Shown here: piece after piece, positions 1 to 64,000 of the stretch
Numbering within the stretch: position 1 is the stretch's first letter
Layout: the number at the start of each line of letters is the position of its first letter
Assembly: GCA_965261395.1 (NCBI GenBank)
Contig: OZ253462.1
Span: 2,880,001-2,944,000, forward strand
DNA from: Candidatus Latescibacterota bacterium
GTDB lineage: Bacteria > Latescibacterota > UBA2968 > UBA8231
Direction: 5' to 3'
Length of the DNA: 64,000 nucleotides
The notes under the pieces: generated by a model
What the model saw: only the letters and a program-made list of their open reading frames with translations
Told to the model about the DNA's origin: nothing
The model's database searches: none
Translations under genes and position numbers: made by a program

Positions 1-1
1 G

Positions 2-2119
2 GCCCACGTGCTGCGCGCCAGCGTGCTCAAGGAATACCGCACGATTGTCTTCACCCGCGCCCGCATCACCACCGAACTGGTGTATCGCTGGGCCACCCAG
101 AGCCGCCCGGACTTGCGGGAGCGGATTTCCTCGTATCGCGCGGGCTATTTGCCCGCCGAGCGCCGCCAGATCGAGCAGGAGCTCAACGGCGGCCAGCTCA
201 TGGGCGTGGTGGCCACGTCGGCCTTGGAGTTGGGCATTGACATCGGCGGCTTGGACGTCTGCGTGTTGGTCGGCTATCCGGGTTCGATCATCAACACTTG
301 GCAGCGCGCTGGCCGCGTGGGCCGCGCCGGCCGCGAGTCCCTAATCCTCCTGATCGCGTCGCCCGACGCCCTCGACCAGTACTTTATGCGGCACCCAGGG
401 GAGTTTTTCGCGCGCGATTTGGAGGACGCCGTAGTGGATCCGACGAATCAGTACATCCTCAAAAACCACCTAACGTGCGCGGCGCGTGAACTGCCCCTCG
501 CCGCTAGCGAACCCGAGTACGCGCTGCCCAACTATCAGGAGGCGATTGATGCGCTGACTGAAGAGGGCACGCTGTTGCAGAATGCCGAGGGCGACGCTTG
601 GTTTGCCGCGCGCAAGCAGCCGCACCGCTTGGTCAATATGCGCACCATCGGCGAGTCGTATAACATCGTCGATCGCCACGCCAGCCAGATCGGCACGGTC
701 AGCGGCGGCCAGGTGTACGGGGAGTGCTACAAAGGCGCGATTTACTTGCATCGCGGCCGCCAGTACGAGATCGGCGACCGCAATCCCGAGCGGGGCCAGA
801 TTTACGCCGAGGAAGTGGATGTGGCGTACTTCACCCGCGCCCGCACGGAAAAGGACACCGAGATATTAGAGGAACTGCGCTCGCGGCCATTGAAAGGCTT
901 TATGGCGCGGTTGGGTCGGCTCAAGGTCAGTTCGCAGGTGGTGGGTTACGAAAAGATCCGCGTTGGCGACCAAGTCGTCCTCAGCAAACACTCCCTGGAG
1001 TCGCCGGTGGAGCACTTTGAGACGATTGGCTTTTGGATTGAGCTTGACGCCCACTTCAAGGCCGATCTCAGCCGCCACCAGCACCACTACATGGGTTCGA
1101 TCCACGCGATTGAACACGCCATGAAGTCGCTCTTCCCACTGCTGGCCTTGTGCGACCGTACGGACGTCGGCGGGATCTGCTATCCGCAGCACCCGCAGCT
1201 CGGCAAAGGCGCGATTTTCGTGTACGACTATCACCCCGGCGGCATTGGCCTCGCCGAAAAGGGCTTTGCCCAGCTCGACCGCCTCTTGGACATGACGCTT
1301 TCCATGGTCGAAACCTGCGATTGCCTGCTCGGCTGCCCGTCTTGCATCCATTTTCCCACGTGCGGCGCGGGCAATGTCCCCCTCGACAAGGCCGGCGCGA
1401 TCCACCTACTCGGCGTGCTCACGGGCCGCCGAGCCATCGAGCGCACCTCGTCCACAGCCGAGGTCGAAGAAGCCCCGCCGATTTTCGCCGAGTGGGAGGA
1501 AGAGGAAAGCGCAGAGGATGCGCCGCCCGAGCAAGGTCCGCACGTGGTCGTGTTCGATCTCGAAACCCAGCGCTCGGCCGCGGAAGTCGGCGGCTGGAAC
1601 AAGGCCCACATGATGGGCATGTCGGTCGGCGTGGTGTGGGACAGCCGCGCGCAGGCCTGCACCACGTATTTTGAGGAAGACATCGACCGGCTCTTAGAGC
1701 ACCTACAGGCGGCCGATTTGATCGTCGGCTTCAACATCATCGGCTTTGACTATTCGGTTTTGCGCGGGTACAGCCCATTCGACTTCCGCACGCTCAACAC
1801 GCTCGACATGCTCCGCGAGATCCACCAGCGGCTGCGCTACCGAGTGAGCCTCGACTCACTGGGCCGGGCCACGCTCGACGCGCCCAAAAGCGCCGACGGG
1901 CTGGACGCACTGCGGTGGTTCAAAGAGGGGCGGCTGGACTTGATTGCCGAGTACTGTCAGAAGGATGTGGAACTGACGCGCGACCTGTTCTACTTCGGGC
2001 TGAGAGAGAACTACCTGCTCTTCGACCGCCGCAACGAGGGGCGGATGCGCATCCCGCTCGACTGGAAGCTGGAGGACCTGGTGAGCGGGGGCGGACGCGA
2101 TTGCCCGCAGGCCGGATAA
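2..2119 (+). CDS. DEAD/DEAH-box helicase (MrfA/YprA-like, DUF1998 Cys cluster) fused to a C-terminal RNase H-like (DEDD) exonuclease; 5'-truncated by window edge
   Basis: Helicase motifs TSALELGIDIG and QRAGRVGR; DUF1998 CxC..GCPSC; acidic linker; then VVFDLETQ...GFNIIGFD...YCQKDV exonuclease motifs. Frame is open from position 2. Confidence 0.9.
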   Translation, partial: AHVLRASVLKEYRTIVFTRARITTELVYRWATQSRPDLRERISSYRAGYLPAERRQIEQELNGGQLMGVVATSALELGIDIGGLDVCVLVGYPGSIINTWQRAGRVGRAGRESLILLIASPDALDQYFMRHPGEFFARDLEDAVVDPTNQYILKNHLTCAARELPLAASEPEYALPNYQEAIDALTEEGTLLQNAEGDAWFAARKQPHRLVNMRTIGESYNIVDRHASQIGTVSGGQVYGECYKGAIYLHRGRQYEIGDRNPERGQIYAEEVDVAYFTRARTEKDTEILEELRSRPLKGFMARLGRLKVSSQVVGYEKIRVGDQVVLSKHSLESPVEHFETIGFWIELDAHFKADLSRHQHHYMGSIHAIEHAMKSLFPLLALCDRTDVGGICYPQHPQLGKGAIFVYDYHPGGIGLAEKGFAQLDRLLDMTLSMVETCDCLLGCPSCIHFPTCGAGNVPLDKAGAIHLLGVLTGRRAIERTSSTAEVEEAPPIFAEWEEEESAEDAPPEQGPHVVVFDLETQRSAAEVGGWNKAHMMGMSVGVVWDSRAQACTTYFEEDIDRLLEHLQAADLIVGFNIIGFDYSVLRGYSPFDFRTLNTLDMLREIHQRLRYRVSLDSLGRATLDAPKSADGLDALRWFKEGRLDLIAEYCQKDVELTRDLFYFGLRENYLLFDRRNEGRMRIPLDWKLEDLVSGGGRDCPQAG

Positions 2120-2159
2120 ATGGCAGATTAGAGCCGACAATTATTGCGAAAGGAAGCAG

Positions 2160-3356
2160 ATGAAAATCACCGATCTAAAGTGCGCGGTTATCGGCAACAA
2201 CCCGGTCGTGCGCATCAATACCGACGGGGGCCTCTATGGCCTCGGGGAAGTCGAGGCGAGCAAGTCCTACCTCAAGCCCCACGTGATGTTCTACAAGGAC
2301 TTCATCCTCGGCCAAGACCCGACCGATGTCGAACGGGTGATGCTCAATATCCGGCGCTTGGGTAGCTTCAAGCCCTGGGGCAGTGCGGTCAGCGCGATCG
2401 AGATGGCGCTGTGGGACATTGCTGGCAAGGCCGTGGGCGCGCCGGTGTACAAGCTGCTCGGCGGCAAAATCCGCGACCAAGTACGGGTGTACAATGGCGC
2501 GGTGCGTTTCCCCATGGAGGGCGGCCGCTCGCCCGCAGACTACGCGGCCAACATGCAGCTCATGATAGACGCGCCGCAGAAGTTCAGCATCATCAAGCAG
2601 GGCCTCGCCTTCCACGGCGGGCGGATCACCGAGTCGCCCGAACATTTCTACGGCACCCACCAAGCCGGCCCGTTCCACGCCAATCGCGGCCCCTTGAGCG
2701 AACGCGGCCTCAACCACACAGTCGATTGCATCCGGGCGATGAAGGAAGTGTGCGGCGACGAGGTCGGCTTGGCGCTGGACTTAGGCCCGGGCTTTCTCGT
2801 GCCAGACGCGCTGCGCTTGGCCCGGGCCGTTGAAGACCTCAACGTGGCTTGGCTGGAGGATATGCTCACCGGCGATTACGTCCCCTACGTTTCGGCGGAT
2901 CACTACCGCGAGGTCACGCAGAGCACCTCGACCCCGATCCACACCGGCGAGCAGATCTACTTGCGGCACAATTTTCAAGACCTGATCGAGAAGCGCGCCG
3001 TGGATATCATCGGCCCGGATCCCTGCGACATCGGCGGCATCGCCGAGCTCAAATGGGTGGCCGAATACGCCGACCTGCACGGCATCCTCATGGCTCCCCA
3101 CGGCACGGGCGATGGGCTGTTGGGCTTGGCGGCCTTGGTGCAGGTGGCGGCGACCCTGCCCCAGAACTACCTCGCATTTGAATATCCGACCGGCCACCCC
3201 GAGTGGTGGTACGACATCGTCGAGGGTTTGCCCGATCCGATTGTGGTCGATAGCCACATCGCCGTTTGGGACGCGCCCGGGATGGGCGTCGATTTAATTG
3301 CCGAAGAAGCGCGGCGCTATCTGCGCGAGGAAGACGCCGATTTCTTCGACCAATAG
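2160..3356 (+). CDS. mandelate racemase/muconate lactonizing enzyme family (enolase superfamily) protein
   Basis: SAIEMALWDIAGKAVGAPVYKLLGG, WLED, TGEQ motifs. Confidence 0.9.
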   Translation: MKITDLKCAVIGNNPVVRINTDGGLYGLGEVEASKSYLKPHVMFYKDFILGQDPTDVERVMLNIRRLGSFKPWGSAVSAIEMALWDIAGKAVGAPVYKLLGGKIRDQVRVYNGAVRFPMEGGRSPADYAANMQLMIDAPQKFSIIKQGLAFHGGRITESPEHFYGTHQAGPFHANRGPLSERGLNHTVDCIRAMKEVCGDEVGLALDLGPGFLVPDALRLARAVEDLNVAWLEDMLTGDYVPYVSADHYREVTQSTSTPIHTGEQIYLRHNFQDLIEKRAVDIIGPDPCDIGGIAELKWVAEYADLHGILMAPHGTGDGLLGLAALVQVAATLPQNYLAFEYPTGHPEWWYDIVEGLPDPIVVDSHIAVWDAPGMGVDLIAEEARRYLREEDADFFDQ

Positions 3357-3377
3357 AATAGAATGGAAAGGAAAGGT

Positions 3378-4349
3378 ATGCGCGCGGCCCAACTAGTCGC
3401 CCCTCGTCAGTGGGAACTTATCGAGACAGCTAAACCCCCACAGCCGGCCGCCGGTCAGATGCTCGTGAGGATGGAGCGGGTCGCGGTCTGCGGCAGCGAC
3501 AAGCCGCCGTTTTGCGGCGTCCACAAGCGCTATCCGCAGCCGCCCGGGGCCACCGGGCACGAAGGCATGGGCCTAGTCGAAGCCTGCCCGTCGGGGCGCT
3601 ATCGCGAAGGCGAGCGGGTGCTGTTGTGGGGATTTGACCGCGGGCTTTTCCAGGAATACGTCCTCGCCAAGGACGATGGCAACTGCATCCGCCTCCCCAG
3701 CGACCTGCCCGAGGAAAAGGTGCTGATGAGCCAGCTTTTGGGCACGGTGATCCACAGCTTCCACAAGCTGGGCAACATCATCGACCGAGACGTCGTGGTG
3801 ATCGGCCAAGGCCCGGTGGGGCTGCTGTTCAACGCAGTGCTGCGCAACTTAGGTGCCCGGCGGATCATTGCCATCGACCCGCTAGCTTACCGTTTGGAGG
3901 TGGGCCGCCAGATGGGGGCTACGCACGCGATCTGTTCGGCATCGCAAGACCCGGTCGCCGCGGTCGCCGAGATCACGGACGGTGCCATGGCCGGTCTCGC
4001 AGTCGAGGCCGTGGGCGTCGCCGAGACGCTCGGCCTCGTGCCGGCCCTCTGCCGCCGCAACGCCGAGGTGATCTGCTTTGGCGTCCCGGACAAGGACGAC
4101 GTCGAGGGCTTGATGACGGTCAAGGTATTGGACATGCTGCGCCAAGAGCTGCGCTTGATTTTCTCCATTGGCCCCAGTCCCGACCGCGACTACCGGCCCG
4201 CGCTCGACTGGATCGTCCAAGGCCGCATCGACGTCACGCCGATCGTCAGCCACGTCCTGCCCTTTGCTGAGATCCAGCGGGCCTTTGCCATGGCCTTCGA
4301 CGATCCCGAGCCGCACCAAGCCCTGAAGATCGTGCTCAAATTCCCCTGA
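3378..4349 (+). CDS. zinc-binding alcohol dehydrogenase (MDR family)
   Basis: CGSD, GHEG, GQGPVG Rossmann motif; ATG at 3378 after GAAAGG RBS. Confidence 0.85.
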   Translation: MRAAQLVAPRQWELIETAKPPQPAAGQMLVRMERVAVCGSDKPPFCGVHKRYPQPPGATGHEGMGLVEACPSGRYREGERVLLWGFDRGLFQEYVLAKDDGNCIRLPSDLPEEKVLMSQLLGTVIHSFHKLGNIIDRDVVVIGQGPVGLLFNAVLRNLGARRIIAIDPLAYRLEVGRQMGATHAICSASQDPVAAVAEITDGAMAGLAVEAVGVAETLGLVPALCRRNAEVICFGVPDKDDVEGLMTVKVLDMLRQELRLIFSIGPSPDRDYRPALDWIVQGRIDVTPIVSHVLPFAEIQRAFAMAFDDPEPHQALKIVLKFP

Positions 4350-4373
4350 CCCTGAGCGGAAAGGCATCCCATC

Positions 4374-5609
4374 ATGCAAGTTACCCAGATCGAAGTCCAC
4401 GAGATCGCGCTCGCCTACCACGATTGGATCGCCTACCCGCTCAACCACTACTACGGCCCCGCCAGCCGCACAGTGTACATCGCCCACACCGACGACGGCC
4501 GGATTGGCCTCGGCGAGAGCGGGGGCACCGAGCCGCCGGAGACCATCGACCAGTACATCGGCAGCAACCCCTTTGACTGGATCGGCGACGAGACCTCGCT
4601 GGGGTTGGGCACGGCCATGTACGACCTGATGGGGCAGGCCGCGGGCGTCCCGGTCTATAAGCTCTTCGGCCAGAAGTATCGGTCTTTCGTACCCGTGGGT
4701 GCTTGGACGGTATCGACCCATCCCCAGCACATGGCCGAGGCCGTAACCCGCTACGCAGCGCAGGGCTACACTTGGCTGAAGTACCACCTCTCGCCCTTTG
4801 AAAACGTCTTTGACCAGACCGAGGCCATGCAGGCGGTCGCGCCGCCCGGCTTCAAAATCCACTACGACTTCACCATGCACGGCACGGACGATCACATGCC
4901 CGAGCTGGTGGAAAAACTAGCTGAATATTCGATTGCTGGTTGCTTTGAGGACCCGTTGCCGCCCGGCGACATCGAGGGCTACATCGACCTGCGCAAGCGG
5001 GCCAAGCGGCCCATTGTTTTGCATCACTTCCCGCTGGGGGCTACTTATGAGGTGCTGATGGAGCCGGCCGATATCTACATGCTCGGGCACGCAAAAATCG
5101 GCGATGCCATGCGCCGCGCCGGTTTGTTTGCCGCTGCGGGCAAGCCCTTTATGCTGCAAAACGTTGGCGGTGCCATCACCCGCGCCATGGTCGTGCACAT
5201 GATGGCCGCCGCGCCCACGGCCACCTTCCACTGCCACAACGACTACGAGGTCTGGCAAAGCGACGTGGTAGCAGAGCGGCTGGACCCGATCAACGGCTTG
5301 GTGCGGGTGTCGGAAAAACCGGGGCTGGGGCTGACCTTAGACCGGGGGGCGCTAGAGCGGCTGAAGGCGCTAGCGTTGCCCCCACAAGACAGGTGGATCA
5401 TCAGATCGCGCTTCAAAAACGGCAGCCGCATGTACAACATCGCCGATCCGACCCACTCGATTTTCATGGTGCGGCCCGACCACAACCGCCTGATGCCCAT
5501 GAGCTATGCCGCGCCTATTGAGACGGAGTATTGGGACGACGACGGGACGGAAGAGTACCGGGCGATGTTCGGCCGGATTGAGCGCGAGGGAATCGTGCTA
5601 GAGCGTTGA
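4374..5609 (+). CDS. enolase-superfamily (mandelate racemase-like) protein
   Basis: AMYDLMGQAAGVPVYKLFG, FEDP, KPGLGL. Confidence 0.8.
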   Translation: MQVTQIEVHEIALAYHDWIAYPLNHYYGPASRTVYIAHTDDGRIGLGESGGTEPPETIDQYIGSNPFDWIGDETSLGLGTAMYDLMGQAAGVPVYKLFGQKYRSFVPVGAWTVSTHPQHMAEAVTRYAAQGYTWLKYHLSPFENVFDQTEAMQAVAPPGFKIHYDFTMHGTDDHMPELVEKLAEYSIAGCFEDPLPPGDIEGYIDLRKRAKRPIVLHHFPLGATYEVLMEPADIYMLGHAKIGDAMRRAGLFAAAGKPFMLQNVGGAITRAMVVHMMAAAPTATFHCHNDYEVWQSDVVAERLDPINGLVRVSEKPGLGLTLDRGALERLKALALPPQDRWIIRSRFKNGSRMYNIADPTHSIFMVRPDHNRLMPMSYAAPIETEYWDDDGTEEYRAMFGRIEREGIVLER

Positions 5610-5611
5610 GA

Positions 5612-6013
5612 TTACTCCTGCTCGCGCTCGAATTTGAGCGCCGCTGAGTTCATGCAGTAGCGCAGGCCGGTCGGCTGGGGGCCGTCGGGGAAGACGTGGC
5701 CGAGGTGGGCGTCGCATTGGCTGCATAGCGCCTCGGTGCGCACCATGCCGTGGCTCGCGTCGCGCTCCTCGGCGACCTTGTCTGGTGCGACGGGTTGCCA
5801 GAAGCTGGGCCAACCAGACCGCGAGTCGTACTTGGTCGCCGAGTTGAACAGCTCGCTGCCGCAGCAGACGCAGCGATAGACACCCGATTCCTTGTTGTCG
5901 CAGTGCTCGCCGGTAAAGGCTCGTTCCGTGCCCTTCTGCCGCGTTACGTGGTACTGCTCTTCGGTGAGTTCCTGCCGCCACTCGGCTTCGCTTTTGGTGA
6001 TTTTCTTATCCAT
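5612..6013 (-). CDS. msrB: peptide-methionine (R)-S-oxide reductase
   Basis: KGTERAFTG, CxxC pairs, [21 protein letters not shown]; start reassigned to MDKKI. Confidence 0.97.
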
Positions 6014-6042
6014 CGTAGCATTCCTTTCTCTTGGGTCAGTGT

Positions 6043-6516
6043 CTAATCGGATAACTCGGCGTAGTGCCCGCCGAAGAAGATCAGCGGTGCGCCGCTGCCC
6101 ACCTCGCCGGTCAGGCATTCGCCGATGAACATGTCGTGGTCGCCTGCGGTCGCGATGTCCACTAGCTTGCAATCCACATAGGCCAAGGCGTCGGCCAAAA
6201 TTGGTGCGCCGGTCTGGGCCACTTTGGTCGCTATGTCCGCAAAGTCCTTGGGGCCGCGCTGGGCAAAGCGCACGGAGAGGTCCTCCTGCTCCCGCTTGAG
6301 GATGTTGATGGCAAAGCCCTCGGCTTTTTGCAACAGGCCGTGCATGGACGCGCTTTTGTCAACCGAGACCACCACCAGCGGCGGCGACAGCGACAGCGAC
6401 ATGACCGCGTTGGCTGTCATGCCCCAAAGCTGGCCGTCGCAGCAGGTGGTCACCACGGTGACGCCGGTGGCAAAGCGGCCCATAATCTGCCGCTGCAGCA
6501 GAGGATCAAACGCCAT
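6043..6516 (-). CDS. flavin reductase family protein
   Basis: [30 protein letters not shown]; start reassigned to MAFDP. Confidence 0.92.
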
Positions 6517-6536
6517 CGCGCGGTTCCTTTCGCAAT

Positions 6537-7769
6537 TTAATGTAGTGCGTTCTGATAGATGCGGGCCGCGTCGTTTGGTTCCACTGCGACCGGATTGGGT
6601 TCGAGCAAGCGCTGGACGCTCAGGGCGCTTTCGACCATCTGCGGAATGTCGGCGGCGCTTATCCCGGCCGCGCTCAGCGAGCCGTATGGAGTGTGCTGCC
6701 GCCGCAGCCCGTCGATCCACTCCGCCGCCAACTCGACTCCCTCCTCGCGGCTCTTGCCACCCAGCGCCAGTCCGGCAGCTCCGGCGGTAAAGTAATACTT
6801 GTCGGCCACGGCCGGGGCGTTGTGCCGCATCACCCCAGGTAAGACGAGGGCCACAGCCGCGCCGTGGGGCACGGGTGCGCCGCGCTCAAAGGAGACCTTC
6901 TCAATCCCGTAGCCGAGCGCGTGGCCGGCTCCGGTGTTGATGGGGCTCAACAGCAACCCAGCGAGCAGGGCACAGCGCGCCATTTGATAGCGCGCGTCTG
7001 GATCGCCGTGGACTACGGCTTGCACGTACGCCGGGCAGCCTGCGGTCAGGGCCGCCCGCGCCACGGCGTCGCCGATGGCATTGCTCTTGGTGGAGGCCGT
7101 GCATTCGAGGGCGTGGCCGAGGGCATCTAAGCCGGTGATCGCGGTCAATATCGGCGGCAGGTCTTGGTGCAAACGCGGGTCCACCAGCGCGGCCTTGGGT
7201 TGTAAGTAGCTGCTGTACACGGCTTTCTTGCCGGTTGCATCGGCGATCACTGCCACTCGGCTGACCTCGCTGCCCGTGCCCGCTGTCGTCGGGATGCCGA
7301 CGAGCGGGGCCAGTGGTGGCTTTTCGTACAGGTCAAAGCCAAAGTAATCGCCTACGGAGCCGCCACTGGCAGCGGTGCAGAGCGCGGCCTTGGCCGTGTC
7401 CATGGTGCTGCCCCCACCCAAGGCGACGGCCACGTCGAAATCCGTGGCTGCCAGGGCGTGCGCGCAGGCATCGACGCTTTGCACCGAGGGGTTGGGCGCA
7501 ATCTCGCTGTACGTGCCGACCACGTCTAAGCCATCGAGGGCTTGGCGGACTAAATCGACGAGGGGGGCAATGCCCGGATCGTGGATTAGCAGCACCCGGC
7601 CCGCGCCGAGGCGGACGCACTCGGCGGCTAGCTGCGCTAGGGCACCCGCCCCGAATACGACCCGCCGGTCGCGGAATTCAAACAGCTCTGCTAGCGCTGC
7701 ACGCCGACTTGCTGTGGCAAAATAGGCGCTGCTGGATAGCAGTTCCTCGTTGATCTGCACGCTGCCCAT
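6537..7769 (-). CDS. iron-containing alcohol dehydrogenase
   Basis: GGGSTMDTAK, PTTAGTGSE, GLDALGHALE, GHALG; start reassigned to MGSVQ. Confidence 0.9.
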   Translation of the reverse strand: MGSVQINEELLSSSAYFATASRRAALAELFEFRDRRVVFGAGALAQLAAECVRLGAGRVLLIHDPGIAPLVDLVRQALDGLDVVGTYSEIAPNPSVQSVDACAHALAATDFDVAVALGGGSTMDTAKAALCTAASGGSVGDYFGFDLYEKPPLAPLVGIPTTAGTGSEVSRVAVIADATGKKAVYSSYLQPKAALVDPRLHQDLPPILTAITGLDALGHALECTASTKSNAIGDAVARAALTAGCPAYVQAVVHGDPDARYQMARCALLAGLLLSPINTGAGHALGYGIEKVSFERGAPVPHGAAVALVLPGVMRHNAPAVADKYYFTAGAAGLALGGKSREEGVELAAEWIDGLRRQHTPYGSLSAAGISAADIPQMVESALSVQRLLEPNPVAVEPNDAARIYQNALH

Positions 7770-7874
7770 TGTGGCTTTTCTCCATGTATTGACGCGGCGA
7801 ACCGAGCCTTGTTTCGCGCGGGGGATTTGTGCAATATATACACGGAACCGCAGCCCTACAAAAACGGAGCCGCC

Positions 7875-8636
7875 ATGACCCAAGACGCCGCCCAGATTTA
7901 TGCCGAGCAGGGCTTTCTCACGGGCCTCGACCTGTTTAGCGCCAGAGAGATCGATCACTTCCGCGCCTGCTTCGACGAGTTAGAAGCTCGCGAGGGCCGA
8001 GAAAAGTGCCAGATCGGCCTTCAGGCCCGCCATCTCAACGAAGAATTCATCTGGCAGATGGCCACGGACTCGCGCGTCCTCGACGCCATGCAGGAGGTCA
8101 TGGGCGTGGATATTATGCTGCTCTCGACGCACTTCTTCTGCAAATATCCCGACCCAGAGGCCAAGCACTTTGTCGCTTGGCATCAAGACGTCACCTACTG
8201 GGGATTGCAGCCGCCCGAGGCCCACACCGCTTGGGTGGCCGTGGATGCCAGCGACGTGGAGAATGGCTGTATGCGGGTCATCCCCGGTTCGCACAAAAAC
8301 GGCATTGCCACCCACGGCGAGTCGGCCAAAGCCGGCAACCTGCTCAGCATTAATCAGGAGATCCCCGACGAGTTTGTCGATGACAGCCAAGCCGTTGATC
8401 TAGTGCTCGCACCGGGCCAGATATCCATCCACGACGGTCAGACATTCCACGCCAGCAACCCCAATACCTCCAATCGCCGCCGCTGCGGGCTGACGCTGCG
8501 CTACATCGCCCCGCACGTCGAGCAGGTCGAGCTCAACTCGCTGGGCAACAGGTATCCGACCATTTTGGTGCGCGGCGAGGACCGCTACGGCAACTTTCCC
8601 GAGCAGTCCGTGCCCTTTGCCCTCGCTTCTCGATAA
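7875..8636 (+). CDS. phytanoyl-CoA dioxygenase family (Fe/2OG) protein
   Basis: WHQD, ENGCMRVIPGSH, HASNPNTSNRRR. Confidence 0.92.
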   Translation: MTQDAAQIYAEQGFLTGLDLFSAREIDHFRACFDELEAREGREKCQIGLQARHLNEEFIWQMATDSRVLDAMQEVMGVDIMLLSTHFFCKYPDPEAKHFVAWHQDVTYWGLQPPEAHTAWVAVDASDVENGCMRVIPGSHKNGIATHGESAKAGNLLSINQEIPDEFVDDSQAVDLVLAPGQISIHDGQTFHASNPNTSNRRRCGLTLRYIAPHVEQVELNSLGNRYPTILVRGEDRYGNFPEQSVPFALASR

Positions 8637-8672
8637 TAGTACAGTCCCGCTATACACTTAAAAGGAGACACA

Positions 8673-9356
8673 ATGGCCCAGTACGACCGGATGGCCGTCC
8701 TCAACGCCATCTACGACACGGGTATCGTCCCGGTCTTTTACAACGCCGACCCAGAAACCACCATTCACATCGTCGAAGCCTGCGCCCGAGGGGGTGCCCG
8801 CTGCGCTGAATTCACCAATCGCGGCGATTTGGCCTACCACGTTTTCACCGAGACCGTGCGCCACGTGATGGCCGAGAAAATCGACATCATCATGGGCGTC
8901 GGCTCGATCTGCGACGCGCCCACCGCCGCCCTCTATATTGCCAACGGCGCGAACTTTGTCGTCGGCCCCTTGCTCAACGAAGAGGTCGCCCGCCTGTGCA
9001 ATCGCCGCAAAATTGCCTATTCGCCCGGCTGCGGCTCGGTCAGCGAGATTGGCCAAGCCGAAGAGCTAGGCGTCGAGATCGTCAAGGTGTTCCCCGGCAG
9101 CGAAGTCGGCGGTCCAGCCTTCGTCAAATCCGTGCTCGGCCCCTGTCCTTGGACCCGCATCATGCCCACCGGCGGCGTCGATGCCACCCGCGAGAGCCTA
9201 GAGGCATGGTTTGAGGCTGGTGTTGCGGCCGTCGGTGCCGGCTCCAAGCTGATTACCAAGGAACTCGTCGCCGCCAAGGACTGGGATGGGTTGGCCGCCA
9301 AGGTCCGCCAGAGCGTCGATTGGATTCGGGAGATCCGCGCTGGGATGGCGGGCTAG
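8673..9356 (+). CDS. eda: KDPG/KHG aldolase
   Basis: EFTNR, GANFVVGP, VKVFPG, IMPTGGV. Confidence 0.92.
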   Translation: MAQYDRMAVLNAIYDTGIVPVFYNADPETTIHIVEACARGGARCAEFTNRGDLAYHVFTETVRHVMAEKIDIIMGVGSICDAPTAALYIANGANFVVGPLLNEEVARLCNRRKIAYSPGCGSVSEIGQAEELGVEIVKVFPGSEVGGPAFVKSVLGPCPWTRIMPTGGVDATRESLEAWFEAGVAAVGAGSKLITKELVAAKDWDGLAAKVRQSVDWIREIRAGMAG

Positions 9357-9450
9357 CTCGGGTCCATTGGCACTGTACCGGCCAATAGCATCCTGTACTT
9401 AGCGATTTGAAAAACTGAGACATCTGCTCGTTGGTTCAAAGGACCTCGCC

Positions 9451-10248
9451 ATGACCTTGACGCAAGCGCAAAAAACCCACTTTGAGGAACAGGGCTACCT
9501 GCCTTATCACCGGATCCTCTCCGACGGCGAATTACAGGCCCTGCGCCAGCGCAGCGAGCAGATCGCCCGGGGCCAAGCCGACCACGTGCCGCCGCGCTAC
9601 GTCCAGTTGGAAGCCGCCTTCCGCGAGGGAGACGGTACCGGGGTCGATCACCTTGATCAGGTACGCAAAATGACTCACTTGTGCTATTTCGACCCTCTCT
9701 TTGAGGCCGTGGCTCGCAAGGCGGCCATTGTCGATGTCATCGAGGATTTGCTCGGTCCCAACATCAAACTCTACTGCGACCAGTTGATGATGAAGGCGCG
9801 CTATCACGGCACGGTCACTGACTGGCACCAGGATTCAGTGGCTTGGCCGCAGTTTGCGCCGCAAGATCACGTCTCCTGCTGGGTCGCCCTCGACGACGCC
9901 ACCGTGGAAAATGGCTGCATGACCGTGCTGCCGGGCAGCCATAAGTGGGGGCCTATCAATTCGGCGCACAAAGCTCGCTTCCTGGACAATCCCCTGATTC
10001 CCGAGCCCGAGCCAGTGGAATTGCCGGCTGGTTCCTGCTTGTTCCACCACGGCCTCAACTTCCACCGCACGGGTGCCAATCCCACCCCCAACCGGCGGCG
10101 CGGCCTAGCCCTGCACTATCTCCGCTCGGAGACCCTGTATATCGGTGTTGAAGGCGAGGAACATCGCCTGATGACCGAGTGCGAAAAGCCGCGCGGCGAA
10201 TTTCGCTTTATGTTGATCCGGGGACGTGAATTCGACGGTCGGGTGTAG
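9451..10248 (+). CDS. phytanoyl-CoA dioxygenase family (Fe/2OG) protein
   Basis: WHQD, ENGCMTVLPGSH, HRTGANPTPNRRR. Confidence 0.92.
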   Translation: MTLTQAQKTHFEEQGYLPYHRILSDGELQALRQRSEQIARGQADHVPPRYVQLEAAFREGDGTGVDHLDQVRKMTHLCYFDPLFEAVARKAAIVDVIEDLLGPNIKLYCDQLMMKARYHGTVTDWHQDSVAWPQFAPQDHVSCWVALDDATVENGCMTVLPGSHKWGPINSAHKARFLDNPLIPEPEPVELPAGSCLFHHGLNFHRTGANPTPNRRRGLALHYLRSETLYIGVEGEEHRLMTECEKPRGEFRFMLIRGREFDGRV

Positions 10249-10278
10249 CTATGGCTCTATTCCTCCTAGGCGGTTGGC

Positions 10279-10374
10279 TACAAGCCGCGTATTGCCGAAG
10301 GTAGCTCCGACGAGAATCCCCCGGCAGAGTTAATCCGCAGAGTGCTGGCGGTCCAGTGCGAGATCACAGCTTAG
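10279..10374 (+). pseudogene. 3'-end remnant of a probable type I R-M methyltransferase (hsdM) gene
   Basis: Translates YKPRIAEGSSDENPPAELIRRVLAVQCEITA*, homologous to the PVPDEDPADLIREV stubs at 38792 and 46264. The HsdM identity is recalled from family C-termini. Confidence 0.5.
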
Positions 10375-10384
10375 ATCCTGACAG

Positions 10385-12130
10385 ATGCTGACCAAACTTA
10401 CCATCCGCAACTTCAAACGCTTCGACAAGGTCGAGATCGAACTCGGGAGTCCAGTGGTCTTCATCGGCCCTAACAACTCCGGGAAGACCTCGGCCATGCA
10501 AGCGCTCGCTCTCTGGGACCTCGGCCTCAAGCGCTGGAACGAGAAGCGATCCGGGAAGAGTACACCCGAGAAGCGCCCCGGAGTCACCGTCAACCGCCGC
10601 GACCTCGTGGCCATTCCGATTCCAGACGCGAACCTCCTGTGGCGCGGTCTGCACGTGCGAGACGTGCGCAGAGTCGATGGCCAGCAGCGCACCAGCAACA
10701 TCCGCATTGATCTCATCGTCGAAGGTGTGACCAATGACCAAAGCTGGACGTGTGGACTGGAGTTTGACTACGCCAACGACGAGTCCTTCTACTGCCGGCC
10801 GCTTCGCCGGTCCGACGGCAAGACCCCCGATCGCATGCCGGTGCCGGACGCAGCGGGAAGCGTCCAGATCGCTTTCCTGCCGCCGATGTCCGGGCTTGCG
10901 GCTACGGAAACACGTCTCGATGACGGTGCCGTCAATGTTCGGATCGGGGAAGGACGTACCGCCGAAGTGTTGCGCAACCTCTGCTTTCGGATTTGCGAAG
11001 GACAGCCGTCCTTGTGGAACAAACTCGTTAAGCAGATTGAGAGCCTGTTCGGATCGAAACTCCGTCCGCCACGCTACATTGCCGAACGCGGCGAGATCGC
11101 AATGACCTATCACGAGCAGGGTGCTGAACTCGATTTGTCGTCCGCTGGGCGCGGTCTGCAGCAGACGCTGCTCCTCCTTGCATATATGTACGCGAATCCC
11201 GGGACCGTCTTGCTCCTAGACGAACCTGACGCGCACCTAGAGATACTTCGCCAGCGCCAGATATACCGCCTGCTCACCGATGTGGCGCGTGCCAGCGGCA
11301 GCCAGATCATCGCCGCCAGCCACTCCGAAGTGCTGCTCAACGAAGCCGCGGACCGGGACTTGGTCGTTGCCTTCGTCGGACAGCCGCACCGCATCAACGA
11401 CCGCGGCAGTCAGGTCTTGAAGGCGCTCAGGGAGATCGGATTCGACCAGTATTACCAAGCGGAACAGACCGGCTGGGTGCTCTATCTAGAGGGTTCAACG
11501 GATCTAGCGATAATGCAAGCTTTTGCTAGACGGCTCAGACACGAACGTGCGATCGAGGTGCTTGGGCGGCCATTCGTGAAATACGTGGGGAATCAACTCA
11601 CAGCAGTTCAGAACCACTACTACGGCCTGCGGGAAGCTCTTCCCGCGCTTCGCGGAGTCGTCCTTTTTGATCGCCTCGAATCAGGGCCACTCGATATCTC
11701 CCCGGTCGAGTGTCTGATCTGGAAACACCGAGAGATTGAGAACTACGTCTGCTCGCGGGCCACACTCGAAGAGTACGCGTCTGCATCGGCGTCGTCGTCG
11801 GAGGATGCTGCGTCGGGACCACTGTTCGCGGTGGCCGAAGTAGAGAAGCGTCAGAACGCGATGGGCCAAGCCATTAAGGAAGTAGAGTCGGCCTTAAAGA
11901 CGCTTGGCAAGGGATCTCCTTGGAGTGCCGACATCAAAGCCAGCGATGATTTTCTGATCCCGCTCTTCAAGTCCTACTTCGAGGCGCTCGGCTTACCCAA
12001 TCTGATGGCCAAGAAAAATTTCTACGAGTTGGCTGAGCACGTCCCCGACAGCGAGATTAATCCCGAGATTAGCGAGAAACTGGACGCGATCGTGCGGGTC
12101 GCGGAGCGCGCGACGCCTGCGGAAGAATAG
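10385..12130 (+). CDS. ABC-type AAA ATPase fused to a Toprim-like domain (OLD-family/PARIS-fusion-like candidate defence nuclease)
   Basis: IRNFKRF, Walker A GPNNSGKT, signature LSSAGRG, Walker B LLLDEPDAH, H-loop ASHS, Toprim YLEGSTD, REIENY. Confidence 0.8.
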   Translation: MLTKLTIRNFKRFDKVEIELGSPVVFIGPNNSGKTSAMQALALWDLGLKRWNEKRSGKSTPEKRPGVTVNRRDLVAIPIPDANLLWRGLHVRDVRRVDGQQRTSNIRIDLIVEGVTNDQSWTCGLEFDYANDESFYCRPLRRSDGKTPDRMPVPDAAGSVQIAFLPPMSGLAATETRLDDGAVNVRIGEGRTAEVLRNLCFRICEGQPSLWNKLVKQIESLFGSKLRPPRYIAERGEIAMTYHEQGAELDLSSAGRGLQQTLLLLAYMYANPGTVLLLDEPDAHLEILRQRQIYRLLTDVARASGSQIIAASHSEVLLNEAADRDLVVAFVGQPHRINDRGSQVLKALREIGFDQYYQAEQTGWVLYLEGSTDLAIMQAFARRLRHERAIEVLGRPFVKYVGNQLTAVQNHYYGLREALPALRGVVLFDRLESGPLDISPVECLIWKHREIENYVCSRATLEEYASASASSSEDAASGPLFAVAEVEKRQNAMGQAIKEVESALKTLGKGSPWSADIKASDDFLIPLFKSYFEALGLPNLMAKKNFYELAEHVPDSEINPEISEKLDAIVRVAERATPAEE

Positions 12131-12132
12131 GA

Positions 12133-12174
12133 TTGATCCTCAACGCTCTCCGTCTCGCCAACTTCAAAGCCTAC
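12133..12174 (+). pseudogene. 5' stub of a second AAA/ABC ATPase gene
   Basis: TTG-ILNALRLANFKAY directly after the stop of the upstream ATPase, parallel to its MLTKLTIRNFKRF start. Confidence 0.5.
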
Positions 12175-12283
12175 CAATTACATAGACGGTTTAGCATCCC
12201 GAGAGAATTTCGTCGTTTTATTTTGTCAGAAATCGGCGATATTCAAGCCTTGCTGCTTGGTGGGTCGGGAAGCGGCGTGGTGA

Positions 12284-12312
12284 TTGCGAGAGGATTGGCT
12301 ATTGTATAGTAT
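12284..12312 (+). promoter_or_regulatory. possible sigma70-type promoter for amtB
   Basis: TTGCGA-17 nt-TAGTAT in an AT-rich patch ~50 bp upstream of the RBS and ATG at 12360. Confidence 0.35.
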
Positions 12313-12359
12313 AAAACTGATTAAAGTAGTATATGCTCGATCAATGGAGGGAGATCGAC

Positions 12360-13745
12360 ATGGTTAGAAATTTGAGGGGCAACGCATTGCGGGTGGGCGG
12401 ATTTATTGTGGCCGGTGGCCTCCTAATGGGGGCGACCGGGGCCTATGCCGCGAGCGGCGAAGAACTGCAATTCATCCTCAACACCTTCTCGTTTCTTATC
12501 TGGGGCGCGCTCGTAATGTGGATGTGCGCGGGCTTTACCATGCTCGAAGCCGGCTCCGTGCGCACCAAGAATGCCTCCATGATCTGCCTCAAGAACATCG
12601 GACTTTATTCGATTGCCGGGATCACCTACTACTTGGTCGGCTACAACCTCATGTACGTCGATGTGCAGGAAGGCTGGGTCGGCACCCTCAAGTTTTTATA
12701 CGGGCCTTCGGGCGATGAACTCAAGCTATTGTCCGGGCAGGCGGCGGCCGCGGCAGAAGTGACAAAGGCCGGCCACGCCACCATGTCGGATTGGTTTTTT
12801 CAGATGGTCTTTGTGGCGACGACCGCTTCTATTGTGTCGGGTACGCTGGCCGAGCGGGTGAATCTATGGGCGTTTTTTGCTTTTACAGCCGTGTTGACGA
12901 TAATCATCTATCCCATCGTCGGGGCTTGGACTTGGGGCGGTGGCTGGCTCAGTGCAATGGGGTTTAAGGATTTCGCCGGCTCTACCATCGTGCATTCGAC
13001 CGGAGGTTGGGCCGCGCTCGCCGGCGCGCTCGTCGTTGGGGCGCGGTTCGGAAAATTTCGCGCCGACGGCAGCATCAAGCCCACGCCGCCTTCTAACGTC
13101 CCAGCCGTTACTTTGGGCGTCTTCATTTTGTGGCTTGGATGGTTTGGCTTCAACGGCGGCTCGCAGCTCGCGCTGTCGGGCGCAGCCGATGCAGTCGCCA
13201 TGAGCAATGTGCTGGTGAATACCAACCTTGCGGCGGCGGCCGGCGTCATGGCTGCGCTCTTCTTATCGCGGCCCCTCCTCGGGCGCATCGATTTGCTCGC
13301 CGTCCTCAACGGCGCGCTCGCCGGCCTCGTCTCTATTACAGCCGGGCCAGATATCGTCGATCACTACTGGGCGCTCGTAATTGGTGCCGTGGGCAGCGTG
13401 TTGTGCGTCGGCGGGATGAGATTGTTGGAGGTTCTTAAGATAGACGACATTGTAGGCGCGATCCCGGTCCACTTGTTCGCCGGCATCTGGGGCACCCTTG
13501 CAGTCTGCATTGCAGCCGGTGGCAACTTCGGCGTCCAACTCATCGGGGTGTTGGCAGTGGGGGCGTTCGCGTTTGCGGCTTCGTGGCTCTCGTGGTTCGT
13601 TCTGGGCAAGATAATGGAGGTGCGGGTGTCACAGATCGTTGAAGAGCTCGGCCAGGATACTGCAGAGCTCGGAATCGAAGCGTACCCCGAGTTTGTGCTC
13701 ATGCCCGATCAGGATGACGTTGACCAGGTTCGGGGTAATTCTTAA
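12360..13745 (+). CDS. amtB: ammonium transporter
   Basis: GFTMLEAG, FFQMVF, DFAGSTIVHSTGG, WFGFNGGS, NGALAGLV, DDIVGAIPVH (twin His intact). Confidence 0.96.
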   Translation: MVRNLRGNALRVGGFIVAGGLLMGATGAYAASGEELQFILNTFSFLIWGALVMWMCAGFTMLEAGSVRTKNASMICLKNIGLYSIAGITYYLVGYNLMYVDVQEGWVGTLKFLYGPSGDELKLLSGQAAAAAEVTKAGHATMSDWFFQMVFVATTASIVSGTLAERVNLWAFFAFTAVLTIIIYPIVGAWTWGGGWLSAMGFKDFAGSTIVHSTGGWAALAGALVVGARFGKFRADGSIKPTPPSNVPAVTLGVFILWLGWFGFNGGSQLALSGAADAVAMSNVLVNTNLAAAAGVMAALFLSRPLLGRIDLLAVLNGALAGLVSITAGPDIVDHYWALVIGAVGSVLCVGGMRLLEVLKIDDIVGAIPVHLFAGIWGTLAVCIAAGGNFGVQLIGVLAVGAFAFAASWLSWFVLGKIMEVRVSQIVEELGQDTAELGIEAYPEFVLMPDQDDVDQVRGNS

Positions 13746-13790
13746 ATCAAATAAAAACGGTGCATACCATTTAGAAAGGTAGGAGATCAA

Positions 13791-14120
13791 GTGAACACCG
13801 AACGGAAGGACGGCGTATTAATCGCCAAGCCCGAAGGTCGCATTGATGGAGTCAATGCCCGCGACTTCCACGATGCCTTAAGCGAGGCGATCGGCGCGGA
13901 CAGCAACCCGGTGCTCGTCGATTTGGCGGCCATCAACTACATCAGCAGCGCGGGCCTGCGGACGTTCCTGCTGATTGCCAAAACGCTCCAGCAGCGCAGT
14001 GCTCAGTTCGCGCTATGCTCGCTTTCGGAGCCGATACGGGAAATCTTCGAAATCAGCGGTTTTGACAAGATCATTGCGATCCACGCCTCCGAAGAAGAGG
14101 CACTCGCCGCACTGTCGTAA
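13791..14120 (+). CDS. STAS-domain anti-sigma factor antagonist (RsbV/SpoIIAA-like)
   Basis: VDLAAINYISSAGLR phospho-Ser motif, IFEISGF. Confidence 0.92.
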   Translation: MNTERKDGVLIAKPEGRIDGVNARDFHDALSEAIGADSNPVLVDLAAINYISSAGLRTFLLIAKTLQQRSAQFALCSLSEPIREIFEISGFDKIIAIHASEEEALAALS

Positions 14121-16364
14121 TTAAACGGAAGAGTCTGGATCGGCTTCGGCCGATTGCAAGGCCGTCGGCCGCACCGTAGGCAGCTCGATGGTCATCTCGG
14201 TAAATTCTCCAGGCTCGGAGTGGACCTTGATGGTGCCCCCGTGTTCGCGCACGATGTCGTTGGATAGCGCGAGCCCGAGCCCGGTCCCCTGATCGGTTGG
14301 CTTAGTCGTAAAGAACGGGTTGAAGATCTTGTCGACGACATCCGGCGGGATTCCTTTCCCATTGTCGCGGATGCGGATTTCGGCTTGGTCGGGCATTCGC
14401 CGGGTGCTGATCCAGAGCGTGGGTTCGTAGTCGGATGCCGTCTCTGGAGCCTGTCGCTTTTCGTTGGTGGCGTAGCAGGCATTGCTCACCATGTTCAGAA
14501 AGACGCGAGCCAAGTCCTGGGGGATCACTTCTAACTCCCCCATCTCCTCATCTAAATCTTCCTTGATATCAAGCTGAAAATCTGCATTGGTCGCTCGGGC
14601 GCTGTGGAAAGCGAGGCGGGCGTGTTCTTCGAGCAGGTCGTTGATATCCGCGGGTCGTGCCTCGCCCGACCCCCGACCCATCTGCAGCATGTCGCGGACA
14701 ATGCGGTTGGCGCGCTCGCCGTGTTGGCGGATGCGCCCGAGATTGTCGGTCAAGTCGCCGTTGATTTCGTTGATTAGCTCGCGCTGCTCCTCGTTTAGCG
14801 TCTGGCCGTCTTGCTCTAGTACCTCTTGTAGCTCCTCTAACAGTTCCTCCGAGACTTCCGCGAAGTTCTTGACGAAGTTCAAAGGATTCTGGATTTCGTG
14901 CGCCACGCCCGCGGTGAGCTCGCCCAGGGCGGCTAGTTTTTCGCGCATGACGATCTGATCCTGCGCTAGCTGCAGATCGGCGAGCACCTTTTCGAGCGTG
15001 GCATTTTTCTCTTCCAAATCGGCGGCCAGTTTTTCCACCAAGTTGAGCCGCTGGGCCTCCAAAGAGTTGCGGCGAAAGATTTCGAGGGCCGCGGCCATGT
15101 CGGCAACCTCGTCGCGCCCGGGCATCTCGATCTTCGCCTCTAGGTCGCCTCCCGCCATGCGGCGCATGCGGTTCGACAGAAATTCGAGGCGGCGTAGTAA
15201 CACCCGGCCGACCAACAGCCAAGCGATCAGGACCGCTCCGGCGATGCCGACCGCGTTAATAGCGAGCAGGAGCTTGCGGCCGGTGAAGATGGCTTGGGTG
15301 GAGGTTTGCGTGGCCTCCTGCGCGCTGGCTCGGGCCGTATTCACTAGGCCCTCGACCTCGGCGACTAGCTCAATGGACAAATCGCGATTGTGGTCGAGTA
15401 GTGCTCGTTGCTGTTCGACAATCTGGAGCTCCAAGGCGCGCAGAGCGAAGATCTTCTCGTCCCCACGACCCAAGTCGAACAGGCGGTCAAAGGTCGGGTC
15501 GAGCTCGCTATGCAAGTAGGCGCGCTCGATGCGGAAGCCAACTTTGGGCATCTGGCGGTCAAAGGTCGGGTCGAGCGTGCTGTGCAAGGGGCCTGAGCCG
15601 AGCGCGGCGAGTTTTCGTTCGATGCCGTCGACTGTGGAGTCGAAGCGCTCCTGTAAAGGCTCTAGCAGGCGCGCGTCCGACAGGTTGAAGACATTGGTCA
15701 GCAGGCGCGTGGCCGTAGTGGTCCCTTCCTGCAACTCGGCTAGATCGCGATAGAGAGAAAGTTCGGCCTCTGAAAGGTGCTGGGCGCGGGGTGCGGGCGG
15801 TTCGCCGAGGGTGCGGTAGCCGGTCATTGCGTAGAATAGTTGATCGTCGATGGCCGGAATCAAGATGCCGATCAGTTCGTTTTGCAGTGCTTCTAGGTTG
15901 TTGTACAATACGCGGCTGCGCGCGTTGAGGTCAAAGCGCTTGGACACCGAAGCCTCAATCGCGTTGATGTTGGCGATGAGGGTGTCGCCGCGAGCGCGAA
16001 TCCGCACAAAGCGTTCCTCGGCTGCGCCCTGCTGGGTCAGGGCCGACAATTGCTTTTTAAAGTCATCCCGCTCGGCGGCGACTTTGGCGGCGACCTCGGC
16101 AAAGGCCATCGGCGTCTCGGCCGCGACCAAGCGCGGGGCTGCCGCGGCGAGGGTGCCGCTTTGCTGGGCGACCGCAAAAGCGGTGGCGATCTCTGGTACG
16201 GCCCGCTCGTTTACCTGCCTTTGGGCATCGCCGACTTGGTCGAAGGAAAACCAAGCCACCAAACTCGCGACCATGGTGAGGGCCACGGCCGTGCCGATGC
16301 CCATGTAGAGATGAAAGGCGATGCGGTGACGAGCTGCGAGCGCGCGTTTTAGCAGGGAGATCAC
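14121..16364 (-). CDS. membrane sensor histidine kinase (large helical periplasmic domain, HAMP, HisKA, HATPase)
   Basis: Two TM segments, HAMP GRDEVADMA, AHEIQNPLN, DNGKGI, FNPFFTTK, GTGLGL. Confidence 0.93.
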   Translation of the reverse strand: MISLLKRALAARHRIAFHLYMGIGTAVALTMVASLVAWFSFDQVGDAQRQVNERAVPEIATAFAVAQQSGTLAAAAPRLVAAETPMAFAEVAAKVAAERDDFKKQLSALTQQGAAEERFVRIRARGDTLIANINAIEASVSKRFDLNARSRVLYNNLEALQNELIGILIPAIDDQLFYAMTGYRTLGEPPAPRAQHLSEAELSLYRDLAELQEGTTTATRLLTNVFNLSDARLLEPLQERFDSTVDGIERKLAALGSGPLHSTLDPTFDRQMPKVGFRIERAYLHSELDPTFDRLFDLGRGDEKIFALRALELQIVEQQRALLDHNRDLSIELVAEVEGLVNTARASAQEATQTSTQAIFTGRKLLLAINAVGIAGAVLIAWLLVGRVLLRRLEFLSNRMRRMAGGDLEAKIEMPGRDEVADMAAALEIFRRNSLEAQRLNLVEKLAADLEEKNATLEKVLADLQLAQDQIVMREKLAALGELTAGVAHEIQNPLNFVKNFAEVSEELLEELQEVLEQDGQTLNEEQRELINEINGDLTDNLGRIRQHGERANRIVRDMLQMGRGSGEARPADINDLLEEHARLAFHSARATNADFQLDIKEDLDEEMGELEVIPQDLARVFLNMVSNACYATNEKRQAPETASDYEPTLWISTRRMPDQAEIRIRDNGKGIPPDVVDKIFNPFFTTKPTDQGTGLGLALSNDIVREHGGTIKVHSEPGEFTEMTIELPTVRPTALQSAEADPDSSV

Positions 16365-17530
16365 GGCTTCGTCGCGCTCTTCAAGGAGCGGATGGGGCGG
16401 TATTGACCGTCGCTGTCGAGCACGGTGAGGAAAACAGCGTCCGAACCCTGATTATCGCCGTCTCCGTAGCGGAGCTCGAACCCATCTAGGTCGATGACCT
16501 CGGCGCGGCGCAAGTTGTCTAATAGGCAGGCGCGACTGACCGCCCGGCCGCAGCCGGTGAGGGCGGCGACGGCCAAGCGACCAGCTAGGTAGCCCTCGAA
16601 TGAGACGAAACTAGGCTCTGCCCTCGGGGCGTAAGCTGCGAGGGCACGGCGGTACGAGCCGACTATGGCTGGTTCGCTGGCCGTGGGGAAGGGCACGACC
16701 TGCGAGACTATGACCCCTGTGCCGGCGGGGCCGAGTTCCCGCGCCAATGCTTTACTACCTACGAATGAGATGGTCGCAAAGATGGGGTTGAAACTCGTCG
16801 CTTGCGCCCAGGCGATTAAGGTTGCGACCGGCTGGTAGGTCCCGATCAAAATCACGGCTTGGGGACGGCCGTTGCGCAGATCGAGCAGGGCCGTCTTCAC
16901 CGCCTTGGTGTTGCGCGGATACACGCCGACCGCCACGAGGGATAATGCGCGACGTTCTAGCGCGCGGCGCACGCCGTGAAACCCCTCCCGGCCGAAGGAG
17001 TCGTCTTGGTACATTATGGCAATGCGCTCAATGCCCAAGTCGTCGGTCAGGCGAGCGACGAGTTCCTCGGTTTCCTGATAGTAGGAGGCGCGTAGGTTGA
17101 CTACGCCGCGCCACTTGGGGTCGCGGAGAAAATTACTGCCCGTAAAGGGAGCGATGTAGGGGACGCCAGCATCTTCGGCGATGGGAACGGCTGCGCGCGA
17201 GGTTGGGGTGCCAACGGCACCGATCAGCGCGAAGACCCGCTCGCCTTCGATCAACTGGCGGGTGTTGTCGATGGCGGCCTCCGGCTCGTACCCGTCGTCG
17301 AGCGACACCAATTCGAGCCGGCGCCCGTGGACTCCGCCCTGCTCATTCACCTCCCGGAAGGCCGTCTGCATCCCGAGCCGCATGTTCCGGCCCAACTCCT
17401 GAACTGGTCCGCTAAAGGCGGCGGATTGGCCAAAGAGGATACTCCGGTCGGAGACGCCGGGCTGTTCCTCGCCAAGCGCGGTACCCGCAACCAGCAGCAC
17501 GGCCGCGCATTGAGCAAGGGTGCTACTCAA
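16361..17530 (-). CDS. periplasmic substrate-binding protein (Leu/Ile/Val-type fold)
   Basis: Signal peptide, GQSAAFSGP, NEQGGVHGRRL, DDGYEP, LRASY; no permease genes nearby. Confidence 0.88.
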   Translation of the reverse strand: MSSTLAQCAAVLLVAGTALGEEQPGVSDRSILFGQSAAFSGPVQELGRNMRLGMQTAFREVNEQGGVHGRRLELVSLDDGYEPEAAIDNTRQLIEGERVFALIGAVGTPTSRAAVPIAEDAGVPYIAPFTGSNFLRDPKWRGVVNLRASYYQETEELVARLTDDLGIERIAIMYQDDSFGREGFHGVRRALERRALSLVAVGVYPRNTKAVKTALLDLRNGRPQAVILIGTYQPVATLIAWAQATSFNPIFATISFVGSKALARELGPAGTGVIVSQVVPFPTASEPAIVGSYRRALAAYAPRAEPSFVSFEGYLAGRLAVAALTGCGRAVSRACLLDNLRRAEVIDLDGFELRYGDGDNQGSDAVFLTVLDSDGQYRPIRSLKSATKP

Positions 17531-17949
17531 CTATCCCTCCGCTTGACCAAGGTCAGGCAGTTCTTGTCTTGCTGTCGCTGGTAGTGGACCTCGTCCATCA
17601 TGGTGCGCACGAGGTGGATGCCGAGGCCGCCCACGGTGCGGTCCTCAACCGCGGCGTCCAAGTCCGGCTCTGGTGCGTCGCTGAGCGGATTGAAGGCGTG
17701 GCCGTCGTCCTCGATCTCGATTGTGATCGCCTCGTCCTCCGAGGAGATCACAATCGAGATTTCGTGGGCTTTGTCGTCGTCGTGCCCGTAATTGACGATG
17801 TTGACTCCCAATTCCTCGACGGCCAGCCCGATCTGAAAGGTGACGTCTGGAGACCAGTTTTCTTCCGCTGCGATCTCCTCAATGGCGGCATTGACCTTCT
17901 GCAGTTCGTCTAGGTCGGTCGCTATGAGCAGCGATCTTTGAGCGCTCAT
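17527..17949 (-). CDS. anti-sigma factor Ser/Thr kinase (RsbW-like)
   Basis: LAVEELGVNIVNYG, IEDDG..FNP, GGLGIHLV. Confidence 0.92.
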   Translation of the reverse strand: MSAQRSLLIATDLDELQKVNAAIEEIAAEENWSPDVTFQIGLAVEELGVNIVNYGHDDDKAHEISIVISSEDEAITIEIEDDGHAFNPLSDAPEPDLDAAVEDRTVGGLGIHLVRTMMDEVHYQRQQDKNCLTLVKRRDS

Positions 17950-19115
17950 TGGTCTGTCTCGCTGCGGCGAAGCGTCAGGCAGGTGACGTCGTCAAATTGA
18001 GGGGCCTCGCCGGCAAAGGCCTCGACCGCGTCAAAAACCGCCCCGTTGGTGGCGCGGGCATCCGTGGGTGCCCCGTTGGTGAAAACCTCGCATAGGCGTT
18101 CTAGCCCGAACTGGTCGCCGTGGTCGTTTTCGGCCTCGGTGACGCCGTCGGTGTATAAGACGACGCGGTCGCCGGGCTGTAGGGTCATTGTGCTTTCTTC
18201 GTAGGTGAAATCTGGCACCACGCCGAGTGCTATCCCGCCGGTCGGAGGAATCACGGTTGAGCTGCCGTCGGCGTGGACCACCAGCGGCGTATTGTGCCCG
18301 CCATTGGCATAGGTTAGCTCGCCGTTTTCTGGGTCGAAAGTCGCGTAAAAGACGGTCACGAACATGGCGGCGTCGTTTTCTTCTTGCAGCAGTTGGTTTA
18401 CTTCGCTCAACACCTTGCCCGGCGCGTCGAGACCGATGGCCGCGCCCTTCAGCAGGGTGCGGCTCGACATCATAAACAGGGCTGCCGGCACGCCCTTGTC
18501 CGAGACATCGGCGACGACGAGACCGATGCGGCCGTCTTCGAGGGATAAAACGTCGAAGAAGTCGCCGCCGACGTCGCGCGCGGGCTTCATGCTACCGAAG
18601 ATTTCAAAGCCCCGACCCGTGGGGAAACTGGTGGGCAAGATGGACTGCTGCATCTTGTTGGCCACGCTGAGTTCGTTTTGCAGGGCGACCAGTTTGTCGC
18701 GCGACTCCAGCGCCTCACGCCACAGCTCTAGATGGTGCAAGGTCCGCTGGATGGTCACCTTCATGTCCTCGAAGTCGATGGGCTTGGTGATGAAGTCAAA
18801 CGCGCCCCGGTTCATGGCCGTGCGGATGTTCTTCATGTCGCCGTATGCCGAGACGATGACCGAGCGGATGTTGGGGTCTACCTTGGGGATCTGATCAAGC
18901 AAGGTGAGCCCGTCCATCCGGGGCATGTTGATGTCCGTGAGCACCATGTCGATGTCTTGCTCTTCGTTCAGCACCTCTAGGGCTTCAACGCCGTTTTGGG
19001 CAAACATAAAGCTGTACTGGCCCGAGCGAATCTCGCGGCGCATGCGCTGTCGCACTAGGTGCTCGAGATCTGGCTCGTCGTCGACGACGAGGATCTTGGG
19101 TCGTAGTATTTGCAT
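17946..19115 (-). CDS. response regulator receiver + PP2C/SpoIIE phosphatase (RsbU-like)
   Basis: VVDDE, TDINMP, KP; VGGDFFD, ADVSDKG, YTDGVTE, DDVT. Confidence 0.94.
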   Translation of the reverse strand: MQILRPKILVVDDEPDLEHLVRQRMRREIRSGQYSFMFAQNGVEALEVLNEEQDIDMVLTDINMPRMDGLTLLDQIPKVDPNIRSVIVSAYGDMKNIRTAMNRGAFDFITKPIDFEDMKVTIQRTLHHLELWREALESRDKLVALQNELSVANKMQQSILPTSFPTGRGFEIFGSMKPARDVGGDFFDVLSLEDGRIGLVVADVSDKGVPAALFMMSSRTLLKGAAIGLDAPGKVLSEVNQLLQEENDAAMFVTVFYATFDPENGELTYANGGHNTPLVVHADGSSTVIPPTGGIALGVVPDFTYEESTMTLQPGDRVVLYTDGVTEAENDHGDQFGLERLCEVFTNGAPTDARATNGAVFDAVEAFAGEAPQFDDVTCLTLRRSETDQ

Positions 19116-19159
19116 CTCTTTCCACCAAGTTGGTTTAGCCTAATGCGGCTATTAAGCGG

Positions 19160-20287
19160 TTAATTTCCCGGCTCCACCACTACCTTCATGGCCTCTTCGC
19201 TGCCGGTGATGTCGAGGCCCTCGCGGATGTGGGACAGCGGCAGCCGGTGCGTGATAAAGCGATCCAAGGGCGCGGTGGTGCGGCGCAAGAAAGATAGCGC
19301 GGTCTTGAACTGCATGGAAGGATACGCCCACATGCCGCGGATGTCCAAATCCTTAAAACAGACGATGTGCGGGCGAATCTCCACTCCTCCTGGATCGGTG
19401 AAGTGCCCCACCTCCACGACAATGCCACCCCGGCGCACCAAGTCGAGCGATTCCTTGAAGGCTACGGGCACGCCGGCCGTTTCAATGACGATATCGGCCC
19501 CCACGCCTGCGGTCATGTCTTGGAGGGCTAGCTGCCGCTGCTCAGGGCTACCTTCACCCATCGCCAGCACTTGATGAGCGCCCATGGCGCGGGCGAGTTC
19601 CAACCGGGCCGCGCTCAGGTCGCCGGCGATAATCAGGTCGGTGCCGATGTGGCTCAGTACTGCCACCACGAGCTGACCGATGGGGCCGGCTCCGAGGACC
19701 AGCACGGATTTGTCGAGGCCCAGCCCTTCGCCGATGTGCGGGATGCCCGGGCCCAAGGCGCGCTCTACGGCCCGGGTGGCCACGGCTGCTGGCTCGGTGA
19801 GTACCGCCCGTTCCGAGGGCAGGTCGTCGGGAATCTTGAAGAGCCACGAGTGTCCTGTTAAATGCAGATATTCGGCAAAACCGCCGCGCGGCATGGGCGC
19901 GAGATCGGCGGACACGAATCCGTACACAAAGCGGTTGGAGCACAGGGTGGGTCGCTGAGGCATGTGCAGGCAGTAGTGGCATCGCCCGCAGGCCCGTGAC
20001 GAGGGCGTCGTGGTGACGCGGTCGCCCACCGCGACCGGGCCGCCCACTATGGCCAAGCTATCGGCTGCGGCCGGGCCCATCTCTTCGATGATGCCCACTA
20101 ATTCGTGGCCGGGTATCACGGGAAACGGCAGGGCCATATGGCCGGCGAACATGTGCTTATCGCTGCCGCAGATACCCGTGCGTTCGATCTTCAATAGGAC
20201 TTCGTCGTCCCCGATCTGGGGTTTGGGATACGAGTGTACGGCGATCTCGCCTGGGCCGGTCATAATCGCTGCCTGTATCTGACTCAT
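19160..20287 (-). CDS. zinc-binding alcohol dehydrogenase
   Basis: GICGSD, GHELVG, CGRCHYC..C, GAGPIG. Confidence 0.92.
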   Translation of the reverse strand: MSQIQAAIMTGPGEIAVHSYPKPQIGDDEVLLKIERTGICGSDKHMFAGHMALPFPVIPGHELVGIIEEMGPAAADSLAIVGGPVAVGDRVTTTPSSRACGRCHYCLHMPQRPTLCSNRFVYGFVSADLAPMPRGGFAEYLHLTGHSWLFKIPDDLPSERAVLTEPAAVATRAVERALGPGIPHIGEGLGLDKSVLVLGAGPIGQLVVAVLSHIGTDLIIAGDLSAARLELARAMGAHQVLAMGEGSPEQRQLALQDMTAGVGADIVIETAGVPVAFKESLDLVRRGGIVVEVGHFTDPGGVEIRPHIVCFKDLDIRGMWAYPSMQFKTALSFLRRTTAPLDRFITHRLPLSHIREGLDITGSEEAMKVVVEPGN

Positions 20288-20309
20288 GCTTTTCTTCTCC
20301 TATGCGATT

Positions 20310-21065
20310 CTAGTAACCAATGCTGTGCATGTACTGGCGGTTGATTTGCATTTTCTCGGTTTCGGGTCGCTCGGCTTCTCCGGGGCGGACTGTGACCCAG
20401 CCGGCGTATCCAGCCTCCTGCAACGCCGCCATAAATGCCGGGTAGTCGCACATGGGGCCTTCGCCCAGTTCCACGGTCTGTCCGTCTTTGAAGTCATGCA
20501 GATGCACGTACGCGATCCGCGCGGCAAAATCGCGCACGGCTTGGACCGGGTCGTAGCCCCAATGTACGGCGTGAGACATGTCCATACAGAGGCAACACAC
20601 GTCTAGGCGACGCATGAAGCGCTTCCACTCGTCGGCGCTGTTGACGAGGTGATTGATATGCGGATGAAATGTAACCACAACGCCCAAGTTAGCGCCGTAC
20701 GCGGCTAGGTCCTCGTACGCGGCCGCCATCTGGTCCAACTCCGCGTCCGTGCCGTTGCGGCCTTCGCGCCCCGGGCCTTTGGTCATAAAGGTCTCGACCC
20801 CGAGCTCGGCGGCAAACTCGATTCGCCGCTTGTTGATCTGTTGGCTCGGCCCGTCGAGGTTCAGCACGACATTCGGCCCGCAGACGGCGGCCACTTCCAC
20901 GCCCGATGCCTCGCAGAGCTGTCGCACGCGCTGCGGCGTGCCCAGCCAGTCGAGCGGCTGTCGCGCCTCCCAGCCGTCCCAGCCAAAAGCCCGCAGGGCC
21001 GCTAGCTCTTGCGCTAGGTCGGGTGCCCGCCAGAATAGGCCGCTGTACGCCAATTTGTAGCTCAT
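20310..21065 (-). CDS. sugar phosphate isomerase/epimerase (xylose isomerase-like TIM barrel)
   Basis: FHPH, DMSH, YVHLHD, ELGEG..DY; start reassigned to MSYKL. Confidence 0.85.
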   Translation of the reverse strand: MSYKLAYSGLFWRAPDLAQELAALRAFGWDGWEARQPLDWLGTPQRVRQLCEASGVEVAAVCGPNVVLNLDGPSQQINKRRIEFAAELGVETFMTKGPGREGRNGTDAELDQMAAAYEDLAAYGANLGVVVTFHPHINHLVNSADEWKRFMRRLDVCCLCMDMSHAVHWGYDPVQAVRDFAARIAYVHLHDFKDGQTVELGEGPMCDYPAFMAALQEAGYAGWVTVRPGEAERPETEKMQINRQYMHSIGY

Positions 21066-21217
21066 TTCCCTACGCCTGCCTACGAGGCCCCAATGTACCC
21101 AACCGCCGAGGCTGGAGCAATGGACCGTTGCCGTTGTGAATAGAAATTTAAACGAGATGTTACTTGGGGCATCATATAACTGAAATAGGCGCGAAATTAG
21201 AAGCGGTTTCGCACCTT

Positions 21218-21304
21218 TTGGCCGACATGCTGGACCAGGTGACGGAAGACAATCTTCATTCCGAGTTGGACACCGGTCCAGCCCAAGGCAACGAGGCATG
21301 GTAG
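21218..21304 (+). pseudogene. 3' remnant of a MazE/AbrB-family antitoxin
   Basis: Translates LADMLDQVTEDNLHSELDTGPAQGNEAW*, matching the typical MazE C-terminus; ends in ATGGTAG, a typical mazE/mazF overlap. Confidence 0.65.
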
Positions 21305-21314
21305 AGCGGTGGAA

Positions 21315-22301
21315 TCACGTCCATGCAAATACCACGCCCAATGCCTCTTTTGGCTTGTCGGCGAGCATGTCGTAGGTGGTTTGGCAATCGGCGGGGTTGG
21401 CGACGTGGGTGATCAGATCTTCGATGGGTAACTTGCCGGCGGCCATCAGGCGCAAGACCAGATCGCGGTCTCTGTTTTTGTTCCAAGGATAATAGATGTG
21501 GTCATCGTCCGGGGTTTTGGGCTGGTGTGCGCCGAGGATCGCGATTTCGCGCTGGTGAACCTCGGGCAAAAAGCTCACTTCGACAGTGCCGCGCGGAGAT
21601 CCTAGCGCGACTAGGCGGCCCCCTAGCCGCGGCAAGGTCAGCGCCATGGGATAGACTGCGGGGATGCCGGTTGCTTCGATGACTATATCGACGCCGTCTC
21701 CCACGCAATGCTGGCGCACGGCTGCGGCGACATCGCCGTTGGGATTGATGCAAACATCTGCGCCCCGGTCTTTGGCTTTGCCCAAGCGGAATTCGTCTAG
21801 ATCGATTGCAATGACCGGGAGGGCACCGGCCAACCGCGCAAAGGTCGCTGCCAATTGGCCCACAATGCCCATGCCGGTGATGGCAACAGCCTCGCCCAAT
21901 TCGGGACGACCAACTCGATGCCCGTGCAGGGCAATGGCGCACATGACCATGAAGGCCGCGGATTGGGGCGAGACGTCGGCGGGTGCTTGGTGGAAATTGC
22001 CGGTCAGAACTGCGTGGCTGGCGTGGTTGCCTTGGCCAGTAATGCGGTCGCCGGGTTGTATCTCCTGCACGTCTTTGCCGACTTCGAGCACCACGCCTGT
22101 GTTGCAGTAGCCGGTGGAGCGCGGAAAATTTCTCGCACTCGAAGGTTCGCCGCCGTGTGCGTAGCTGTAGATTTCAGTGCCAACGCTTACGGCGGTGTAG
22201 TCGTTTTGCACCAAAATGCCGTGGTCGGGCACGCGCGGCAGCTCAAATTCCGCCAATTCGATCCGCCGGATGTCGGTGCATATTAATCGCTGTGCTTTCA
22301 T
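21315..22301 (-). CDS. zinc-binding (MDR family) dehydrogenase
   Basis: SVGTE, GYCNTG, GMGIVG, IEATG; start reassigned to MKAQR. Confidence 0.85.
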   Translation of the reverse strand: MKAQRLICTDIRRIELAEFELPRVPDHGILVQNDYTAVSVGTEIYSYAHGGEPSSARNFPRSTGYCNTGVVLEVGKDVQEIQPGDRITGQGNHASHAVLTGNFHQAPADVSPQSAAFMVMCAIALHGHRVGRPELGEAVAITGMGIVGQLAATFARLAGALPVIAIDLDEFRLGKAKDRGADVCINPNGDVAAAVRQHCVGDGVDIVIEATGIPAVYPMALTLPRLGGRLVALGSPRGTVEVSFLPEVHQREIAILGAHQPKTPDDDHIYYPWNKNRDRDLVLRLMAAGKLPIEDLITHVANPADCQTTYDMLADKPKEALGVVFAWT

Positions 22302-22315
22302 GGCTAGCTCGGCTC

Positions 22316-23872
22316 TCAGCAGTGGTCGGTGAAGCGGCGTTGGTCTTTGTGCCGAAGGTGGCGCGAGTCGAATTCTAGCGATCCGTTTGCCGCGACTGAA
22401 TCGAGAAAGTCGAGCGCCACGCGAATGGATTCGAGCAGGTGTTCTGCCATGCCTCGGGTGAGGTTGCTTTTTACGACAATGCGGAACATACACGATTCCG
22501 CGTCCGCGTCGTGAAAAAGAGGTAGTTGCTCACCCGACAGGGGATGGTCGAATTGCATGCGATAGCTGCCCACATACCAGTGATGCTGGGAAAGCACATG
22601 CTGCAGGTCAACATCATCGTAGTTCAACTCGCATGCTGGATTCAGCATCGCCGTCACCACCGGCAGGCATCCCTCGTCGCCGTGGTCGAGCATGGCGAAG
22701 CGAGGTTTGCCAGCGTGGGTCATCGCCCGCAGCCCGTCGCGCAGGTAACGAGCGTTCTCCATCATATTGTCGCAGCATTGGCGGTAACCGGATATACCAT
22801 AGTGCAGCAGCTTGTAGTATTGGCCATAAACCCCCGTTGCCGGCCTGGAGAAATTCAAGGTATATGACTCCGCCTTGCCGCCAAGGTAGCTCACGGAGAT
22901 GGCGACGTGGTCACTCAGGTCGGCGCGATGCCGCCAGACGATCCAACCCGTGCCGCAAATGGATTCGCCATACTTGTGCCCGCTGGAGGATATCGACAAC
23001 ACGTTCCCAACGCGGAAGTCCCACGGAGGCAGGTCGTCTTGGAAAGGCGCGATGAAGCCGCCGGATGCGGCATCGACATGGATGCCAACCTGATAGCCCC
23101 TTGCCGCGTTGACTTGGTCGATAACATCGCTCACTTCTTGGACTGGATCGTAGTGTCCGCCATAGTGATTGCCCATGATGCAAACCACGCCGATGGTCTG
23201 ATCGTCGATCTGCTCGCGCACCTTTTCTGGGTCTAACGCGAATGTGTTCACCGACGGCTGGATCAATCTCGGTTCGACATCCATGTATTTGAACAACTTT
23301 TCCCACGCCGCCTGAAAACAGGTGGAGATGATCAGGTTCGGACGGGCGTGCAGGATTTGTTCCACTGTTTTCCGCTGGCGCTTGGCGTGCCAATTGCGCC
23401 AGCGGAATTTCAGCGCCAGCCCGGCGAGCAGGCAAGCCTCAGTGGAACCGACGGTGCCCGCGCCCGCGAAGACACCGTAGTCTTCAAACTCCGGGTCTTT
23501 GGGGCAATGCCACAGGTTGGCGATCATGTTGACGGTCGCGTCGTGCAGCTTATACGACTGGGGATATACCGTCTGGTCGGCGAGGTTCACCCGCAGACCC
23601 ATGAGGGCGATGGCCTCCTCCTCGCGCTCAAGGGCGACGTTCACGTAGGAAGAGGTATTCAGCCGGTGATCGAAATCGAGCGCATGCGCGTTTTCCACCA
23701 TCAGCTTGACGGCCTCTCGATCCAACCCGGTATCGGGAAGGCGCTGTAGGTTGAACCAGTCCTGTTGGACTAGGGGAGACCAGTAATAACCACTGCTACT
23801 CGCCTGCGCCTGCTCCAGCTTTGCGCGGAGTTGCTCTACTTCTTGCCGTAAATGAGTTATTTCGTCCGCCAT
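22316..23872 (-). CDS. gadB: PLP-dependent group II decarboxylase, glutamate decarboxylase-like
   Basis: TVGSTEACLLAGLALKFRW, IHVDAASGGF, SSGHKYG, TLNFSRP. Confidence 0.8.
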   Translation of the reverse strand: MADEITHLRQEVEQLRAKLEQAQASSSGYYWSPLVQQDWFNLQRLPDTGLDREAVKLMVENAHALDFDHRLNTSSYVNVALEREEEAIALMGLRVNLADQTVYPQSYKLHDATVNMIANLWHCPKDPEFEDYGVFAGAGTVGSTEACLLAGLALKFRWRNWHAKRQRKTVEQILHARPNLIISTCFQAAWEKLFKYMDVEPRLIQPSVNTFALDPEKVREQIDDQTIGVVCIMGNHYGGHYDPVQEVSDVIDQVNAARGYQVGIHVDAASGGFIAPFQDDLPPWDFRVGNVLSISSSGHKYGESICGTGWIVWRHRADLSDHVAISVSYLGGKAESYTLNFSRPATGVYGQYYKLLHYGISGYRQCCDNMMENARYLRDGLRAMTHAGKPRFAMLDHGDEGCLPVVTAMLNPACELNYDDVDLQHVLSQHHWYVGSYRMQFDHPLSGEQLPLFHDADAESCMFRIVVKSNLTRGMAEHLLESIRVALDFLDSVAANGSLEFDSRHLRHKDQRRFTDHC

Positions 23873-23952
23873 GGGCTTTTTTCACTCCTCTTTTTAAGCA
23901 GTCTGTTGAATGGTTATATACAATAGGCCAACAGGCGTTTTCGGCACCCGGC

Positions 23953-25431
23953 TCAGCCGGAGGCATCCGGGTCCCAGATCGCTACCGGATTCGCCGGGTG
24001 CGGATCGACGGGCCAGAGCCCGCGGCCGCTTCCCGTGAACGGAATGGAGGCGAAGTCTAGGGTGCAGACCCCGGGGCCGTCGAACAGCAGGCCGCGCTCC
24101 CAGCGGGTGCCGAAGGCCGCCATCCACCCGGTCATGCTCTTGGCCATGACCGCGAGGGCGGCGTCCGGCTGCAGCCCGGCGCACTCGTAGAAGGCCGGAT
24201 CCGGAGTCATCGCCGGGTACGAGCAGGCGACGAGCTGGATCTGCCCCGACTCGACGACCGCGGCTTCCCCCATCGAGAAGGCCTGGCCCGTGTAGGCTCC
24301 GCCGCGGGCCTTGTAGTTCCCCTCTCCGGTCCAGGTCACGCGCCCTTCCCAGGAGACCGGCGGGTCGCCGGTGGTGAAGCGGGTCGCCCCGCGGCGGGCC
24401 GCGGCGACGGTGCCCGGGTCGACCACCCAGAGCAGCACCTTGCCGGGCAGCTCTTCGCGGAGCGGCAGCAGCCACCGCAGGGCCTCGGCGCTGTGGCCGG
24501 GGGAGCCTCCGGCGGTCGCGTCCGCGGTGTCGGCCAGCACCCAAGGCTCTGGACCCTTGCGCCGGAGCCTCTGCAGGATCTCCGGCCAGGGGGTGAGCCG
24601 ACTTCTCCAGTGGTGCCTCTGGGCGTACCACTCGCCGGCGAGCTGCTGCAGCTCATCGAGGGGGACGCCGCCTCCGGCAGCGGTGACGACCACGGAAGAG
24701 CCCATTTCGTCGATGTCCATCCAGGGCTGCACCGGCAGGATGCAGACGTCGAGGACGTCTCCGTGCCGCCGTTCCAGCTCGCGGGCGCGGGTGAGCAGGT
24801 CGCACAGGTTCCCCTCGAAATGGGTGCTGTCCGTCGGGGGCATCAGGGCGGACACCTTGGCCGCGGCGCGGGTGAAGGGGCCCGGGTGCAGGGCCAGGCA
24901 CGCGGCGCGCTCGCCGGTGGCGGTGAAGTCCATGTGGGGGAAGGTTCGGTACGCGGTGACCGCGTCGGCGTGCCGCAGCATGCGGCGGGTGAAGTTGGCG
25001 TGCAGGTCGAGGGAGAGCACGACCCGGCCGCGGTAGCCGAGATCGGTGCGCACCTGCTCGAGGAGGTACCCCTCGGGATCGTCTTCGCCGTCGGCGGCCG
25101 CGGCCCCGTGCAGGTGGAGGATGAGGACGTCGAACGGCATCGCGGCGGCGACCCGGTCGAGCAGGGTGCCGCTGATCTCGCGCAAGCAGGCGGCGCTCAG
25201 GCGTCCGGCGGGAGAGCCGCAGAGGGCGGTGAAACAGGGGGCGGTTTCCCAGCCGGCTGCGGCCAGCGTCTCTAGGCTGCCGTGCATCTGCGAGTCGGTC
25301 CCGGCGGCCCAGGCGCGCACCCGGGCTTCGTCTTCGAGGAAGACTCCTCCTTTCCTGAAGAGGTCAATCTCCGCCAGGCCGGGGGCGAAGGTGTTGCTTT
25401 CGAAGATGAACTGGGCGAGGGCGGCTTTCAT
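23953..25431 (-). CDS. M81 family metallopeptidase (MlrC-like)
   Basis: FESNTF, LHGA, LDLHAN, YRTFPHMD, DTADATAGG; visibly more GC-rich than its neighbours. Confidence 0.88.
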   Translation of the reverse strand: MKAALAQFIFESNTFAPGLAEIDLFRKGGVFLEDEARVRAWAAGTDSQMHGSLETLAAAGWETAPCFTALCGSPAGRLSAACLREISGTLLDRVAAAMPFDVLILHLHGAAAADGEDDPEGYLLEQVRTDLGYRGRVVLSLDLHANFTRRMLRHADAVTAYRTFPHMDFTATGERAACLALHPGPFTRAAAKVSALMPPTDSTHFEGNLCDLLTRARELERRHGDVLDVCILPVQPWMDIDEMGSSVVVTAAGGGVPLDELQQLAGEWYAQRHHWRSRLTPWPEILQRLRRKGPEPWVLADTADATAGGSPGHSAEALRWLLPLREELPGKVLLWVVDPGTVAAARRGATRFTTGDPPVSWEGRVTWTGEGNYKARGGAYTGQAFSMGEAAVVESGQIQLVACSYPAMTPDPAFYECAGLQPDAALAVMAKSMTGWMAAFGTRWERGLLFDGPGVCTLDFASIPFTGSGRGLWPVDPHPANPVAIWDPDASG

Positions 25432-25550
25432 CGGACAGCTCGGGTAATGGGTTGTAATCCCAGCGGCTCTAACATATCCAATGCGGTGAAGGCGGGGCCA
25501 ACCGGGGCCCTAGGTAGGATCACGCCCCACACAATCCCCGGCTAGTCCGT

Positions 25551-27044
25551 TCAAGAACCGGCCACCCGCAAACCTGCGAGTACCTCGCGGAAGCTGTTGA
25601 GACCTGCCTCTATGTTCTCGATGATCTCCTCGGCGAGCTCGTCGGGATCGGGCAGGTTGTCCAGGTCTGTCAGGCTTTTGTCCTTGAGCCAGAAGATGTC
25701 GAGACTGGTCTTGTCGCGCGCGCTGATTTCCTCGTAGCTGTAGCTGCGCCAACGGCCTTCCGGTGCGTCGTTTTCGTCCCAAGTCGCCTTGCGCTGGTGT
25801 CGGTTCTGGGGGTTATAGCAGTTGATGAAGTCCGACAGATCCTCGAAGCGCATCGGCTTCTTCTTCAGCGTATGGTGAATATTGGTGCGGTAGTCGTAGT
25901 ACCAGACCTGCTTCGTCCAGGGGTTCGGGCTGGCTTCGTGGTTGTCGAAGAAGATCACATTGGCCTTGACGCCTTGCGCGTAGAACACGCCGGTCGGCAA
26001 GCGCAGGATGGTGTGCAGGTCGGTGTTGTCCAGCAGCTTCTTGCGGATCGTCTCACCGGCACCGCCTTCAAACAGCACGTTGTCGGGAACGACGACGGCA
26101 GCACGGCCAGTGGTCTTGAGCATTGTGCGGATGTGCTGCACGAAATTTAGTTGTTTGTTCGAGGTCGTGGCCCAGAAGTCTTGGCGGTTGTAGGTGAGGT
26201 CGTCTTTCTCCTGTTCGCCCTCCTCGTTTGTGAAGCTCATGGAGCTTTTCTTGCCGAAGGGCGGATTCGCGAGGACATAATCAAAGCGCTCTCCGCCATC
26301 GGCCACTAGCGAGTCATTGGGCGATATGGGTACGCCACCGTCGATCTCGCCGATGTTGTGTAGGAACATGTTCATCAGGCACAGACGGCGCGTATTGGCG
26401 ACGATCTCGTTGCCGTGAAACGCCTTGTGTTTCAGGAACTCCTTTTGCGACCTATCGAGATTGAAGTTGGCTGGATTGGTGATGAAGTCGTAGGCGGCGA
26501 GGAAGAAACCGCCTGTGCCGCAGGCCGGGTCGGCGATGAGCGTGCCCGGTTCGGGCCGGACGCATTCGACCATAGCGCGGATGAGGGCGCGCGGCGTGAA
26601 ATACTGGCCTGCACCTGACTTGGTATCTTCGGCGTTCTTCTCTAGGAGTCCTTCGTAAATATCTCCTTTCACGTCGGCACCCATGGTCACCCATTCGGTG
26701 TCGTCCACCATGTCGATGAGGCGGAACAGCTTTGCCGGGTCCTGGATCTTGTTCTGGGCCTTGGTGAAGATCTGGCCCAGCATGTCCGTCTTGGTGCCAA
26801 GCTCGCGAAGCAAGGTGACATAGTGGTTTTCGAGTTCCGCACCGTTCTTCGATTTCAGGCTCTGCCAGTTGAATTCGGCTGGGATGCCGACGTCGCGGTT
26901 GTACGGTGGTTTGGCGTATTCGTCGGCCATCTTGAGGAAGATCAGATAGGTGAGCTGTTCTAGGTAATCGCCATAGCTCACCCCGTCATCGCGTAGGGTG
27001 GTGCAGAAGCTCCAGACTTTGGAGACGATGGGAGCGGTGTTCAT
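25551..27044 (-). CDS. hsdM: type I R-M system N6-adenine methyltransferase subunit
   Basis: LRDDGVSY, GQYFTPR, DPACGTGGF, NPPF. Confidence 0.96.
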   Translation of the reverse strand: MNTAPIVSKVWSFCTTLRDDGVSYGDYLEQLTYLIFLKMADEYAKPPYNRDVGIPAEFNWQSLKSKNGAELENHYVTLLRELGTKTDMLGQIFTKAQNKIQDPAKLFRLIDMVDDTEWVTMGADVKGDIYEGLLEKNAEDTKSGAGQYFTPRALIRAMVECVRPEPGTLIADPACGTGGFFLAAYDFITNPANFNLDRSQKEFLKHKAFHGNEIVANTRRLCLMNMFLHNIGEIDGGVPISPNDSLVADGGERFDYVLANPPFGKKSSMSFTNEEGEQEKDDLTYNRQDFWATTSNKQLNFVQHIRTMLKTTGRAAVVVPDNVLFEGGAGETIRKKLLDNTDLHTILRLPTGVFYAQGVKANVIFFDNHEASPNPWTKQVWYYDYRTNIHHTLKKKPMRFEDLSDFINCYNPQNRHQRKATWDENDAPEGRWRSYSYEEISARDKTSLDIFWLKDKSLTDLDNLPDPDELAEEIIENIEAGLNSFREVLAGLRVAGS

Positions 27045-28192
27045 GTGGGAGCATTCTTTCGTTTGATTTGTTCGGCGAGCGCCTCGCCTTGAGCGGTTCG
27101 GCGATAGCGCTGGTTTTGGCTATTCGGCTTGTCGGGGAGGGTCATTTCAACCAGCTTGGCCTTGAGGGCGGGCTTTAGATAGGCGGTGGTGAAGTGGCGG
27201 CGGTGTCTCAATTGCAGCGCCATTTGCAATTCTGTCCGGCTCATCTCTCTGGTGAGCGCAATCACCAGTTGCTCAACTTGGTCGGTCACTTGGTCGGTCA
27301 CTTGGTCGGTATGCCGCATATCGTCTTGTTTTATCAATGACTTATCTTGTCCGGTCTCATGTTCGGTCGCCGCAAGAGAAGCCCGTTCATGCACTGGCAA
27401 TCGCACCAGAAACCAGGTTCGGTTCTCGTCGCTTTCGAAGATGGGTTCGGGTGAGCCGTTCTGCCGCATGGCCCGGAAAATCTTCGGCACGCCGGTTGAG
27501 CGCGCCTCGGCGAGGTCGAGTTCTTTCAGAAACATCGTCTCGGGCGGGCCGCCGACGATATTCAGGCGCTTGCCCAAGTCCTCAACAGATAGGCCCTCTG
27601 CTTCCGATGCTAGTTCGCTGCCGATTTCCCCGAGAAACTCACGGATCAGCCGATGGGACAGGTCATCAAGCGAAGCAGTCTGGCGATAGCGGTCGTCAAA
27701 AGGTACTGTGGCCGCCAGACTGAGCAGCTCACGCTCGTCCTGACCCTTGGCGCGAACCGTGCTGCTGTGTCTGCGAATGAAGTAGGCCCAATCGTTGCGC
27801 TCCGCACTCAGATTCACTTTGGCTTTGTAGGGACGGGTTTCGCCGCCGGGCACCCAGAGGACGAGGATGGTCTGGCCATCGACGTTATAGGTAGCGGTGA
27901 GGGGATGGTAATGCGGCTGTATGGCGGCATGCCCCAGATTGAGTAGTTCCTTCTGTATCGCATCGATGGCATCGGGCCTGATGCCCTTGGGCGGCAAAAT
28001 TGGGCGGCCATTTTGTTCCTCGACGCCCAAGACCACGTAACCGCCGCCTAGATTGTGGAAGTCGTTAGCGAAGGCGCAGATGGTATGCAGCACGCTCTGC
28101 GGATTCCAACCAGCTTTGTACTCGATGCGTTCGCCTTCGACGGTGCGCTGGCGCAGCAGGTGGTCGATGTTGATGGGAAGTTTGCCGGTCAT
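27041..28192 (-). CDS. AlbA_2/Schlafen-domain protein with HATPase-like remnant and C-terminal wHTH; probably internally deleted
   Basis: EGERIEYK, ICAFAN..GGYVVLGV; abrupt GGPPETMF|LKELDLAEARSTG junction; TDQV repeats; PDKPNSQNQRYR. Confidence 0.75.
   Translation of the reverse strand: MTGKLPINIDHLLRQRTVEGERIEYKAGWNPQSVLHTICAFANDFHNLGGGYVVLGVEEQNGRPILPPKGIRPDAIDAIQKELLNLGHAAIQPHYHPLTATYNVDGQTILVLWVPGGETRPYKAKVNLSAERNDWAYFIRRHSSTVRAKGQDERELLSLAATVPFDDRYRQTASLDDLSHRLIREFLGEIGSELASEAEGLSVEDLGKRLNIVGGPPETMFLKELDLAEARSTGVPKIFRAMRQNGSPEPIFESDENRTWFLVRLPVHERASLAATEHETGQDKSLIKQDDMRHTDQVTDQVTDQVEQLVIALTREMSRTELQMALQLRHRRHFTTAYLKPALKAKLVEMTLPDKPNSQNQRYRRTAQGEALAEQIKRKNAPT
27276..27310. repeat. 12-bp tandem repeat (~3 copies) encoding TDQV
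   Basis: (acttggtcggtc)2 acttggtcggt. Confidence 0.9.
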
Positions 28193-29730
28193 GCTGTTGC
28201 TGTCGTGCGTCTGCGTTTCGCCCGCGTGTTGTTTTGAGATCGTGCAGCTTTTTCGGCTTTGATGCGCTCAAGAAGGATGGATGCAGGCTCGTCATCTGGG
28301 TCTTGCGGGACGAGTTGGCCGGAGAATGCTTTTTTCAGGAGGGATTGGCGCAGCATCTCCGCCTGATTCAAGGCCGAATCGATCTCTCGCTCCTGCTGCT
28401 CGATCGCCGCGAATCGCTCCTCCAACAGTCGGACAATTTCTTGCTGTTCGGCCAGAGAGCAGAGAGGGAGCGCGATCTGAGCAAACTTGAATGCACTTAA
28501 GTGGTTGATTCCCACGCCGCCTGCAACTTGAGCAAATTTCCCGCTCACATAGAAGAAGCGATACAACCAAAGCAGATAAACCGCATAGTCACGACAATAT
28601 GGTTGATGCCTGATAACGGTGTTTTGAAAGCAGCAATTCGGGATCTGATCGTCCCAAATCGCTGGCTTTCCGACTTGCGCTGCGCTGCCGGATGCTTCAG
28701 ACAGCACCAAATCACCCTTTTCCAAACGGTATACGCTTAGTTCGTGAGGAAGGAAGTCCATGTCGAGAACGTCGTCCAAGTCCAAACCTTGTTCTGTAAT
28801 GTTCGCAGCTCGGATGTACTTCGTGGGGTAATCCTTAGACCTGTTCTTTGGAGAACGTTGTCGACCAAGTTGGACGATTCCTATAGACTCGGCGGTCAAC
28901 CATAGCCAACCACTCGGCAGTGATTCTAGGTGGTCAGTCTCCTCTTCTGCCATCGTTGAAACTGGCTTGGGCATTCTTGACCGTGCCGGCCTCTTGCCTA
29001 ACTTGCCACCTTCCTCCCATTCCTTTACAGCAGCCTTCCACTCCTGAAGTTGCTTTTCGTAACGCGCTTCCCGCTCCTGTTTGATGCGAGCGAGCAATTG
29101 TTCGGGCGTCTCAAGCTTGTCTTTGTTCTCTTCGCGCCATTGGGCCGTGAGCTTGCCTTCGAAGGCGTGTTTGAGCACGGCTTGGTGGTAGATATTGAGC
29201 TTCGCCCGCGCCGCCTTCAGGCTCTCTATACCCTTGTCCAGTTCGGAAAATAGTTCCTCGATCTTGGCGACGATGCGGCGTTGTTCATTCTGTGGGGCAA
29301 GAGGAAGTTTACTCTTTTTGAGAAATGCGTAATGCCTTGAATACCCGCGATCCGGCAGACGCAATGCCCTGCAAGCATAGTACGCGAAACGTTCGTTGAT
29401 AGTAATTGGCCTGAGCACCTTTACTCCGTCGGCACCAGGAGCGAATCGAAATCCGACTAGCTTGAAGCATTTTGTATGATCACCAAAAACTATCAGGGCA
29501 CGATTCGGTCGGATGCTCCTTGATGCGTCATTTGTGAACCCTCCAATTAAATTGACTCCCTGATCAACTATCGGAATCGTGCCGGAGGAAAGATACTCTT
29601 TTTGCGGAATCTTGAGATGCGAAAGAGAAATGTTTTCGAATGCATCTTCAAAATCTATTTGCTCCCAATGCGGTGGGATATCCAGCGGCGTTGGTGTCCA
29701 TTCATCTGTGTGGGAAGAAAGATTACTCAT
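28189..29730 (-). CDS. hsdS: type I R-M specificity subunit
   Basis: Two TRDs with LAPQNEQRRIVAKIEELFS and LAEQQEIVRLL; AFSGQLVPQDPDDEPASILLERIK. Confidence 0.94.
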   Translation of the reverse strand: MSNLSSHTDEWTPTPLDIPPHWEQIDFEDAFENISLSHLKIPQKEYLSSGTIPIVDQGVNLIGGFTNDASRSIRPNRALIVFGDHTKCFKLVGFRFAPGADGVKVLRPITINERFAYYACRALRLPDRGYSRHYAFLKKSKLPLAPQNEQRRIVAKIEELFSELDKGIESLKAARAKLNIYHQAVLKHAFEGKLTAQWREENKDKLETPEQLLARIKQEREARYEKQLQEWKAAVKEWEEGGKLGKRPARSRMPKPVSTMAEEETDHLESLPSGWLWLTAESIGIVQLGRQRSPKNRSKDYPTKYIRAANITEQGLDLDDVLDMDFLPHELSVYRLEKGDLVLSEASGSAAQVGKPAIWDDQIPNCCFQNTVIRHQPYCRDYAVYLLWLYRFFYVSGKFAQVAGGVGINHLSAFKFAQIALPLCSLAEQQEIVRLLEERFAAIEQQEREIDSALNQAEMLRQSLLKKAFSGQLVPQDPDDEPASILLERIKAEKAARSQNNTRAKRRRTTATA

Positions 29731-29731
29731 G

Positions 29732-31855
29732 TTACGCCGCTAACGCCTCATTCAATTCATCAATTACATCATCCATCCGGTCGCCGAAGAGCTTGTACAT
29801 CTGCCCCATTCCGCCTTTGCCATCGAATGGAGCCATGTCCAGATCGTCGCGGCCCTTTGCTTCGATTTGGTCTGGGTCGATGGCCTTCAGCAGATTGCCG
29901 ACGATGTTGGTGAGTTCAATGCCGCCAGCCTTTTCTCGGATACGTTCCTGCTCAGCGTGGTCGAGTTGTCGGTTGAGTCGGGCGAGGTGGCCGGCAAGGG
30001 AACTCACGGTGTCTTCGTTGTACACGCCCATCATCACGCTCATGGCGAGGTCCTTGAGTGGCACGGAGGGTTTGGTGATGAGCGGCTGGCTGGCGGTCTT
30101 GAGTGATTTCGTCACGCCGACGGCGTCCACGATCACATAGTGGGTCTTCCCACTGACAGCAGAAGGCGAAACTTTCTTGAGATCGTCGTGGTCGAGTGTG
30201 CGCGTGCCACGGCCCTTCATCTGCTCGAAATAGTTGCGACTCCTCACGTCGCGCATGAAGAGCAGGCATTCGAGCGGCCTGACGTCGGTACCCGTGGCGA
30301 TCATATCCACGGTCACAGCGATGCGCGGGTGGTAGTCGTTGCGGAACTGGGCGAGGACAGATTTCGGGTCTTCTTCGGTTTTGTAGGTGATCTTCTTGCA
30401 GAACTCGTTGCCTTCGGCGAATTCCTCGCGCACGGTCTGAATGATGTCGTCGGCATGGCTGTCGGTCTTGGCAAAAATAAGTGTCTTCGGGACTTCGTCG
30501 CGGCCCGGAAATATCTCACGCAGTTTGTCGTGGAAGGTGCGGACGACGGTGCGGATCTGGTCGGGGTTGACAACGGAATGGTCCAGTTCACTGGCGATAT
30601 AGGTGACGTCCTCGTCCTGAATTTCCCAGCGCTTTCGGCGCGTCAGACGCTCGCGCTTCTCGACCTCCTGGAGGGCCTTGAGCTGGCCGCCATGCTTCGT
30701 CCTTTTCGTGTCAATGACATAGACTTCGTTGCCGACATTGACACCGTCGGCGACGGCTTGCTCATGGTCGTATTCGCTGACGACGTTCTTCCTGAAGAAC
30801 CCATAGGTGCGGTTGTCCGGCGTAGCGGTCAGGCCGATGAGATAGGCGTCGAAGTATTCGAGGACTTGACGCCAGAGGTTGTAAATCGAGCGGTGACATT
30901 CGTCGATGATGATGAAGTCGAAAAACTCGGGTGGAGTCTTGTCGTTATAGACAGCCGACATCGGTTCTTTGGGCTTAACCATTTCCGCCGGATTGATTTC
31001 TTCGACGGATTCGTCCAACTCCTCGTCCTTCAGCAGCGAATACATGCGCTGGATGGTGCTGATGCAGACTTGGCTGTCCTTGGCGACGAAGGACGATTTG
31101 AGGCGCTGGACGTTGTAAAGCTCGGTGAATTTCCGGTTGTCGTCACTGGGCACGTAGGCCATGAATTCCTGCTCGGCCTGTTCGCCCAGATTCTTGGTAT
31201 CTACGAGAAAGAGGATCCGCTTGGCGTCAACGTGTTTGAGCAGCCGGTAGATCGAGCTGATAGCGGTGTAGGTCTTGCCCGAGCCAGTGGCCATCTGAAT
31301 GAGGGCGCGCGGGCGATCATCTTTGAAGGATGCTTCGAGTTTCTCGATGGCGTTGACTTGGCACGCTCTCAATCCGGTGGGGTCTAAACTCGGTAGCGCT
31401 TGGAGCCGCTCACGAAGCGAGGCCGACTGGGTGCACCATTCCTGCATTGTCTCCGGCCGAGGGAAGTTGAACACCTCCCGGGAGCGGGGTTTCGGATCGC
31501 GGCTGTCGGTGAAGCGCGTGAGCACACCGGTCGTTTCATAGGCGAATGGCAGGGGTTCTTGATTGTTCACCCACTTGAGGTTGGCAGCGGCATAAGTGAG
31601 GGATTGTTCCTCGACTGTAGTGATCTTATGGCCCAAATCCTCACGCTTGGCCTCGACCACGCCGACGGGTTTCTTGTCGATAAAGAGAACGTAGTCGGCT
31701 GGGCCAACATCCGTCTGATACTCACGAACGGCGATCCCGAAGCCAGCGCTGAAGTCGATTTTCTTGTTGTCCTGAACTATCCAGCCCGCATGGGATAGCT
31801 GTTTGTCGATTTTGTCTCGCGCCGCCTGTTCTGGCGTCTGATTGTCACTCGGCAT
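29732..31855 (-). CDS. hsdR: type I R-M restriction subunit, C-terminal region probably shortened
   Basis: ADYVL..VEAK nuclease motif, MATGSGKT, DECHRS, LTATP, QMKGRGTR. Confidence 0.92.
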   Translation of the reverse strand: MPSDNQTPEQAARDKIDKQLSHAGWIVQDNKKIDFSAGFGIAVREYQTDVGPADYVLFIDKKPVGVVEAKREDLGHKITTVEEQSLTYAAANLKWVNNQEPLPFAYETTGVLTRFTDSRDPKPRSREVFNFPRPETMQEWCTQSASLRERLQALPSLDPTGLRACQVNAIEKLEASFKDDRPRALIQMATGSGKTYTAISSIYRLLKHVDAKRILFLVDTKNLGEQAEQEFMAYVPSDDNRKFTELYNVQRLKSSFVAKDSQVCISTIQRMYSLLKDEELDESVEEINPAEMVKPKEPMSAVYNDKTPPEFFDFIIIDECHRSIYNLWRQVLEYFDAYLIGLTATPDNRTYGFFRKNVVSEYDHEQAVADGVNVGNEVYVIDTKRTKHGGQLKALQEVEKRERLTRRKRWEIQDEDVTYIASELDHSVVNPDQIRTVVRTFHDKLREIFPGRDEVPKTLIFAKTDSHADDIIQTVREEFAEGNEFCKKITYKTEEDPKSVLAQFRNDYHPRIAVTVDMIATGTDVRPLECLLFMRDVRSRNYFEQMKGRGTRTLDHDDLKKVSPSAVSGKTHYVIVDAVGVTKSLKTASQPLITKPSVPLKDLAMSVMMGVYNEDTVSSLAGHLARLNRQLDHAEQERIREKAGGIELTNIVGNLLKAIDPDQIEAKGRDDLDMAPFDGKGGMGQMYKLFGDRMDDVIDELNEALAA

Positions 31856-32128
31856 TCAGCTCATCCGCCCTTCGCCTGTGGCCCGGAGCGCATGAGAGGA
31901 TCATCAGTAAGGAACTCCCGGTGATTGCCGATCTGTCCGTATGAACTCATAGTGCACTTGGGAGGCAGGTGTACTCGTGTATAGATAGATTAAGGCGTAT
32001 ATAAGGCACCTTTTTGGACCCTCTGTCAAGGCGCTGAGCGCATGCAAGGGTCAGGTAAGATTCAACGAGTGGGCAGGGGCTGTGGGGGAGGGGAATGACC
32101 GTTATTGGGATTTCGTAAATAGCTTCTG

Positions 32129-33520
32129 TCACAGCGACTGCAAAAAGGCCACGAGCGCGTCCCGATCGTTGCGGTCTAGTTGGCGCACAAATTCCCGCGC
32201 TGTTTCCGCCTCGCCGCCGTGGAACATGATGGCTTCCATCAGCGTGCGCGCCCGTCCATCGTGCAGATACGCTGGAATGCCATTGACCGTTGCCGTCAGG
32301 CCAATGCCCCACAGCGGCGGCGTGCGCCATTCGCGGCCATCGGCCTCAAAGTCGGGACGGTCGTCGGCCAACTCTTCTCCCATGTCGTGCAGCAGCAGAT
32401 CCGTGTAGGGATGAATGGTCTGCTTGGCTAGGGCCGCAATCTCGTGGTGGCCCGTCCGCAAGGTGGGGATATGGCACCCCGAGCATTGGGCCGTCGCAAA
32501 GAGTTCTTCGCCGCGCAACGCCTGCGGATCGTCGATGTTGCGGCGGGCGGGCACCGCTAGGGTGCGCACGTAAAAGGTGTTGATATCCAGCGTCTCCTGG
32601 CCGATTTCAGGGTCGTCTTGGTGGCTGTCTATTTGCGGCTGGTCGGCGGTGGATTCCTCGGGGAAATAAGGGCTGGTGATGCCCATGTCTTGGTGGTAGG
32701 CCCCGGCGACCTGCTGCAACAGGTCGGGATTGTTGGCCTTGAGGCCAAAGCGGCCCAATTCGGTCTGTTGCGTGCGGAAGTTGTACACCCGGTTGGGACG
32801 GCCGGATATGCCGTCGCCATTGCTGTCACCGGGGTCGGCCAGCGCCAGAATAGCCTCTTCGGGGATGGCTTCGAGTAGGCCGCGGCCAAAAACCGGCGGG
32901 GCCATGCGCGGCGAGAACAGGGCGTCCGCCGGCAGTGGTTGATAGGCTTCCACTATGTCGTAAACCGGAAAGCGCAAAGAGTACGCTGCACCGTCGGCAA
33001 AATGGCGGGTCTCCTCAAAGTAGGTGACGTCGATCCGCGCTTCGGGTGCGACCCCGAAAACGGCGCGATCCCCAATCTGTTCGCCAAAGCCCGGCACCGG
33101 CTGCGGTCCCCCAGGCACTGCGGGATTGGTGCCGGGCAGGCTGACCCGCATGAGCATGGAGCCGATAAAAGGGGAGACATCGCCAAACCCTTCGCGCCCC
33201 CGGCCATCGCGGGCGTGACAGCCGACGCACGAGGTTTGATTAAAAACCGGTCCTAGGCCATGCCCCACTGCGGCTGGCGCGGTGACAAAGACCTGTTCAA
33301 AGGTCGCGTCCCCGGCCAAGAAGCGGTCCAGTTCCATCCCGTTCAAAGAGGGGATGGGGTTTTCAAACGCCAGACTGCTGGCGTCAAAGACCGTCGCCGC
33401 CCCGCCGGATAGTGCGCGGTCGTCCTCCACGGGAGTCGGTCCTAACCCACGGTCGTCGCCGCACTGGGTGAGCGTAGCTAGAAGGCCCATGTAGAGTATG
33501 GACTTACAGGTAATGATCAT
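32129..33520 (-). CDS. di-heme oxidoreductase (DUF1111/DHOR) lipoprotein
   Basis: CVGCH and CSGCH heme motifs, YTDLLLHDMG, WRTPPLWG, LHDGRART. Confidence 0.92.
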   Translation of the reverse strand: MIITCKSILYMGLLATLTQCGDDRGLGPTPVEDDRALSGGAATVFDASSLAFENPIPSLNGMELDRFLAGDATFEQVFVTAPAAVGHGLGPVFNQTSCVGCHARDGRGREGFGDVSPFIGSMLMRVSLPGTNPAVPGGPQPVPGFGEQIGDRAVFGVAPEARIDVTYFEETRHFADGAAYSLRFPVYDIVEAYQPLPADALFSPRMAPPVFGRGLLEAIPEEAILALADPGDSNGDGISGRPNRVYNFRTQQTELGRFGLKANNPDLLQQVAGAYHQDMGITSPYFPEESTADQPQIDSHQDDPEIGQETLDINTFYVRTLAVPARRNIDDPQALRGEELFATAQCSGCHIPTLRTGHHEIAALAKQTIHPYTDLLLHDMGEELADDRPDFEADGREWRTPPLWGIGLTATVNGIPAYLHDGRARTLMEAIMFHGGEAETAREFVRQLDRNDRDALVAFLQSL

Positions 33521-33534
33521 TGCGAGCAGTGAAT

Positions 33535-34611
33535 TTAATTACCTAAAACCAGCGGCAGGATATCTTTCTCCAAGGTTTGCTGGACTTTGGCCACTGCGGC
33601 CTGTGCCTTTTCGATTTGGTCCCGATCCGAGGCAATGGCGTCGCGGAAGGGCTGCTGGATGCGGCCGATCTCGGCGATGGCCGTCTGGATTTCCCGTTTG
33701 AGCCGCTGATCTAGGTCGGCGTCGGCTTGGCGGATGAATTCGTCCAAGCCCTCGCCGGTGCCCGCGTAGTCGCCGGTATAGACGTGCTGGACGCTGCGGA
33801 GGTTGTTCTGGAAGTCGGCGATGGAATTGAAGCTGAATTGGGATTCGACGAGGCGGGGATCGTTCTCGACGAAGGGGTCGGCGATTTTGCCGTTGGCCAC
33901 TTCGTCGCAGATGCCGATCATGCCGTTGACCATTTCCTGGACTGCCGACTGGGCGGACGGATACGCGTCGCTGCCATTGCCGGCGTCGCGGACCTTTTGG
34001 CCAAAGTTGCCGCCGCTGGGGATCCAGCTATTGTGCAGGGCACTGGCCGTGGCCCACAGATCTTGGGTCGTGGCGATCAGATAGGCGAACTCACGCTCGG
34101 TGAAGTCGGCCGTGGTCTTGCTGCCTCCTTCGTCAAAGAGCAGGTACTCGATGGTGTGGAAGCCCTTGAGGGTTCCGTCTAGCCCGCCCACGTACGCGGT
34201 CGTCAAGTCGTTGTCGCTGGCCAACACTCCGTCCAAGTCCGTGCGGTTGACCGGCCAACTGTCGAGCGACGGATCGTAGCCGTTGAAGTCCACCGGCCCA
34301 AAGAGAAATCCCTCGCTGGCTTCCCAGGGGATGCGCGTGGCCACCCAAGCGTCCCGGGCAGCACGGAGGTTTGCAGCCGTAGGATCGCCGCGCAGGGCCT
34401 CGATCGCGGCGAGCAGGTCGCTGGCCCGCTCGTCTAAGTCCGCGTACGTGGCAATGACGACGTTGTCGGTGAAGTTGCTCAAGATGGGCGCAAAGTCGAA
34501 CTCGGCCGCGGCTGGCCCGGTGGGCGCGTCGCTGTCGTCGCCGCAGCCGGCAATTAGCAGCAGGCTGCAAGCGGCTAGTCCGATCCCCAATCGCAAGAAC
34601 ATGGCTTTCAT
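33535..34611 (-). CDS. imelysin-family (IrpA-like) iron-regulated lipoprotein
   Basis: Lipobox IAGC, WEASEGFLFGP, GFHTIEYLLF, ESQFS; start reassigned to MKAMF. Confidence 0.92.
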   Translation of the reverse strand: MKAMFLRLGIGLAACSLLLIAGCGDDSDAPTGPAAAEFDFAPILSNFTDNVVIATYADLDERASDLLAAIEALRGDPTAANLRAARDAWVATRIPWEASEGFLFGPVDFNGYDPSLDSWPVNRTDLDGVLASDNDLTTAYVGGLDGTLKGFHTIEYLLFDEGGSKTTADFTEREFAYLIATTQDLWATASALHNSWIPSGGNFGQKVRDAGNGSDAYPSAQSAVQEMVNGMIGICDEVANGKIADPFVENDPRLVESQFSFNSIADFQNNLRSVQHVYTGDYAGTGEGLDEFIRQADADLDQRLKREIQTAIAEIGRIQQPFRDAIASDRDQIEKAQAAVAKVQQTLEKDILPLVLGN

Positions 34612-34697
34612 AAGGGTAGCTCCTTTTCGTCCGAATTGAAATCCAGCGCACAGGCGACTTCCACTAGTGCCTGGTTTCACAGTGGATGGCTCTTTTT

Positions 34698-35954
34698 TTA
34701 GAACTGAAACCCCAGCCCCAGGCTCAGGGTGTTTTCAGGGTTAAAGCGGGCGGCACCGAGTCGCCGCATGGCGTAATCGGCCTTGAGCACCACGGTATCT
34801 TCCATGTTGTAGTTTGCGCCCAGGGTATAGACCCGGCGCGCAAAGCGCGGATTGTCAAAGGTTTGGTCCGGGACCGCAGCCATACTGTCGTACGAGTCTA
34901 AGCGGATGAACAGGTCCAAGCGGTCGGGCGAGGGAGCGGCCAGCCAAGGCAGTACGTCGTAGCCGACCTCGGCCCAGGCCGCGTACGCCGCCTGGGCCAC
35001 TGGCGAGCGCAAGACATTGAGATTGTTCGACAGGGTGCGGTTGCGGGCGCTGACGAGGGCGGCATTTTGCAGGTGCCCATAGAGGTATAGCCCGCGCGCG
35101 CGGACCCGCCCCCAGTCGAAGCTGCCGTGTACATCGACGATGGAGACGTGCGCGTCAATTCCTTCCATATCGGGCTTGGGGCGGTTGTCGGCGCTGTCGC
35201 CGCGATAGCCAGAAATACCCAGCGCACAGTGCGGCGCGAACTGATAATCGAGGCGGGCGACCCAAGCCATATTGGTCGCCTGAATCGTCTCAAAGCGCTT
35301 TTGGTGGCCGCCGACAATCCAGTTTTGCGAGCTGAAACCGGTCGCGTCCAAGCCGTTGACTAGCTGTAGCTGGTAGCGCCAGTCCCGGTAGGCTCCGGAG
35401 ACTTCCACGCCGGTCTCGTGCCAGAGGGCCGGGATGATGGAAGTCTCGGCTTCCGAGCGCCGAGTGCCGAAGAAATCGGCGGGATGGAAATGATCGCTCA
35501 AGTGGCCCACGGCGACGTAGAAATGCCCCAAGCGGACGCGGAAGGCATCGCTGAAGGTCCGCTCGACGGCCAGCTCCTCGACTATGACTTCGCCGCCTTT
35601 TTCGATTTCCTGCTCGAACTCGCCGAATTCCTCAAACTCCAATTCCAGCGCGGCACCAGCACCGCCGTGCTCAAATTCCACCTCGGCTGCCAACTCCGTA
35701 TCTTTGAGCAACTCGACTTCCAGTTCGAGCGCGAGGCGGGTGATGTCGATGATGGCGCGGCTGTCCGGGGGGGAACCATTGGGGCCGCTTTTTTGGTCGG
35801 GGCCGAAATCGAAGTGGGAATAGAGCAGTTCGCCGTAGCCTTCTAGATGGAAGGACAGCCTTGCAGACGCATTCGCACCTTGCACGGGCAGGAAGGCAAG
35901 GAGGATAAATAGCTGAAAAATATGGATATAAGACTTATTGGGTACGCGTCGCAT
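34698..35954 (-). CDS. outer-membrane beta-barrel/porin of the imelysin iron-uptake locus
   Basis: Signal peptide, EVEFEHGG, acidic loop, IIPALWHETG, terminal aromatic GLGFQF. Confidence 0.8.
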   Translation of the reverse strand: MRRVPNKSYIHIFQLFILLAFLPVQGANASARLSFHLEGYGELLYSHFDFGPDQKSGPNGSPPDSRAIIDITRLALELEVELLKDTELAAEVEFEHGGAGAALELEFEEFGEFEQEIEKGGEVIVEELAVERTFSDAFRVRLGHFYVAVGHLSDHFHPADFFGTRRSEAETSIIPALWHETGVEVSGAYRDWRYQLQLVNGLDATGFSSQNWIVGGHQKRFETIQATNMAWVARLDYQFAPHCALGISGYRGDSADNRPKPDMEGIDAHVSIVDVHGSFDWGRVRARGLYLYGHLQNAALVSARNRTLSNNLNVLRSPVAQAAYAAWAEVGYDVLPWLAAPSPDRLDLFIRLDSYDSMAAVPDQTFDNPRFARRVYTLGANYNMEDTVVLKADYAMRRLGAARFNPENTLSLGLGFQF

Positions 35955-36167
35955 GGGTCGGATGAGGAATCATCGTATCGCTATTACATAGTTTCTGCAA
36001 ACAGAACCAATGTTTATTTTAACGCCTTTTTGTTTTATATACCAAACAAAAGTATGAGTAGTATTCCTATTAGTCAAGGACATTATTTCAGTTAAGTCGC
36101 TCAACTCGCAGGGCTTTTTTGCACTCAACTTCGCAGTATATTTATTGGTCTTGGATTGGAAAAAGCT

Positions 36168-38768
36168 ATGGGATTTGTAGAAACATTTGCCGACTCGCTA
36201 AAAGAGATGCCCCCCGCGCCGATGGGGGAGGCTCTGCGGCCGCTGTGGCACGAGGCCCTCGCGGACATCAAAGCCGAGCACGAGGCCGGAGCCGACGGGC
36301 AGGTCGTGGCCCGGCGGATCACCGAGGCCATGGACGCCGTGGTACTGTCTATCTACCAAAGCGCCATGCCCCAAACGTCCGGCCCCCACGCGCTGGTGGC
36401 GCTGGGTGGATACGGCCGCTGCGAAATGGCGCCGCATTCCGATGTTGACTTGCTGTTCCTGTTCGCCAAGAGCCAAGACAAGGTCCCCGAAGTTGTCGCT
36501 GGCGTATTCAATCCGCTCTGGGACTTGGGGTTTGAGGTAGGGCATAGCAGTCGCACGTTGGACGAGGTGGTCCGGGCGGTGCGCGAAGATTTGGAATCGC
36601 GCACCGCGATGATGGATGGCCGCCTGCTGGCCGGCGACGCCGCGCTTTTCGCCCAGTTCCAACAGCGGCTCTACAAGCGCGTGCCCAAGCGCACGATCAC
36701 CGAGCTGAATCGGCTGCGCCAGCAGCAGCTCGAAGCGCGGCAATCGGTCCAGCTTTTGGAGCCGAATGTCAAGGAAAGCCCCGGGGGTCTGCGCGAGATA
36801 CAGATGTTCGAGTGGGCGCTCAAGGCCAAGGCCAAAGCGCCCGAGTGCGGCGATTTGTGCGTGCAGTATCTCGATGGCGGCAGTGAGAGTCTCGCCAAGA
36901 GCCGCGCCTTCCTCTGGCGAGTGCGGCACGCGCTCCACTTTGCCGTGGGCCGCAAGCGCGATGTGCTAGAGCACGATATCAAGCCGCAGATCGCGGCCGC
37001 CTTGGGCTATGAGGACCAGGGACACGAGTTGGCGGCCGAGTGCTTTATGCGCGATTACTACCTCCATGCGCGGACTGTGTACCATCTAGTAGAGCGGGCC
37101 TTCCAGCGGTTGACGCGCAAGCCGCGCAACAGCAGCCGCAGCATGTATATAGAGCGCGGCGTAGCTGCGGTGGAAGGGGAGATCGTCCTCACCGATGACG
37201 AGGCGTACTTTGCCGCCGACCCCCTGCGCCTGCTAAAGATTTTCCTCACGGCTCAGACCAAGAACTTGAAGCTGAGCGATCAGGTGCAGTGTGCGGTGCG
37301 CGCCAATCTGCCGCTGATCGACGACGAATTCAGACGCCTGCCGGCGGCCCGCGACTTGTTCTTCAAAATACTCAAGCGCAAATACCGCACGGCGCTAACG
37401 CTCCGGCGCATGCACGACCTAGGAGTCTTGGGCGCGTATTTGCCCGAGTTCGGGCGGTTGACCTGCTTGGTCCAGTACGACATTTACCACATCTACACGG
37501 TCGATGAGCACACGCTGGTCGCGCTGGAAAACTTGGAAGCCCTCGGTCAGAAGGAGGGGAGCATGTCGGCGATCCTCGCCCAATGCACGCGCCGCGATCT
37601 GCTGTTCTTCGCCGTGCTCTTGCACGACGTGGGCAAGTGGAAGCGCAACGATCATATCGCGCGCGGCATTGAGATGACCGAGGAGTTGAGCGAGCGAATG
37701 GGGCTGGACCAAGAGGAGCGGTCCATGCTGCGCTTCCTCGTGAAGCACCACCAAGACATGGTGCTGATTTCCAGGCGGCGCAATCTCGACGACTACGAGA
37801 TGATCGCCGAGTTCGCCGGTTTGTTCGCCAGCGAGGAATGGCTGCGCGCGCTCTACTTGGTTTCGTACGCCGACCTGTCGGCCGTTGCACCCGATGTGTG
37901 GACCGACTGGCAAGGGGCCTTGCTGTGGGAATTGTACTACAAGACGGCCGAGCAATTGCACTCGGACATGCAGGCTTTAGAGGCCAAACAACGCGCTCGC
38001 CAGAAGCTCAACGAGCACCTCGATCACATCGAGGGCCGCTGGTCGGCCCAGCGGGTCGTCCAGTTCCAAGAGCACATTGAGCAGTTATCCCCCAGCTACT
38101 TGGTGGCCTACAACCGCGAGCAAATCAAGGTGCATCTGGAGATGATCGCCCGCCTGGGCCGCGAGCAGCCTTTTGTCTTGGAATTCATCGAGCACGAAGG
38201 GCACACCGAGGTCGTCGTCTGCACCCGCGACCAGCGCCAGATCATCGCCAAGATCTGCGGCGCTTTGGCCGTCAACGACATCAACATCCTCCGCGCGGAT
38301 GTCAATACCCGCGCCGACGATGTCGTGCTCGACATTTTCCAAGTGACCGACATCGACGACAGCCCGGTGCTGCCCGACTGGAAGAAGGAGCGCATGCGCG
38401 AGCGGGTGGCCGAGGTCATTTCGCTACAGCTAAAGGCCCGCGACTTGATAGCGCGCTACAGCAGCAGTTGGGATCGCCGCCGTCGGCAGCGGCAGTACGA
38501 CCAGCCGCCTCGCATTGCGTTCGACAATCAGATTTCGGCCCGCTACACAGTCGTCGATATCGAAGCCCAAGACACCGTGGGTCTGCTCTACAGAATCGCG
38601 TACCTGTTGGACGAGTTGGATCTCAACATCCACCGCGCCATTATCAACACGGTGGCGGCGCGGGCGCAAGACGCCTTCTACATCGTCGATGCCGAGGGGC
38701 AGAAGATCGCCAGCTACGAAGAGCTCGACCGGATAGAGCAGTACCTGCTCGACGGGCTGGCGTCTTGA
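36168..38768 (+). CDS. glnD: [protein-PII] uridylyltransferase/uridylyl-removing enzyme
   Basis: ALGGYGR..APHSDVDL, VKESPGGLRE, YHIYTVDEH, LLHDVGK, two ACT domains. Confidence 0.96.
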   Translation: MGFVETFADSLKEMPPAPMGEALRPLWHEALADIKAEHEAGADGQVVARRITEAMDAVVLSIYQSAMPQTSGPHALVALGGYGRCEMAPHSDVDLLFLFAKSQDKVPEVVAGVFNPLWDLGFEVGHSSRTLDEVVRAVREDLESRTAMMDGRLLAGDAALFAQFQQRLYKRVPKRTITELNRLRQQQLEARQSVQLLEPNVKESPGGLREIQMFEWALKAKAKAPECGDLCVQYLDGGSESLAKSRAFLWRVRHALHFAVGRKRDVLEHDIKPQIAAALGYEDQGHELAAECFMRDYYLHARTVYHLVERAFQRLTRKPRNSSRSMYIERGVAAVEGEIVLTDDEAYFAADPLRLLKIFLTAQTKNLKLSDQVQCAVRANLPLIDDEFRRLPAARDLFFKILKRKYRTALTLRRMHDLGVLGAYLPEFGRLTCLVQYDIYHIYTVDEHTLVALENLEALGQKEGSMSAILAQCTRRDLLFFAVLLHDVGKWKRNDHIARGIEMTEELSERMGLDQEERSMLRFLVKHHQDMVLISRRRNLDDYEMIAEFAGLFASEEWLRALYLVSYADLSAVAPDVWTDWQGALLWELYYKTAEQLHSDMQALEAKQRARQKLNEHLDHIEGRWSAQRVVQFQEHIEQLSPSYLVAYNREQIKVHLEMIARLGREQPFVLEFIEHEGHTEVVVCTRDQRQIIAKICGALAVNDINILRADVNTRADDVVLDIFQVTDIDDSPVLPDWKKERMRERVAEVISLQLKARDLIARYSSSWDRRRRQRQYDQPPRIAFDNQISARYTVVDIEAQDTVGLLYRIAYLLDELDLNIHRAIINTVAARAQDAFYIVDAEGQKIASYEELDRIEQYLLDGLAS

Positions 38769-38791
38769 GCTACCTCGTTGGTGAGAGCTAA

Positions 38792-39543
38792 ACCCGTGCC
38801 CGACGAAGACCCGGCAGACCTGATCCGAGAGGTGGAGGAATGACACAAGTTACCGACGAGCTCCTCGACCAGATGGTCCAGGCCATTGTCGAAGAGGTTG
38901 ATCCCGAACAGGTGATCCTCTTCGGCTCTCGCGCTCGCGGCGACGCGCGGGAAGATTCGGATGTCGATCTGGTGGTGGTGGTGGCCGAGCCGTTTGGACA
39001 AGACCGGAGCCGGTACCAAGAGGCGGTCCGACTGTACAAGGTGCTCGCCGGATCGGGCGTTTCAAAGGACATCCTCGTTTATAGCCGCGACGACGTCGAG
39101 TACTGGCGCGACTCCCTCAACCACGTCTTGGCGCGGGCGTTGCGGGAGGGGAGGGTGCTCTATGAGCGACCTTAAATGTGTGCGCGTGCTGTTGGCCGCC
39201 GCAGACCGCGACATCGAGATACTGCAACTCATGCACGATTCCACCGGCGGCCCCGATGAGATTTTCGGCTTCCACGCGCAACAAGCCGCCGAGAAGTCGC
39301 TCAAGGCGTGGCTTGCTCTCCTTGGAGAGGTGTACCCGTTGACGCATGATCTCGATGCCCTCATCGAGAGGCTCTCCGGGAGAAATGCCGATGTAGGCAG
39401 GTATCGGGGGTTGACGGTCTACAGTGCATTCGCCGTTCAGTTTCGATACGAGGGAATGACCGAGGGGATCTCCATTGATCGCGAACACGCTCTGCATCTT
39501 GTGAGTGCCCTTCTGCAACAGGTCCGGCGGATGGCGGAGGTGG
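38792..39543 (+). repeat. repeat A copy 1 (752 bp: hsdM-like stub + MNT + HEPN)
   Basis: Near-identical to 46264-47015; 4 substitutions seen by eye. Confidence 0.95.
38840..39175 (+). CDS. minimal nucleotidyltransferase (MNT) antitoxin
   Basis: ILFGSRARGDAREDSDVDL. Confidence 0.92.
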   Translation: MTQVTDELLDQMVQAIVEEVDPEQVILFGSRARGDAREDSDVDLVVVVAEPFGQDRSRYQEAVRLYKVLAGSGVSKDILVYSRDDVEYWRDSLNHVLARALREGRVLYERP

Positions 39544-39551
39544 AGGAATGA
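39162..39551 (+). CDS. HEPN domain protein
   Basis: FHAQQAAEKSLKA, THDL, AVQFRY; start MSDLK overlaps the MNT 3' end. Confidence 0.92.
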   Translation: MSDLKCVRVLLAAADRDIEILQLMHDSTGGPDEIFGFHAQQAAEKSLKAWLALLGEVYPLTHDLDALIERLSGRNADVGRYRGLTVYSAFAVQFRYEGMTEGISIDREHALHLVSALLQQVRRMAEVEE

Positions 39552-39883
39552 CACAAGTTACCGACGCGCTCCTCGACCGGATGGTCCAAGCCATAGTCGC
39601 TGAGGTTGGTCCCGAGCAGGTGATCCTCTTCGGGTCTCGCGCTCGTGGCGATGCACGAGAAGATTCGGATGTCGATCTCATTGTGGTGGAGGCCGAGCCG
39701 TTTGGGGAGACTCGGAGCCGACGTTTAGAGGCCGCCCGCGTTTACGAGGCGGTGGCCGGTTTCGACGCTTTGACGGACATCTTGCTTTATAGCCGCGACG
39801 AGGTCGAGCACTGGCGCGACTCAGTCAACCATGTCCTTGCCCGTGCATTACGAGAGGGAACGGTGCTATATGATCGACCTTGA
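39548..39883 (+). CDS. MNT antitoxin, second paralog
   Basis: ILFGSRARGDAREDSDVDL. Confidence 0.92.
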   Translation: MTQVTDALLDRMVQAIVAEVGPEQVILFGSRARGDAREDSDVDLIVVEAEPFGETRSRRLEAARVYEAVAGFDALTDILLYSRDEVEHWRDSVNHVLARALREGTVLYDRP

Positions 39884-39923
39884 TGAAGCGCGTGCGCTCA
39901 TTCAAGCTAGCCCTTTTCCGTAG
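39870..39923 (+). pseudogene. 5' stub of a HEPN gene
   Basis: MIDLDEARALIQA, homologous to MSDLDKARTLLEA at 48735 and in the same overlap position. Confidence 0.75.
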
Positions 39924-40045
39924 ATTATTCCGCATAACTCAACAGCTTCTTAAGCCTCACCTAGCGCATGTGTGTGCCTCGATACGCTCGCTCGCTAGCT
40001 GCCACTCGGAGAGTGGGTGCGGCTCTTTCTTTGGAGGGATTCACC

Positions 40046-40648
40046 ATGCACAAAGTAACCATAGCCCTTGCCACTTTCGCCGTTTTCTTGGGCTGTGAAG
40101 TAGGTAGTCCTACTTCGCCTAGCGCAGCCAAGAGTACCAAGGCTGCGGCCGAACAATGTCCGATGCCGATTTTGGGCATAGTGGGAACATGGGCGGGGCA
40201 GGGTTCTACTATCTTGGAGAACATCAACACCGCCGACACGTTGTGGATAGAGTTTGCTCCCGATCCGAACCCAGCGGGCGAACCGGGCGTAACGTATTAC
40301 GACTACACGCTGCTTTCGTACTATTCCCCGTCTGATGGGGATGATCTAATACTTGCCGAACTTGCCGACATGCTAGGGCTTACCGACTTGGGCTTGCCCA
40401 GCCTTTTAGAGGAGCGACGCGGTAAAATGGGCGTGTACTATGCGGACGGTGGTAAGTGGGCGTTCAACCATACTGTAACCTATATCCGAAGTTGGAACCT
40501 AGAAGAGTATGAAGAGTGGGGGGGGCGGTCTGAGCCGAGTTGGGGCCATGAGATAAAGATGTTTGATGGGTGGCTTGTTTTACAGAGGACGTGGTATGAC
40601 ATATGGGACGAGGACTATGAGTATGAGTATGAGCGCGTTGACGAATGA
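40046..40648 (+). CDS. hypothetical lipoprotein
   Basis: GGAGG RBS, MHKVTIALATFAVFLG-C lipobox; acidic and Trp/Tyr-rich. Confidence 0.7.
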   Translation: MHKVTIALATFAVFLGCEVGSPTSPSAAKSTKAAAEQCPMPILGIVGTWAGQGSTILENINTADTLWIEFAPDPNPAGEPGVTYYDYTLLSYYSPSDGDDLILAELADMLGLTDLGLPSLLEERRGKMGVYYADGGKWAFNHTVTYIRSWNLEEYEEWGGRSEPSWGHEIKMFDGWLVLQRTWYDIWDEDYEYEYERVDE

Positions 40649-40761
40649 CTGACCGCTTGCCCATACACGTTGATTCGCGGCTAAGGAACTGCTCCAAAGG
40701 ATGTAGCGGCAGGCGAAGGTGCTCTCTCACGTAGAGACGAAACCGAGGTAATTTCAGTAAT

Positions 40762-43700
40762 ATGTCCTTGAGCACAACAAAGCTGGACAACCAAGAAAAA
40801 CTCAAGCGAGAGCTACATAACGCCCCAAAAGCGTCTAAGCTTGAACATCTCGCGGCGGCTCTGATTGGTCGTCTTCTCGATGTGCCGATTGCGGTTGCCA
40901 AGTCTGGCTTTCAACATGGCGCAGATGCTGGTCCGGCTGGACAGCAAGGGCGACGATTTCGGGTGGAATGCAAGAAGTATAGTGATAACAGTAGCTTGAG
41001 TGAACGAGAGCTATTGGGGGAGATCGACCAAGCACTAGCGCGGGATGAGGCCCTTGAAGCTTGGGTGCTGGTTGCAACTTGTAGCGTTTCAGAACAGCTC
41101 CGGCAATCGCTTAATCAGCATGGAGAACGGCTAGGCGTTCCTGTCCTGATTATCGATTGGATAGATCACGAAGTGGCACCGCTTGCAGCATTGTGTGCAT
41201 TCGCTCCTGATTTGGTCGAGAAAGAATTCTCAAAGGAAGCTGGCGCGGCGGCTTGCACTCTTCAACCCATATCAGAGCAGGCAATCGAAAGGTTACGACG
41301 CGACCTGCAATCTTGGTGCTTGGGGTTTGAAGCAATACGGACACGCTCTCACGATAAGCTCAATAAGATTTGGAACTTGCCGCAAGAATCGAAGGCTGCA
41401 ATCGGACAAGACGCGGCTGGGGGCGCTCAAAATAAGAAGGTCAAACGCAGCGCAGTGCATGAGGCACTGAATGCGTGGTGGCAAAGACCGGCTCAGGATG
41501 GTGCCCCGGCTGCTGTAGTCGGATTGGAAGGGAGTGGCAAGACATGGGCGACTTTCCACTGGTTGATCGACAGTAAGGACACGCAACCAATTGTTCTGAT
41601 AACTCCATCCTCTGCGGTAGCCGCCATTGGTAATGTCTCCGAAACCATCGTGAAGCAACTCCTAGCGGATAGCCTTCACGAGATGAGCGGGATACGGAAT
41701 CGGGAGCACTGGCTCCGTCGGCTCGATTATCTGCTTAAACGTCCGGTCTGTGAAGGACCAGTCCTGACCATATTCTTCGATGGCCTGAACCAAGAGCCTT
41801 CCGTTCAATGGCTACGACTCTTGCAAGTTTTGCAAGGTGAGACGTTTGCGGAACGAGTACGGGTAATTGTCAGCACTCGCAATCATCATTTTGAAGAAAA
41901 GTTGTCGGAGCTTCGTGGCCTCTCTGTGCTAGCCAAGCGGGTTGACGTAGATCTCTATAATACAGCACCGGGGAGCGAACTCGACCAAATGCTTGAGTTC
42001 GAGAATCTCACGCAGGCCGACTTGCATCCTGATGTGATTGAGTTGGCGCGTAACCCCCGCCTTTTCAAGCTAGTAGTACGTTTCCGAGAAAGGCTGGTCG
42101 AGGCGGGTCAAATAACGGTACATCGGCTGCTTTGGGAGTATGGACGTGACACTTTCGGAGAGCGGACCGGCGAGTCGTTCAGCGAAAACGAGTGGAGGGA
42201 CTGGCTGAAAGAAATTGCTCAGAAACGTCGGAACGGTATCAAAGAATACTCAGAAAGGTCGATCGGCAAGATGGTGAATCGCCCAGACCTCACTAAAAAC
42301 GAAGTGTATGCACGGTTCAGCGACATTATTGACGGTCGGTTCGCTACACGCGATCCATCAGGCGATCTACAACTCACTCCTGCGGTTATTGCACATGCCC
42401 TCGGCGTTGCGCTTCTGAATCATCTTGATCAAGTAACTTCTCCAAAATTCGACAATTTGAATGCCGAGTTGACGAAATGGCTTGATCCCATCGCGGGTCT
42501 TGATGAACAAACGGAAATCCTGCGTGCGGCGGTGTCAATTTTGGTAGAGCAGGGATGTGCGGCAAAAGCACCCGTCCCCGGAGTGCTCGTCACGGCATGG
42601 CTACAAAGCCAGAATATACCGGACGAGCATCGCCAAGAACTTGTCGATCTTGCTCCGCAACTTCCGAATGCTCTACTCGACGCGGTTGAGCATTCGGACA
42701 GTCACGCTCACGATTCCGCTAGATTTTGGGCCGTGAACGCGCTGAGTACAATCCCGCGAGACGATAGCACAGTCCTTGATATGATTGTCAAACGATCCTG
42801 CGGCTGGCTGAGCATTGTCTCTTGGGACGGTGATAGGCAGTCGGATAGGCTTAAACGCCTGATTGGTAGCGATACCTTGGGTCCGATTACGGTCGTCGGC
42901 GTAGAACTCGAACTAGTTGATCAGTCCTCTGGCTTTCTGAAAGATGTGGTCCCGTCAATTGTCGAAGGTTTTCCATTGGCTAATGCCCTGCCGATTTTCG
43001 AGACAGCGACCGTTGCGTTGGAGGTGGAAGATAGTATCTATCGCTGGGATGGCCTGACGTGGCTCTGCTTACTCAATGAAGTTGACCCCGACGAAACGGC
43101 GACGGCTTTACGTGCCTTGTCAGAAGAAATCAGTTGCCGCCAGCCGGAACAGGGTGTACATCCGGATCTTCCGAAGCGTATCGCTGCACTGCTGCTTCGG
43201 CTGACAGGTCAGGAGGGGGACGAGGACGCCGCTGTGTCTATGGATCCCGGCATTGACCGTCCACCCACTTATGAGGAAGACTACCTTCCTCAGCCCGGCC
43301 GAAGCTGGTTTCCGCTGGAGCGGCGACATGCACAGAGCGTCCTCGCCGACACGGAACTGTCTCTGCATTCCCGCATACAGCGGACCGCAGAACTATGGCT
43401 TGATCCGAATTTTGAACCGCCAGCGAGCTTTGTTGCAGAAGTTCGCGCCGCAGCGACCCACATTGATGTTGGGAAGCTGAACCGACACAGCATACTCACC
43501 CCTGAAGATCATGACTTTGAAAGACTGGAACCGGTGCTGGCTCGATGTGCGCCGGACCTGCTTGCGGATCTAATCCGCCGCAAGATGCGGAGTATGGCTA
43601 CCTGTCCGCCGGAGTCCCGGTACCGGAGTGCTATCCATGCGACCGGGTATCTGGTGCTAGCAGGCGAGGATGAGGCGGTGGCAGCGAGAGCGTTACGGCT

Positions 43701-45318
43701 CAGAAACTGCCTGAAAATCCTTGGCGGCCTTCGCACGGCTGCAAAAGCGGTGGGCTGCTTCGCTCGCCTTGTCCGCTACTTTTTCTCTCGTGCTCAGGGC
43801 ACACCCGGAATTTTCAGACAGCTTTTCAGCGGCGGCAAAGACGGAGACGATGATGCCTCTGCCGCCAATGATCTCCTATTGGTGGAGATACGAGATCTGG
43901 ATGCGCAGGCCCAATTCGACGAATTGATCCATGCGGACTTGCAGTCCATCTCGGACAACGCTGAGATCCTCGCTATGATCCTGCGTCCCCCGACATCGGC
44001 TGATGTCGATGTCCTGATCGCTCGCCATGCCGATGGCTCACTCAAACAGCAACGCGATCTGCTCACCTTATTGTCGATCCTCCCGGTTGAACTCACGGAC
44101 ACGGCTTGGTCATGGGTTGAAAGATGTGCGAAATGTCAAGACAATGATTCTCGCGGATTTGCATTCCGTATTCTAACCCATGCTGACCCAGTGCGGTTCG
44201 GTCAAATGCTTGAGACTGACGGTTGGTCTTGGAGTCAGGACGAGCATGACTGGGTCAACTATTACGGAATGGACGCTCTTATCAAGGCCACGCTGGCCCT
44301 TCCTTTCGATCAGTTAGCACCACGGCTTGCACCTTGGCGGCTATTGCAAGCTGCTCGGACGCGTGGTCCCGACCCTACCGAGGTACGACTGGCGGCTGAA
44401 CGCTTCGGTCAATTACTCGATGGGAGGCATCGCTCGAAAGCTATCTCCTACTGCGCGGAAGATTTCGTACCTGTTCTGCAACATACACCGGATATCGTCG
44501 AACAGTGGCTTGAGGGCTTTTGCGAGCCTACGGCTGATTTCCAGCGTCGTGTTCTTTTTGCTGAAAAGGCTTTTCTTGCACTCTGCGAGGCTCTCCTTGT
44601 ACACGACCCCGAGCGAGGCGTACAGTTGTGGAAAACCTTATGGAAAACCCTGAGCGTCACCATGGTACCGCGATACATCAGCACCGCAGACCTCTTACAC
44701 ATAATCTTTCGCGTTCCAGATTCACCGGCAGTAACGGTACTCCGAGACGAACTAGCTGGGCTAGAACATTGCCATACTGATCAGGCACTATTCAATCTGG
44801 CAATTGTTGCGTCCTGTAACGGTAAGGACGATTGGCTCGCCACTCTCATTAAGCAAGATCAAACATCGAAATTCGCTTGGCGACGGAAACGCGCCATAGT
44901 CCTCGCGGGCTTTACCGTGAACAATACGCTACCGGTTGAGGATGCTTGGCCTAGTGGAGAAATCAAAACAGGCTACGCCAATCTTGCTCAGAAAGCAGCT
45001 CGTTATAGGTGGGCCGAGGGATGTGCCCGCCACTGGTGGCGAGCCTACCTTGCGTCCTCTGATCCGACTAAGGCTTATGCCGCTTGGGTTTTGTTTTTGC
45101 GCTCGGCGGATCGTCGTTGTTGGGTATGGATGAACCAAGATATTGAAGCCGCACAAGAATCGGACGACTTCTTCAAGCTCAAGGTGATCCATGCTGGACT
45201 TAATCAAGGAAAGCTAGAGAATGCTTTGAAGAAGCGCGAGGACAAGCTCGACAAGAACTTTTTAGACCGTCGGATTTTTGCGGGTGTAGGTCCTTGGCCA
45301 AAATACGTACCGCGTTAG
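40762..45318 (+). CDS. PD-(D/E)xK nuclease + STAND/NACHT-like NTPase + long helical sensor (Avs/bacterial NLR-like defence protein)
   Basis: GFQHGADAG...FRVECKKY, Walker A GLEGSGKT, Walker B IFFDGLNQ, RVIVSTR, ARNPRLF; 1518 aa; lower GC than host genes. Confidence 0.8.
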   Translation: MSLSTTKLDNQEKLKRELHNAPKASKLEHLAAALIGRLLDVPIAVAKSGFQHGADAGPAGQQGRRFRVECKKYSDNSSLSERELLGEIDQALARDEALEAWVLVATCSVSEQLRQSLNQHGERLGVPVLIIDWIDHEVAPLAALCAFAPDLVEKEFSKEAGAAACTLQPISEQAIERLRRDLQSWCLGFEAIRTRSHDKLNKIWNLPQESKAAIGQDAAGGAQNKKVKRSAVHEALNAWWQRPAQDGAPAAVVGLEGSGKTWATFHWLIDSKDTQPIVLITPSSAVAAIGNVSETIVKQLLADSLHEMSGIRNREHWLRRLDYLLKRPVCEGPVLTIFFDGLNQEPSVQWLRLLQVLQGETFAERVRVIVSTRNHHFEEKLSELRGLSVLAKRVDVDLYNTAPGSELDQMLEFENLTQADLHPDVIELARNPRLFKLVVRFRERLVEAGQITVHRLLWEYGRDTFGERTGESFSENEWRDWLKEIAQKRRNGIKEYSERSIGKMVNRPDLTKNEVYARFSDIIDGRFATRDPSGDLQLTPAVIAHALGVALLNHLDQVTSPKFDNLNAELTKWLDPIAGLDEQTEILRAAVSILVEQGCAAKAPVPGVLVTAWLQSQNIPDEHRQELVDLAPQLPNALLDAVEHSDSHAHDSARFWAVNALSTIPRDDSTVLDMIVKRSCGWLSIVSWDGDRQSDRLKRLIGSDTLGPITVVGVELELVDQSSGFLKDVVPSIVEGFPLANALPIFETATVALEVEDSIYRWDGLTWLCLLNEVDPDETATALRALSEEISCRQPEQGVHPDLPKRIAALLLRLTGQEGDEDAAVSMDPGIDRPPTYEEDYLPQPGRSWFPLERRHAQSVLADTELSLHSRIQRTAELWLDPNFEPPASFVAEVRAAATHIDVGKLNRHSILTPEDHDFERLEPVLARCAPDLLADLIRRKMRSMATCPPESRYRSAIHATGYLVLAGEDEAVAARALRLRNCLKILGGLRTAAKAVGCFARLVRYFFSRAQGTPGIFRQLFSGGKDGDDDASAANDLLLVEIRDLDAQAQFDELIHADLQSISDNAEILAMILRPPTSADVDVLIARHADGSLKQQRDLLTLLSILPVELTDTAWSWVERCAKCQDNDSRGFAFRILTHADPVRFGQMLETDGWSWSQDEHDWVNYYGMDALIKATLALPFDQLAPRLAPWRLLQAARTRGPDPTEVRLAAERFGQLLDGRHRSKAISYCAEDFVPVLQHTPDIVEQWLEGFCEPTADFQRRVLFAEKAFLALCEALLVHDPERGVQLWKTLWKTLSVTMVPRYISTADLLHIIFRVPDSPAVTVLRDELAGLEHCHTDQALFNLAIVASCNGKDDWLATLIKQDQTSKFAWRRKRAIVLAGFTVNNTLPVEDAWPSGEIKTGYANLAQKAARYRWAEGCARHWWRAYLASSDPTKAYAAWVLFLRSADRRCWVWMNQDIEAAQESDDFFKLKVIHAGLNQGKLENALKKREDKLDKNFLDRRIFAGVGPWPKYVPR
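43703..43825. mobile_element. 123-bp MITE related to the IS5-family element at 52366, inserted in frame
   Basis: Ends gaaactgcctgaaaa and ttttcagacagcttt (12/15 and 13/15 to the IS inverted repeat); flanked by TCA at 43700-43702 and 43826-43828. Confidence 0.85.
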
Positions 45319-45505
45319 AGGGATTAAAGCGTTCTTGCCTTGCTACAAGACCACGAGGACCGCTAAGTTCAACTGCCAAACCCTAGCGCGAAAAGAGCAG
45401 TGTGCTCGTCCGTACTGTCTATTACCTGAGTGTGGACATGCCTAGGAGATAGCACTAGATTGAGATGGCTCGCAAACCAAGCGATAACGGCCTCGATCTC
45501 GCCCC

Positions 45506-45623
45506 AAATTTGGACTAGGAACGCCGGAGGTATAAGATGACTAATGTTGACAAAAACGTCGAAATTAACTTGCCCCTCGAAAACCTCATTGACACCCTCT
45601 GCAAACTGCCTCCTGACACTCTG
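45506..45623 (+). repeat. repeat B copy 1 (118 bp: RBS + 5' end of the antitoxin)
   Basis: Identical to 54010-54127. Confidence 0.95.
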
Positions 45624-45845
45624 AGGGAAGTCAAACAAAGGATTGAAAGGCAACTCCAAGAACCTGATCAGTCTCAGGAGCCGTTGGATGACCTCCATGA
45701 GGACGACTTGTGGGGCTTGGGAGGGAATCGAGAAAGTGCCGACGGTGCGGATTCTCCGGCCTCGATAGAGGAGGTGCTCAGAATCACATCTAAGTTCAAA
45801 GGATCCATGGCAAAGATCGTGAGCGAAGAACGAGATGAACGATAA
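45537..45845 (+). CDS. putative antitoxin of the downstream PIN toxin
   Basis: Small acidic ORF ending SMAKIVSEERDER, translationally coupled (TAATG) to the PIN gene. Confidence 0.7.
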   Translation: MTNVDKNVEINLPLENLIDTLCKLPPDTLREVKQRIERQLQEPDQSQEPLDDLHEDDLWGLGGNRESADGADSPASIEEVLRITSKFKGSMAKIVSEERDER

Positions 45846-46315
45846 TGGCTTTCTGTTTTTTTGACACGAGTGCTCTGATTAAATACTACCACGACGAGTT
45901 GGGAAGGCAGAAAGTCGTCGATCTCGTTGATAATCCAAACAATCGCATTTTTATTTCGCGGCTTGGACTGATAGAATGGCATTCGGCTTTCTTCCGTCTC
46001 ATGCGCATGAATACGTTTACCCAAGACGAGTTTCAGACGATACGGACTCGATTTCTTGCAGATATTCGGCAGCGGAAATTTCTTATTCAGCCTTTTGAAC
46101 TCACACACCAAAACCAAGCTGTTCGCCTGCTCGCCCGTTATTCTTTCACCGAAAGGTTACGGACCTTAGACGCTCTTCAGCTTGCCGTTGCTCTTCATGT
46201 AAACAGCCATACACCTCTCGATTATTTTGTTTGTGCTGATAGCCCCTTCTGTCAGATAGCCGCACCCGTGCCCGACGAAGACCCGGCAGACCTGATCCGA
46301 GAGGTGGAGGAATGA
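45845..46315 (+). CDS. vapC: PIN-domain (VapC-like) toxin with its C-terminus replaced by repeat A
   Basis: FFDTSALIKYY, LRTLDALQLA, FVCAD. Confidence 0.88.
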   Translation: MAFCFFDTSALIKYYHDELGRQKVVDLVDNPNNRIFISRLGLIEWHSAFFRLMRMNTFTQDEFQTIRTRFLADIRQRKFLIQPFELTHQNQAVRLLARYSFTERLRTLDALQLAVALHVNSHTPLDYFVCADSPFCQIAAPVPDEDPADLIREVEE

Positions 46316-47015
46316 CACAAGTTACCGACGAGCTCCTCGACCAGATGGTCCAGGCCATTGTCGAAGAGGTTGATCCCGAACAGGTGATCCTCTTCGGCTC
46401 TCGCGCTCGCGGCGACGCGCGGGAAGATTCGGATGTCGATCTGGTGGTGGTGGAGGCCGAGCCGTTTGGACAAGACCGGAGCCGGCACCAAGAGGCGGTC
46501 CGACTGTACAAGGTGCTCGCCGGATCGGGCGTTTCAAAGGACATCCTCGTTTATAGCCGCGACGACGTCGAGTACTGGCGCGACTCCCTCAACCACGTCT
46601 TGGCGCGGGCGTTGCGGGAGGGGAGGGTGCTCTATGAGCGACCTTAAATGTGTGCGCGTGCTGTTGGCCGCCGCAGACCGCGACATCGAGATACTGCAAC
46701 TCATGCACGATTCCACCGGCGGCCCCGATGAGATTTTCGGCTTCCACGCGCAACAAGCCGCCGAGAAGTCGCTCAAGGCGTGGCTTGCTCTCCTTGGAGA
46801 GGTGTACCCGTTGACGCATGATCTCGATGCCCTCATCGAGAGGCTCTCCGGGAGAAATGCCGATGTAGGCAGGTATCGGGGGTTGGCGGTCTACAGTGCA
46901 TTCGCCGTTCAGTTTCGATACGAGGGAATGACCGAGGGAATCTCCATTGATCGCGAACACGCTCTGCATCTTGTGAGTGCCCTTCTGCAACAGGTCCGGC
47001 GGATGGCGGAGGTGG
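46264..47015 (+). repeat. repeat A copy 2
   Basis: Near-identical to 38792-39543 (offset 7472). Confidence 0.95.
46312..46647 (+). CDS. MNT antitoxin (copy of 38840-39175)
   Basis: GSRARGD...DSDVDL. Confidence 0.92.
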   Translation: MTQVTDELLDQMVQAIVEEVDPEQVILFGSRARGDAREDSDVDLVVVEAEPFGQDRSRHQEAVRLYKVLAGSGVSKDILVYSRDDVEYWRDSLNHVLARALREGRVLYERP

Positions 47016-47026
47016 CGGAGGCGTGA
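46634..47026 (+). CDS. HEPN domain protein (copy of 39162-39551)
   Basis: FHAQQAAEKSLKA, THDL. Confidence 0.92.
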   Translation: MSDLKCVRVLLAAADRDIEILQLMHDSTGGPDEIFGFHAQQAAEKSLKAWLALLGEVYPLTHDLDALIERLSGRNADVGRYRGLAVYSAFAVQFRYEGMTEGISIDREHALHLVSALLQQVRRMAEVAEA

Positions 47027-47124
47027 TGGAGTGGCCTGTGGCCCAGCTTGGAGACGTTGTCCAAGCGTTCATCAGCGGCGGTGCTCCGACCACCAAGGTT
47101 GGCGCGCCAGCCTTTAAGCCGTAA
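47026..47124 (+). pseudogene. 5' stub of a type I R-M hsdS gene
   Basis: MEWPVAQLGDVVQAFISGGAPTTK matches the HsdS N-terminal W..xLGDV...SGGTP pattern; coupled to the HEPN stop. Confidence 0.65.
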
Positions 47125-47284
47125 GCCCCAAGCGTTCACGCTTGAGCTTTACATCAAATTCTGTGATAAGCCTAAAGCATTTCAATACCGAAGCGGAAGA
47201 AATAGGCGTGGGTGATGGGCAGGTTGATGCCAGCGGTGCGCGTTTTGACCTAGGTAAGAACTGGATCCACTGAGGTAGATCGCC

Positions 47285-47851
47285 ATGCTCAAAGAAGGTC
47301 AACTCGTCAAAGCCATTCCCCTAGAAGGAAGACAGGTGCTATGCCGCTATCCGCGCTGGCAGGACATACCCTCGTACGTCGAAATGTGCCAGATTCTGCA
47401 CCGCGAGCGGGTGCGGGCCTATCACGCTGATACGGATTTCGCCCTGGGCTGCCAACGCTTGGCCCAGATCATGGTCGAAGTCGAGACAGGTCAGGCCTCC
47501 CACCTTTTGCTGGAGGTGGATGGACGCATTATCGGCGAGGGCCGCATGGCCCCCCACAACCGGGTCATGGGGATTTTGGGAATCAAAATCATCGGCGAGT
47601 ACCAGGGTCGGCACCTGGGCACGGCGCTGATGGGAGTTTTGGAGGAAGAGGCGCGCAAAATGGAGCTGCAGCAGATTTACCTGACTGTATTCGCCAATAA
47701 CACCCCTGCCCGCCGTTTGTACGAAAAGGTCGGTTACCGGCAAGTGGGGCGCATTGCCGAATGGTTCAGTGAAGAGGACGAAGACGGTCCTATTGCACTG
47801 GTGGACAGAATAGATATGATGAAACACATAGAGCCGGAGACTCGAGAATGA
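47285..47851 (+). CDS. GNAT family N-acetyltransferase
   Basis: YQGRHLGTALM, VFANNTPARRLYEKVGY. Confidence 0.9.
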   Translation: MLKEGQLVKAIPLEGRQVLCRYPRWQDIPSYVEMCQILHRERVRAYHADTDFALGCQRLAQIMVEVETGQASHLLLEVDGRIIGEGRMAPHNRVMGILGIKIIGEYQGRHLGTALMGVLEEEARKMELQQIYLTVFANNTPARRLYEKVGYRQVGRIAEWFSEEDEDGPIALVDRIDMMKHIEPETRE

Positions 47852-47920
47852 AGACACCTGCGATCATTTTCACCGACGACGGCTGGCGTCTTAGATCTGT
47901 AAATTCATAGAGGAGACCAA

Positions 47921-48331
47921 ATGTCAGAGCATCCCAAGCCAACCTGTAAAGTGGTTCGTGGCGGAGAAACCTACGAAGGCAAACAGGCACTCACCTATAT
48001 TTCGGGGATCGCCGCCGAGACCACCGGCTCGCAGAGAATTTGCATGCACCTGCTGAACATGCCTCCTAAAGGACGAGCCAAGGCATACCTGCACGAAAAC
48101 CACGAGACAGCTATTTATGTCATCAGCGGCCAAGCTGGAATGTGGTATGGCGAGCGGCTGGAGGAGCATGAATCCATCAACAGCGGCGACTTTATTTACA
48201 TCCCCGCCGGCGTCCCTCACCTTCCCTACAATCCCAGCGAGACTGAAACCTGTACTGCTGTGATCGCCCGGACGGACCCCAACGAACAAGAGAGCGTTAA
48301 ACTCTTACCCGAACTGGACGAGATACACTAA
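47921..48331 (+). CDS. cupin domain protein (contains repeat C copy 1 at 48142-48329)
   Basis: LHENHETAIY, GDFIYIPAGVPHLP, ARTDPNEQES. Confidence 0.9.
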   Translation: MSEHPKPTCKVVRGGETYEGKQALTYISGIAAETTGSQRICMHLLNMPPKGRAKAYLHENHETAIYVISGQAGMWYGERLEEHESINSGDFIYIPAGVPHLPYNPSETETCTAVIARTDPNEQESVKLLPELDEIH

Positions 48332-48412
48332 AACATCTACTCAACCTTTTTCTCTACTCGCCGGACGCTTCCAATGACACCCAATGAGCCAAAAGCCCCC
48401 ACCGCCAGAGGA

Positions 48413-48748
48413 ATGGCACCCGTCACCGACGCGCTTCTCGACCAGATGGTTCAGGCCATCGTCGCCGAGGTCGATCCCGAGCAGGTGATCCTCTTCGGCT
48501 CTCGCGCCCGTGGCGACGCGCGGGAAGATTCGGATGTCGATCTGGTGGTGGTGGAGGCCGAGCCGTTTGGGAAGACTCGGAGTCGACGTTTAGAGGCCGT
48601 GCGCCTGTGGAAATCTCTATCGGGTTTTATCGTCCCGAAAGACATCCTCGTCTATAGCCGCGACGAAGTCGATTACTGGCGAGACTCCGGCAGCCATGTT
48701 CTAGCGCGTGCATTGCGGGAAGGGCGGGTGCTCTATGAGCGACCTTGA
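48413..48748 (+). CDS. MNT antitoxin, third sequence variant
   Basis: ILFGSRARGDAREDSDVDL. Confidence 0.9.
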   Translation: MAPVTDALLDQMVQAIVAEVDPEQVILFGSRARGDAREDSDVDLVVVEAEPFGKTRSRRLEAVRLWKSLSGFIVPKDILVYSRDEVDYWRDSGSHVLARALREGRVLYERP

Positions 48749-49125
48749 TAAGGCCCGTACCCTGCTAGAGGCGGCTGAGCGTGACCTCCGCGCCCTTCGA
48801 GGCATGAGCGACCCAATGGTCTTCGCTGACGAGATCGTCGGGTTCCACGCTCAACAGGCCGCTGAGAAATTACTCAAGGCTTGCCTTGCTAGGGGAGCCG
48901 TTCCCGTTCACTCACGATATAGATTACTTGCTACGGCTTGTAGAAAAACGCGGGCTCGGAGTGGAGCGATTTGAAGAGCTGATCGAGTACAACCCGTATG
49001 CTGTGCAATTTCGCTACGAATCCTACGACTCGGACGCCGAGCCAATCGACCGGGAAGAAGCCGTCCAGCGTTTGGAAGCGTTACGTCAGCAGGTCCGACG
49101 GCTGGCAGAGGTGGAGGGGGAGTGA
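48735..49125 (+). pseudogene. HEPN domain gene, frameshifted near 48885
   Basis: MSDLDK...FHAQQAAEKLLKA continues in another frame as LGEPFPFTHDI...AVQFRY; 391 bp in total. Confidence 0.85.
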
Positions 49126-49170
49126 TAGACCGGCTGGCAGACGTAGCCCAAGAGTTCATCAGTGGTAGCG
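49122..49170 (+). pseudogene. degenerate hsdS 5' stub
   Basis: GTG-IDRLADVAQEFISG, similar to LGDVVQAFISGG at 47026 and in the same position after HEPN. Confidence 0.5.
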
Positions 49171-52100
49171 CTTCGATCCTCGAAATTCCCCCTCTTTCAT
49201 TTTTAATTAAACAGAAATTTGCAGACTGAAATGCGCTTCCTTCCAAACGGACTGAACATTCCAGACGAACTGCTTGAAGCACGCGACCAAGGGAACGTCG
49301 TGTTCCTGTGCGGGGCAGGCGTTTCCTATCCCGCCGGAATGCCAAATTTCTTGGAATTGGCAAAGTATGTGGTCGAAGAACTGGGGGCACCACAAGACGC
49401 GCCCTCGCGTAAGATGCTGTCGATGTGGGACAACGAGGATATACCAGAAGACGCACGTCCTTCGCTCGATCAGATATTCAACCTCCTTCAACAGAAAGAA
49501 TACGCGCCGGGCGAAATTATTGACTACCTAATTGCGAAGCGGCTGAGAACTAAGCCTAGGGCTTGCGTCTCGACACACGAGACGATCTTACGCCTGTCTA
49601 AGGGTGCTGACGGCAAGCCTCAGATTGTCACGACGAACTTCGATCTTCTCTTCGAGCGAGCCGCTAACCAAAAATTGAAAACCTATGTTCCGCCAACGCT
49701 GCCCGATTTGGCCAATGGACAGCCGTTAAATGGACTTGTCTATCTCCACGGTCGGATTAATTCTAGGATCAAACGAGGTGAAGGTCGACAGGGATTAGTC
49801 GTAAGTAGTTCGGATTTCGGGCGGGCCTACTTAGCAGAGGGCTGGGCGACGCGCTTCATTCGCTACCTCCTCGATCAGTACACCGTTATTCTGCTTGGAT
49901 ATTCCGCAAACGATCCACCCGTCAGATACTTGCTTCAGGGTCTGCACTCCCAGCGACGTGGGAGTCGGGCGAAGCTCTTCGCGTTCGACCGTGGGACTGA
50001 AGAAGAAATCCAGCCACGTTGGCGAGATAGCGGAGTTCGGGTGCTCGCTTATCCTGCGACAGACGATTCCCACTCTGCCTTATGGGACACCCTCTCAGCG
50101 TGGGCAGATCGCGCAGACGACCCCTTGGCGTGGCGGCAACGAATCGTTGATCTAGCTAGAAAAGGACCGAGAAATCTTGAGCCATACGAACGCGGTCAGG
50201 TCGCATCGCTCGTCAGAACCGAAGTCGGTACAAAGCTGTTCGCGGATGCCGATCCGCCTCCGCCCGGAGAATGGTTGTGCGTGTTCGACCGTAATTTTCG
50301 GTATGGGGAGGTTGGTATTCAATCAGATGATTCACAGCCCGCCTTTGATCCGTTTATTGAATACAGCTTGGACGATGATCCTCCTCGTCCATCAGAGAAT
50401 CGGCTTCAGGCTGATCCGCTGGGTGACGATCTTTTATCGCTGAAACCTACGGATCGCCGCATCAATGATGATACAAGACTGGCAAAGAATGGCCGCCATT
50501 GGACCGAGCCTTTATCGTTCAGATTGCTTCACCTTGCTCGATGGATCGCAAAGATAGCACACGAGCCGGTCGTGCCGTGGTGGTCAGCGCAGTACTCGAG
50601 CCTTCATCCCAAGTTGCTTGACGAGATTGAACGGCGTGTCGAACGCGCTGTTGACGAGCTACCAAGTTTGGCCCGATTGACTTGGAGATTGTTGATCGAA
50701 AAATTCCACACGGCCCCCGATGATCCCTATGGACTTAGAGTGTATTGGGACAAAATGCGCCAACGGATTGAGACCGAGGGTTGGACTAACAGTTTCCTCC
50801 GAGAATTCGAGCGAAACGTAATGCCCTATATAGAGACTGAGGCACCTTCACGCCTTGATGTCTCTCGCCCCCCAGATAGAGATTGGTCGCAGCTTCGTCT
50901 GAACTACATTGCGAGATTCAAGGTCGCGTTCCCGACCCCCATCGGACAACGACCCGAAATCCCCAATGATGTTCTACCGAAGATTTATCAGATTGTCCGC
51001 AGGCACTTGGAATTGGCGACGGGACTGCTGGCGGATATCGGAACTAGCTACTGGAAAACCTCGACTTTCTACCCGGAAGACAGGACCGGAGAGAACTATA
51101 TCAGCGGCGAGAGCCCTTGCGCTTATCTCTTTTGGTTCCGCGTCTTGTTCGACCAGATGGTTAAAGCACATCCAGAGTTGGTTAGGGCCGACATGGCTCT
51201 CTGGCCAAAGGAAGATCCCTTTTTCTTTAACAAACTCCACCTATACGCCGGGACCTTCGATGTCCTTTTCTCTGGAGATGCAGTTGGGGATGGACTCCTA
51301 TCGCTTTCTGATAAGGGATTCTGGGAAAAGGATTACCGCCGGGAGTTGCTTCATCTCTTAAAGCGTCGCTGGCATGAGTTGCCTTCGGACAAGCGCGAAC
51401 TGGTGGAACGGCGCTTGATCGATGGCCGAGCAAGATACGACAGTGAATCGGAAGAGGACTTTGAGCAAAGGTGTTCAACCGAGTCTGCTATAGTCTTGGA
51501 TTGGCTTATAAACCAAGGCTGCGAGCTTGGCAGGGAAGCACGTTCAGTCCTGCCTAGTCTCCGCAGTGCTGATCCACGTTGGCGTCCAGAATGGGCCGAA
51601 ATTGCTGATGAAAGTCGTGAGGGTAGAGTAGTATCTATTGAAACAGACTCCGATCCATCTCTCATTATTGACGCTCCGATTAGTCAGATTATTCCATTGG
51701 CTAGACAGCATACAGGACGTGCGTTCCCTGAACCTACTGTTTATAGCCCCTTTGATGGGTTAGTCGAACAACATCCTGTCAGAGCCGTTGCCGCCCTGAC
51801 GCACGCAGCGCGACGAGGCGACTATCCGGCGGAATTTTGGTGCTCTGCACTTCAAGAGTGGCCGGATGAAGCGCGACATCGCCTTAGCTGGCTGTTCGGT
51901 GCGAGGCTGGCACGGCTCCCCTCGAAAACTGTAGTCGAATTGCGAGACGATGTGTTTGGCTGGTTGCGGAAGCATTTGCCGAAGCTGGCCGCACAGGATC
52001 AACCTCGCGCCCTGAGCATATTCGATGTACTGCTCGAAAAGCTATTCACAGGTGAGGAAGAGGTGGAGCAGAGCGGAGAGCATCAAGATCGATCGCGTAG

Positions 52101-52365
52101 GACACACAACTACGTAGTAAGCGCACCCGTCGACAAGGCGACCGTATTGCTTCTCGAGCTTTTGAATTCACAAGGCCCTAGAGTAGGATCGAGCATTCCG
52201 CCAGAAATCAAATCGAGGCTCGAACGCCTATTCGACGCTCCCGGCGAAGGCGCTGATCACGCGGTTTACGTCGTTGCTAGTCAACTCAGGTGGCTCAATG
52301 ATATTGACCCGGAATGGGTTCGTGCTACAATTGTGCCTTGGTTCGACTTGGAGCATCCGGTGTCA

Positions 52366-53295
52366 GAAGCCGTCTGAAAACTCTAATTTTCATTTGATTC
52401 GTTTAAGTAGCAAGTGGATCATGGCAATCTGGATCAAGGCTTCACTATGGCGGGTCAAGACCTCATAATCTCTCGCATGTCGGCGAAAATTCATCAACCA
52501 CGCCAAGGTGCGCTCGACGACCCACCGGCGTTTAACTAGGGTAAATCCGGAGCCTTGTTTGGCGACGACTTCCAAGTCTATTTTGTGCGTCTTTTTTTGG
52601 TTGGCCACCCACGTTCGGATGGCCTCGCCTTGGTAGCCGCCATCAACCCACAGCTTGCGTAACCGAGCCACTCCGGCGGCCTTCAAGCGGGTCAACACCT
52701 GCTTCAAACCCTCTCGATCATCGACATCGGCGGCGGTGACCACCACCTGTCGAAGCAAACCCGACGTGTCCACCAACAAATGCCGTTTGCGGCCTTTGAT
52801 CTTTTTACCGGCGTCATACCCGGTTGTTTTACCATGCGTTGCGGTCTTAATCGTCTGACTATCGACGCAGCCAGCCGACGGCATCGCCGCCCGGCCGCTC
52901 TGGCGGCGTTCCCGCTTGGTCAACCGATCCAACACCGGCGGCCAGACCCCTTGCAGGCTCCAGCGACGAAAGTAATCATACCCCGTTTTCCACGGCCCAA
53001 AACAAGCAGGCAACAAAGCCCAAGGACACCCCGTCTTGTTCAAATATAAAAGGCCGTTGACGATTTGGCGTCGATCCCGCGGCGGCCGACCCGGACCGTG
53101 AAGCCGCCAGCGCGGCGCGGGCAGCAACGGTTCGATCCGCTGCCATTGTCCATCGGTTAGATCGGTGGCATATTGCCTACGCGGCGTACTCATTATACAA
53201 GCCTTTCTGTTCAGATTTTGTGGTGAAACCTGAATATGGCTCGATGAGTACGCCCTTTCAAATTCGGCTACATCAGAGGGTTTTCAGACGGCTTC
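52366..53295 (-). mobile_element. IS5-family insertion sequence (IS1031-like), 930 bp
   Basis: Perfect inverted repeats gaagccgtctgaaaa and ttttcagacggcttc; TCA target duplication at 52363-52365 and 53296-53298. Confidence 0.95.
52390..53193 (-). CDS. IS5-family DDE transposase
   Basis: YATDLTDGQW, VDSQT, GYDAGKKIKGRKRH, DGGY, RWVVERT..W...RR. Confidence 0.96.
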   Translation of the reverse strand: MSTPRRQYATDLTDGQWQRIEPLLPAPRWRLHGPGRPPRDRRQIVNGLLYLNKTGCPWALLPACFGPWKTGYDYFRRWSLQGVWPPVLDRLTKRERRQSGRAAMPSAGCVDSQTIKTATHGKTTGYDAGKKIKGRKRHLLVDTSGLLRQVVVTAADVDDREGLKQVLTRLKAAGVARLRKLWVDGGYQGEAIRTWVANQKKTHKIDLEVVAKQGSGFTLVKRRWVVERTLAWLMNFRRHARDYEVLTRHSEALIQIAMIHLLLKRIK

Positions 53296-54009
53296 TCAGA
53301 ATCCGCATGGAACGGCTTCTCGGACGATTGGCTACCAAAACCGGAACTATTCTCGCTGATCAAATCCGACTTCTTGAACGCGATTGTTCATGCAGCGAGG
53401 TGGAACTGGGACGATCATTCTCTTCAAAAACTGCATGAATTTCTAGTTCTCGGCTGCTTCTGGCACCAAGACTATGGTCCCTATATCACCTTTGAGGAGA
53501 CCCGCCAAGTCCTACAGAATACCAACGACAGTGGCCGCGCTCATAGCCTCTGGTTTTTCACCCGAATCATCGATAAAAACCACGCTTGGCGACGCTTTGG
53601 CAAGCCCTTCTTGGAAAGGGCTTGGCCGAGGGAGACTCGTTTCCAGACGGAGGAGACATCGCAGCATCTTGTAGCGTTAGCAAAAGGGGCTGGCGACTTC
53701 TTCCCCGAGGTGGTCCAAACTATTCTTCCCTATCTGGTTCCAATGTCCCGGAACGTCGGCTTCGTGTCTTCCCTAGCTCGGCAGAGTGATGAAGAGACGG
53801 GTGGATTGCAAACGCGGTTTCCAGATGCTACGCTGATGCTCATCAATAAGATAATTCCAGACGATCCTGACCAAGTGCCATACGACTTGGATTCGTTGAT
53901 TGAGATGATTGCAGAAGCCAAGCCAGGCCTTCGCCAAGATAGCCGATGGCGGCGGTTGAAGGCCCTCACACTCCGCGAGTAAATCGCACCAAATTCTATG
54001 ACACGACCG

Positions 54010-54317
54010 AAATTTGGACTAGGAACGCCGGAGGTATAAGATGACTAATGTTGACAAAAACGTCGAAATTAACTTGCCCCTCGAAAACCTCATTGACACC
54101 CTCTGCAAACTGCCTCCTGACACTCTGGTGGTATGGCGAGCGGCTGGAGGAGCATGAAGACATCAACAGCGGCGACTTTATTTATATCCCCGCCGGCATC
54201 CCTCACCTTCCCTACAATCCCAGCGAGACGGAAACCTGCACTGCTGTGATCGCCCGGACGGACCCCAACGAACAAGAGAGCGTTAAACTCTTACCCGAAC
54301 TAGACGGGATACACTGC
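54010..54317 (+). repeat. repeat B copy 2 (54010-54127) fused directly to repeat C copy 2 (54128-54317): chimeric antitoxin-5'/cupin-3' remnant
   Basis: Matches 45506-45623, then 48142-48329. Confidence 0.93.
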
Positions 54318-54348
54318 GGAGCCATCATTTCGAGATAGGGGTTTCCCA

Positions 54349-54528
54349 ATGATTATTCGCTGTATCCTCCCACTTTTGTTTGTATTCTCTTGTCTGCACT
54401 CCGCAATCGCTCAGGAACGCTACAAATTTGCTTTTGGCACGCATGGTGGGCCGGGAAATCCATTCTGGAATGTGGTGATTAAGGGCATGGAAGATGCGGC
54501 CAAACGCTATGATGTCGATGTGCAGTAA
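54349..54528 (+). pseudogene. 5' fragment of a sugar ABC transporter substrate-binding protein
   Basis: Signal peptide, then THGGPGNPFWNVVIKGMEDAAKRYDVDVQ*; only 59 aa. Confidence 0.75.
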
Positions 54529-54725
54529 TAGAATCCGCTCGTGCAGCGCATTCTCTGTACGACGGCCGCCGCAGCCGCAGTCCGAGTTCGCCGCCTGACC
54601 TGCCTTCTCGACCCGCCTCCGGGGCCGGCTCTACCGGGCGGGCCTTTCCGTGCCTCGTCGACTCGAGGCGAAGCTACGCTGGAATCCAGTCAACCAGGGG
54701 TGTGTTTCGCTCCCAGCGCCGCCGA

Positions 54726-57455
54726 TCAATCCGGCTCATTGGACCCCATGGCCCGCTGAAGGGCCTGGTAGTTCTCGTTCGCCCGTTGGAAGTGCGGGTG
54801 CTCGTGCCCGGTCTGGCGACGAAAGGTGTCGAAGATTTCCAGAGATCGCCGCATCAACGGCTCGGCTTCCTCGCTCCGGTGAGTGACCTGTAGCAGCGTC
54901 GCCAAGTTGTTCAAGCGGGTCGCCACAGTTGGGTGTTGCTCGCCGAAGGCGGCCACGTCAATCTCCAGCGCACGTCGCATCAGCGGTTCGGCTTCCTCGA
55001 TCCGGTTGGTGGCCAGCAGCAGTTGCACCAGATTGTTCAAGCGGGTCGCCACGTTCGGGTGCTGCTCGCCGAGGGCGGCCACGTCGATCTCCAGCGCACG
55101 CCGCATCAGCGGCTCGGCCTCTCCGAGTCGGTTGGTGCGCTTTAGCAGTTGCGCCAAATTGTTCAAACGAGTCGCCACGTTCGGGTGCTGCTCGCTGAAG
55201 GAGGCCACGTCGATTTCCAGCGCACGTCGCATCAGTGGTTCGGCTTCCTCGATCCGGTTGGTGTCCAGCAGCAGAGTTGCCAAATTGTTCAAGCGGATCG
55301 CCACGGTTGGGTGCTGCTCGCCGAAGGAGGCCACGTCGATCTCCAGCGCACGTCGCATCAGCGGCTCGGCTTCCTCGATCCGGTTGGTGTCCAGCAGCAG
55401 AGTTGCCAAATTGTTCAAGCAGACCGCCACGTTCGGGTGCTGCTCGCCGAGGGCGGCCACGTCGATTTCCAGCGCACGTCGCATCAACGGCTCCGCTTCC
55501 TCGATGCGGTTGGTGTCCAGCAGCAGAATCGCCAAGTTGTTCAAACGAGTCGCCACGTCCGGGTGCTGCTCGCCGAGGGCGGCCACGCCGATTTCCAGCG
55601 CACGCCGCATCAGCAGTTCGGCCTCTCCGAGTCGGTTGGTGCGCTTTAGCAGTTGCGCCAGTTCGTTCGAAGCCCATGCGACAAGCTTCGCATTGGCGAT
55701 TGCCGTTGCCTCCGCAAGCGCATGGCGCTGCTGCTCCTCGGACTCCTCCCAGCGTGCGATTTCCATCAGCACCGCCGCAATTTTCAGGCGCTGCGCGATT
55801 CGCGCCTCGGAACTGCCCACGCTTTCCAGGGTATCTCGCAGAAAAGCCAGTCTGGCCTCGGAGAACGTACGCAGAGTCAGCTTTTCCCCCATCTCCGCGA
55901 GCCGGTGTGCAAACTCCTCGAGCTCGCCGCTTCGGTGCATCTCCCAGCACGCGATCATTTCCTCGATTTCGGAGAGATAGTCGGGAGCGGAAAAAGTGCT
56001 GTTGACAATGCGGGCAATCGACCGGCTCACGCCGTCTCCGGCCAGGGGCGCGGCTTCCAGCACGTAGCTCACCGTCTGCTCGACATCTCCACGGCGGGCA
56101 TAGATTCTGGCCATGTCGAACTTCGCGATCGCTCGCTCCCCTACGTCGCCGACTTCACTCAGGTAGTCGAGGGTCCTTTCCGCGTCGACACTGCCTTTTT
56201 CGACAAGTTTCTTGCGCAAAATGCGGCGTTTCTCTTCGCGGGCATCGATGCTCGGGTAGAAGAGACTGAAGAATTCCAGCAGGAACGGCAGGCGTTTGCG
56301 TGCGCCGCGGGAAAGATTCATCGCGAGCCAGATATCGAAGAATCCCTCGCGAATCGTGTAGAGGCGCGAACGCCGGTCTTGCGGGTGCCGGTCTGCGCGG
56401 AGGTAGTGGGCATCGGTGAGACGCTTGAGCAGCGACGACGTCTCCTGCTGGCTCATCCGGATTCGCGCGGCAATGGCGGCCGGGGTTTTTTCCTGGTCGC
56501 GCATGCTCGCCAGACATTCCAGCAGCGCGCGTTGGCCGGGAGGCAGATCGTTCAACCGGCCCTGATAGAACGGCGAGATCCGGTCGAGCAGCAGTTGGAA
56601 CTGATCCTGCACCCGGGTGATCGACTCGTGCGCGATCAACTCGTAGAGCATCATTGTCAGGCGCGGGTTTCCACCCGTCATGCGGTAGAGGGCCTGCAGG
56701 CGAGGACGCATGCCCTCGAAGTTTTCGAGAATGTCCTCGTGTTTTTCCCAACGGAGGTTGAGCCGGATGACTTCAACCGTTTCCTCGAAACTCAGGTTCT
56801 CCAGGATCTGAATGTCGAAGAAATCGTAGAATGGCTGCCCGACATCGGTGATGGCGTCGAAGTGTAGCGGCGCGGTGGCCAGCAGCAGGCAGCCGTTGTC
56901 GGCCATGAAGAACTTGCGCAGCGAGCCGAGGTCGTTCTTGTCACGGATTTGCCGGGTAAAGATCTCGCCGAGGTTCTCGAGCATGATGAGCAGTGTGCGA
57001 TTGCGCTGGCGATTCTGTTCGCGGATCGCGGGCGCCAGGATATCGACAACCCGGGCGTTGTCTTCCTCGGTCTGCACCCTGGCGAACAACTCCGCCCACA
57101 GCGGTTCGTCTTCGACGACATCTTTCAGGATTTCGCAGACGCCGATAAGGAAATCGGCGAAGGACAATGTCCGATTCGATTCTTCCGGGAACCGGACAAC
57201 AACGACGCTCGCACTGAGCGTTTCATCCGATTGGACGGTATCTTCAATACATGAGAGCAGGTGGGTTTTGCCGATTCCGCGCGGCCCGATAAACAGCAGA
57301 TGGTGTTTCGATTTTCTGCCCACGGAACCCCGTAAGGATTCGATGGCATTGTCGACGATATGTTCACGCGCGACGCTCGTATCGCGCAGGCGCTCGGGGC
57401 TGGTTACTCCGGAGCGATACAGTCCGATGTTCGAATCGAGGGCCGGTTCAGGCAT
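54726..57455 (-). CDS. STAND-like AAA ATPase + wHTH + seven 42-aa TPR (kinesin-light-chain type) repeats
   Basis: GPRGIGKT, LIMLEN, TGGNPR, wHTH TPAAIAARIRMSQQETSSLLKRL, repeats LNNLA..L..TNR.EEAEPLMRRALEI. Confidence 0.88.
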   Translation of the reverse strand: MPEPALDSNIGLYRSGVTSPERLRDTSVAREHIVDNAIESLRGSVGRKSKHHLLFIGPRGIGKTHLLSCIEDTVQSDETLSASVVVVRFPEESNRTLSFADFLIGVCEILKDVVEDEPLWAELFARVQTEEDNARVVDILAPAIREQNRQRNRTLLIMLENLGEIFTRQIRDKNDLGSLRKFFMADNGCLLLATAPLHFDAITDVGQPFYDFFDIQILENLSFEETVEVIRLNLRWEKHEDILENFEGMRPRLQALYRMTGGNPRLTMMLYELIAHESITRVQDQFQLLLDRISPFYQGRLNDLPPGQRALLECLASMRDQEKTPAAIAARIRMSQQETSSLLKRLTDAHYLRADRHPQDRRSRLYTIREGFFDIWLAMNLSRGARKRLPFLLEFFSLFYPSIDAREEKRRILRKKLVEKGSVDAERTLDYLSEVGDVGERAIAKFDMARIYARRGDVEQTVSYVLEAAPLAGDGVSRSIARIVNSTFSAPDYLSEIEEMIACWEMHRSGELEEFAHRLAEMGEKLTLRTFSEARLAFLRDTLESVGSSEARIAQRLKIAAVLMEIARWEESEEQQRHALAEATAIANAKLVAWASNELAQLLKRTNRLGEAELLMRRALEIGVAALGEQHPDVATRLNNLAILLLDTNRIEEAEPLMRRALEIDVAALGEQHPNVAVCLNNLATLLLDTNRIEEAEPLMRRALEIDVASFGEQHPTVAIRLNNLATLLLDTNRIEEAEPLMRRALEIDVASFSEQHPNVATRLNNLAQLLKRTNRLGEAEPLMRRALEIDVAALGEQHPNVATRLNNLVQLLLATNRIEEAEPLMRRALEIDVAAFGEQHPTVATRLNNLATLLQVTHRSEEAEPLMRRSLEIFDTFRRQTGHEHPHFQRANENYQALQRAMGSNEPD
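54800..55685 (-). repeat. array of seven 126-bp near-identical coding repeats (TPR)
   Basis: ttgttcaa...cgccac recurs every 126 bp (~54907, 55033, 55159, 55285, 55411, 55537). Confidence 0.93.
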
Positions 57456-58677
57456 AGTATTTCCTCCACCACAGTTTCAGCACACCGCTCGCGAAGTCGT
57501 AGATCCCCTCTTCGACTTCGACGATGTAGAAATCGTTCTCTAGGTCGAGCAATATTTGATTGAATAATTGTTTGCGCTCATGCGCCGGAAGTTCGATGCC
57601 GCTGTCCACCAACAAGCGATCCGTTTCTTGCAACAGGGATGCACGCTTCAGCCCGGATTCGCTCACACTGATTTGCCCCAACAAGGCGTAGGCGATCGAG
57701 CGTTTGGGATCCGTATAGTATTGCTGGATTCGCGAATAGTAGTGTTGCAACCGTGTGCGCGCACCTGAACTGACAATCAACGCGTCGAAGATGGCATCGA
57801 CATCCGCCGCGAAGATTTTACGTTGCTCCTTTTTCCATAACCTGTAGAGATCCTGGGTTGCCATCTGCATGAAGAGCGGGATCGGACGACCCAGTCGAAC
57901 GCTCATCTGCCGCGGAACCGCCTCATCGTATGGGACGCCTCGCCCGCTAAGCATTTCGTTCACGAAAACCTCAATGTCACCGTCAGTAAGTTGAGGCAGG
58001 GGCACGTCTTCAAGGTCGTTGATGAGATCCACCTGTCCGAGCGCGTCCAGGGTTCCTGCGAGATTGACGGAGCCGCCAACCAACCAGCGGATCGCATCTT
58101 TTGCGGGTGCTGGATTTAATCGCTGGGTGCGAAACCAGGCGAGAAACTCACGCAGCAACACGGCATCCTTCCGGGACAAGTTGAGCAGCATGTCAGGCAA
58201 CTCGTCGACGATGAATAGAATTGGAATATTCATGTTGCGAGCCTGTTGGAGAAACGTGTCGCCATGCTGCCGCCAGTTTTCGCGCCAGTTGGGATCGCTT
58301 TCGCGTAGCGCGAGTTTGAATTCACCGACACCGATCTCCGCGACCAGCCCCAGCGCGCCAGTTACAAGCTTCCAGCCAGCGGCAAGTTGGTCCCGCACTA
58401 AAGCCGGATGCGCATCATGGAAAGCGTCGAGCAGCACCTGGAAGAAATCGGCTGGATGGGTCAAGTCCTGGACGTTGATTGAAACCACCGAGAAATTGTT
58501 CCGGGGATGGTCGCGCAAGTGATCCATGACGCTGGTCTTGCCTGTTCGTCGAGCAGCCGTGAGCACCAGATGCCTCGTGCGCAATGTTTCCCAAAGCTCC
58601 GTGAGAAACTCCTCGCGAAATCGCAAGTCCACTGGGTCGACGGGAGCGCCGGTGTAGAATTCGGGGGTGCTTTTCAT
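57448..58677 (-). CDS. AAA+/STAND-like ATPase overlapping the downstream TPR-ATPase
   Basis: Walker A AARRTGKT, Walker B LFIVDELP, VGGSV, C-terminal YDFASGVLKLWWRKYY. Confidence 0.85.
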   Translation of the reverse strand: MKSTPEFYTGAPVDPVDLRFREEFLTELWETLRTRHLVLTAARRTGKTSVMDHLRDHPRNNFSVVSINVQDLTHPADFFQVLLDAFHDAHPALVRDQLAAGWKLVTGALGLVAEIGVGEFKLALRESDPNWRENWRQHGDTFLQQARNMNIPILFIVDELPDMLLNLSRKDAVLLREFLAWFRTQRLNPAPAKDAIRWLVGGSVNLAGTLDALGQVDLINDLEDVPLPQLTDGDIEVFVNEMLSGRGVPYDEAVPRQMSVRLGRPIPLFMQMATQDLYRLWKKEQRKIFAADVDAIFDALIVSSGARTRLQHYYSRIQQYYTDPKRSIAYALLGQISVSESGLKRASLLQETDRLLVDSGIELPAHERKQLFNQILLDLENDFYIVEVEEGIYDFASGVLKLWWRKYYA

Positions 58678-58787
58678 TTTAACATCACTTCGGTTGTAAA
58701 ACAGAATCGTTTTGTAAATAAAATACGACGGTATTGATGTATGTCAAATTCGTTTTAGGGATGTGCAGAGGCACGTCCCGTGCCCTG

Positions 58788-58862
58788 CCGTCCCTCGACG
58801 CGCCGGCCACGCCGGAGGCGATCCTGCGCGCGGCGGACGCGATGCGGGTCTGCGGCTCCTGA
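58788..58862 (+). pseudogene. 3' stub resembling the xanthine dehydrogenase molybdopterin subunit (xdhB)
   Basis: PSLDAPATPEAILRAADAMR, typical XdhB C-terminal LDAPATPE motif. Confidence 0.55.
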
Positions 58863-58884
58863 CCCTGATGCAGTCCGGACGGTG

Positions 58885-59056
58885 GGAGGAGCATGAAGAC
58901 ATCAACAGCGGCGACTTTGTTTACATCCCCGCCGGCATCCCTCACCTTCCCTACAATCCCAGCGAGACGGAAACCTGCACTGCTGTGATCGCTCGGACGG
59001 ACCCCAACGAACAAGAGAGCGTTAAACTCTTACCCGAACTAGACGGGATACACTGC
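58885..59056 (+). repeat. repeat C copy 3 (cupin 3' end)
   Basis: Near-identical to 54146-54317. Confidence 0.93.
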
Positions 59057-59065
59057 TAGACAAAG

Positions 59066-59092
59066 GCGGGAAGGGAAGGTGCTCTATGAGCG
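59066..59092 (+). repeat. 27-bp relic of the MNT/HEPN junction
   Basis: gcgggaagggaaggtgctctatgagcg versus gcgggaagggcgggtgctctatgagcg at ~48715. Confidence 0.8.
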
Positions 59093-59186
59093 CAGTCGAA
59101 TGCTAGCGGACAGGTAATCTTTTTTCATTTTGACCTTCAAGTACATCCCTCAAATCGTCCAGATTGTACGCCGACCTGCGCCACCC

Positions 59187-61043
59187 CTAGCGCAAAAAGA
59201 GCAACTTGCGCGTCAATTCCACTCCTTCGGTTTCTAAACGATAAAGATACACGCCGCTGGCCACGACTTGGCCGCTGTGGTCGCGGCCATCCCAAGCGAC
59301 TTCGCCGTATCCGGCTGCGACCGGGCCGATGGTGAGGGTGCGTACCTTCTGTCCGTGGAGATTGTAGATGTGTAGGGCGGCGGGCGCGGAGTCGGGCGCG
59401 ATAAAGGGCAAGATCGTGCCCGCATTGAAGGGGTTGGGGTAGTTGGGCAAGAGGGACCAGCTAGCCGGAGTGGGGCCGGCGGTAGCTTCTATGGCCGTGG
59501 GGAGGGAGCGGATGACCTGCGGCGGGCCGGAGGTGGTTAGCTGCTCGACGACCGCGGCGGCTGGCACACCGACGGGCACGCGGCGCGGGTCGCCAAACGC
59601 GGTAAACGGAAGCGTGCGGAATTCGCGGTCGTCGGCCAACGTGAGGACTAACTCCCATTCTTCGAGCGGAGTCGTCTCCGGGTCGGCGCAATCCCAATAG
59701 GCGTCAGCAGAATGGACGTTGCTCACTTCGGGCAGGTCGGGATTGTAGGCGAACATGGGGTCGAGGGTCATCTCGTCGGCTGAGAGCGTGGTATAGAGCC
59801 GGGTGAGGTACGGCTTTGCTGCGAATACCTCCTGCACCTGTGTCAACGGCTCGACCACGATGCGCTGCAAGTCGTCGGCAAAGGCATTGGCGTCAAAGGC
59901 GAGGTCCGTGAGATAGCTTTCGTAGGTGCGCATGTTGCTGTAGAAAGAGCTTTCGGCTGTGTTTTGGAGCCAGCCTCCCTCCCGCGCTTGCTCATAGGCT
60001 TCGCGGTCGCCGGCAAACACCACTTCGAGCACGCCTTCTGTGAGCACGGCCGGCGGCATGGGGATGTGGCGGCGGATCAGGGTTTGCATCTGTGCGTCGT
60101 TGGGGAAACCCTGCGCTCGGGTGGCGGCGAGGAAGTCGGCGGGGTGATCCTGCTGGCGCAATTTATCTATATCAAAGGTAGCAAAGAAAAAGTTGCCGAC
60201 GACTTCGCTGGAGCCGGCGTACTCCGTGACAAAGGCTTGGCCCCCGGCCTCGTTGGCCGCCTGCGTGACGACACTTTGGTAGTTGAAGCCGCCGAAGAAC
60301 CAATTGATGGCTGCTTTGTTGATCTGCACGTGCCGGTAGTTGGTGGGGACGGCGCGGTGCTCGCCCAAGATGTATGTGAGGATGCCTAGGTCCGGCTCGG
60401 TGGCTACGGCGGTGAGGCGAATGGGGATGCCGGGCACTTCGGCCGCATAGGTTAGGGCGATGGGTTGCAGGTCGCCGACATCGCGGTCTGGCGCGAGTTT
60501 AAGTGCCAAGAAGTAGAAGCCCTCTTCCACATAGGGCGTCAAAAGCTCGACTCCGAGATCGCCGAGCTGGTAGCCGTTGTCCACGAGCCAAGAGATGACG
60601 GCTTTGGCATCGTCAGAGGAAATGACTGCGGTGTCGTAGGGGCCGACGCGCTCCTCGGAGGCGATATCCACATTATATCTAGGGCCCACTGAGGGTCCTT
60701 CGGTGGTAAACGCAATGGGTGGGAACCCACAGCTAACGTCCTCTTGGAAATTTAACTGGAACGAGAGCTGAGTCGCACGCTGCAACTGGGTGAAAATCTG
60801 GTTGTGGCTGACGGCGAGTTCGGGCACCGTCGGCACTGGAAGTATCCACGCAAAGTCCGCGGCCGTGCCGCTGTACAGGATCTGGACGTGGGTAGTGACC
60901 GTGCCTTCCCCTTGGATGAAGAGGATGTTTTCGGCGACTTGATTCATGGGAACCGTGGTGCAGAAGAAGCCGCCGCAGGCGCGGGCCGCTGGGATACTGA
61001 GCGCGAGGGAGCAGAACGTGGCAAGTAGTAGTTTAGCGGTCAT
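59187..61043 (-). CDS. DUF2330 domain protein with C-terminal FlgD-Ig/T9SS-like sorting domain
   Basis: ACGGFFC, FAWILPVP, YFLALKL, YLTRLYTTLS; LLPNYPNPFN...WDGRD..G..VASGVY. Confidence 0.88.
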   Translation of the reverse strand: MTAKLLLATFCSLALSIPAARACGGFFCTTVPMNQVAENILFIQGEGTVTTHVQILYSGTAADFAWILPVPTVPELAVSHNQIFTQLQRATQLSFQLNFQEDVSCGFPPIAFTTEGPSVGPRYNVDIASEERVGPYDTAVISSDDAKAVISWLVDNGYQLGDLGVELLTPYVEEGFYFLALKLAPDRDVGDLQPIALTYAAEVPGIPIRLTAVATEPDLGILTYILGEHRAVPTNYRHVQINKAAINWFFGGFNYQSVVTQAANEAGGQAFVTEYAGSSEVVGNFFFATFDIDKLRQQDHPADFLAATRAQGFPNDAQMQTLIRRHIPMPPAVLTEGVLEVVFAGDREAYEQAREGGWLQNTAESSFYSNMRTYESYLTDLAFDANAFADDLQRIVVEPLTQVQEVFAAKPYLTRLYTTLSADEMTLDPMFAYNPDLPEVSNVHSADAYWDCADPETTPLEEWELVLTLADDREFRTLPFTAFGDPRRVPVGVPAAAVVEQLTTSGPPQVIRSLPTAIEATAGPTPASWSLLPNYPNPFNAGTILPFIAPDSAPAALHIYNLHGQKVRTLTIGPVAAGYGEVAWDGRDHSGQVVASGVYLYRLETEGVELTRKLLFLR

Positions 61044-61127
61044 GTTGGCTCTCCTTGGGTGAATGGGGATTGGGGCCCCTTGTCGAGAAGGGTAACGAAT
61101 ACCCTTTCAGGTACAACGTGCGCCGGC

Positions 61128-62816
61128 CTAATACGACCGCGTCGTCCGCCCCAACTCCTCGGCCTCAATCCACTTCCGCAATACAGCACCAGAGCGCGCC
61201 AGCAACGCTCGATAGGGTCGCCCCAACGCCTTGTTTTTTGGGTTTCTTCCCGACTGCCGTGGCACGGCGTTGAACCGTCCCCGCACTTCGACGATGTTGC
61301 GGCTCGGATTGTGCATGGCGATCGTCAATACCCGGGCGCTGTGACCCTCCGCATCGACCTGCATGGACCACACCGACTTGCTGCCCCGTCGGCAGTTGGA
61401 CACATAGGAGGCGACGCAGTGGTTCATCGCCCGTCCCTCGAGCGTGAGCTCTTTCTTGGAATTAAGCTCGCGGATGGTCCAGCGCAGCCCTTCTTCTTTG
61501 TCGTCCAGCCACTCAAAGTTAGCTATGCCCGACCCTTCCCAACTCCCTGAGGGCTGGCGGTTATCGCGGGCTAAGCGCTCGTGCCACTCCTCAACTTGGC
61601 GCAGGAGCTTAACCGCGCTGCGGCCCTTCATGGTGTAGCTGGGTTGCGGCGGCTCGCCCTCCTCTGTGGGGACGTACTTCTGGTGGTTTATATAATCGAC
61701 GATGGGCCCCACCATATCCGGGTCGAGCATGGGGTTTTCCACGAAAAAGAATACGACCGTGCTCCAGAAGGATTCATCGGCAAAACTGCGCCCCAATTCC
61801 GTGGCTATCACGGCCTGGGCTAGCACCTCGCTGCCTTCCTGACCCACCACTTGCGCCCAGCGCAGGGCTTCGGTCGCCGTTAGGTCGCCCGGTGCCTCGG
61901 TAAAGACGTGCGCCATGCGCTTGGAGAGCACCAGCGGCAGGTCTGCCGTGCGGATGTTTTGTCCGCTGCCCACGTGGATGAACCACCCTTGCTGACGTTG
62001 GGCTTCTGGCTCCCAGCCGCCGAACCACACCGAATCCAAGCAGGCCGGCACGTCGTAGCGGGCCAATAAAAACCGCGTCAGCGAGGCGAATTGCCGCCGG
62101 GGGTTGCGGCTGTCTGGCTTCCACTCGGCCGGTGACTGCTGCCAAGCGTTGCTGTGTCGCGCCAACGCGCCGAGGGCCTCGACGAAGGTATTGCCCTCCA
62201 CCCGCCCCAAGCGCTGGAGGGTTGGCCGCGCGTCGAGCAGGTCGGGTGCCCGCTTCTCTACGTGCAGGAGCAAATCCCGTAGCTGTGCCCGCTGGTCGCC
62301 CGCCAATCCGGCAAAGGCCCGATGGATCAGGCGCAAAACCTCGGTGCGCAGCTCTTCCTCGGCGATGGCTCCGGCCCAGAGCTGGTGGACGATGTCTTTG
62401 GTGCGCCGGCTGTGCTTGCGGCCCGCGTGCAGGACTTGGGTGCTCTGGATCTGCTGGTGGAGCTTGAGTTCCTTGCTGCGCTGAGCGTCGCTTTTGTGGA
62501 TGGCGTCGCCGAGTCCCTGTTGCCGACACCATGTCTGATATGCGGCCATCCCGTCTAACCCTAGTTGCGCGACGTGTTGCTGAAAGGCACCTTCGGCTTG
62601 GGCGGCTTGTTGGTCGCGCTGGTGCGCCGCGCGCTCTTGTCGCCGCTCTTGCCAAGTCTTGCTCAGGGCCGCGCTAAATCCGTGTTGGCGGCACCAGACC
62701 TTATAGGCTTCAATGGCCTCTAGGCCCAGCGATTCCATGTGCGCGCCCAACTCGGCATTGGCGCGCGCGGTGGCACCCCGGCGTCGGCTCTTTTTGCGCT
62801 TGAGTTGTTTAGCCAT
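61128..62816 (-). CDS. PcfJ domain-containing protein
   Basis: RQVEEWH, IRELNSKKELTLEGRAMNHCVASY; start reassigned to MAKQL. Confidence 0.82.
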   Translation of the reverse strand: MAKQLKRKKSRRRGATARANAELGAHMESLGLEAIEAYKVWCRQHGFSAALSKTWQERRQERAAHQRDQQAAQAEGAFQQHVAQLGLDGMAAYQTWCRQQGLGDAIHKSDAQRSKELKLHQQIQSTQVLHAGRKHSRRTKDIVHQLWAGAIAEEELRTEVLRLIHRAFAGLAGDQRAQLRDLLLHVEKRAPDLLDARPTLQRLGRVEGNTFVEALGALARHSNAWQQSPAEWKPDSRNPRRQFASLTRFLLARYDVPACLDSVWFGGWEPEAQRQQGWFIHVGSGQNIRTADLPLVLSKRMAHVFTEAPGDLTATEALRWAQVVGQEGSEVLAQAVIATELGRSFADESFWSTVVFFFVENPMLDPDMVGPIVDYINHQKYVPTEEGEPPQPSYTMKGRSAVKLLRQVEEWHERLARDNRQPSGSWEGSGIANFEWLDDKEEGLRWTIRELNSKKELTLEGRAMNHCVASYVSNCRRGSKSVWSMQVDAEGHSARVLTIAMHNPSRNIVEVRGRFNAVPRQSGRNPKNKALGRPYRALLARSGAVLRKWIEAEELGRTTRSY

Positions 62817-63780
62817 TTTGCAAAATCCGCGCCAAGTGATCGGCGGGTGCGTTTCCGCCGCTGAGGATGCCAACTACTTTCTTGCCGGCCAAGGACTCGC
62901 GAATCTTCAGGGCCGCGGCTAATGATGCGGCTCCGGCTCCTTCGGCCACTAGCTTGGCCTCGCGTGCCAACAGGCCAATAGCCGCGTCGATCTCTTCGTC
63001 CGTCACTAGTTCAAACCGATCTACCAACTCCCACATCATGCGCGTGGGCATCTCAAAGGTCACCCGCGTCGCCAGCCCTTCGTGTTGAGTAGTCATCGGT
63101 GCGACTACATCGAGCCGCCGCTGTTGCCAAGCCTGGTAGCAGGCCGGGGCACCCTCTGTCTGCACGCCGATGATCTCGACGGCCGGGTTCAAGTGGCGCG
63201 CGACGAGCGCGTTGCCGCAAATCCCGCTGCCAGCGCCCACGGGCACGATCAGCGCTTCTACGTCGGGCAGAGCGGCAAAAGTCTCCAAGCCCATGGTGCC
63301 TACGCCAGCGATAAGCAACGGCTCGTTGGCTGAATGCACGTAGCGGTAGCCTTCGCCCTGCGCCACGCGCTCGACTTCCTCTCTCGCCTCGTCGAAGTCG
63401 CGGCCGAAGAGCCGGACTTCGGCACCGAGGGCGCGCATGGCCGCGACTTTGGCCGGGTTGCTGGCACGTTCCGGCCCGTAGATAACCACCGGCACGCCAA
63501 AGATCCTGCCGGCGTAGGCCAGCGACTGGCCGTGATTGCCGGTGCTGGCGCTGATGACGCCTCGCTGTCGCTCCGAGGCGTCTAAACGCCCGAGCAGATT
63601 GACGCCGCCGCGGACCTTAAAGGCCCCGGTAGGCTGCAAGTTTTCGCACTTGGCATAGTACTGGCAGCCCAGCAGTTGCGACAACTTCCAGCAATGGACC
63701 AGCGGCGTCGGCGCGAGATGCGCTCCGACTAGGCCTTGTGCCGCTTCTACGTCGGCGAACGCAGGTAGATTTGCAGTCAT
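62809..63780 (-). CDS. threonine/serine dehydratase (PLP fold II, no regulatory domain)
   Basis: KCENLQPTGAFKVRG, ASTGNHGQ, VPVGAGSG, LSGGN; start reassigned to MTANL. Confidence 0.92.
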   Translation of the reverse strand: MTANLPAFADVEAAQGLVGAHLAPTPLVHCWKLSQLLGCQYYAKCENLQPTGAFKVRGGVNLLGRLDASERQRGVISASTGNHGQSLAYAGRIFGVPVVIYGPERASNPAKVAAMRALGAEVRLFGRDFDEAREEVERVAQGEGYRYVHSANEPLLIAGVGTMGLETFAALPDVEALIVPVGAGSGICGNALVARHLNPAVEIIGVQTEGAPACYQAWQQRRLDVVAPMTTQHEGLATRVTFEMPTRMMWELVDRFELVTDEEIDAAIGLLAREAKLVAEGAGAASLAAALKIRESLAGKKVVGILSGGNAPADHLARILQNG

Positions 63781-63923
63781 AATCGCTCCTAGGGTAAAAA
63801 AACCTAGCCCGCAAGCTACACTGTAGCAAGTAGAGGCCGCCCTATACAGGCATAGCAACTAGTTGCCCTAATCCTGCTCTCTTGCTATGCTCCCCACACT
63901 TGCTACGAAGGGAGGGGTAGCGC

Positions 63924-64000
63924 GTGAGCAACGAAGTTTGGGGGCTGGTATTGACGGCGGCAGTCGGGCACGCCTTGTGGAACTTTGCCGCCCGCAAAGC
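63924..64000 (+). CDS. probable EamA/DMT family transporter, 3'-truncated by window edge
   Basis: GGAGG RBS, GTG-SNEVWGLVLTAAVGHALWNFAARK (HAxWN motif). Confidence 0.65.
   Translation, partial: MSNEVWGLVLTAAVGHALWNFAARK

Follow-up and report, generated by a model that had tools for sequence, protein, structure and literature searches.

In integrons and XerC/D pdif modules, small toxin-antitoxin and defence genes form arrays whose order varies. The locus described here, an interval between glnD and a pcfJ-like gene in the 6.55-Mb genome of a Candidatus Latescibacterota bacterium, shares this feature but differs from both in that it has neither an integron integrase nor attC or dif-like sites, its module ends vary and its genes lie on both strands. 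Restriction-modification (RM) systems lying between long, variable direct repeats have been reported within species (Furuta, Abe & Kobayashi, 2010; PMC2853133). In the parts of that study drawn on here, the repeats of such long target duplications often cover a start or stop codon, the species are mostly naturally competent and, as at the present locus, no mobility gene is involved, a relative carries the empty site and the target gene stays intact. The repeats at our locus are longer than 30 bp and the inserts shorter than 20 kb (repeat A, 756 bp, around 6.7 kb; repeat C, 170 bp, around 10.6 kb), and the only mobility gene belongs to an IS5 element with its own ends inside Dsr1, with no integrase nearby. 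However, the cargo comprises Dsr1, a STAND nuclease and a TPR/ATPase pair, small accessory genes inside the hotspot serve as targets, the events are stacked and overlapping, and the empty alleles come from sister species and not from within the species. RM systems are present at other bracketed sites of the genome. As the cargo of the locus itself is not RM, it extends the long-target-duplication kind and does not represent the RM case described in those parts of PMC2853133.

Sequential displacement by homology-facilitated illegitimate recombination has been described for Vibrio T6SS effector-immunity arrays and Rhs loci (Kirchberger et al., 2017; PMC5361080). As far as the sections cited here go, this process shares with our locus orphaned 3' pieces displaced downstream and the look of an integron without an integrase; its combination of a single homologous anchor with an illegitimate other end is also what we propose for the present locus. 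Its orphans are immunity genes of selective value, whereas the fragments found here have no evident use and several genes act as anchors. Variable defence cargo between fixed core genes, without a mobile-element scar and with homologous recombination in the flanks proposed, is also a feature of cDHS1/2 of Pseudomonas aeruginosa (Johnson et al., 2023; PMC10250203) and of hotspots free of mobile genetic elements (Oliveira et al., 2017; PMC5635113). The excerpts of these within-species surveys used here do not describe internal repeats; in contrast, the present hotspot is genus-wide and has internal scars recording the order of events. The formation of core defence hotspots without mobile elements is named as an open question in the excerpted text of PMC10250203, and the present locus, with 24 alleles at species level, stacked scars and empty states that match filled ones, makes the order and source of events readable. 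A non-exhaustive search of the literature from 2016 gave no match for an integrase-less recombination hotspot with direct repeats and toxin-antitoxin genes. Bench work is limited, as only metagenome-type assemblies of the organism are known here.

Repeats and gene content of the glnD-pcfJ interval

The window, meaning the whole stretch of 64,000 nt that was analysed (GCA_965261395.1 OZ253462.1:2880001-2944000), contains the features listed in Table 1. Gene calls, Pfam, PADLOC and NCBIfam reproduced the gene order from A1 to the MNT/HEPN relic at C3 given by a first-pass annotation of the same DNA. Its statement that tRNA genes are absent holds for the entire 64-kb window, and no integrase occurs among the 26 proteins scanned against Pfam, as it had also noted. 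No Rfam families were found in positions 36000-62000. Of the proposed borders, glnD and the DUF2330 gene, glnD is indeed a core gene; the DUF2330 gene is itself variable and the core right flank is the pcfJ-like gene. In relatives, the variable DNA begins at the glnD stop codon or a few bases from there, as judged by flank alignment.

Table 1. Features of the glnD-pcfJ interval and its flanks (positions within the window).
Feature	Positions	Strand	Evidence or remarks
glnD, left core flank	36156..38768	+	Pfam GlnD_UR_UTase; present in 31/31 genus genomes
Repeat A1: leader, MNT (38840-39175) and HEPN (39162-39551)	38792..39547	+	Self-BLAST
MNT2 and stub of lost HEPN partner	39548..39901	+	82% alike to MNT of A
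Lipoprotein (predicted)	40046..40648	+	No Pfam match; one paralog, 78%, elsewhere in genome
Mrr-like nuclease and STAND/NACHT-like protein, 1518 aa	40762..45318	+	Candidate Avs-like defence gene
MITE-like in-frame insert inside STAND gene	43698..43830	.	21-bp imperfect IS5-like inverted ends
Repeat B1: leader and 5' end of 102-aa gene (45537-45845)	45506..45623	+	Self-BLAST
PIN gene	45845..46315	+	Pfam; native sequence to 46261, new tail read from A2
Repeat A2: MNT (46312-46647) and HEPN (46634-47026)	46264..47019	+	Self-BLAST
GNAT acetyltransferase	47285..47851	+	Pfam; in 13/24 alleles
18-bp stub of glnD 3' end, upstream of cupin	47877..47894	+	Common to sister genome G022
Cupin gene, usual glnD neighbour across genus	47921..48331	+	Pfam
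Repeat C1: 3' half of intact cupin gene	48142..48329	+	Self-BLAST
MNT3 and frameshifted HEPN3	48374..49125	+	Pfam
Dsr1 anti-phage sirtuin, interrupted by IS5 element	49219..53982	+	PADLOC Dsr1
IS5-family element, intact transposase (52390-53193)	52366..53295	-	16-bp terminal inverted repeats, TCA duplicated
Repeat B2: truncated 5' copy of predicted antitoxin gene	54010..54127	+	Self-BLAST; joined to C2 with 0-2 bp overlap
Repeat C2: orphan cupin 3' half	54128..54317 (BLAST end 54315)	+	Self-BLAST
ATPase (57448-58677) and ATPase-MarR-TPR (54726-57455) pair	54726..58677	-	Candidate defence module
Repeat C3: orphan cupin 3' half (58885-59056) with native cupin stop and MNT/HEPN relic flank	58885..59092	+	Comparison with relatives
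DUF2330-FlgD gene	59187..61043	-	Pfam; variable interval member, in 5/24 alleles
pcfJ-like gene, right core flank, convergent with glnD	61128..62873	-	Pfam scan, comparison with relatives, flank alignment

Self-BLAST of the window confirmed the three direct repeats, previously sized at 752 bp (A), 118 bp (B) and about 170-190 bp (C), with A measuring 756 bp and C 170-188 bp. The longest exact repeat of the interval is 399 bp, compared with a maximum of 16 across 100 codon-shuffled copies, and no further copies of A, B or C were found elsewhere in the genome. Repeat A is a complete MNT-HEPN pair whose copies are 99.3% identical over 756 bp (5 substitutions). Repeat B consists of the 5' part of the small gene preceding PIN, a predicted antitoxin of PIN, together with its leader; the pair is 98.4% identical over 124 bp (45500-45623 and 54004-54127) and 100% identical over the 118 bp from 45506 and 54010. 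Repeat C corresponds to the 3' half of a cupin gene, which 18 of 24 alleles carry within the interval, with identities of 95.7% (C1 and C2), 98.3% (C2 and C3) and 94.7% (C1 and C3) over 170-188 bp. A2 and C3 retain their native right flanks and the left copies are joined to cargo. A1 adjoins glnD on its left and its 3' end is joined to MNT2 via a 5-13 bp overlap; the right flank of A2 is as in a relative (L002), the native cupin end of C3 is common to most relatives, and the relic flank of C3 is common to the sister species G022.

The candidates for defence at this locus are the Mrr-like nuclease-STAND protein, the TPR/ATPase pair and a seven-gene kinase cluster. The 1518-aa nuclease-STAND protein has no match in PADLOC, Pfam, NCBIfam or PDB, and the ATPase/TPR pair no specific match in PADLOC. 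Dsr1 was recognized by PADLOC in its N part (E 7e-81) and C part (E 8e-21), with NCBIfam NF041818 scoring under its cut-off. The IS5 element dividing this gene, which the first-pass annotation had overlooked, has 10 copies at at least 99% identity among 23 genome matches. The insert in the STAND gene (~130 bp, in frame) is missing from two relatives (L001 and L004). Short stubs after A2 and HEPN3, with no PADLOC match for either, may resemble the N-terminus of type I HsdS. Stabilization of the cassettes by toxin-antitoxin pairs, as earlier proposed, is unsupported: a whole MNT-HEPN pair remains after A1xA2 recombination, HEPN3 is frameshifted by a 5-bp deletion near 48877, the native C-terminus of PIN is lost at the A2 join and the TPR/ATPase cargo is without a pair. 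The cargoes do not each contain an intact pair that would be lost upon excision.

Variation among relatives and at junctions

The glnD-pcfJ interval is a genus-wide defence hotspot, of which the window is the most heavily loaded allele. All 24 alleles differ in gene order, range from 442 to 22,362 bp and draw on one common gene pool, with Dsr1, McrBC, STAND and toxin-antitoxin pairs varying between fixed core flanks. This comparison, which had been suggested as a check, shows different cargos among the same small genes and no invariant interval. The 24 alleles leave out five distant loci in another context (L023, L024, L025, L026 and L027) and two at contig ends (L029 and L030); L006 lacks the right flank within 20 kb. 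Genes in relatives were called with a simple custom caller, so small genes have perhaps been missed. In the flank tree (22 rows; L006 and L019 excluded), carriers of TPR, McrBC, STAND, Dsr1 and VapBC do not form clades (p-AU 3e-4 to 7e-101), and the kinase cluster does form one. Cargo alleles are more divergent than the flanks, with identities to G022 of 87% for STAND and 85% for DUF2330 versus 95-99% for glnD, GNAT, cupin and pcfJ. For none of the cargos was an identical donor allele found, and JGI metagenomes scanned with a glnD-end motif gave 0 matches.

The proposal that each large cargo has its own repeat pair is not supported. None of the 9 copies of STAND, Dsr1 and the TPR/ATPase pair in relatives lies between direct repeats (pair of at least 100 bp at at least 90% identity), and the 25 congener loci contain no repeat pairs of at least 100 bp at at least 95%. 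Fragment ends are scattered, with truncated B copies ending at 7 places within 60 bp and cupin fragments beginning at 6. The predicted A1xA2 product, which would lack the STAND gene, matches the allele of a congener (G006; 1,334 bp, 89.3%), and the C1xC3 product aligns with that of G022 over 1,094 bp without gaps (97.3%). No empty site was found for the single-cargo excisions C1xC2 and C2xC3. The same applies to B1xB2, earlier presented as a route of sirtuin excision, whose product would remove the cupin and GNAT genes and has a counterpart in no relative. As the C1xC3 and A1xA2 products match real alleles, recombination in or next to common small genes explains the variability; this part of the earlier model stands, and its dedicated cassette system is unsupported. 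On alignment evidence, each empty-allele match could reflect either insertion here or excision in the relative.

Repeats A, B and C are not cassette ends, since fragment ends vary from genome to genome and there is no recurrent att-like site. In crude junction calls, the overlap is at most 8 bp in 64 of 77 and 12-30 bp in 13. The motif CGGCTGG joins one GNAT flank to three different partners (11 of 13 loci), and GGYTGG lies near 4 of 59 junctions (p 0.074). The 6-mer CGGCGG is found at 12 of 59 junctions when both strands are considered, a count equalled in 1% of 200 shuffles, and at 4 of 59 on the plus strand (p 0.029). Five of the 12 CGGCGG junctions are homologous HEPN 3' ends, and the excess is read as HEPN ends counted repeatedly together with G+C-rich microhomology. 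A junction motif search yielded no att-like site. An integron was rejected for want of attC sites (core within 15 nt of 2 of 59 junctions, no recurrent palindromes found), and pdif or other site-specific tandem islands for want of a fixed site, the module ends differing between genomes.

Origin of the repeats

The repeats look like a known type of scar, by-products rather than parts of a new cassette machine, and the locus is not a new machine. We consider serial insertion with long target duplication the probable origin of the array, probably via homology-facilitated illegitimate recombination. DNA would enter the cell from a strain or species in which the locus has a different version, and would pair through a gene common to both versions (MNT-HEPN, cupin or the glnD end), and its other end would join illegitimately with little or no microhomology, leaving the resident gene end downstream as a 'repeat'. 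About three such events could have stacked three partial versions of the locus, with later decay of the cargo through IS5, MITE and small deletions, and RecA could use the repeats for subsequent loss. Genes for ComEC, DprA and RecA are present in the genome and make natural transformation possible, although competence genes do not prove it. Ku was not found in the genome. MutS is present, and recombination at 90-95% identity should therefore be limited. The 98-100% likeness of A1/A2, B1/B2 and C2/C3, together with lineage-private letters, would also fit intrachromosomal duplication or gene conversion.

According to the first-pass annotation, small toxin-antitoxin and cupin genes act as reusable homology pads for the gain, amplification or loss of cassettes by RecA-type recombination. 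Read as a system, selection would keep these pads and populations would toggle cassettes through RecA, integron-like without an integrase. The MNT-HEPN family is almost restricted to the locus (29 of its 40 matches in the genus, including all at at least 78% identity), cupin 3' fragments recur in L009, L010, L012, L013 and L016, and two excision products equal real alleles, all of which would agree with such pads. Toggling is nevertheless unlikely, given the unbracketed cargo and lack of long repeat pairs in congeners, the variable pad ends, the ruin of cupin and GNAT genes by B1xB2, the decay of pads and cargo, and similar scars at many genome sites around ordinary, unrelated gene ends. Equally doubtful is a genus-wide, integrase-free integron equivalent at glnD-pcfJ, with locus-confined MNT-HEPN genes and a cupin as kept handles, species trading modules and living populations switching between loaded and empty states by RecA; if true, immunity would vary from cell to cell. 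Tandem duplication of an ancestral array in one lineage, pruned by random loss and without incoming DNA, would account for near-identical pairs with private common letters, a window readable as the commonest gene order repeated in three incomplete copies, and the finding that 10 of 12 order reversals oppose the window to all others. It is made quite improbable by the cargo identity well under flank identity, by the 8-9 differences in 170 sites that separate C1 from the other two C copies (3 between C2 and C3), and by Dsr1 and the TPR pair, which are missing from the sister genome locus and placed in a separate clade. Site-specific integration by an integrase acting in trans or since lost (tandem islands, integron or pdif-like) could draw on the XerC/XerD present, and gene-end duplication is also the footprint of elements integrating in protein-coding genes. 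The variable ends largely refute it, and together with the core and palindrome results the genome profile searches leave it highly unlikely. These searches agree with the earlier claim that no integrase serves the locus: 0 of 5 matches to TIGR02249 (IntI) exceed the cut-off of 265 in this 95% complete genome (two full proteins score 128.5 and 102.7), no resolvase was found in the genome, and of the three tyrosine recombinases over cut-off (two XerD and XerC-like) the nearest is ~670 kb away.

An assembly artefact, with strain variants of the locus, or a circle excised from it, joined end to end at the repeats, would be in line with a window twice the length of the longest among 23 relatives, other arrangements within the same runs and no contig covering the whole stretch. 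It is very improbable, as the PIN|A2, B2|C2 and pre-C3 joins are non-homologous, unlike a mis-join inside a repeat, and short-read contigs cross several unique joins. Contigs from X20 and X21 contain glnD|A1, A1|MNT2, MNT3-HEPN3-Dsr1 and the C3 flank, as well as 5,031 bp of STAND free of differences; X21, and perhaps X20 as well, may be the source sample and would then not be independent. The C2|TPR join is bridged without differences in another study (X1), and the PIN|A2, B2|C2 and C1|MNT3 joins are absent among the pieces listed. The query of the read-contig comparison was 39600-54800, with A1, the TPR repeats and C3 outside it. In 18 of 23 runs, at most 0.26 of its words were present, and in 17 of these at most 0.14; outside X20 and X21, the runs compared in detail were X1 and X2. 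The depth in X21 of 308 for the A contig and 145 for STAND is a rough guide only.

X1 and X2 also contain near-identical A and GNAT pieces and leave the window's STAND allele uncovered (8 of 10 bins zero in X2; pieces only 90-92% alike in X1), a pattern that would fit an empty allele in a close strain, with no listed contig crossing the junction. Contig depth, which is not copy number, is lower to the right than to the left of C1 (~92-112 vs 125-155 in X21; 4.4-6.4 vs 7.4-8.3 in X20) and could reflect a subpopulation without C1-C3. Genome-wide, local repeat pairs are direct in 91 cases and inverted in 1, and 16 of 24 bracketed intervals, picked by hand and without a random control, have a PADLOC match, among them BREX, RM of types I and II, Septu, Hma and PsyrTA.

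Repeats and gene pool of the glnD–pcfJ interval

The glnD–pcfJ interval contains three families of direct repeats, as the first-pass annotation had proposed, all of which were recovered by self-BLAST of the window. The copies of repeat A (A1 and A2; 756 bp, 99.3% identity) comprise a whole MNT–HEPN pair, those of repeat B (B1 and B2; 118 bp, 100% identity) the start of the small gene preceding PIN, and the three copies of repeat C (C1 to C3; 94.7–98.3% pairwise) the 3' half of a cupin gene. The longest exact match in the interval is 399 bp, compared with at most 16 bp in shuffled controls, and no further copy of A, B or C was identified across the 6.55-Mb single-contig genome. A2 and C3 retain their native right flank, while the left-hand copies abut cargo; the arrangement of the A and C repeats is what an insertion leaves behind when its target is duplicated or stranded.

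All 31 genomes of the genus encode glnD, and 30 downstream regions were fetched; together with that of the window, 24 alleles are comparable. The distance from glnD to the convergent pcfJ-like gene ranges from 442 to 22,362 bp, variable DNA begins at the stop codons of both flanking genes, and gene order is unique in all 24 alleles. The shared gene pool consists of cupin (18 of 24 alleles), MNT (18), GNAT (13), TPR/ATPase (six), McrBC (four), STAND (three) and Dsr1 (three) genes and a kinase cluster (two), in addition to VapBC, HigBA and DUF2330. Of 40 matches to the MNT–HEPN family, 29 lie at this locus, to which the family is almost restricted, and in a tree of the flanks (22 rows) five of the six modules tested have carriers that do not form a clade. 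Relatives mostly keep one gene order, ten of the 12 reversed pairs setting the window against the rest, and the window reads like a succession of three incomplete versions of the locus, one after the other. This setting is a core defence hotspot, as described in portions of PMC10250203 and PMC5635113.

Cargo genes, decay and mobile elements

The sirtuin noted in the first-pass annotation is present and was identified as Dsr1 (PADLOC, NCBIfam), but an intact IS5-family element splitting the gene had been overlooked. Ten copies of this element share at least 99% identity among 23 genome matches, in addition to an 87% subfamily, and the element has expanded recently in the genome. Dsr1 alleles of relatives without the element are bridged by contigs of the short-read runs X21 and X1. 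The STAND gene contains an in-frame MITE-like insert, which is missing from two relatives and of which the genome contains no second full copy. The 1518-aa product of the STAND gene has an Mrr-like N-terminus, NACHT/STAND-like look-alikes in the Atlas only and no match in PADLOC, Pfam, NCBIfam or PDB. Furthermore, the third HEPN gene carries a frameshift, MNT2 lacks its partner gene and PIN lacks its native tail. Two short stubs 3' of HEPN, which we take to resemble the N-terminus of type I HsdS, yielded no library match; given this resemblance, the MNT–HEPN pairs may have come from a type I restriction-modification (RM) operon.

Features of the window, of relatives' loci (oriented coordinates) and of the source genome
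Feature	Sequence	Position	Remark
Three genes (imelysin, di-haem oxidoreductase, barrel-like)	Window	32129-35954	Upstream of glnD; probably iron uptake
46-bp element	Window	39909-39954	Between MNT2 and lipoprotein; two more genome copies at 90-93%
MITE-like insert	Window	43698-43830	~130 bp; 21-bp imperfect inverted ends resembling those of the IS5 element
Stubs 3' of HEPN	Window	47026-47102; 49122-49190	
IS5-family element	Window	52366-53295	
G+C-rich hairpin-like element	Window	54566-54629	Two more genome copies; doubles as join point in congener G010 and several read contigs
Seven-gene cluster	L015; L018	3355-11049; 1828-9525	Two sister genomes, same hotspot; kinase-like, PP2C-like, radical-SAM-like, ATPase-like (by eye)
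Other genes and type I-C-like CRISPR-Cas block (by eye)	L006 (congener G021)	14555-19971	Follow hotspot, replacing pcfJ
Full-length RecA genes	Source genome	61827-62603; 1783324-1784094	

Bracketed intervals, recombination genes and junctions

Local, non-dispersed repeat pairs in the genome comprise 91 direct pairs and one inverted pair; some direct pairs are paralog arrays, and many consist of a gene end and an orphan copy. PADLOC matches (E <= 1e-15) were found in 16 of 24 bracketed intervals, hand-picked with no random control. The bracketed whole systems include BREX, type I RM, two type II RM, Septu, Hma and PsyrTA, which, together with Ppl, each lie within a local direct-repeat pair (L035, L037, L039, L045, L048, L052, L053 and L054). 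Intervals L050, L051, L057, L042 and L046 bracket large genes (1057+436, 1070, 433+1761, 583 and 802 aa) without a PADLOC match, which are candidates for undescribed defence genes. The genome also encodes ComEC, DprA and MutS, whereas Ku was searched for and not found.

The ends of the pieces are not fixed, as truncated B copies stop at seven sites and cupin fragments begin at six. Overlap is absent from 46 of the 77 crude junction calls, amounts to 1–8 bp in 18 and to 12–30 bp in 13. CGGCGG occurs at 12 of 59 junctions (five being HEPN ends), a level reached in 1% of shuffles, and one CGGCTGG joins the GNAT 3' flank to the cupin middle (eight loci), a HEPN end (one) or the glnD end (two). This enrichment and reuse argue against purely random joins. 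Illegitimate ends are known for using G+C-rich microhomology, and we read the recurring motifs as reuse of such microhomology rather than as a recombinase site.

Origin of the repeat array

Empty alleles occur among the relatives. The in-silico crossover product of C1 and C3 matches the allele found in G022, a sister genome, without gaps (1,094 bp, 97.3%), and that of A1 and A2 corresponds to the glnD–MNT–HEPN arrangement of G006 (1,334 bp, 89.3%) and G013; no such counterpart of the B1xB2, C1xC2 and C2xC3 products was found among relatives. Dsr1 and B adjoin in G010, and in relatives' contigs from three runs Dsr1 continues into the B leader; B2 is therefore most readily interpreted as the tail of the segment that delivered Dsr1. 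An incoming version of the locus probably entered by homologous recombination at one end and an illegitimate join at the other. Incoming DNA would pair through a shared gene, its opposite end would join illegitimately and strand the resident gene end, and selection would preserve intact glnD and pcfJ and, in most cases, one cupin, with DNA uptake, donor, direction of events and RecA dependence being what we infer. Such a mechanism would resemble displacement via homology-facilitated illegitimate recombination as outlined in part of PMC5361080, and the array agrees on three of four points with insertion with long target duplication as described in part of PMC2853133, departing only in lacking RM cargo. 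The array is a real, unusually rich example of an already-known scar type.

Small genes acting as selected landing pads, as initially proposed, are an unlikely alternative to such entry of incoming DNA. None of nine copies of the three big cargos in relatives is bracketed by a repeat pair (at least 100 bp, at least 90%), and 25 congener loci contain no repeat pair of at least 100 bp that reaches 95%; pairs of GNAT or cupin fragments at 92–93% occur in L006, L013 and L015. The suggested toxin–antitoxin stabilisation fails on anatomy, as A outlives its own excision and the remaining pairs are damaged or missing. That A1/A2, B1/B2 and C2/C3 are nearly identical implies either very close donors or copies that arose or were converted in place. 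The latter is improbable, since cargo identity is below flank identity and C1 differs from the C2/C3 group, both of which favour incoming DNA.

An integrase acting in trans has the slightest probability: the three tyrosine recombinases above the cut-off include XerD and an XerC-like protein, the closest lying ~670 kb away, and no resolvase was found in the genome (95% complete). An integron was rejected, as no integron integrase was found in this genome and an integron core lies close to only two of 59 junctions. It is also very improbable that the repeats are an assembly artefact. PIN|A2, B2|C2 and the join before C3 are non-homologous, which a mis-join within a repeat would not create. Among short-read contigs aligned on window positions 39600-54800, none covers the whole stretch, and bridges of PIN|A2 and B2|C2 are not among the pieces listed, but contigs of X20 and X21 (runs in which the source sample may be included) bridge glnD|A1, A1|MNT2, MNT3–HEPN3–Dsr1 and the C3 flank, and run X1, which belongs to a separate study, bridges C2|TPR without any difference. 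Contig depth in X21, a rough guide only, is about twofold higher for A (308) than for STAND (145).

Follow-up and report, generated by a model that had tools for sequence, protein, structure and literature searches.

Described nuclease-NACHT proteins and the gene in the window

Proteins that combine a restriction-endonuclease domain, a NACHT module, and a helical C-terminus have already been described in bacteria (in the available portions of PMC12169576 and 10.1101/2022.07.19.500537). Their representatives bNACHT25 and bNACHT32 are NLR-related proteins of E. coli that fall into NACHT clade 6 of Kibby et al. and, according to the portions of that report that were available, defend against phage by means of a nuclease that is required for defence (PMC12169576). 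Many Avs families of the same layout likewise defend via a nuclease, as stated in the accessible part of a recent survey (10.64898/2026.01.04.697583). A 2026 catalogue (Lee et al.; PMC13581612, available in part) distinguishes 589 STAND clades and 684 sensor clusters.

The gene that we analysed in a 64,000-nt stretch of Latescibacterota DNA (hereafter the window) is an ordinary example of this known kind of antiphage system. Like bNACHT25/32, its product is one polypeptide in which an N-terminal PD-(D/E)xK effector (a DNase in bNACHT25/32) is followed by a NACHT module and, at the C-terminus, by a helical domain. By contrast, bNACHT25/32, which were compared by description only, are reported to have an NCH1 C-terminus and DnaJ-dependent sensing (PMC12169576, same portions), whereas the C-terminus of the window protein is an ARM/HEAT-like solenoid of ~890 aa without a Pfam match. 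Because REase-NACHT-helical proteins are already known from bNACHT25/32, the “candidate new type” of the original prediction cannot be claimed, although its effector-STAND-sensor layout and unfamiliar sensor are supported, the protein is no full-length match to Avs1-5 models, and the genomic setting fits defence.

40762..45318, + strand: whole gene, encoding the nuclease-NACHT-solenoid protein of 1518 aa (ORF list and translation; stop at 45316-45318)

The reading frame starts with ATG and contains no internal stops, in exact agreement with the predicted coordinates, and the gene is present in a single copy in its genome. The frame is not a chance occurrence, because 546 proteins matched it in a word-index search and 1261 representatives of 50%-identity clusters in an exhaustive search (both at E<=1e-3; 535 of the representatives at E<=1e-30). 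Full-length homologues share 53-87% identity with the protein, to which Pfam, PADLOC (Avs models included), NCBIfam, and PDB sequence searches assigned no name. The features that had been read from the letters alone were all recovered: the D...ECK motif (D55 and E69-C70-K71, within GADAGPAGQQGRRFRVECKKY), the P-loop and Walker B motif (G254LEGSGKT261 and D340GLNQ344), and a Trp-rich helical C-terminus lacking TPR or WD repeats. Tryptophan accounts for 41 of the 1518 residues (2.7%) and is densest at aa 1101-1500, the predicted structure is nearly all helical from about aa 400 on, and there were no matches to TPR or WD families.

Domain architecture

Two confident structure models predict the order nuclease, NACHT, and solenoid in a single polypeptide, which extends the proposed effector-STAND-sensor layout from motifs to folds (MspJI for the nuclease; NOD2, NLRP9, and NLRP3 for the ATPase; Avs4 and Avs3 as the top Foldseek matches). 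The putative effector comprises the following features.

40762..41241, + strand: PD-(D/E)xK (Mrr/MspJI-like) endonuclease domain, aa 1-160 (VIA-align and residue conservation)
40924-40926, + strand: putative catalytic D55 (44/44)
40966-40974, + strand: putative catalytic E69-x-K71 (E69 in 44/44; position 71 is K in 38, R in 6)

The core restriction-endonuclease fold is evident from the alignment of aa 3-158 of the model with the catalytic domain of MspJI (4f0p_B; VIA-align, Z 11.1, rmsd 3.0, 139 aa). The D...(D/E)xK triad is conserved in an alignment of 44 sequences, where E28 (also putatively catalytic), Q51, D55, and E69 are invariant and only K71 is replaced, by arginine in six sequences. 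The Pfam model Mrr_cat did not match the window protein and found only one of 31 relatives, weakly (17.4 bits versus a cut-off of 21).

41320..42651, + strand: NACHT-type STAND module (NBD, helical domain, winged helix, second helical domain), aa 187-630 (VIA-align, Foldseek)
41521-41544, + strand: Walker A, G254LEGSGKT261 (K260 in 44/44)
41779-41793, + strand: Walker B, D340GLNQ344 (D340 in 44/44)
Within aa 187-630, + strand: sensor-1 S-T-R373 and P432-R433 (residue conservation, 44-sequence alignment)

The modelled central region (N-terminal model, pLDDT 85.9) has the NBD-helical-winged helix-helical fold of NACHT modules. In VIA-align, aa 187-630 matched NOD2 best (5irn; Z 14.6, 296 aa, rmsd 5.5), followed by NLRP9 (Z 13.9) and the NACHT domain of NLRP3 (Z 13.2), with Apaf-1/CED-4-type and ORC/Cdc6 proteins 2-3 Z units below the NACHT proteins. 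Foldseek returned 72 matches to the N-terminal model at E<=1e-3, and the best 40 of these 72 were all of the STAND/NLR type. K260, D340, and R433 are invariant (44/44), and Walker A conforms to GxxxxGK[ST]. In NACHT proteins the Walker B aspartate is typically followed by a tiny residue, as it is here (D340-G341). NACHT proteins usually also carry an acidic pair two to three positions after that aspartate (DGxDE), but the family has N343 (43/44) and Q344 (33/44; E in 10/44) instead, which suggests that ATP hydrolysis may be weak. Pfam NACHT (PF05729) did not match the window protein and detected four of the 31 relatives at E<0.01, one of them above the gathering score (29.8 versus 26.7); an Atlas cluster matched at a score of 0.99 has NACHT annotated on 13% of its members.

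Animal NLRs (NOD2, NLRP3, NLRP9, NLRC4) share the NACHT fold over about 280-300 residues (Z 12.3-14.6), the tiny residue after the Walker B aspartate, and an S/T-T-R sensor-1 motif. The window protein differs from them in all three parts: its effector is a nuclease and not a CARD or PYD, its sensor is a helical solenoid and not an LRR, and its NACHT module has N343/Q344 where the acidic pair usually stands.

The N-terminal model also resembles Avs proteins, with Avs4 (EcAvs4, PDB 8dgf; E 1.8e-7) and Avs3 (PDB 8dgc; E 4.3e-7) as its top Foldseek matches. Nuclease and nucleotide-binding domains are collinear with those of Avs4 (model 14-437 to chain 5-390 of 8dgf_B, Z 12.4), and Avs3 and Avs4 have a similar size (about 1530 aa) and the same succession of effector, STAND, and helical sensor. 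Unlike in these proteins, the ATPase of the window protein ranks first with NACHT proteins (VIA-align), and its solenoid resembles HEAT/ARM proteins, with Avs3 and Avs4 absent from the 50 best rows of either structure search. For the window protein, PADLOC-DB 2.0.0 yielded no family even at E<=1, and for the 31 relatives no Avs model at E<=0.01 (a weak match to PDC-S73 was the only one), and hence no full-length match to Avs1-5; by contrast, the Avs4 model does match a 1735-aa gene that neighbours a family member at another locus (L008).

42652..45315, + strand: all-helical ARM/HEAT-like alpha-solenoid, aa 631-1518, presumed sensor (AF2, Foldseek, VIA)

In the AF2 model of aa 640-1518 (pLDDT 89.7, pTM 0.89), the presumed sensor consists of about 50 helices, interrupted by a single small beta element at aa ~685-719. 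Its Foldseek matches are Kap123, CAND1, designed ARM proteins, and importins (E 2e-4 to 5e-3), its best VIA match reached a generic Z of 8.2, and the family profile matches alphaRep/HEAT designs weakly. Among the named Atlas clusters none matched convincingly (best score 0.82), and Pfam, in a library that possibly has no NCH1 model, found no family in the C-termini of the protein and 31 relatives except for one weak HEAT_2. These generic matches agree with the unfamiliar sensor region of the original prediction.

Of all single domains, the catalytic domain of the modification-dependent MspJI matches the nuclease best, which invites the reading of a restriction-type enzyme that is regulated by NTP and senses nucleic acid instead of protein. 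Its HEAT/ARM solenoid would then directly bind modified or foreign DNA and the Mrr/MspJI-like domain would cut it, as in type IV enzymes. The gene often adjoins R-M genes, and the accessible Discussion of PMC13581612 allows that some STANDs may sense non-protein molecules. However, structure alignment identifies the ATPase as a NACHT switch and not a translocase, Pfam detected no DNA-binding domain family in the protein and 31 relatives, and the nuclease-STAND proteins described in the available portions of the literature sense proteins. We therefore regard a restriction-type enzyme as quite improbable and favour an NLR-like receptor.

Distribution and genomic setting

The family is large yet unnamed in Pfam, NCBIfam, and PADLOC. 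It is uniform in size (mostly ~1540-1580 aa), there is no effector swapping among the matches listed (150 representatives), and it spans many phyla, including the cultivable Bradyrhizobium, Pseudomonas, Xanthomonas, Paraburkholderia, Nitrosomonas, Azospirillum, and Sphingobium. Latescibacterota-like and gammaproteobacterial copies share up to about 60% identity, and this high identity across phyla points to horizontal transfer. Eleven plasmid records carry the gene, one of them in full length; no phage-borne copy was found. Closer to the window, full-length orthologues are present in 7 of 61 related genomes (its own included) and in 2 of the 30 other genomes of the same genus, and one copy is degraded. 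The 2026 catalogue, with Avs7-24 and its sensor clusters, may already contain the family; the accessions of six relatives and six organism names had no occurrences in six supplements of PMC13581612.

36156-38768: glnD, one flank
38769..61127: variable cargo island between glnD and the 581-aa/349-aa genes (synteny comparison)
61128-63858: conserved 581-aa/349-aa genes, other flank

The gene occupies a variable slot between conserved flanks and beside known defence genes, as is expected of defence-island cargo. The island in the window also contains MNT/HEPN cassettes, PIN, GNAT, an IS-split Dsr1, and a TPR-STAND. In two syntenic relatives (L004 and L009) the gene lies between these flanks too, and five genomes of the same genus without it have flank-to-flank intervals of 1.5-10.3 kb, with cargo that is shuffled and different in each. 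When the ORFs from 69 sources (68 loci and the window) were clustered, the commonest cluster of flanking genes occurred in only eight, which means that there is no conserved neighbour; the gene moves as a single gene, without a conserved operon partner. PADLOC models match 22 of 100 immediate neighbours (E<=1e-5), spread over 18 of 57 loci; several loci come from related genomes. The candidates include type I, IIG, and III R-M, GajB-like, ZacA, Avs4, LmuB, SduA, SoFic, and PDC; Pfam adds HipA, Fic, AlbA_2, ArdC, IS transposases, and AlpA. The remainder of the window, where PADLOC matches were 5 of 31, is not a clean background for neighbour enrichment, because it holds other defence genes. The variable hotspot, the patchy distribution, and the defence-type neighbours fit a role in defence.

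Sequence conservation is 0.42-0.45 in the sensor and 0.51 in the ATPase (44-sequence alignment); with the sensor nearly as conserved as the ATPase, there is no arms-race signature. Such unusual conservation over the whole length and the fixed architecture would also suit a conserved STAND that signals or regulates in housekeeping or under stress, and non-defence STAND clades are interspersed among defence clades, as stated in the available part of 10.64898/2026.01.04.697583. A non-immune role is nevertheless very unlikely in our view: the nuclease effector has invariant catalytic residues, the gene is patchy within the genus and has no conserved operon partner, and it resides on plasmids and in a hotspot of variable cargo.

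A palindromic insertion in the sensor of this copy

43703..43831, + strand: imperfect palindrome of 129 nt, inserted in frame into the sensor at aa ~981-1024 (comparison with orthologous DNA)

The insertion adds exactly 43 codons, is predicted to fold as a single long hairpin, and occurs in full only once in the genome. It is missing from the orthologous DNA of L001, L004, and L009 and is common only to P0002, P0003, P0027, and P0030 among 23 aligned proteins. The window protein corresponds to a length class of ~1470 aa plus the insertion; the other, longer class has ~1550 aa.

The window copy may be impaired by these 43 codons. The family would still function as NLR-like DNases, but this copy would be a disabled relic, a neutral piece of cargo heading for decay, in which the insertion blocks ligand binding or proper autoinhibition. 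Such a fate is consistent with the absence of the insertion from the closest orthologous DNA, with the low confidence of the sensor model at aa 991-1026 and nowhere else, with a degraded family copy with stops in a related genome (G052), and with the neighbouring Dsr1, which is already split by an IS element in the same island. On the other hand, the insertion preserves the reading frame exactly and leaves all 1518 aa open, conservation in the family is lowest where it lies (0.21-0.26 over aa 951-1050), and relatives at 87% and 69% identity have kept it, which suggests tolerance over time. We consider a relic unlikely, if less so than the two alternatives discussed above.

Proposed function and significance

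The three folds, the conserved residues of nuclease and P-loop, the mobility as a single gene, the defence-island address, and the patchy distribution are shown by this analysis. It is probably a stand-alone, single-gene, NLR-like (bNACHT/Avs-type) immune receptor that acts as an abortive-infection DNase. The literature searched contained no experimental work on any family member, protection and toxicity included, so that the pattern-recognition DNase of the original prediction is an inference, and autoinhibition, ligand-triggered oligomerisation, the DNA substrate, and cell death are proposed by analogy with Avs3/4 and bNACHT25. At rest, solenoid and NACHT module would keep the protein an inactive monomer, a state that would be released when the solenoid binds an infection-specific ligand, possibly a protein conserved among phages or a host factor that infection has altered. 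ATP-bound NACHT modules would then oligomerise and bring the N-terminal PD-(D/E)xK domains together to form an active, non-specific DNase that destroys both phage and host DNA.

Observations that count against this reading include the absence of PADLOC hits, the neighbour enrichment without a clean background, the well-conserved sensor, the lack of effector swapping among the 150 representatives listed, N343/Q344 after Walker B, the arginine at position 71 in 6 of 44 sequences, the insertion in this copy, and the lack of a phage-borne copy.

A more specific proposal, which we put forward only tentatively, is that the family represents a distinct Avs-type receptor with a trigger outside those assigned so far, which could be a host factor under guard or a component of the phage. 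A solenoid of the ARM/HEAT-like, non-TPR kind that is conserved across phyla would recognise this trigger, the NACHT module without the acidic pair would serve as an ATP-binding-only switch, and nuclease, switch, and sensor would evolve as one fixed unit, unlike in most Avs families.

Genome annotation and censuses of defence systems miss the family because Pfam, NCBIfam, and PADLOC leave it unnamed. Its trigger, once found, would leave the concept itself unchanged but would extend the growing map of pattern recognition in bacteria by one receptor-ligand pair, and would allow a test of whether a sensor of the ARM/HEAT type and a NACHT module with a variant Walker B work like the TPR-based Avs proteins.

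A nuclease-NACHT-solenoid protein

The gene at 40762..45318 (+) encodes an open reading frame of 1518 aa that begins with ATG and contains no internal stop, as seen in both the ORF list and the translation. All motifs named in the original prediction were found, namely D55 and E69-C-K71 in the putative nuclease, the Walker A motif G254LEGSGKT, and the Walker B motif D340GLNQ; the C-terminus is indeed Trp-rich, with tryptophan accounting for 2.7% of residues and enriched in the final 400 aa. In an alignment of 44 family members, E28, Q51, D55, E69, K260, D340, and R433 are invariant, P432 is kept in 43 sequences and R373 of the sensor-1 'STR' in 42, and residue 71 is either lysine (38/44) or arginine (6/44). 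A tiny residue after the Walker B aspartate is typical of NACHT domains, and G341 occupies this position in the window protein. NLRs have 'DE' at the positions equivalent to N343 and Q344; their replacement in the family (N in 43 of the 44 sequences at position 343; Q in 33 and E in 10 at position 344) suggests a switch that would bind ATP and hydrolyze it poorly. Conservation of the sensor (0.42-0.45) is nearly equal to that of the ATPase (0.51).

Two confident AlphaFold2 models were built from family alignments, one for residues 1-980 (pLDDT 85.9, pTM 0.73) and one for residues 640-1518 (pLDDT 89.7, pTM 0.89). Together with Foldseek and VIA-align comparisons, the predicted folds bear out the claimed effector-STAND-sensor layout, consisting of a nuclease, a NACHT module, and a helical solenoid. 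The N-terminal model has 72 Foldseek matches at E<=1e-3, the best of which are Avs4 (8dgf, E 1.8e-7) and Avs3 (8dgc, 4.3e-7), followed by SAMD9, NLRP2/3/9, NOD2, NLRC4, Apaf-1, and AVAST5. Among NACHT modules, residues 187-630 align with those of NOD2 (VIA-align Z 14.6, 296 aa, rmsd 5.5), NLRP9 (Z 13.9), and NLRP3 (Z 13.2). Residues 3-158 correspond to the catalytic PD-(D/E)xK domain of MspJI (VIA-align Z 11.1, rmsd 3.0, 139 aa), and a rival explanation regards the protein as a restriction-like enzyme that senses nucleic acid; the VIA-align match to Avs4 (Z 12.4) runs collinearly through the nuclease and the nucleotide-binding domain, pairing model residues 14-437 with chain residues 5-390.

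The model of the C-terminal part shows an unbroken helical solenoid, whose Foldseek matches are karyopherins, CAND1, designed armadillo proteins, beta-catenin, and importins (E 2e-4 to 5e-3), with a top VIA Z of 8.2 that is generic for repeat proteins. On the basis of these matches, the sensor is predicted to be ARM/HEAT-like, with no specific relative among the Foldseek and VIA matches. Avs3/4 are missing from the best 50 Foldseek or VIA rows for this model, which does not by itself prove a difference in fold.

A large family without a name

Pfam detected only AAA_22 in the window protein, at a sub-threshold 16 bits, and the protein has no match in PADLOC, NCBIfam, or PDB sequences. A profile of 44 members recovered only weak alphaRep/HEAT-design matches from PDB sequences (profile positions 959-1138, E 0.05). 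In a set of 31 divergent relatives, four have a Pfam NACHT match, one of which exceeds the gathering score, and Mrr_cat and HEAT_2 each match one relative weakly. The comparison with Avs proposed in the original prediction yielded no match of any PADLOC Avs or NLR model to these 31 relatives, whose sole PADLOC match is a weak, N-terminal one to the candidate PDC-S73. A language-model search of the sensor against named Atlas clusters gave an unconvincing best score of 0.82 (DUF7824/7825).

At E<=1e-3, a word-index search matched 546 proteins. Those listed, 120 in number, are 53-87% identical to the window protein, and every source-named one among them is annotated as 'hypothetical protein'. Its many homologs indicate that the gene is real. 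An exhaustive search with residues 1-1200 against 50%-identity cluster representatives matched 1261 representatives at E<=1e-3, of which 990 remain at 1e-10 and 535 at 1e-30; among the matches listed, identity falls to about 26% and most full-length proteins measure 1540-1580 aa. The nuclease is kept in all N-terminus-containing representatives among the best 150 of the 1261, indicating that its parts evolve together as a single unit. In a same-genus genome, a relative of 1526 aa with only 25% identity can be aligned over aa 8-692 and, further on, over the C-terminal cap (aa 1209-1459), which argues for an old architecture.

Distribution and genomic neighbors

A total of 68 loci were taken from species-representative genomes of Latescibacterota, Nitrospinota, Dadabacteria, Thermodesulfobacteriota, Verrucomicrobiota, Acidobacteriota, Planctomycetota, and many Pseudomonadota, and their ORFs were clustered together with those of the window. 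No conserved partner gene emerged among these 69 sources, the biggest non-self cluster being present in eight. The gene was also considered as half of a two-gene system, together with the ORF upstream (226 aa) or downstream (109 aa) of it. This was rejected, because neither ORF clusters with the neighbors at other loci; the 109-aa gene accompanies MNT/HEPN cassettes even where the NACHT gene is absent from the genome.

A second rival explanation takes the protein for a non-immune STAND. At E<=1e-5, PADLOC models match 22 of the 100 immediate neighbors at 57 loci, and these 22 are spread over 18 loci; several of the loci sampled belong to related genomes. The matches include components of type I, IIG, and III restriction-modification systems, a GajB-like helicase, ZacA, Avs4, LmuB, SduA, SoFic, and PDC candidates. 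Pfam identified HipA, Fic, AlbA_2, ArdC, transposases, and AlpA among 137 neighbors scanned, alongside ordinary metabolic genes. The rest of the window (5 of 31 match PADLOC) was discarded as a background for neighbor enrichment, since it includes a type I restriction-modification system and an OLD/AriA-like ATPase and is therefore an unfair control. At two of the retrieved loci, the family gene directly adjoins a second giant STAND, a 1735-aa match to the Avs4 model (L008 2676-7880) and a 1619-aa NACHT protein (L036 2976-7832).

Matches at E<=1e-20 are present in 11 of 61 related genomes. Seven of these 11, including the genome itself, carry a full-length orthologue; within the genus, 2 of the 30 other genomes do so. 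The remaining matching genomes comprise one with a stop-broken copy (G052) and three with distant relatives only. The degraded copy of G052 (G052:C5:1579839-1584463) is fragmented by TAA and TGA stops, which shows that losses of the family occur alongside gains. Plasmid records include 11 matches, one of them full-length, and no phage record matches.

A cargo hotspot next to glnD

In the window and at two syntenic Latescibacterota chromosomal loci (L004 and L009), the gene sits between glnD and a conserved 581-aa/349-aa pair. The features of the hotspot and of the rest of the window are as follows.

Features of the hotspot and other defense loci in the window
36156-38768 to 61128-63858: cargo hotspot between glnD and the 581-aa/349-aa pair, interval about 22 kb in the window
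38792-39547 and 46264-47019: 756-nt direct repeat (99.3% identity); both copies are MNT/HEPN toxin-antitoxin-type cassettes
39548-39883 and 48374-48748: two more MNT copies, diverged
49219-53982: Dsr1-like SIR2 defense gene, split into a 1052-aa N-terminal piece (49219-52377) and a 202-aa C-terminal piece (53374-53982)
52390-53193 (-): IS4/5-family transposase that splits the Dsr1-like gene
54726-58677 (-): 909-aa AAA/winged-helix/TPR STAND, overlapping by a few bases with a 409-aa AAA_22 protein
25551-31855 (-): type I restriction-modification operon (HsdM, 383-aa unknown, HsdS, HsdR)
10385-13745 (+): 581-aa OLD/AriA/GajA/NsnB-like AAA ATPase, followed by a 470-aa protein without PADLOC match

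In five same-genus genomes that lack the gene, these flanks enclose an interval of 1.5-10.3 kb, in which the cargo is reshuffled (MNT/HEPN cassettes, cupin, GNAT, and a TPR-STAND with its AAA partner) and the mix of defense and toxin-antitoxin genes differs in every case; one of them carries an intact Dsr1. The combination of constant flanks and shuffled cargo marks the nuclease-NACHT gene as one interchangeable cargo of the hotspot. The 581-aa/349-aa genes served as the right-hand anchor; a DUF2330 gene was rejected in this role because it was not found in the five genomes at E<=1e-50 with the query used.

The 756-nt repeat flanks the nuclease-NACHT segment on both sides and could mediate its loss or duplication. 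The Dsr1-like gene is seemingly unbroken in a same-genus genome (L073 5584-9408). The 909-aa STAND and its 409-aa partner, neither of which has a PADLOC model, recur together in the hotspots of two same-genus genomes (L073 and L075). The type I operon, located where GC content is low (0.52-0.57), represents a second defense island of the window; the OLD/AriA/GajA/NsnB-like ATPase and the 470-aa protein may form a two-gene defense system.

A palindromic insertion in the sensor

Relative to the orthologous loci L001, L004, and L009, the window gene contains one additional element:

43703-43831: 129-nt imperfect palindrome, inserted in frame (exactly 43 codons)

The insertion folds into a single long hairpin, with a z-score of just -1.7 for the 181-nt stretch, and is reminiscent of palindromic elements that enter coding regions in frame. 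A multicopy MITE was rejected, as the genome contains, apart from the element in this gene, only a partial match of 46 nt. At the protein level, the insertion occurs in only 4 of 23 aligned relatives, in a longer version in two of the four. The insertion-bearing homologs P0002 (87% identical) and P0027 (69%) are each encoded on a 28098-nt contig and may be two paralogues of one contig. A third rival explanation holds that the window gene is a disabled copy. The insertion coincides with the sole region of the sensor model that is predicted with low confidence (aa 991-1026) and lies within the least conserved stretch of the 44-sequence alignment; it may be tolerated or else harmful to the window copy.

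Novelty and proposed mechanism

The proposal of a candidate new type is not supported: proteins of this kind are already known. The family is nameless in Pfam, PADLOC, and NCBIfam, and the gene represents a new member of the known kind. Literature searches retrieved no experiment on any family member. A 2026 catalogue, which reports 589 STAND clades (198 of them defense-associated) and 684 sensor clusters, included STANDs with Mrr effectors in its seed set (10.64898/2026.01.04.697583; PMC13581612). The accessions of six relatives and six organism names have no occurrence in six of its supplements, and the family may well be within this catalogue already (PMC13581612).

The best-supported reading, which we consider probable, takes the gene product for an NLR-like protein that brings about abortive infection on its own. 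For the gene itself, the analysis shows the predicted folds, the conserved residues, the mobility, and the genomic address; the activation steps are carried over, by analogy, from Avs3/4 and bNACHT25/32. In bNACHT25/32, the PD-(D/E)xK nuclease is needed for protection, and sensing proceeds via host DnaJ (PMC12169576; 10.1101/2022.07.19.500537). By this analogy, capture of a ligand by the solenoid would relieve autoinhibition, the ATP-bound NACHT modules would oligomerize, and the clustered PD-(D/E)xK domains would cut DNA.
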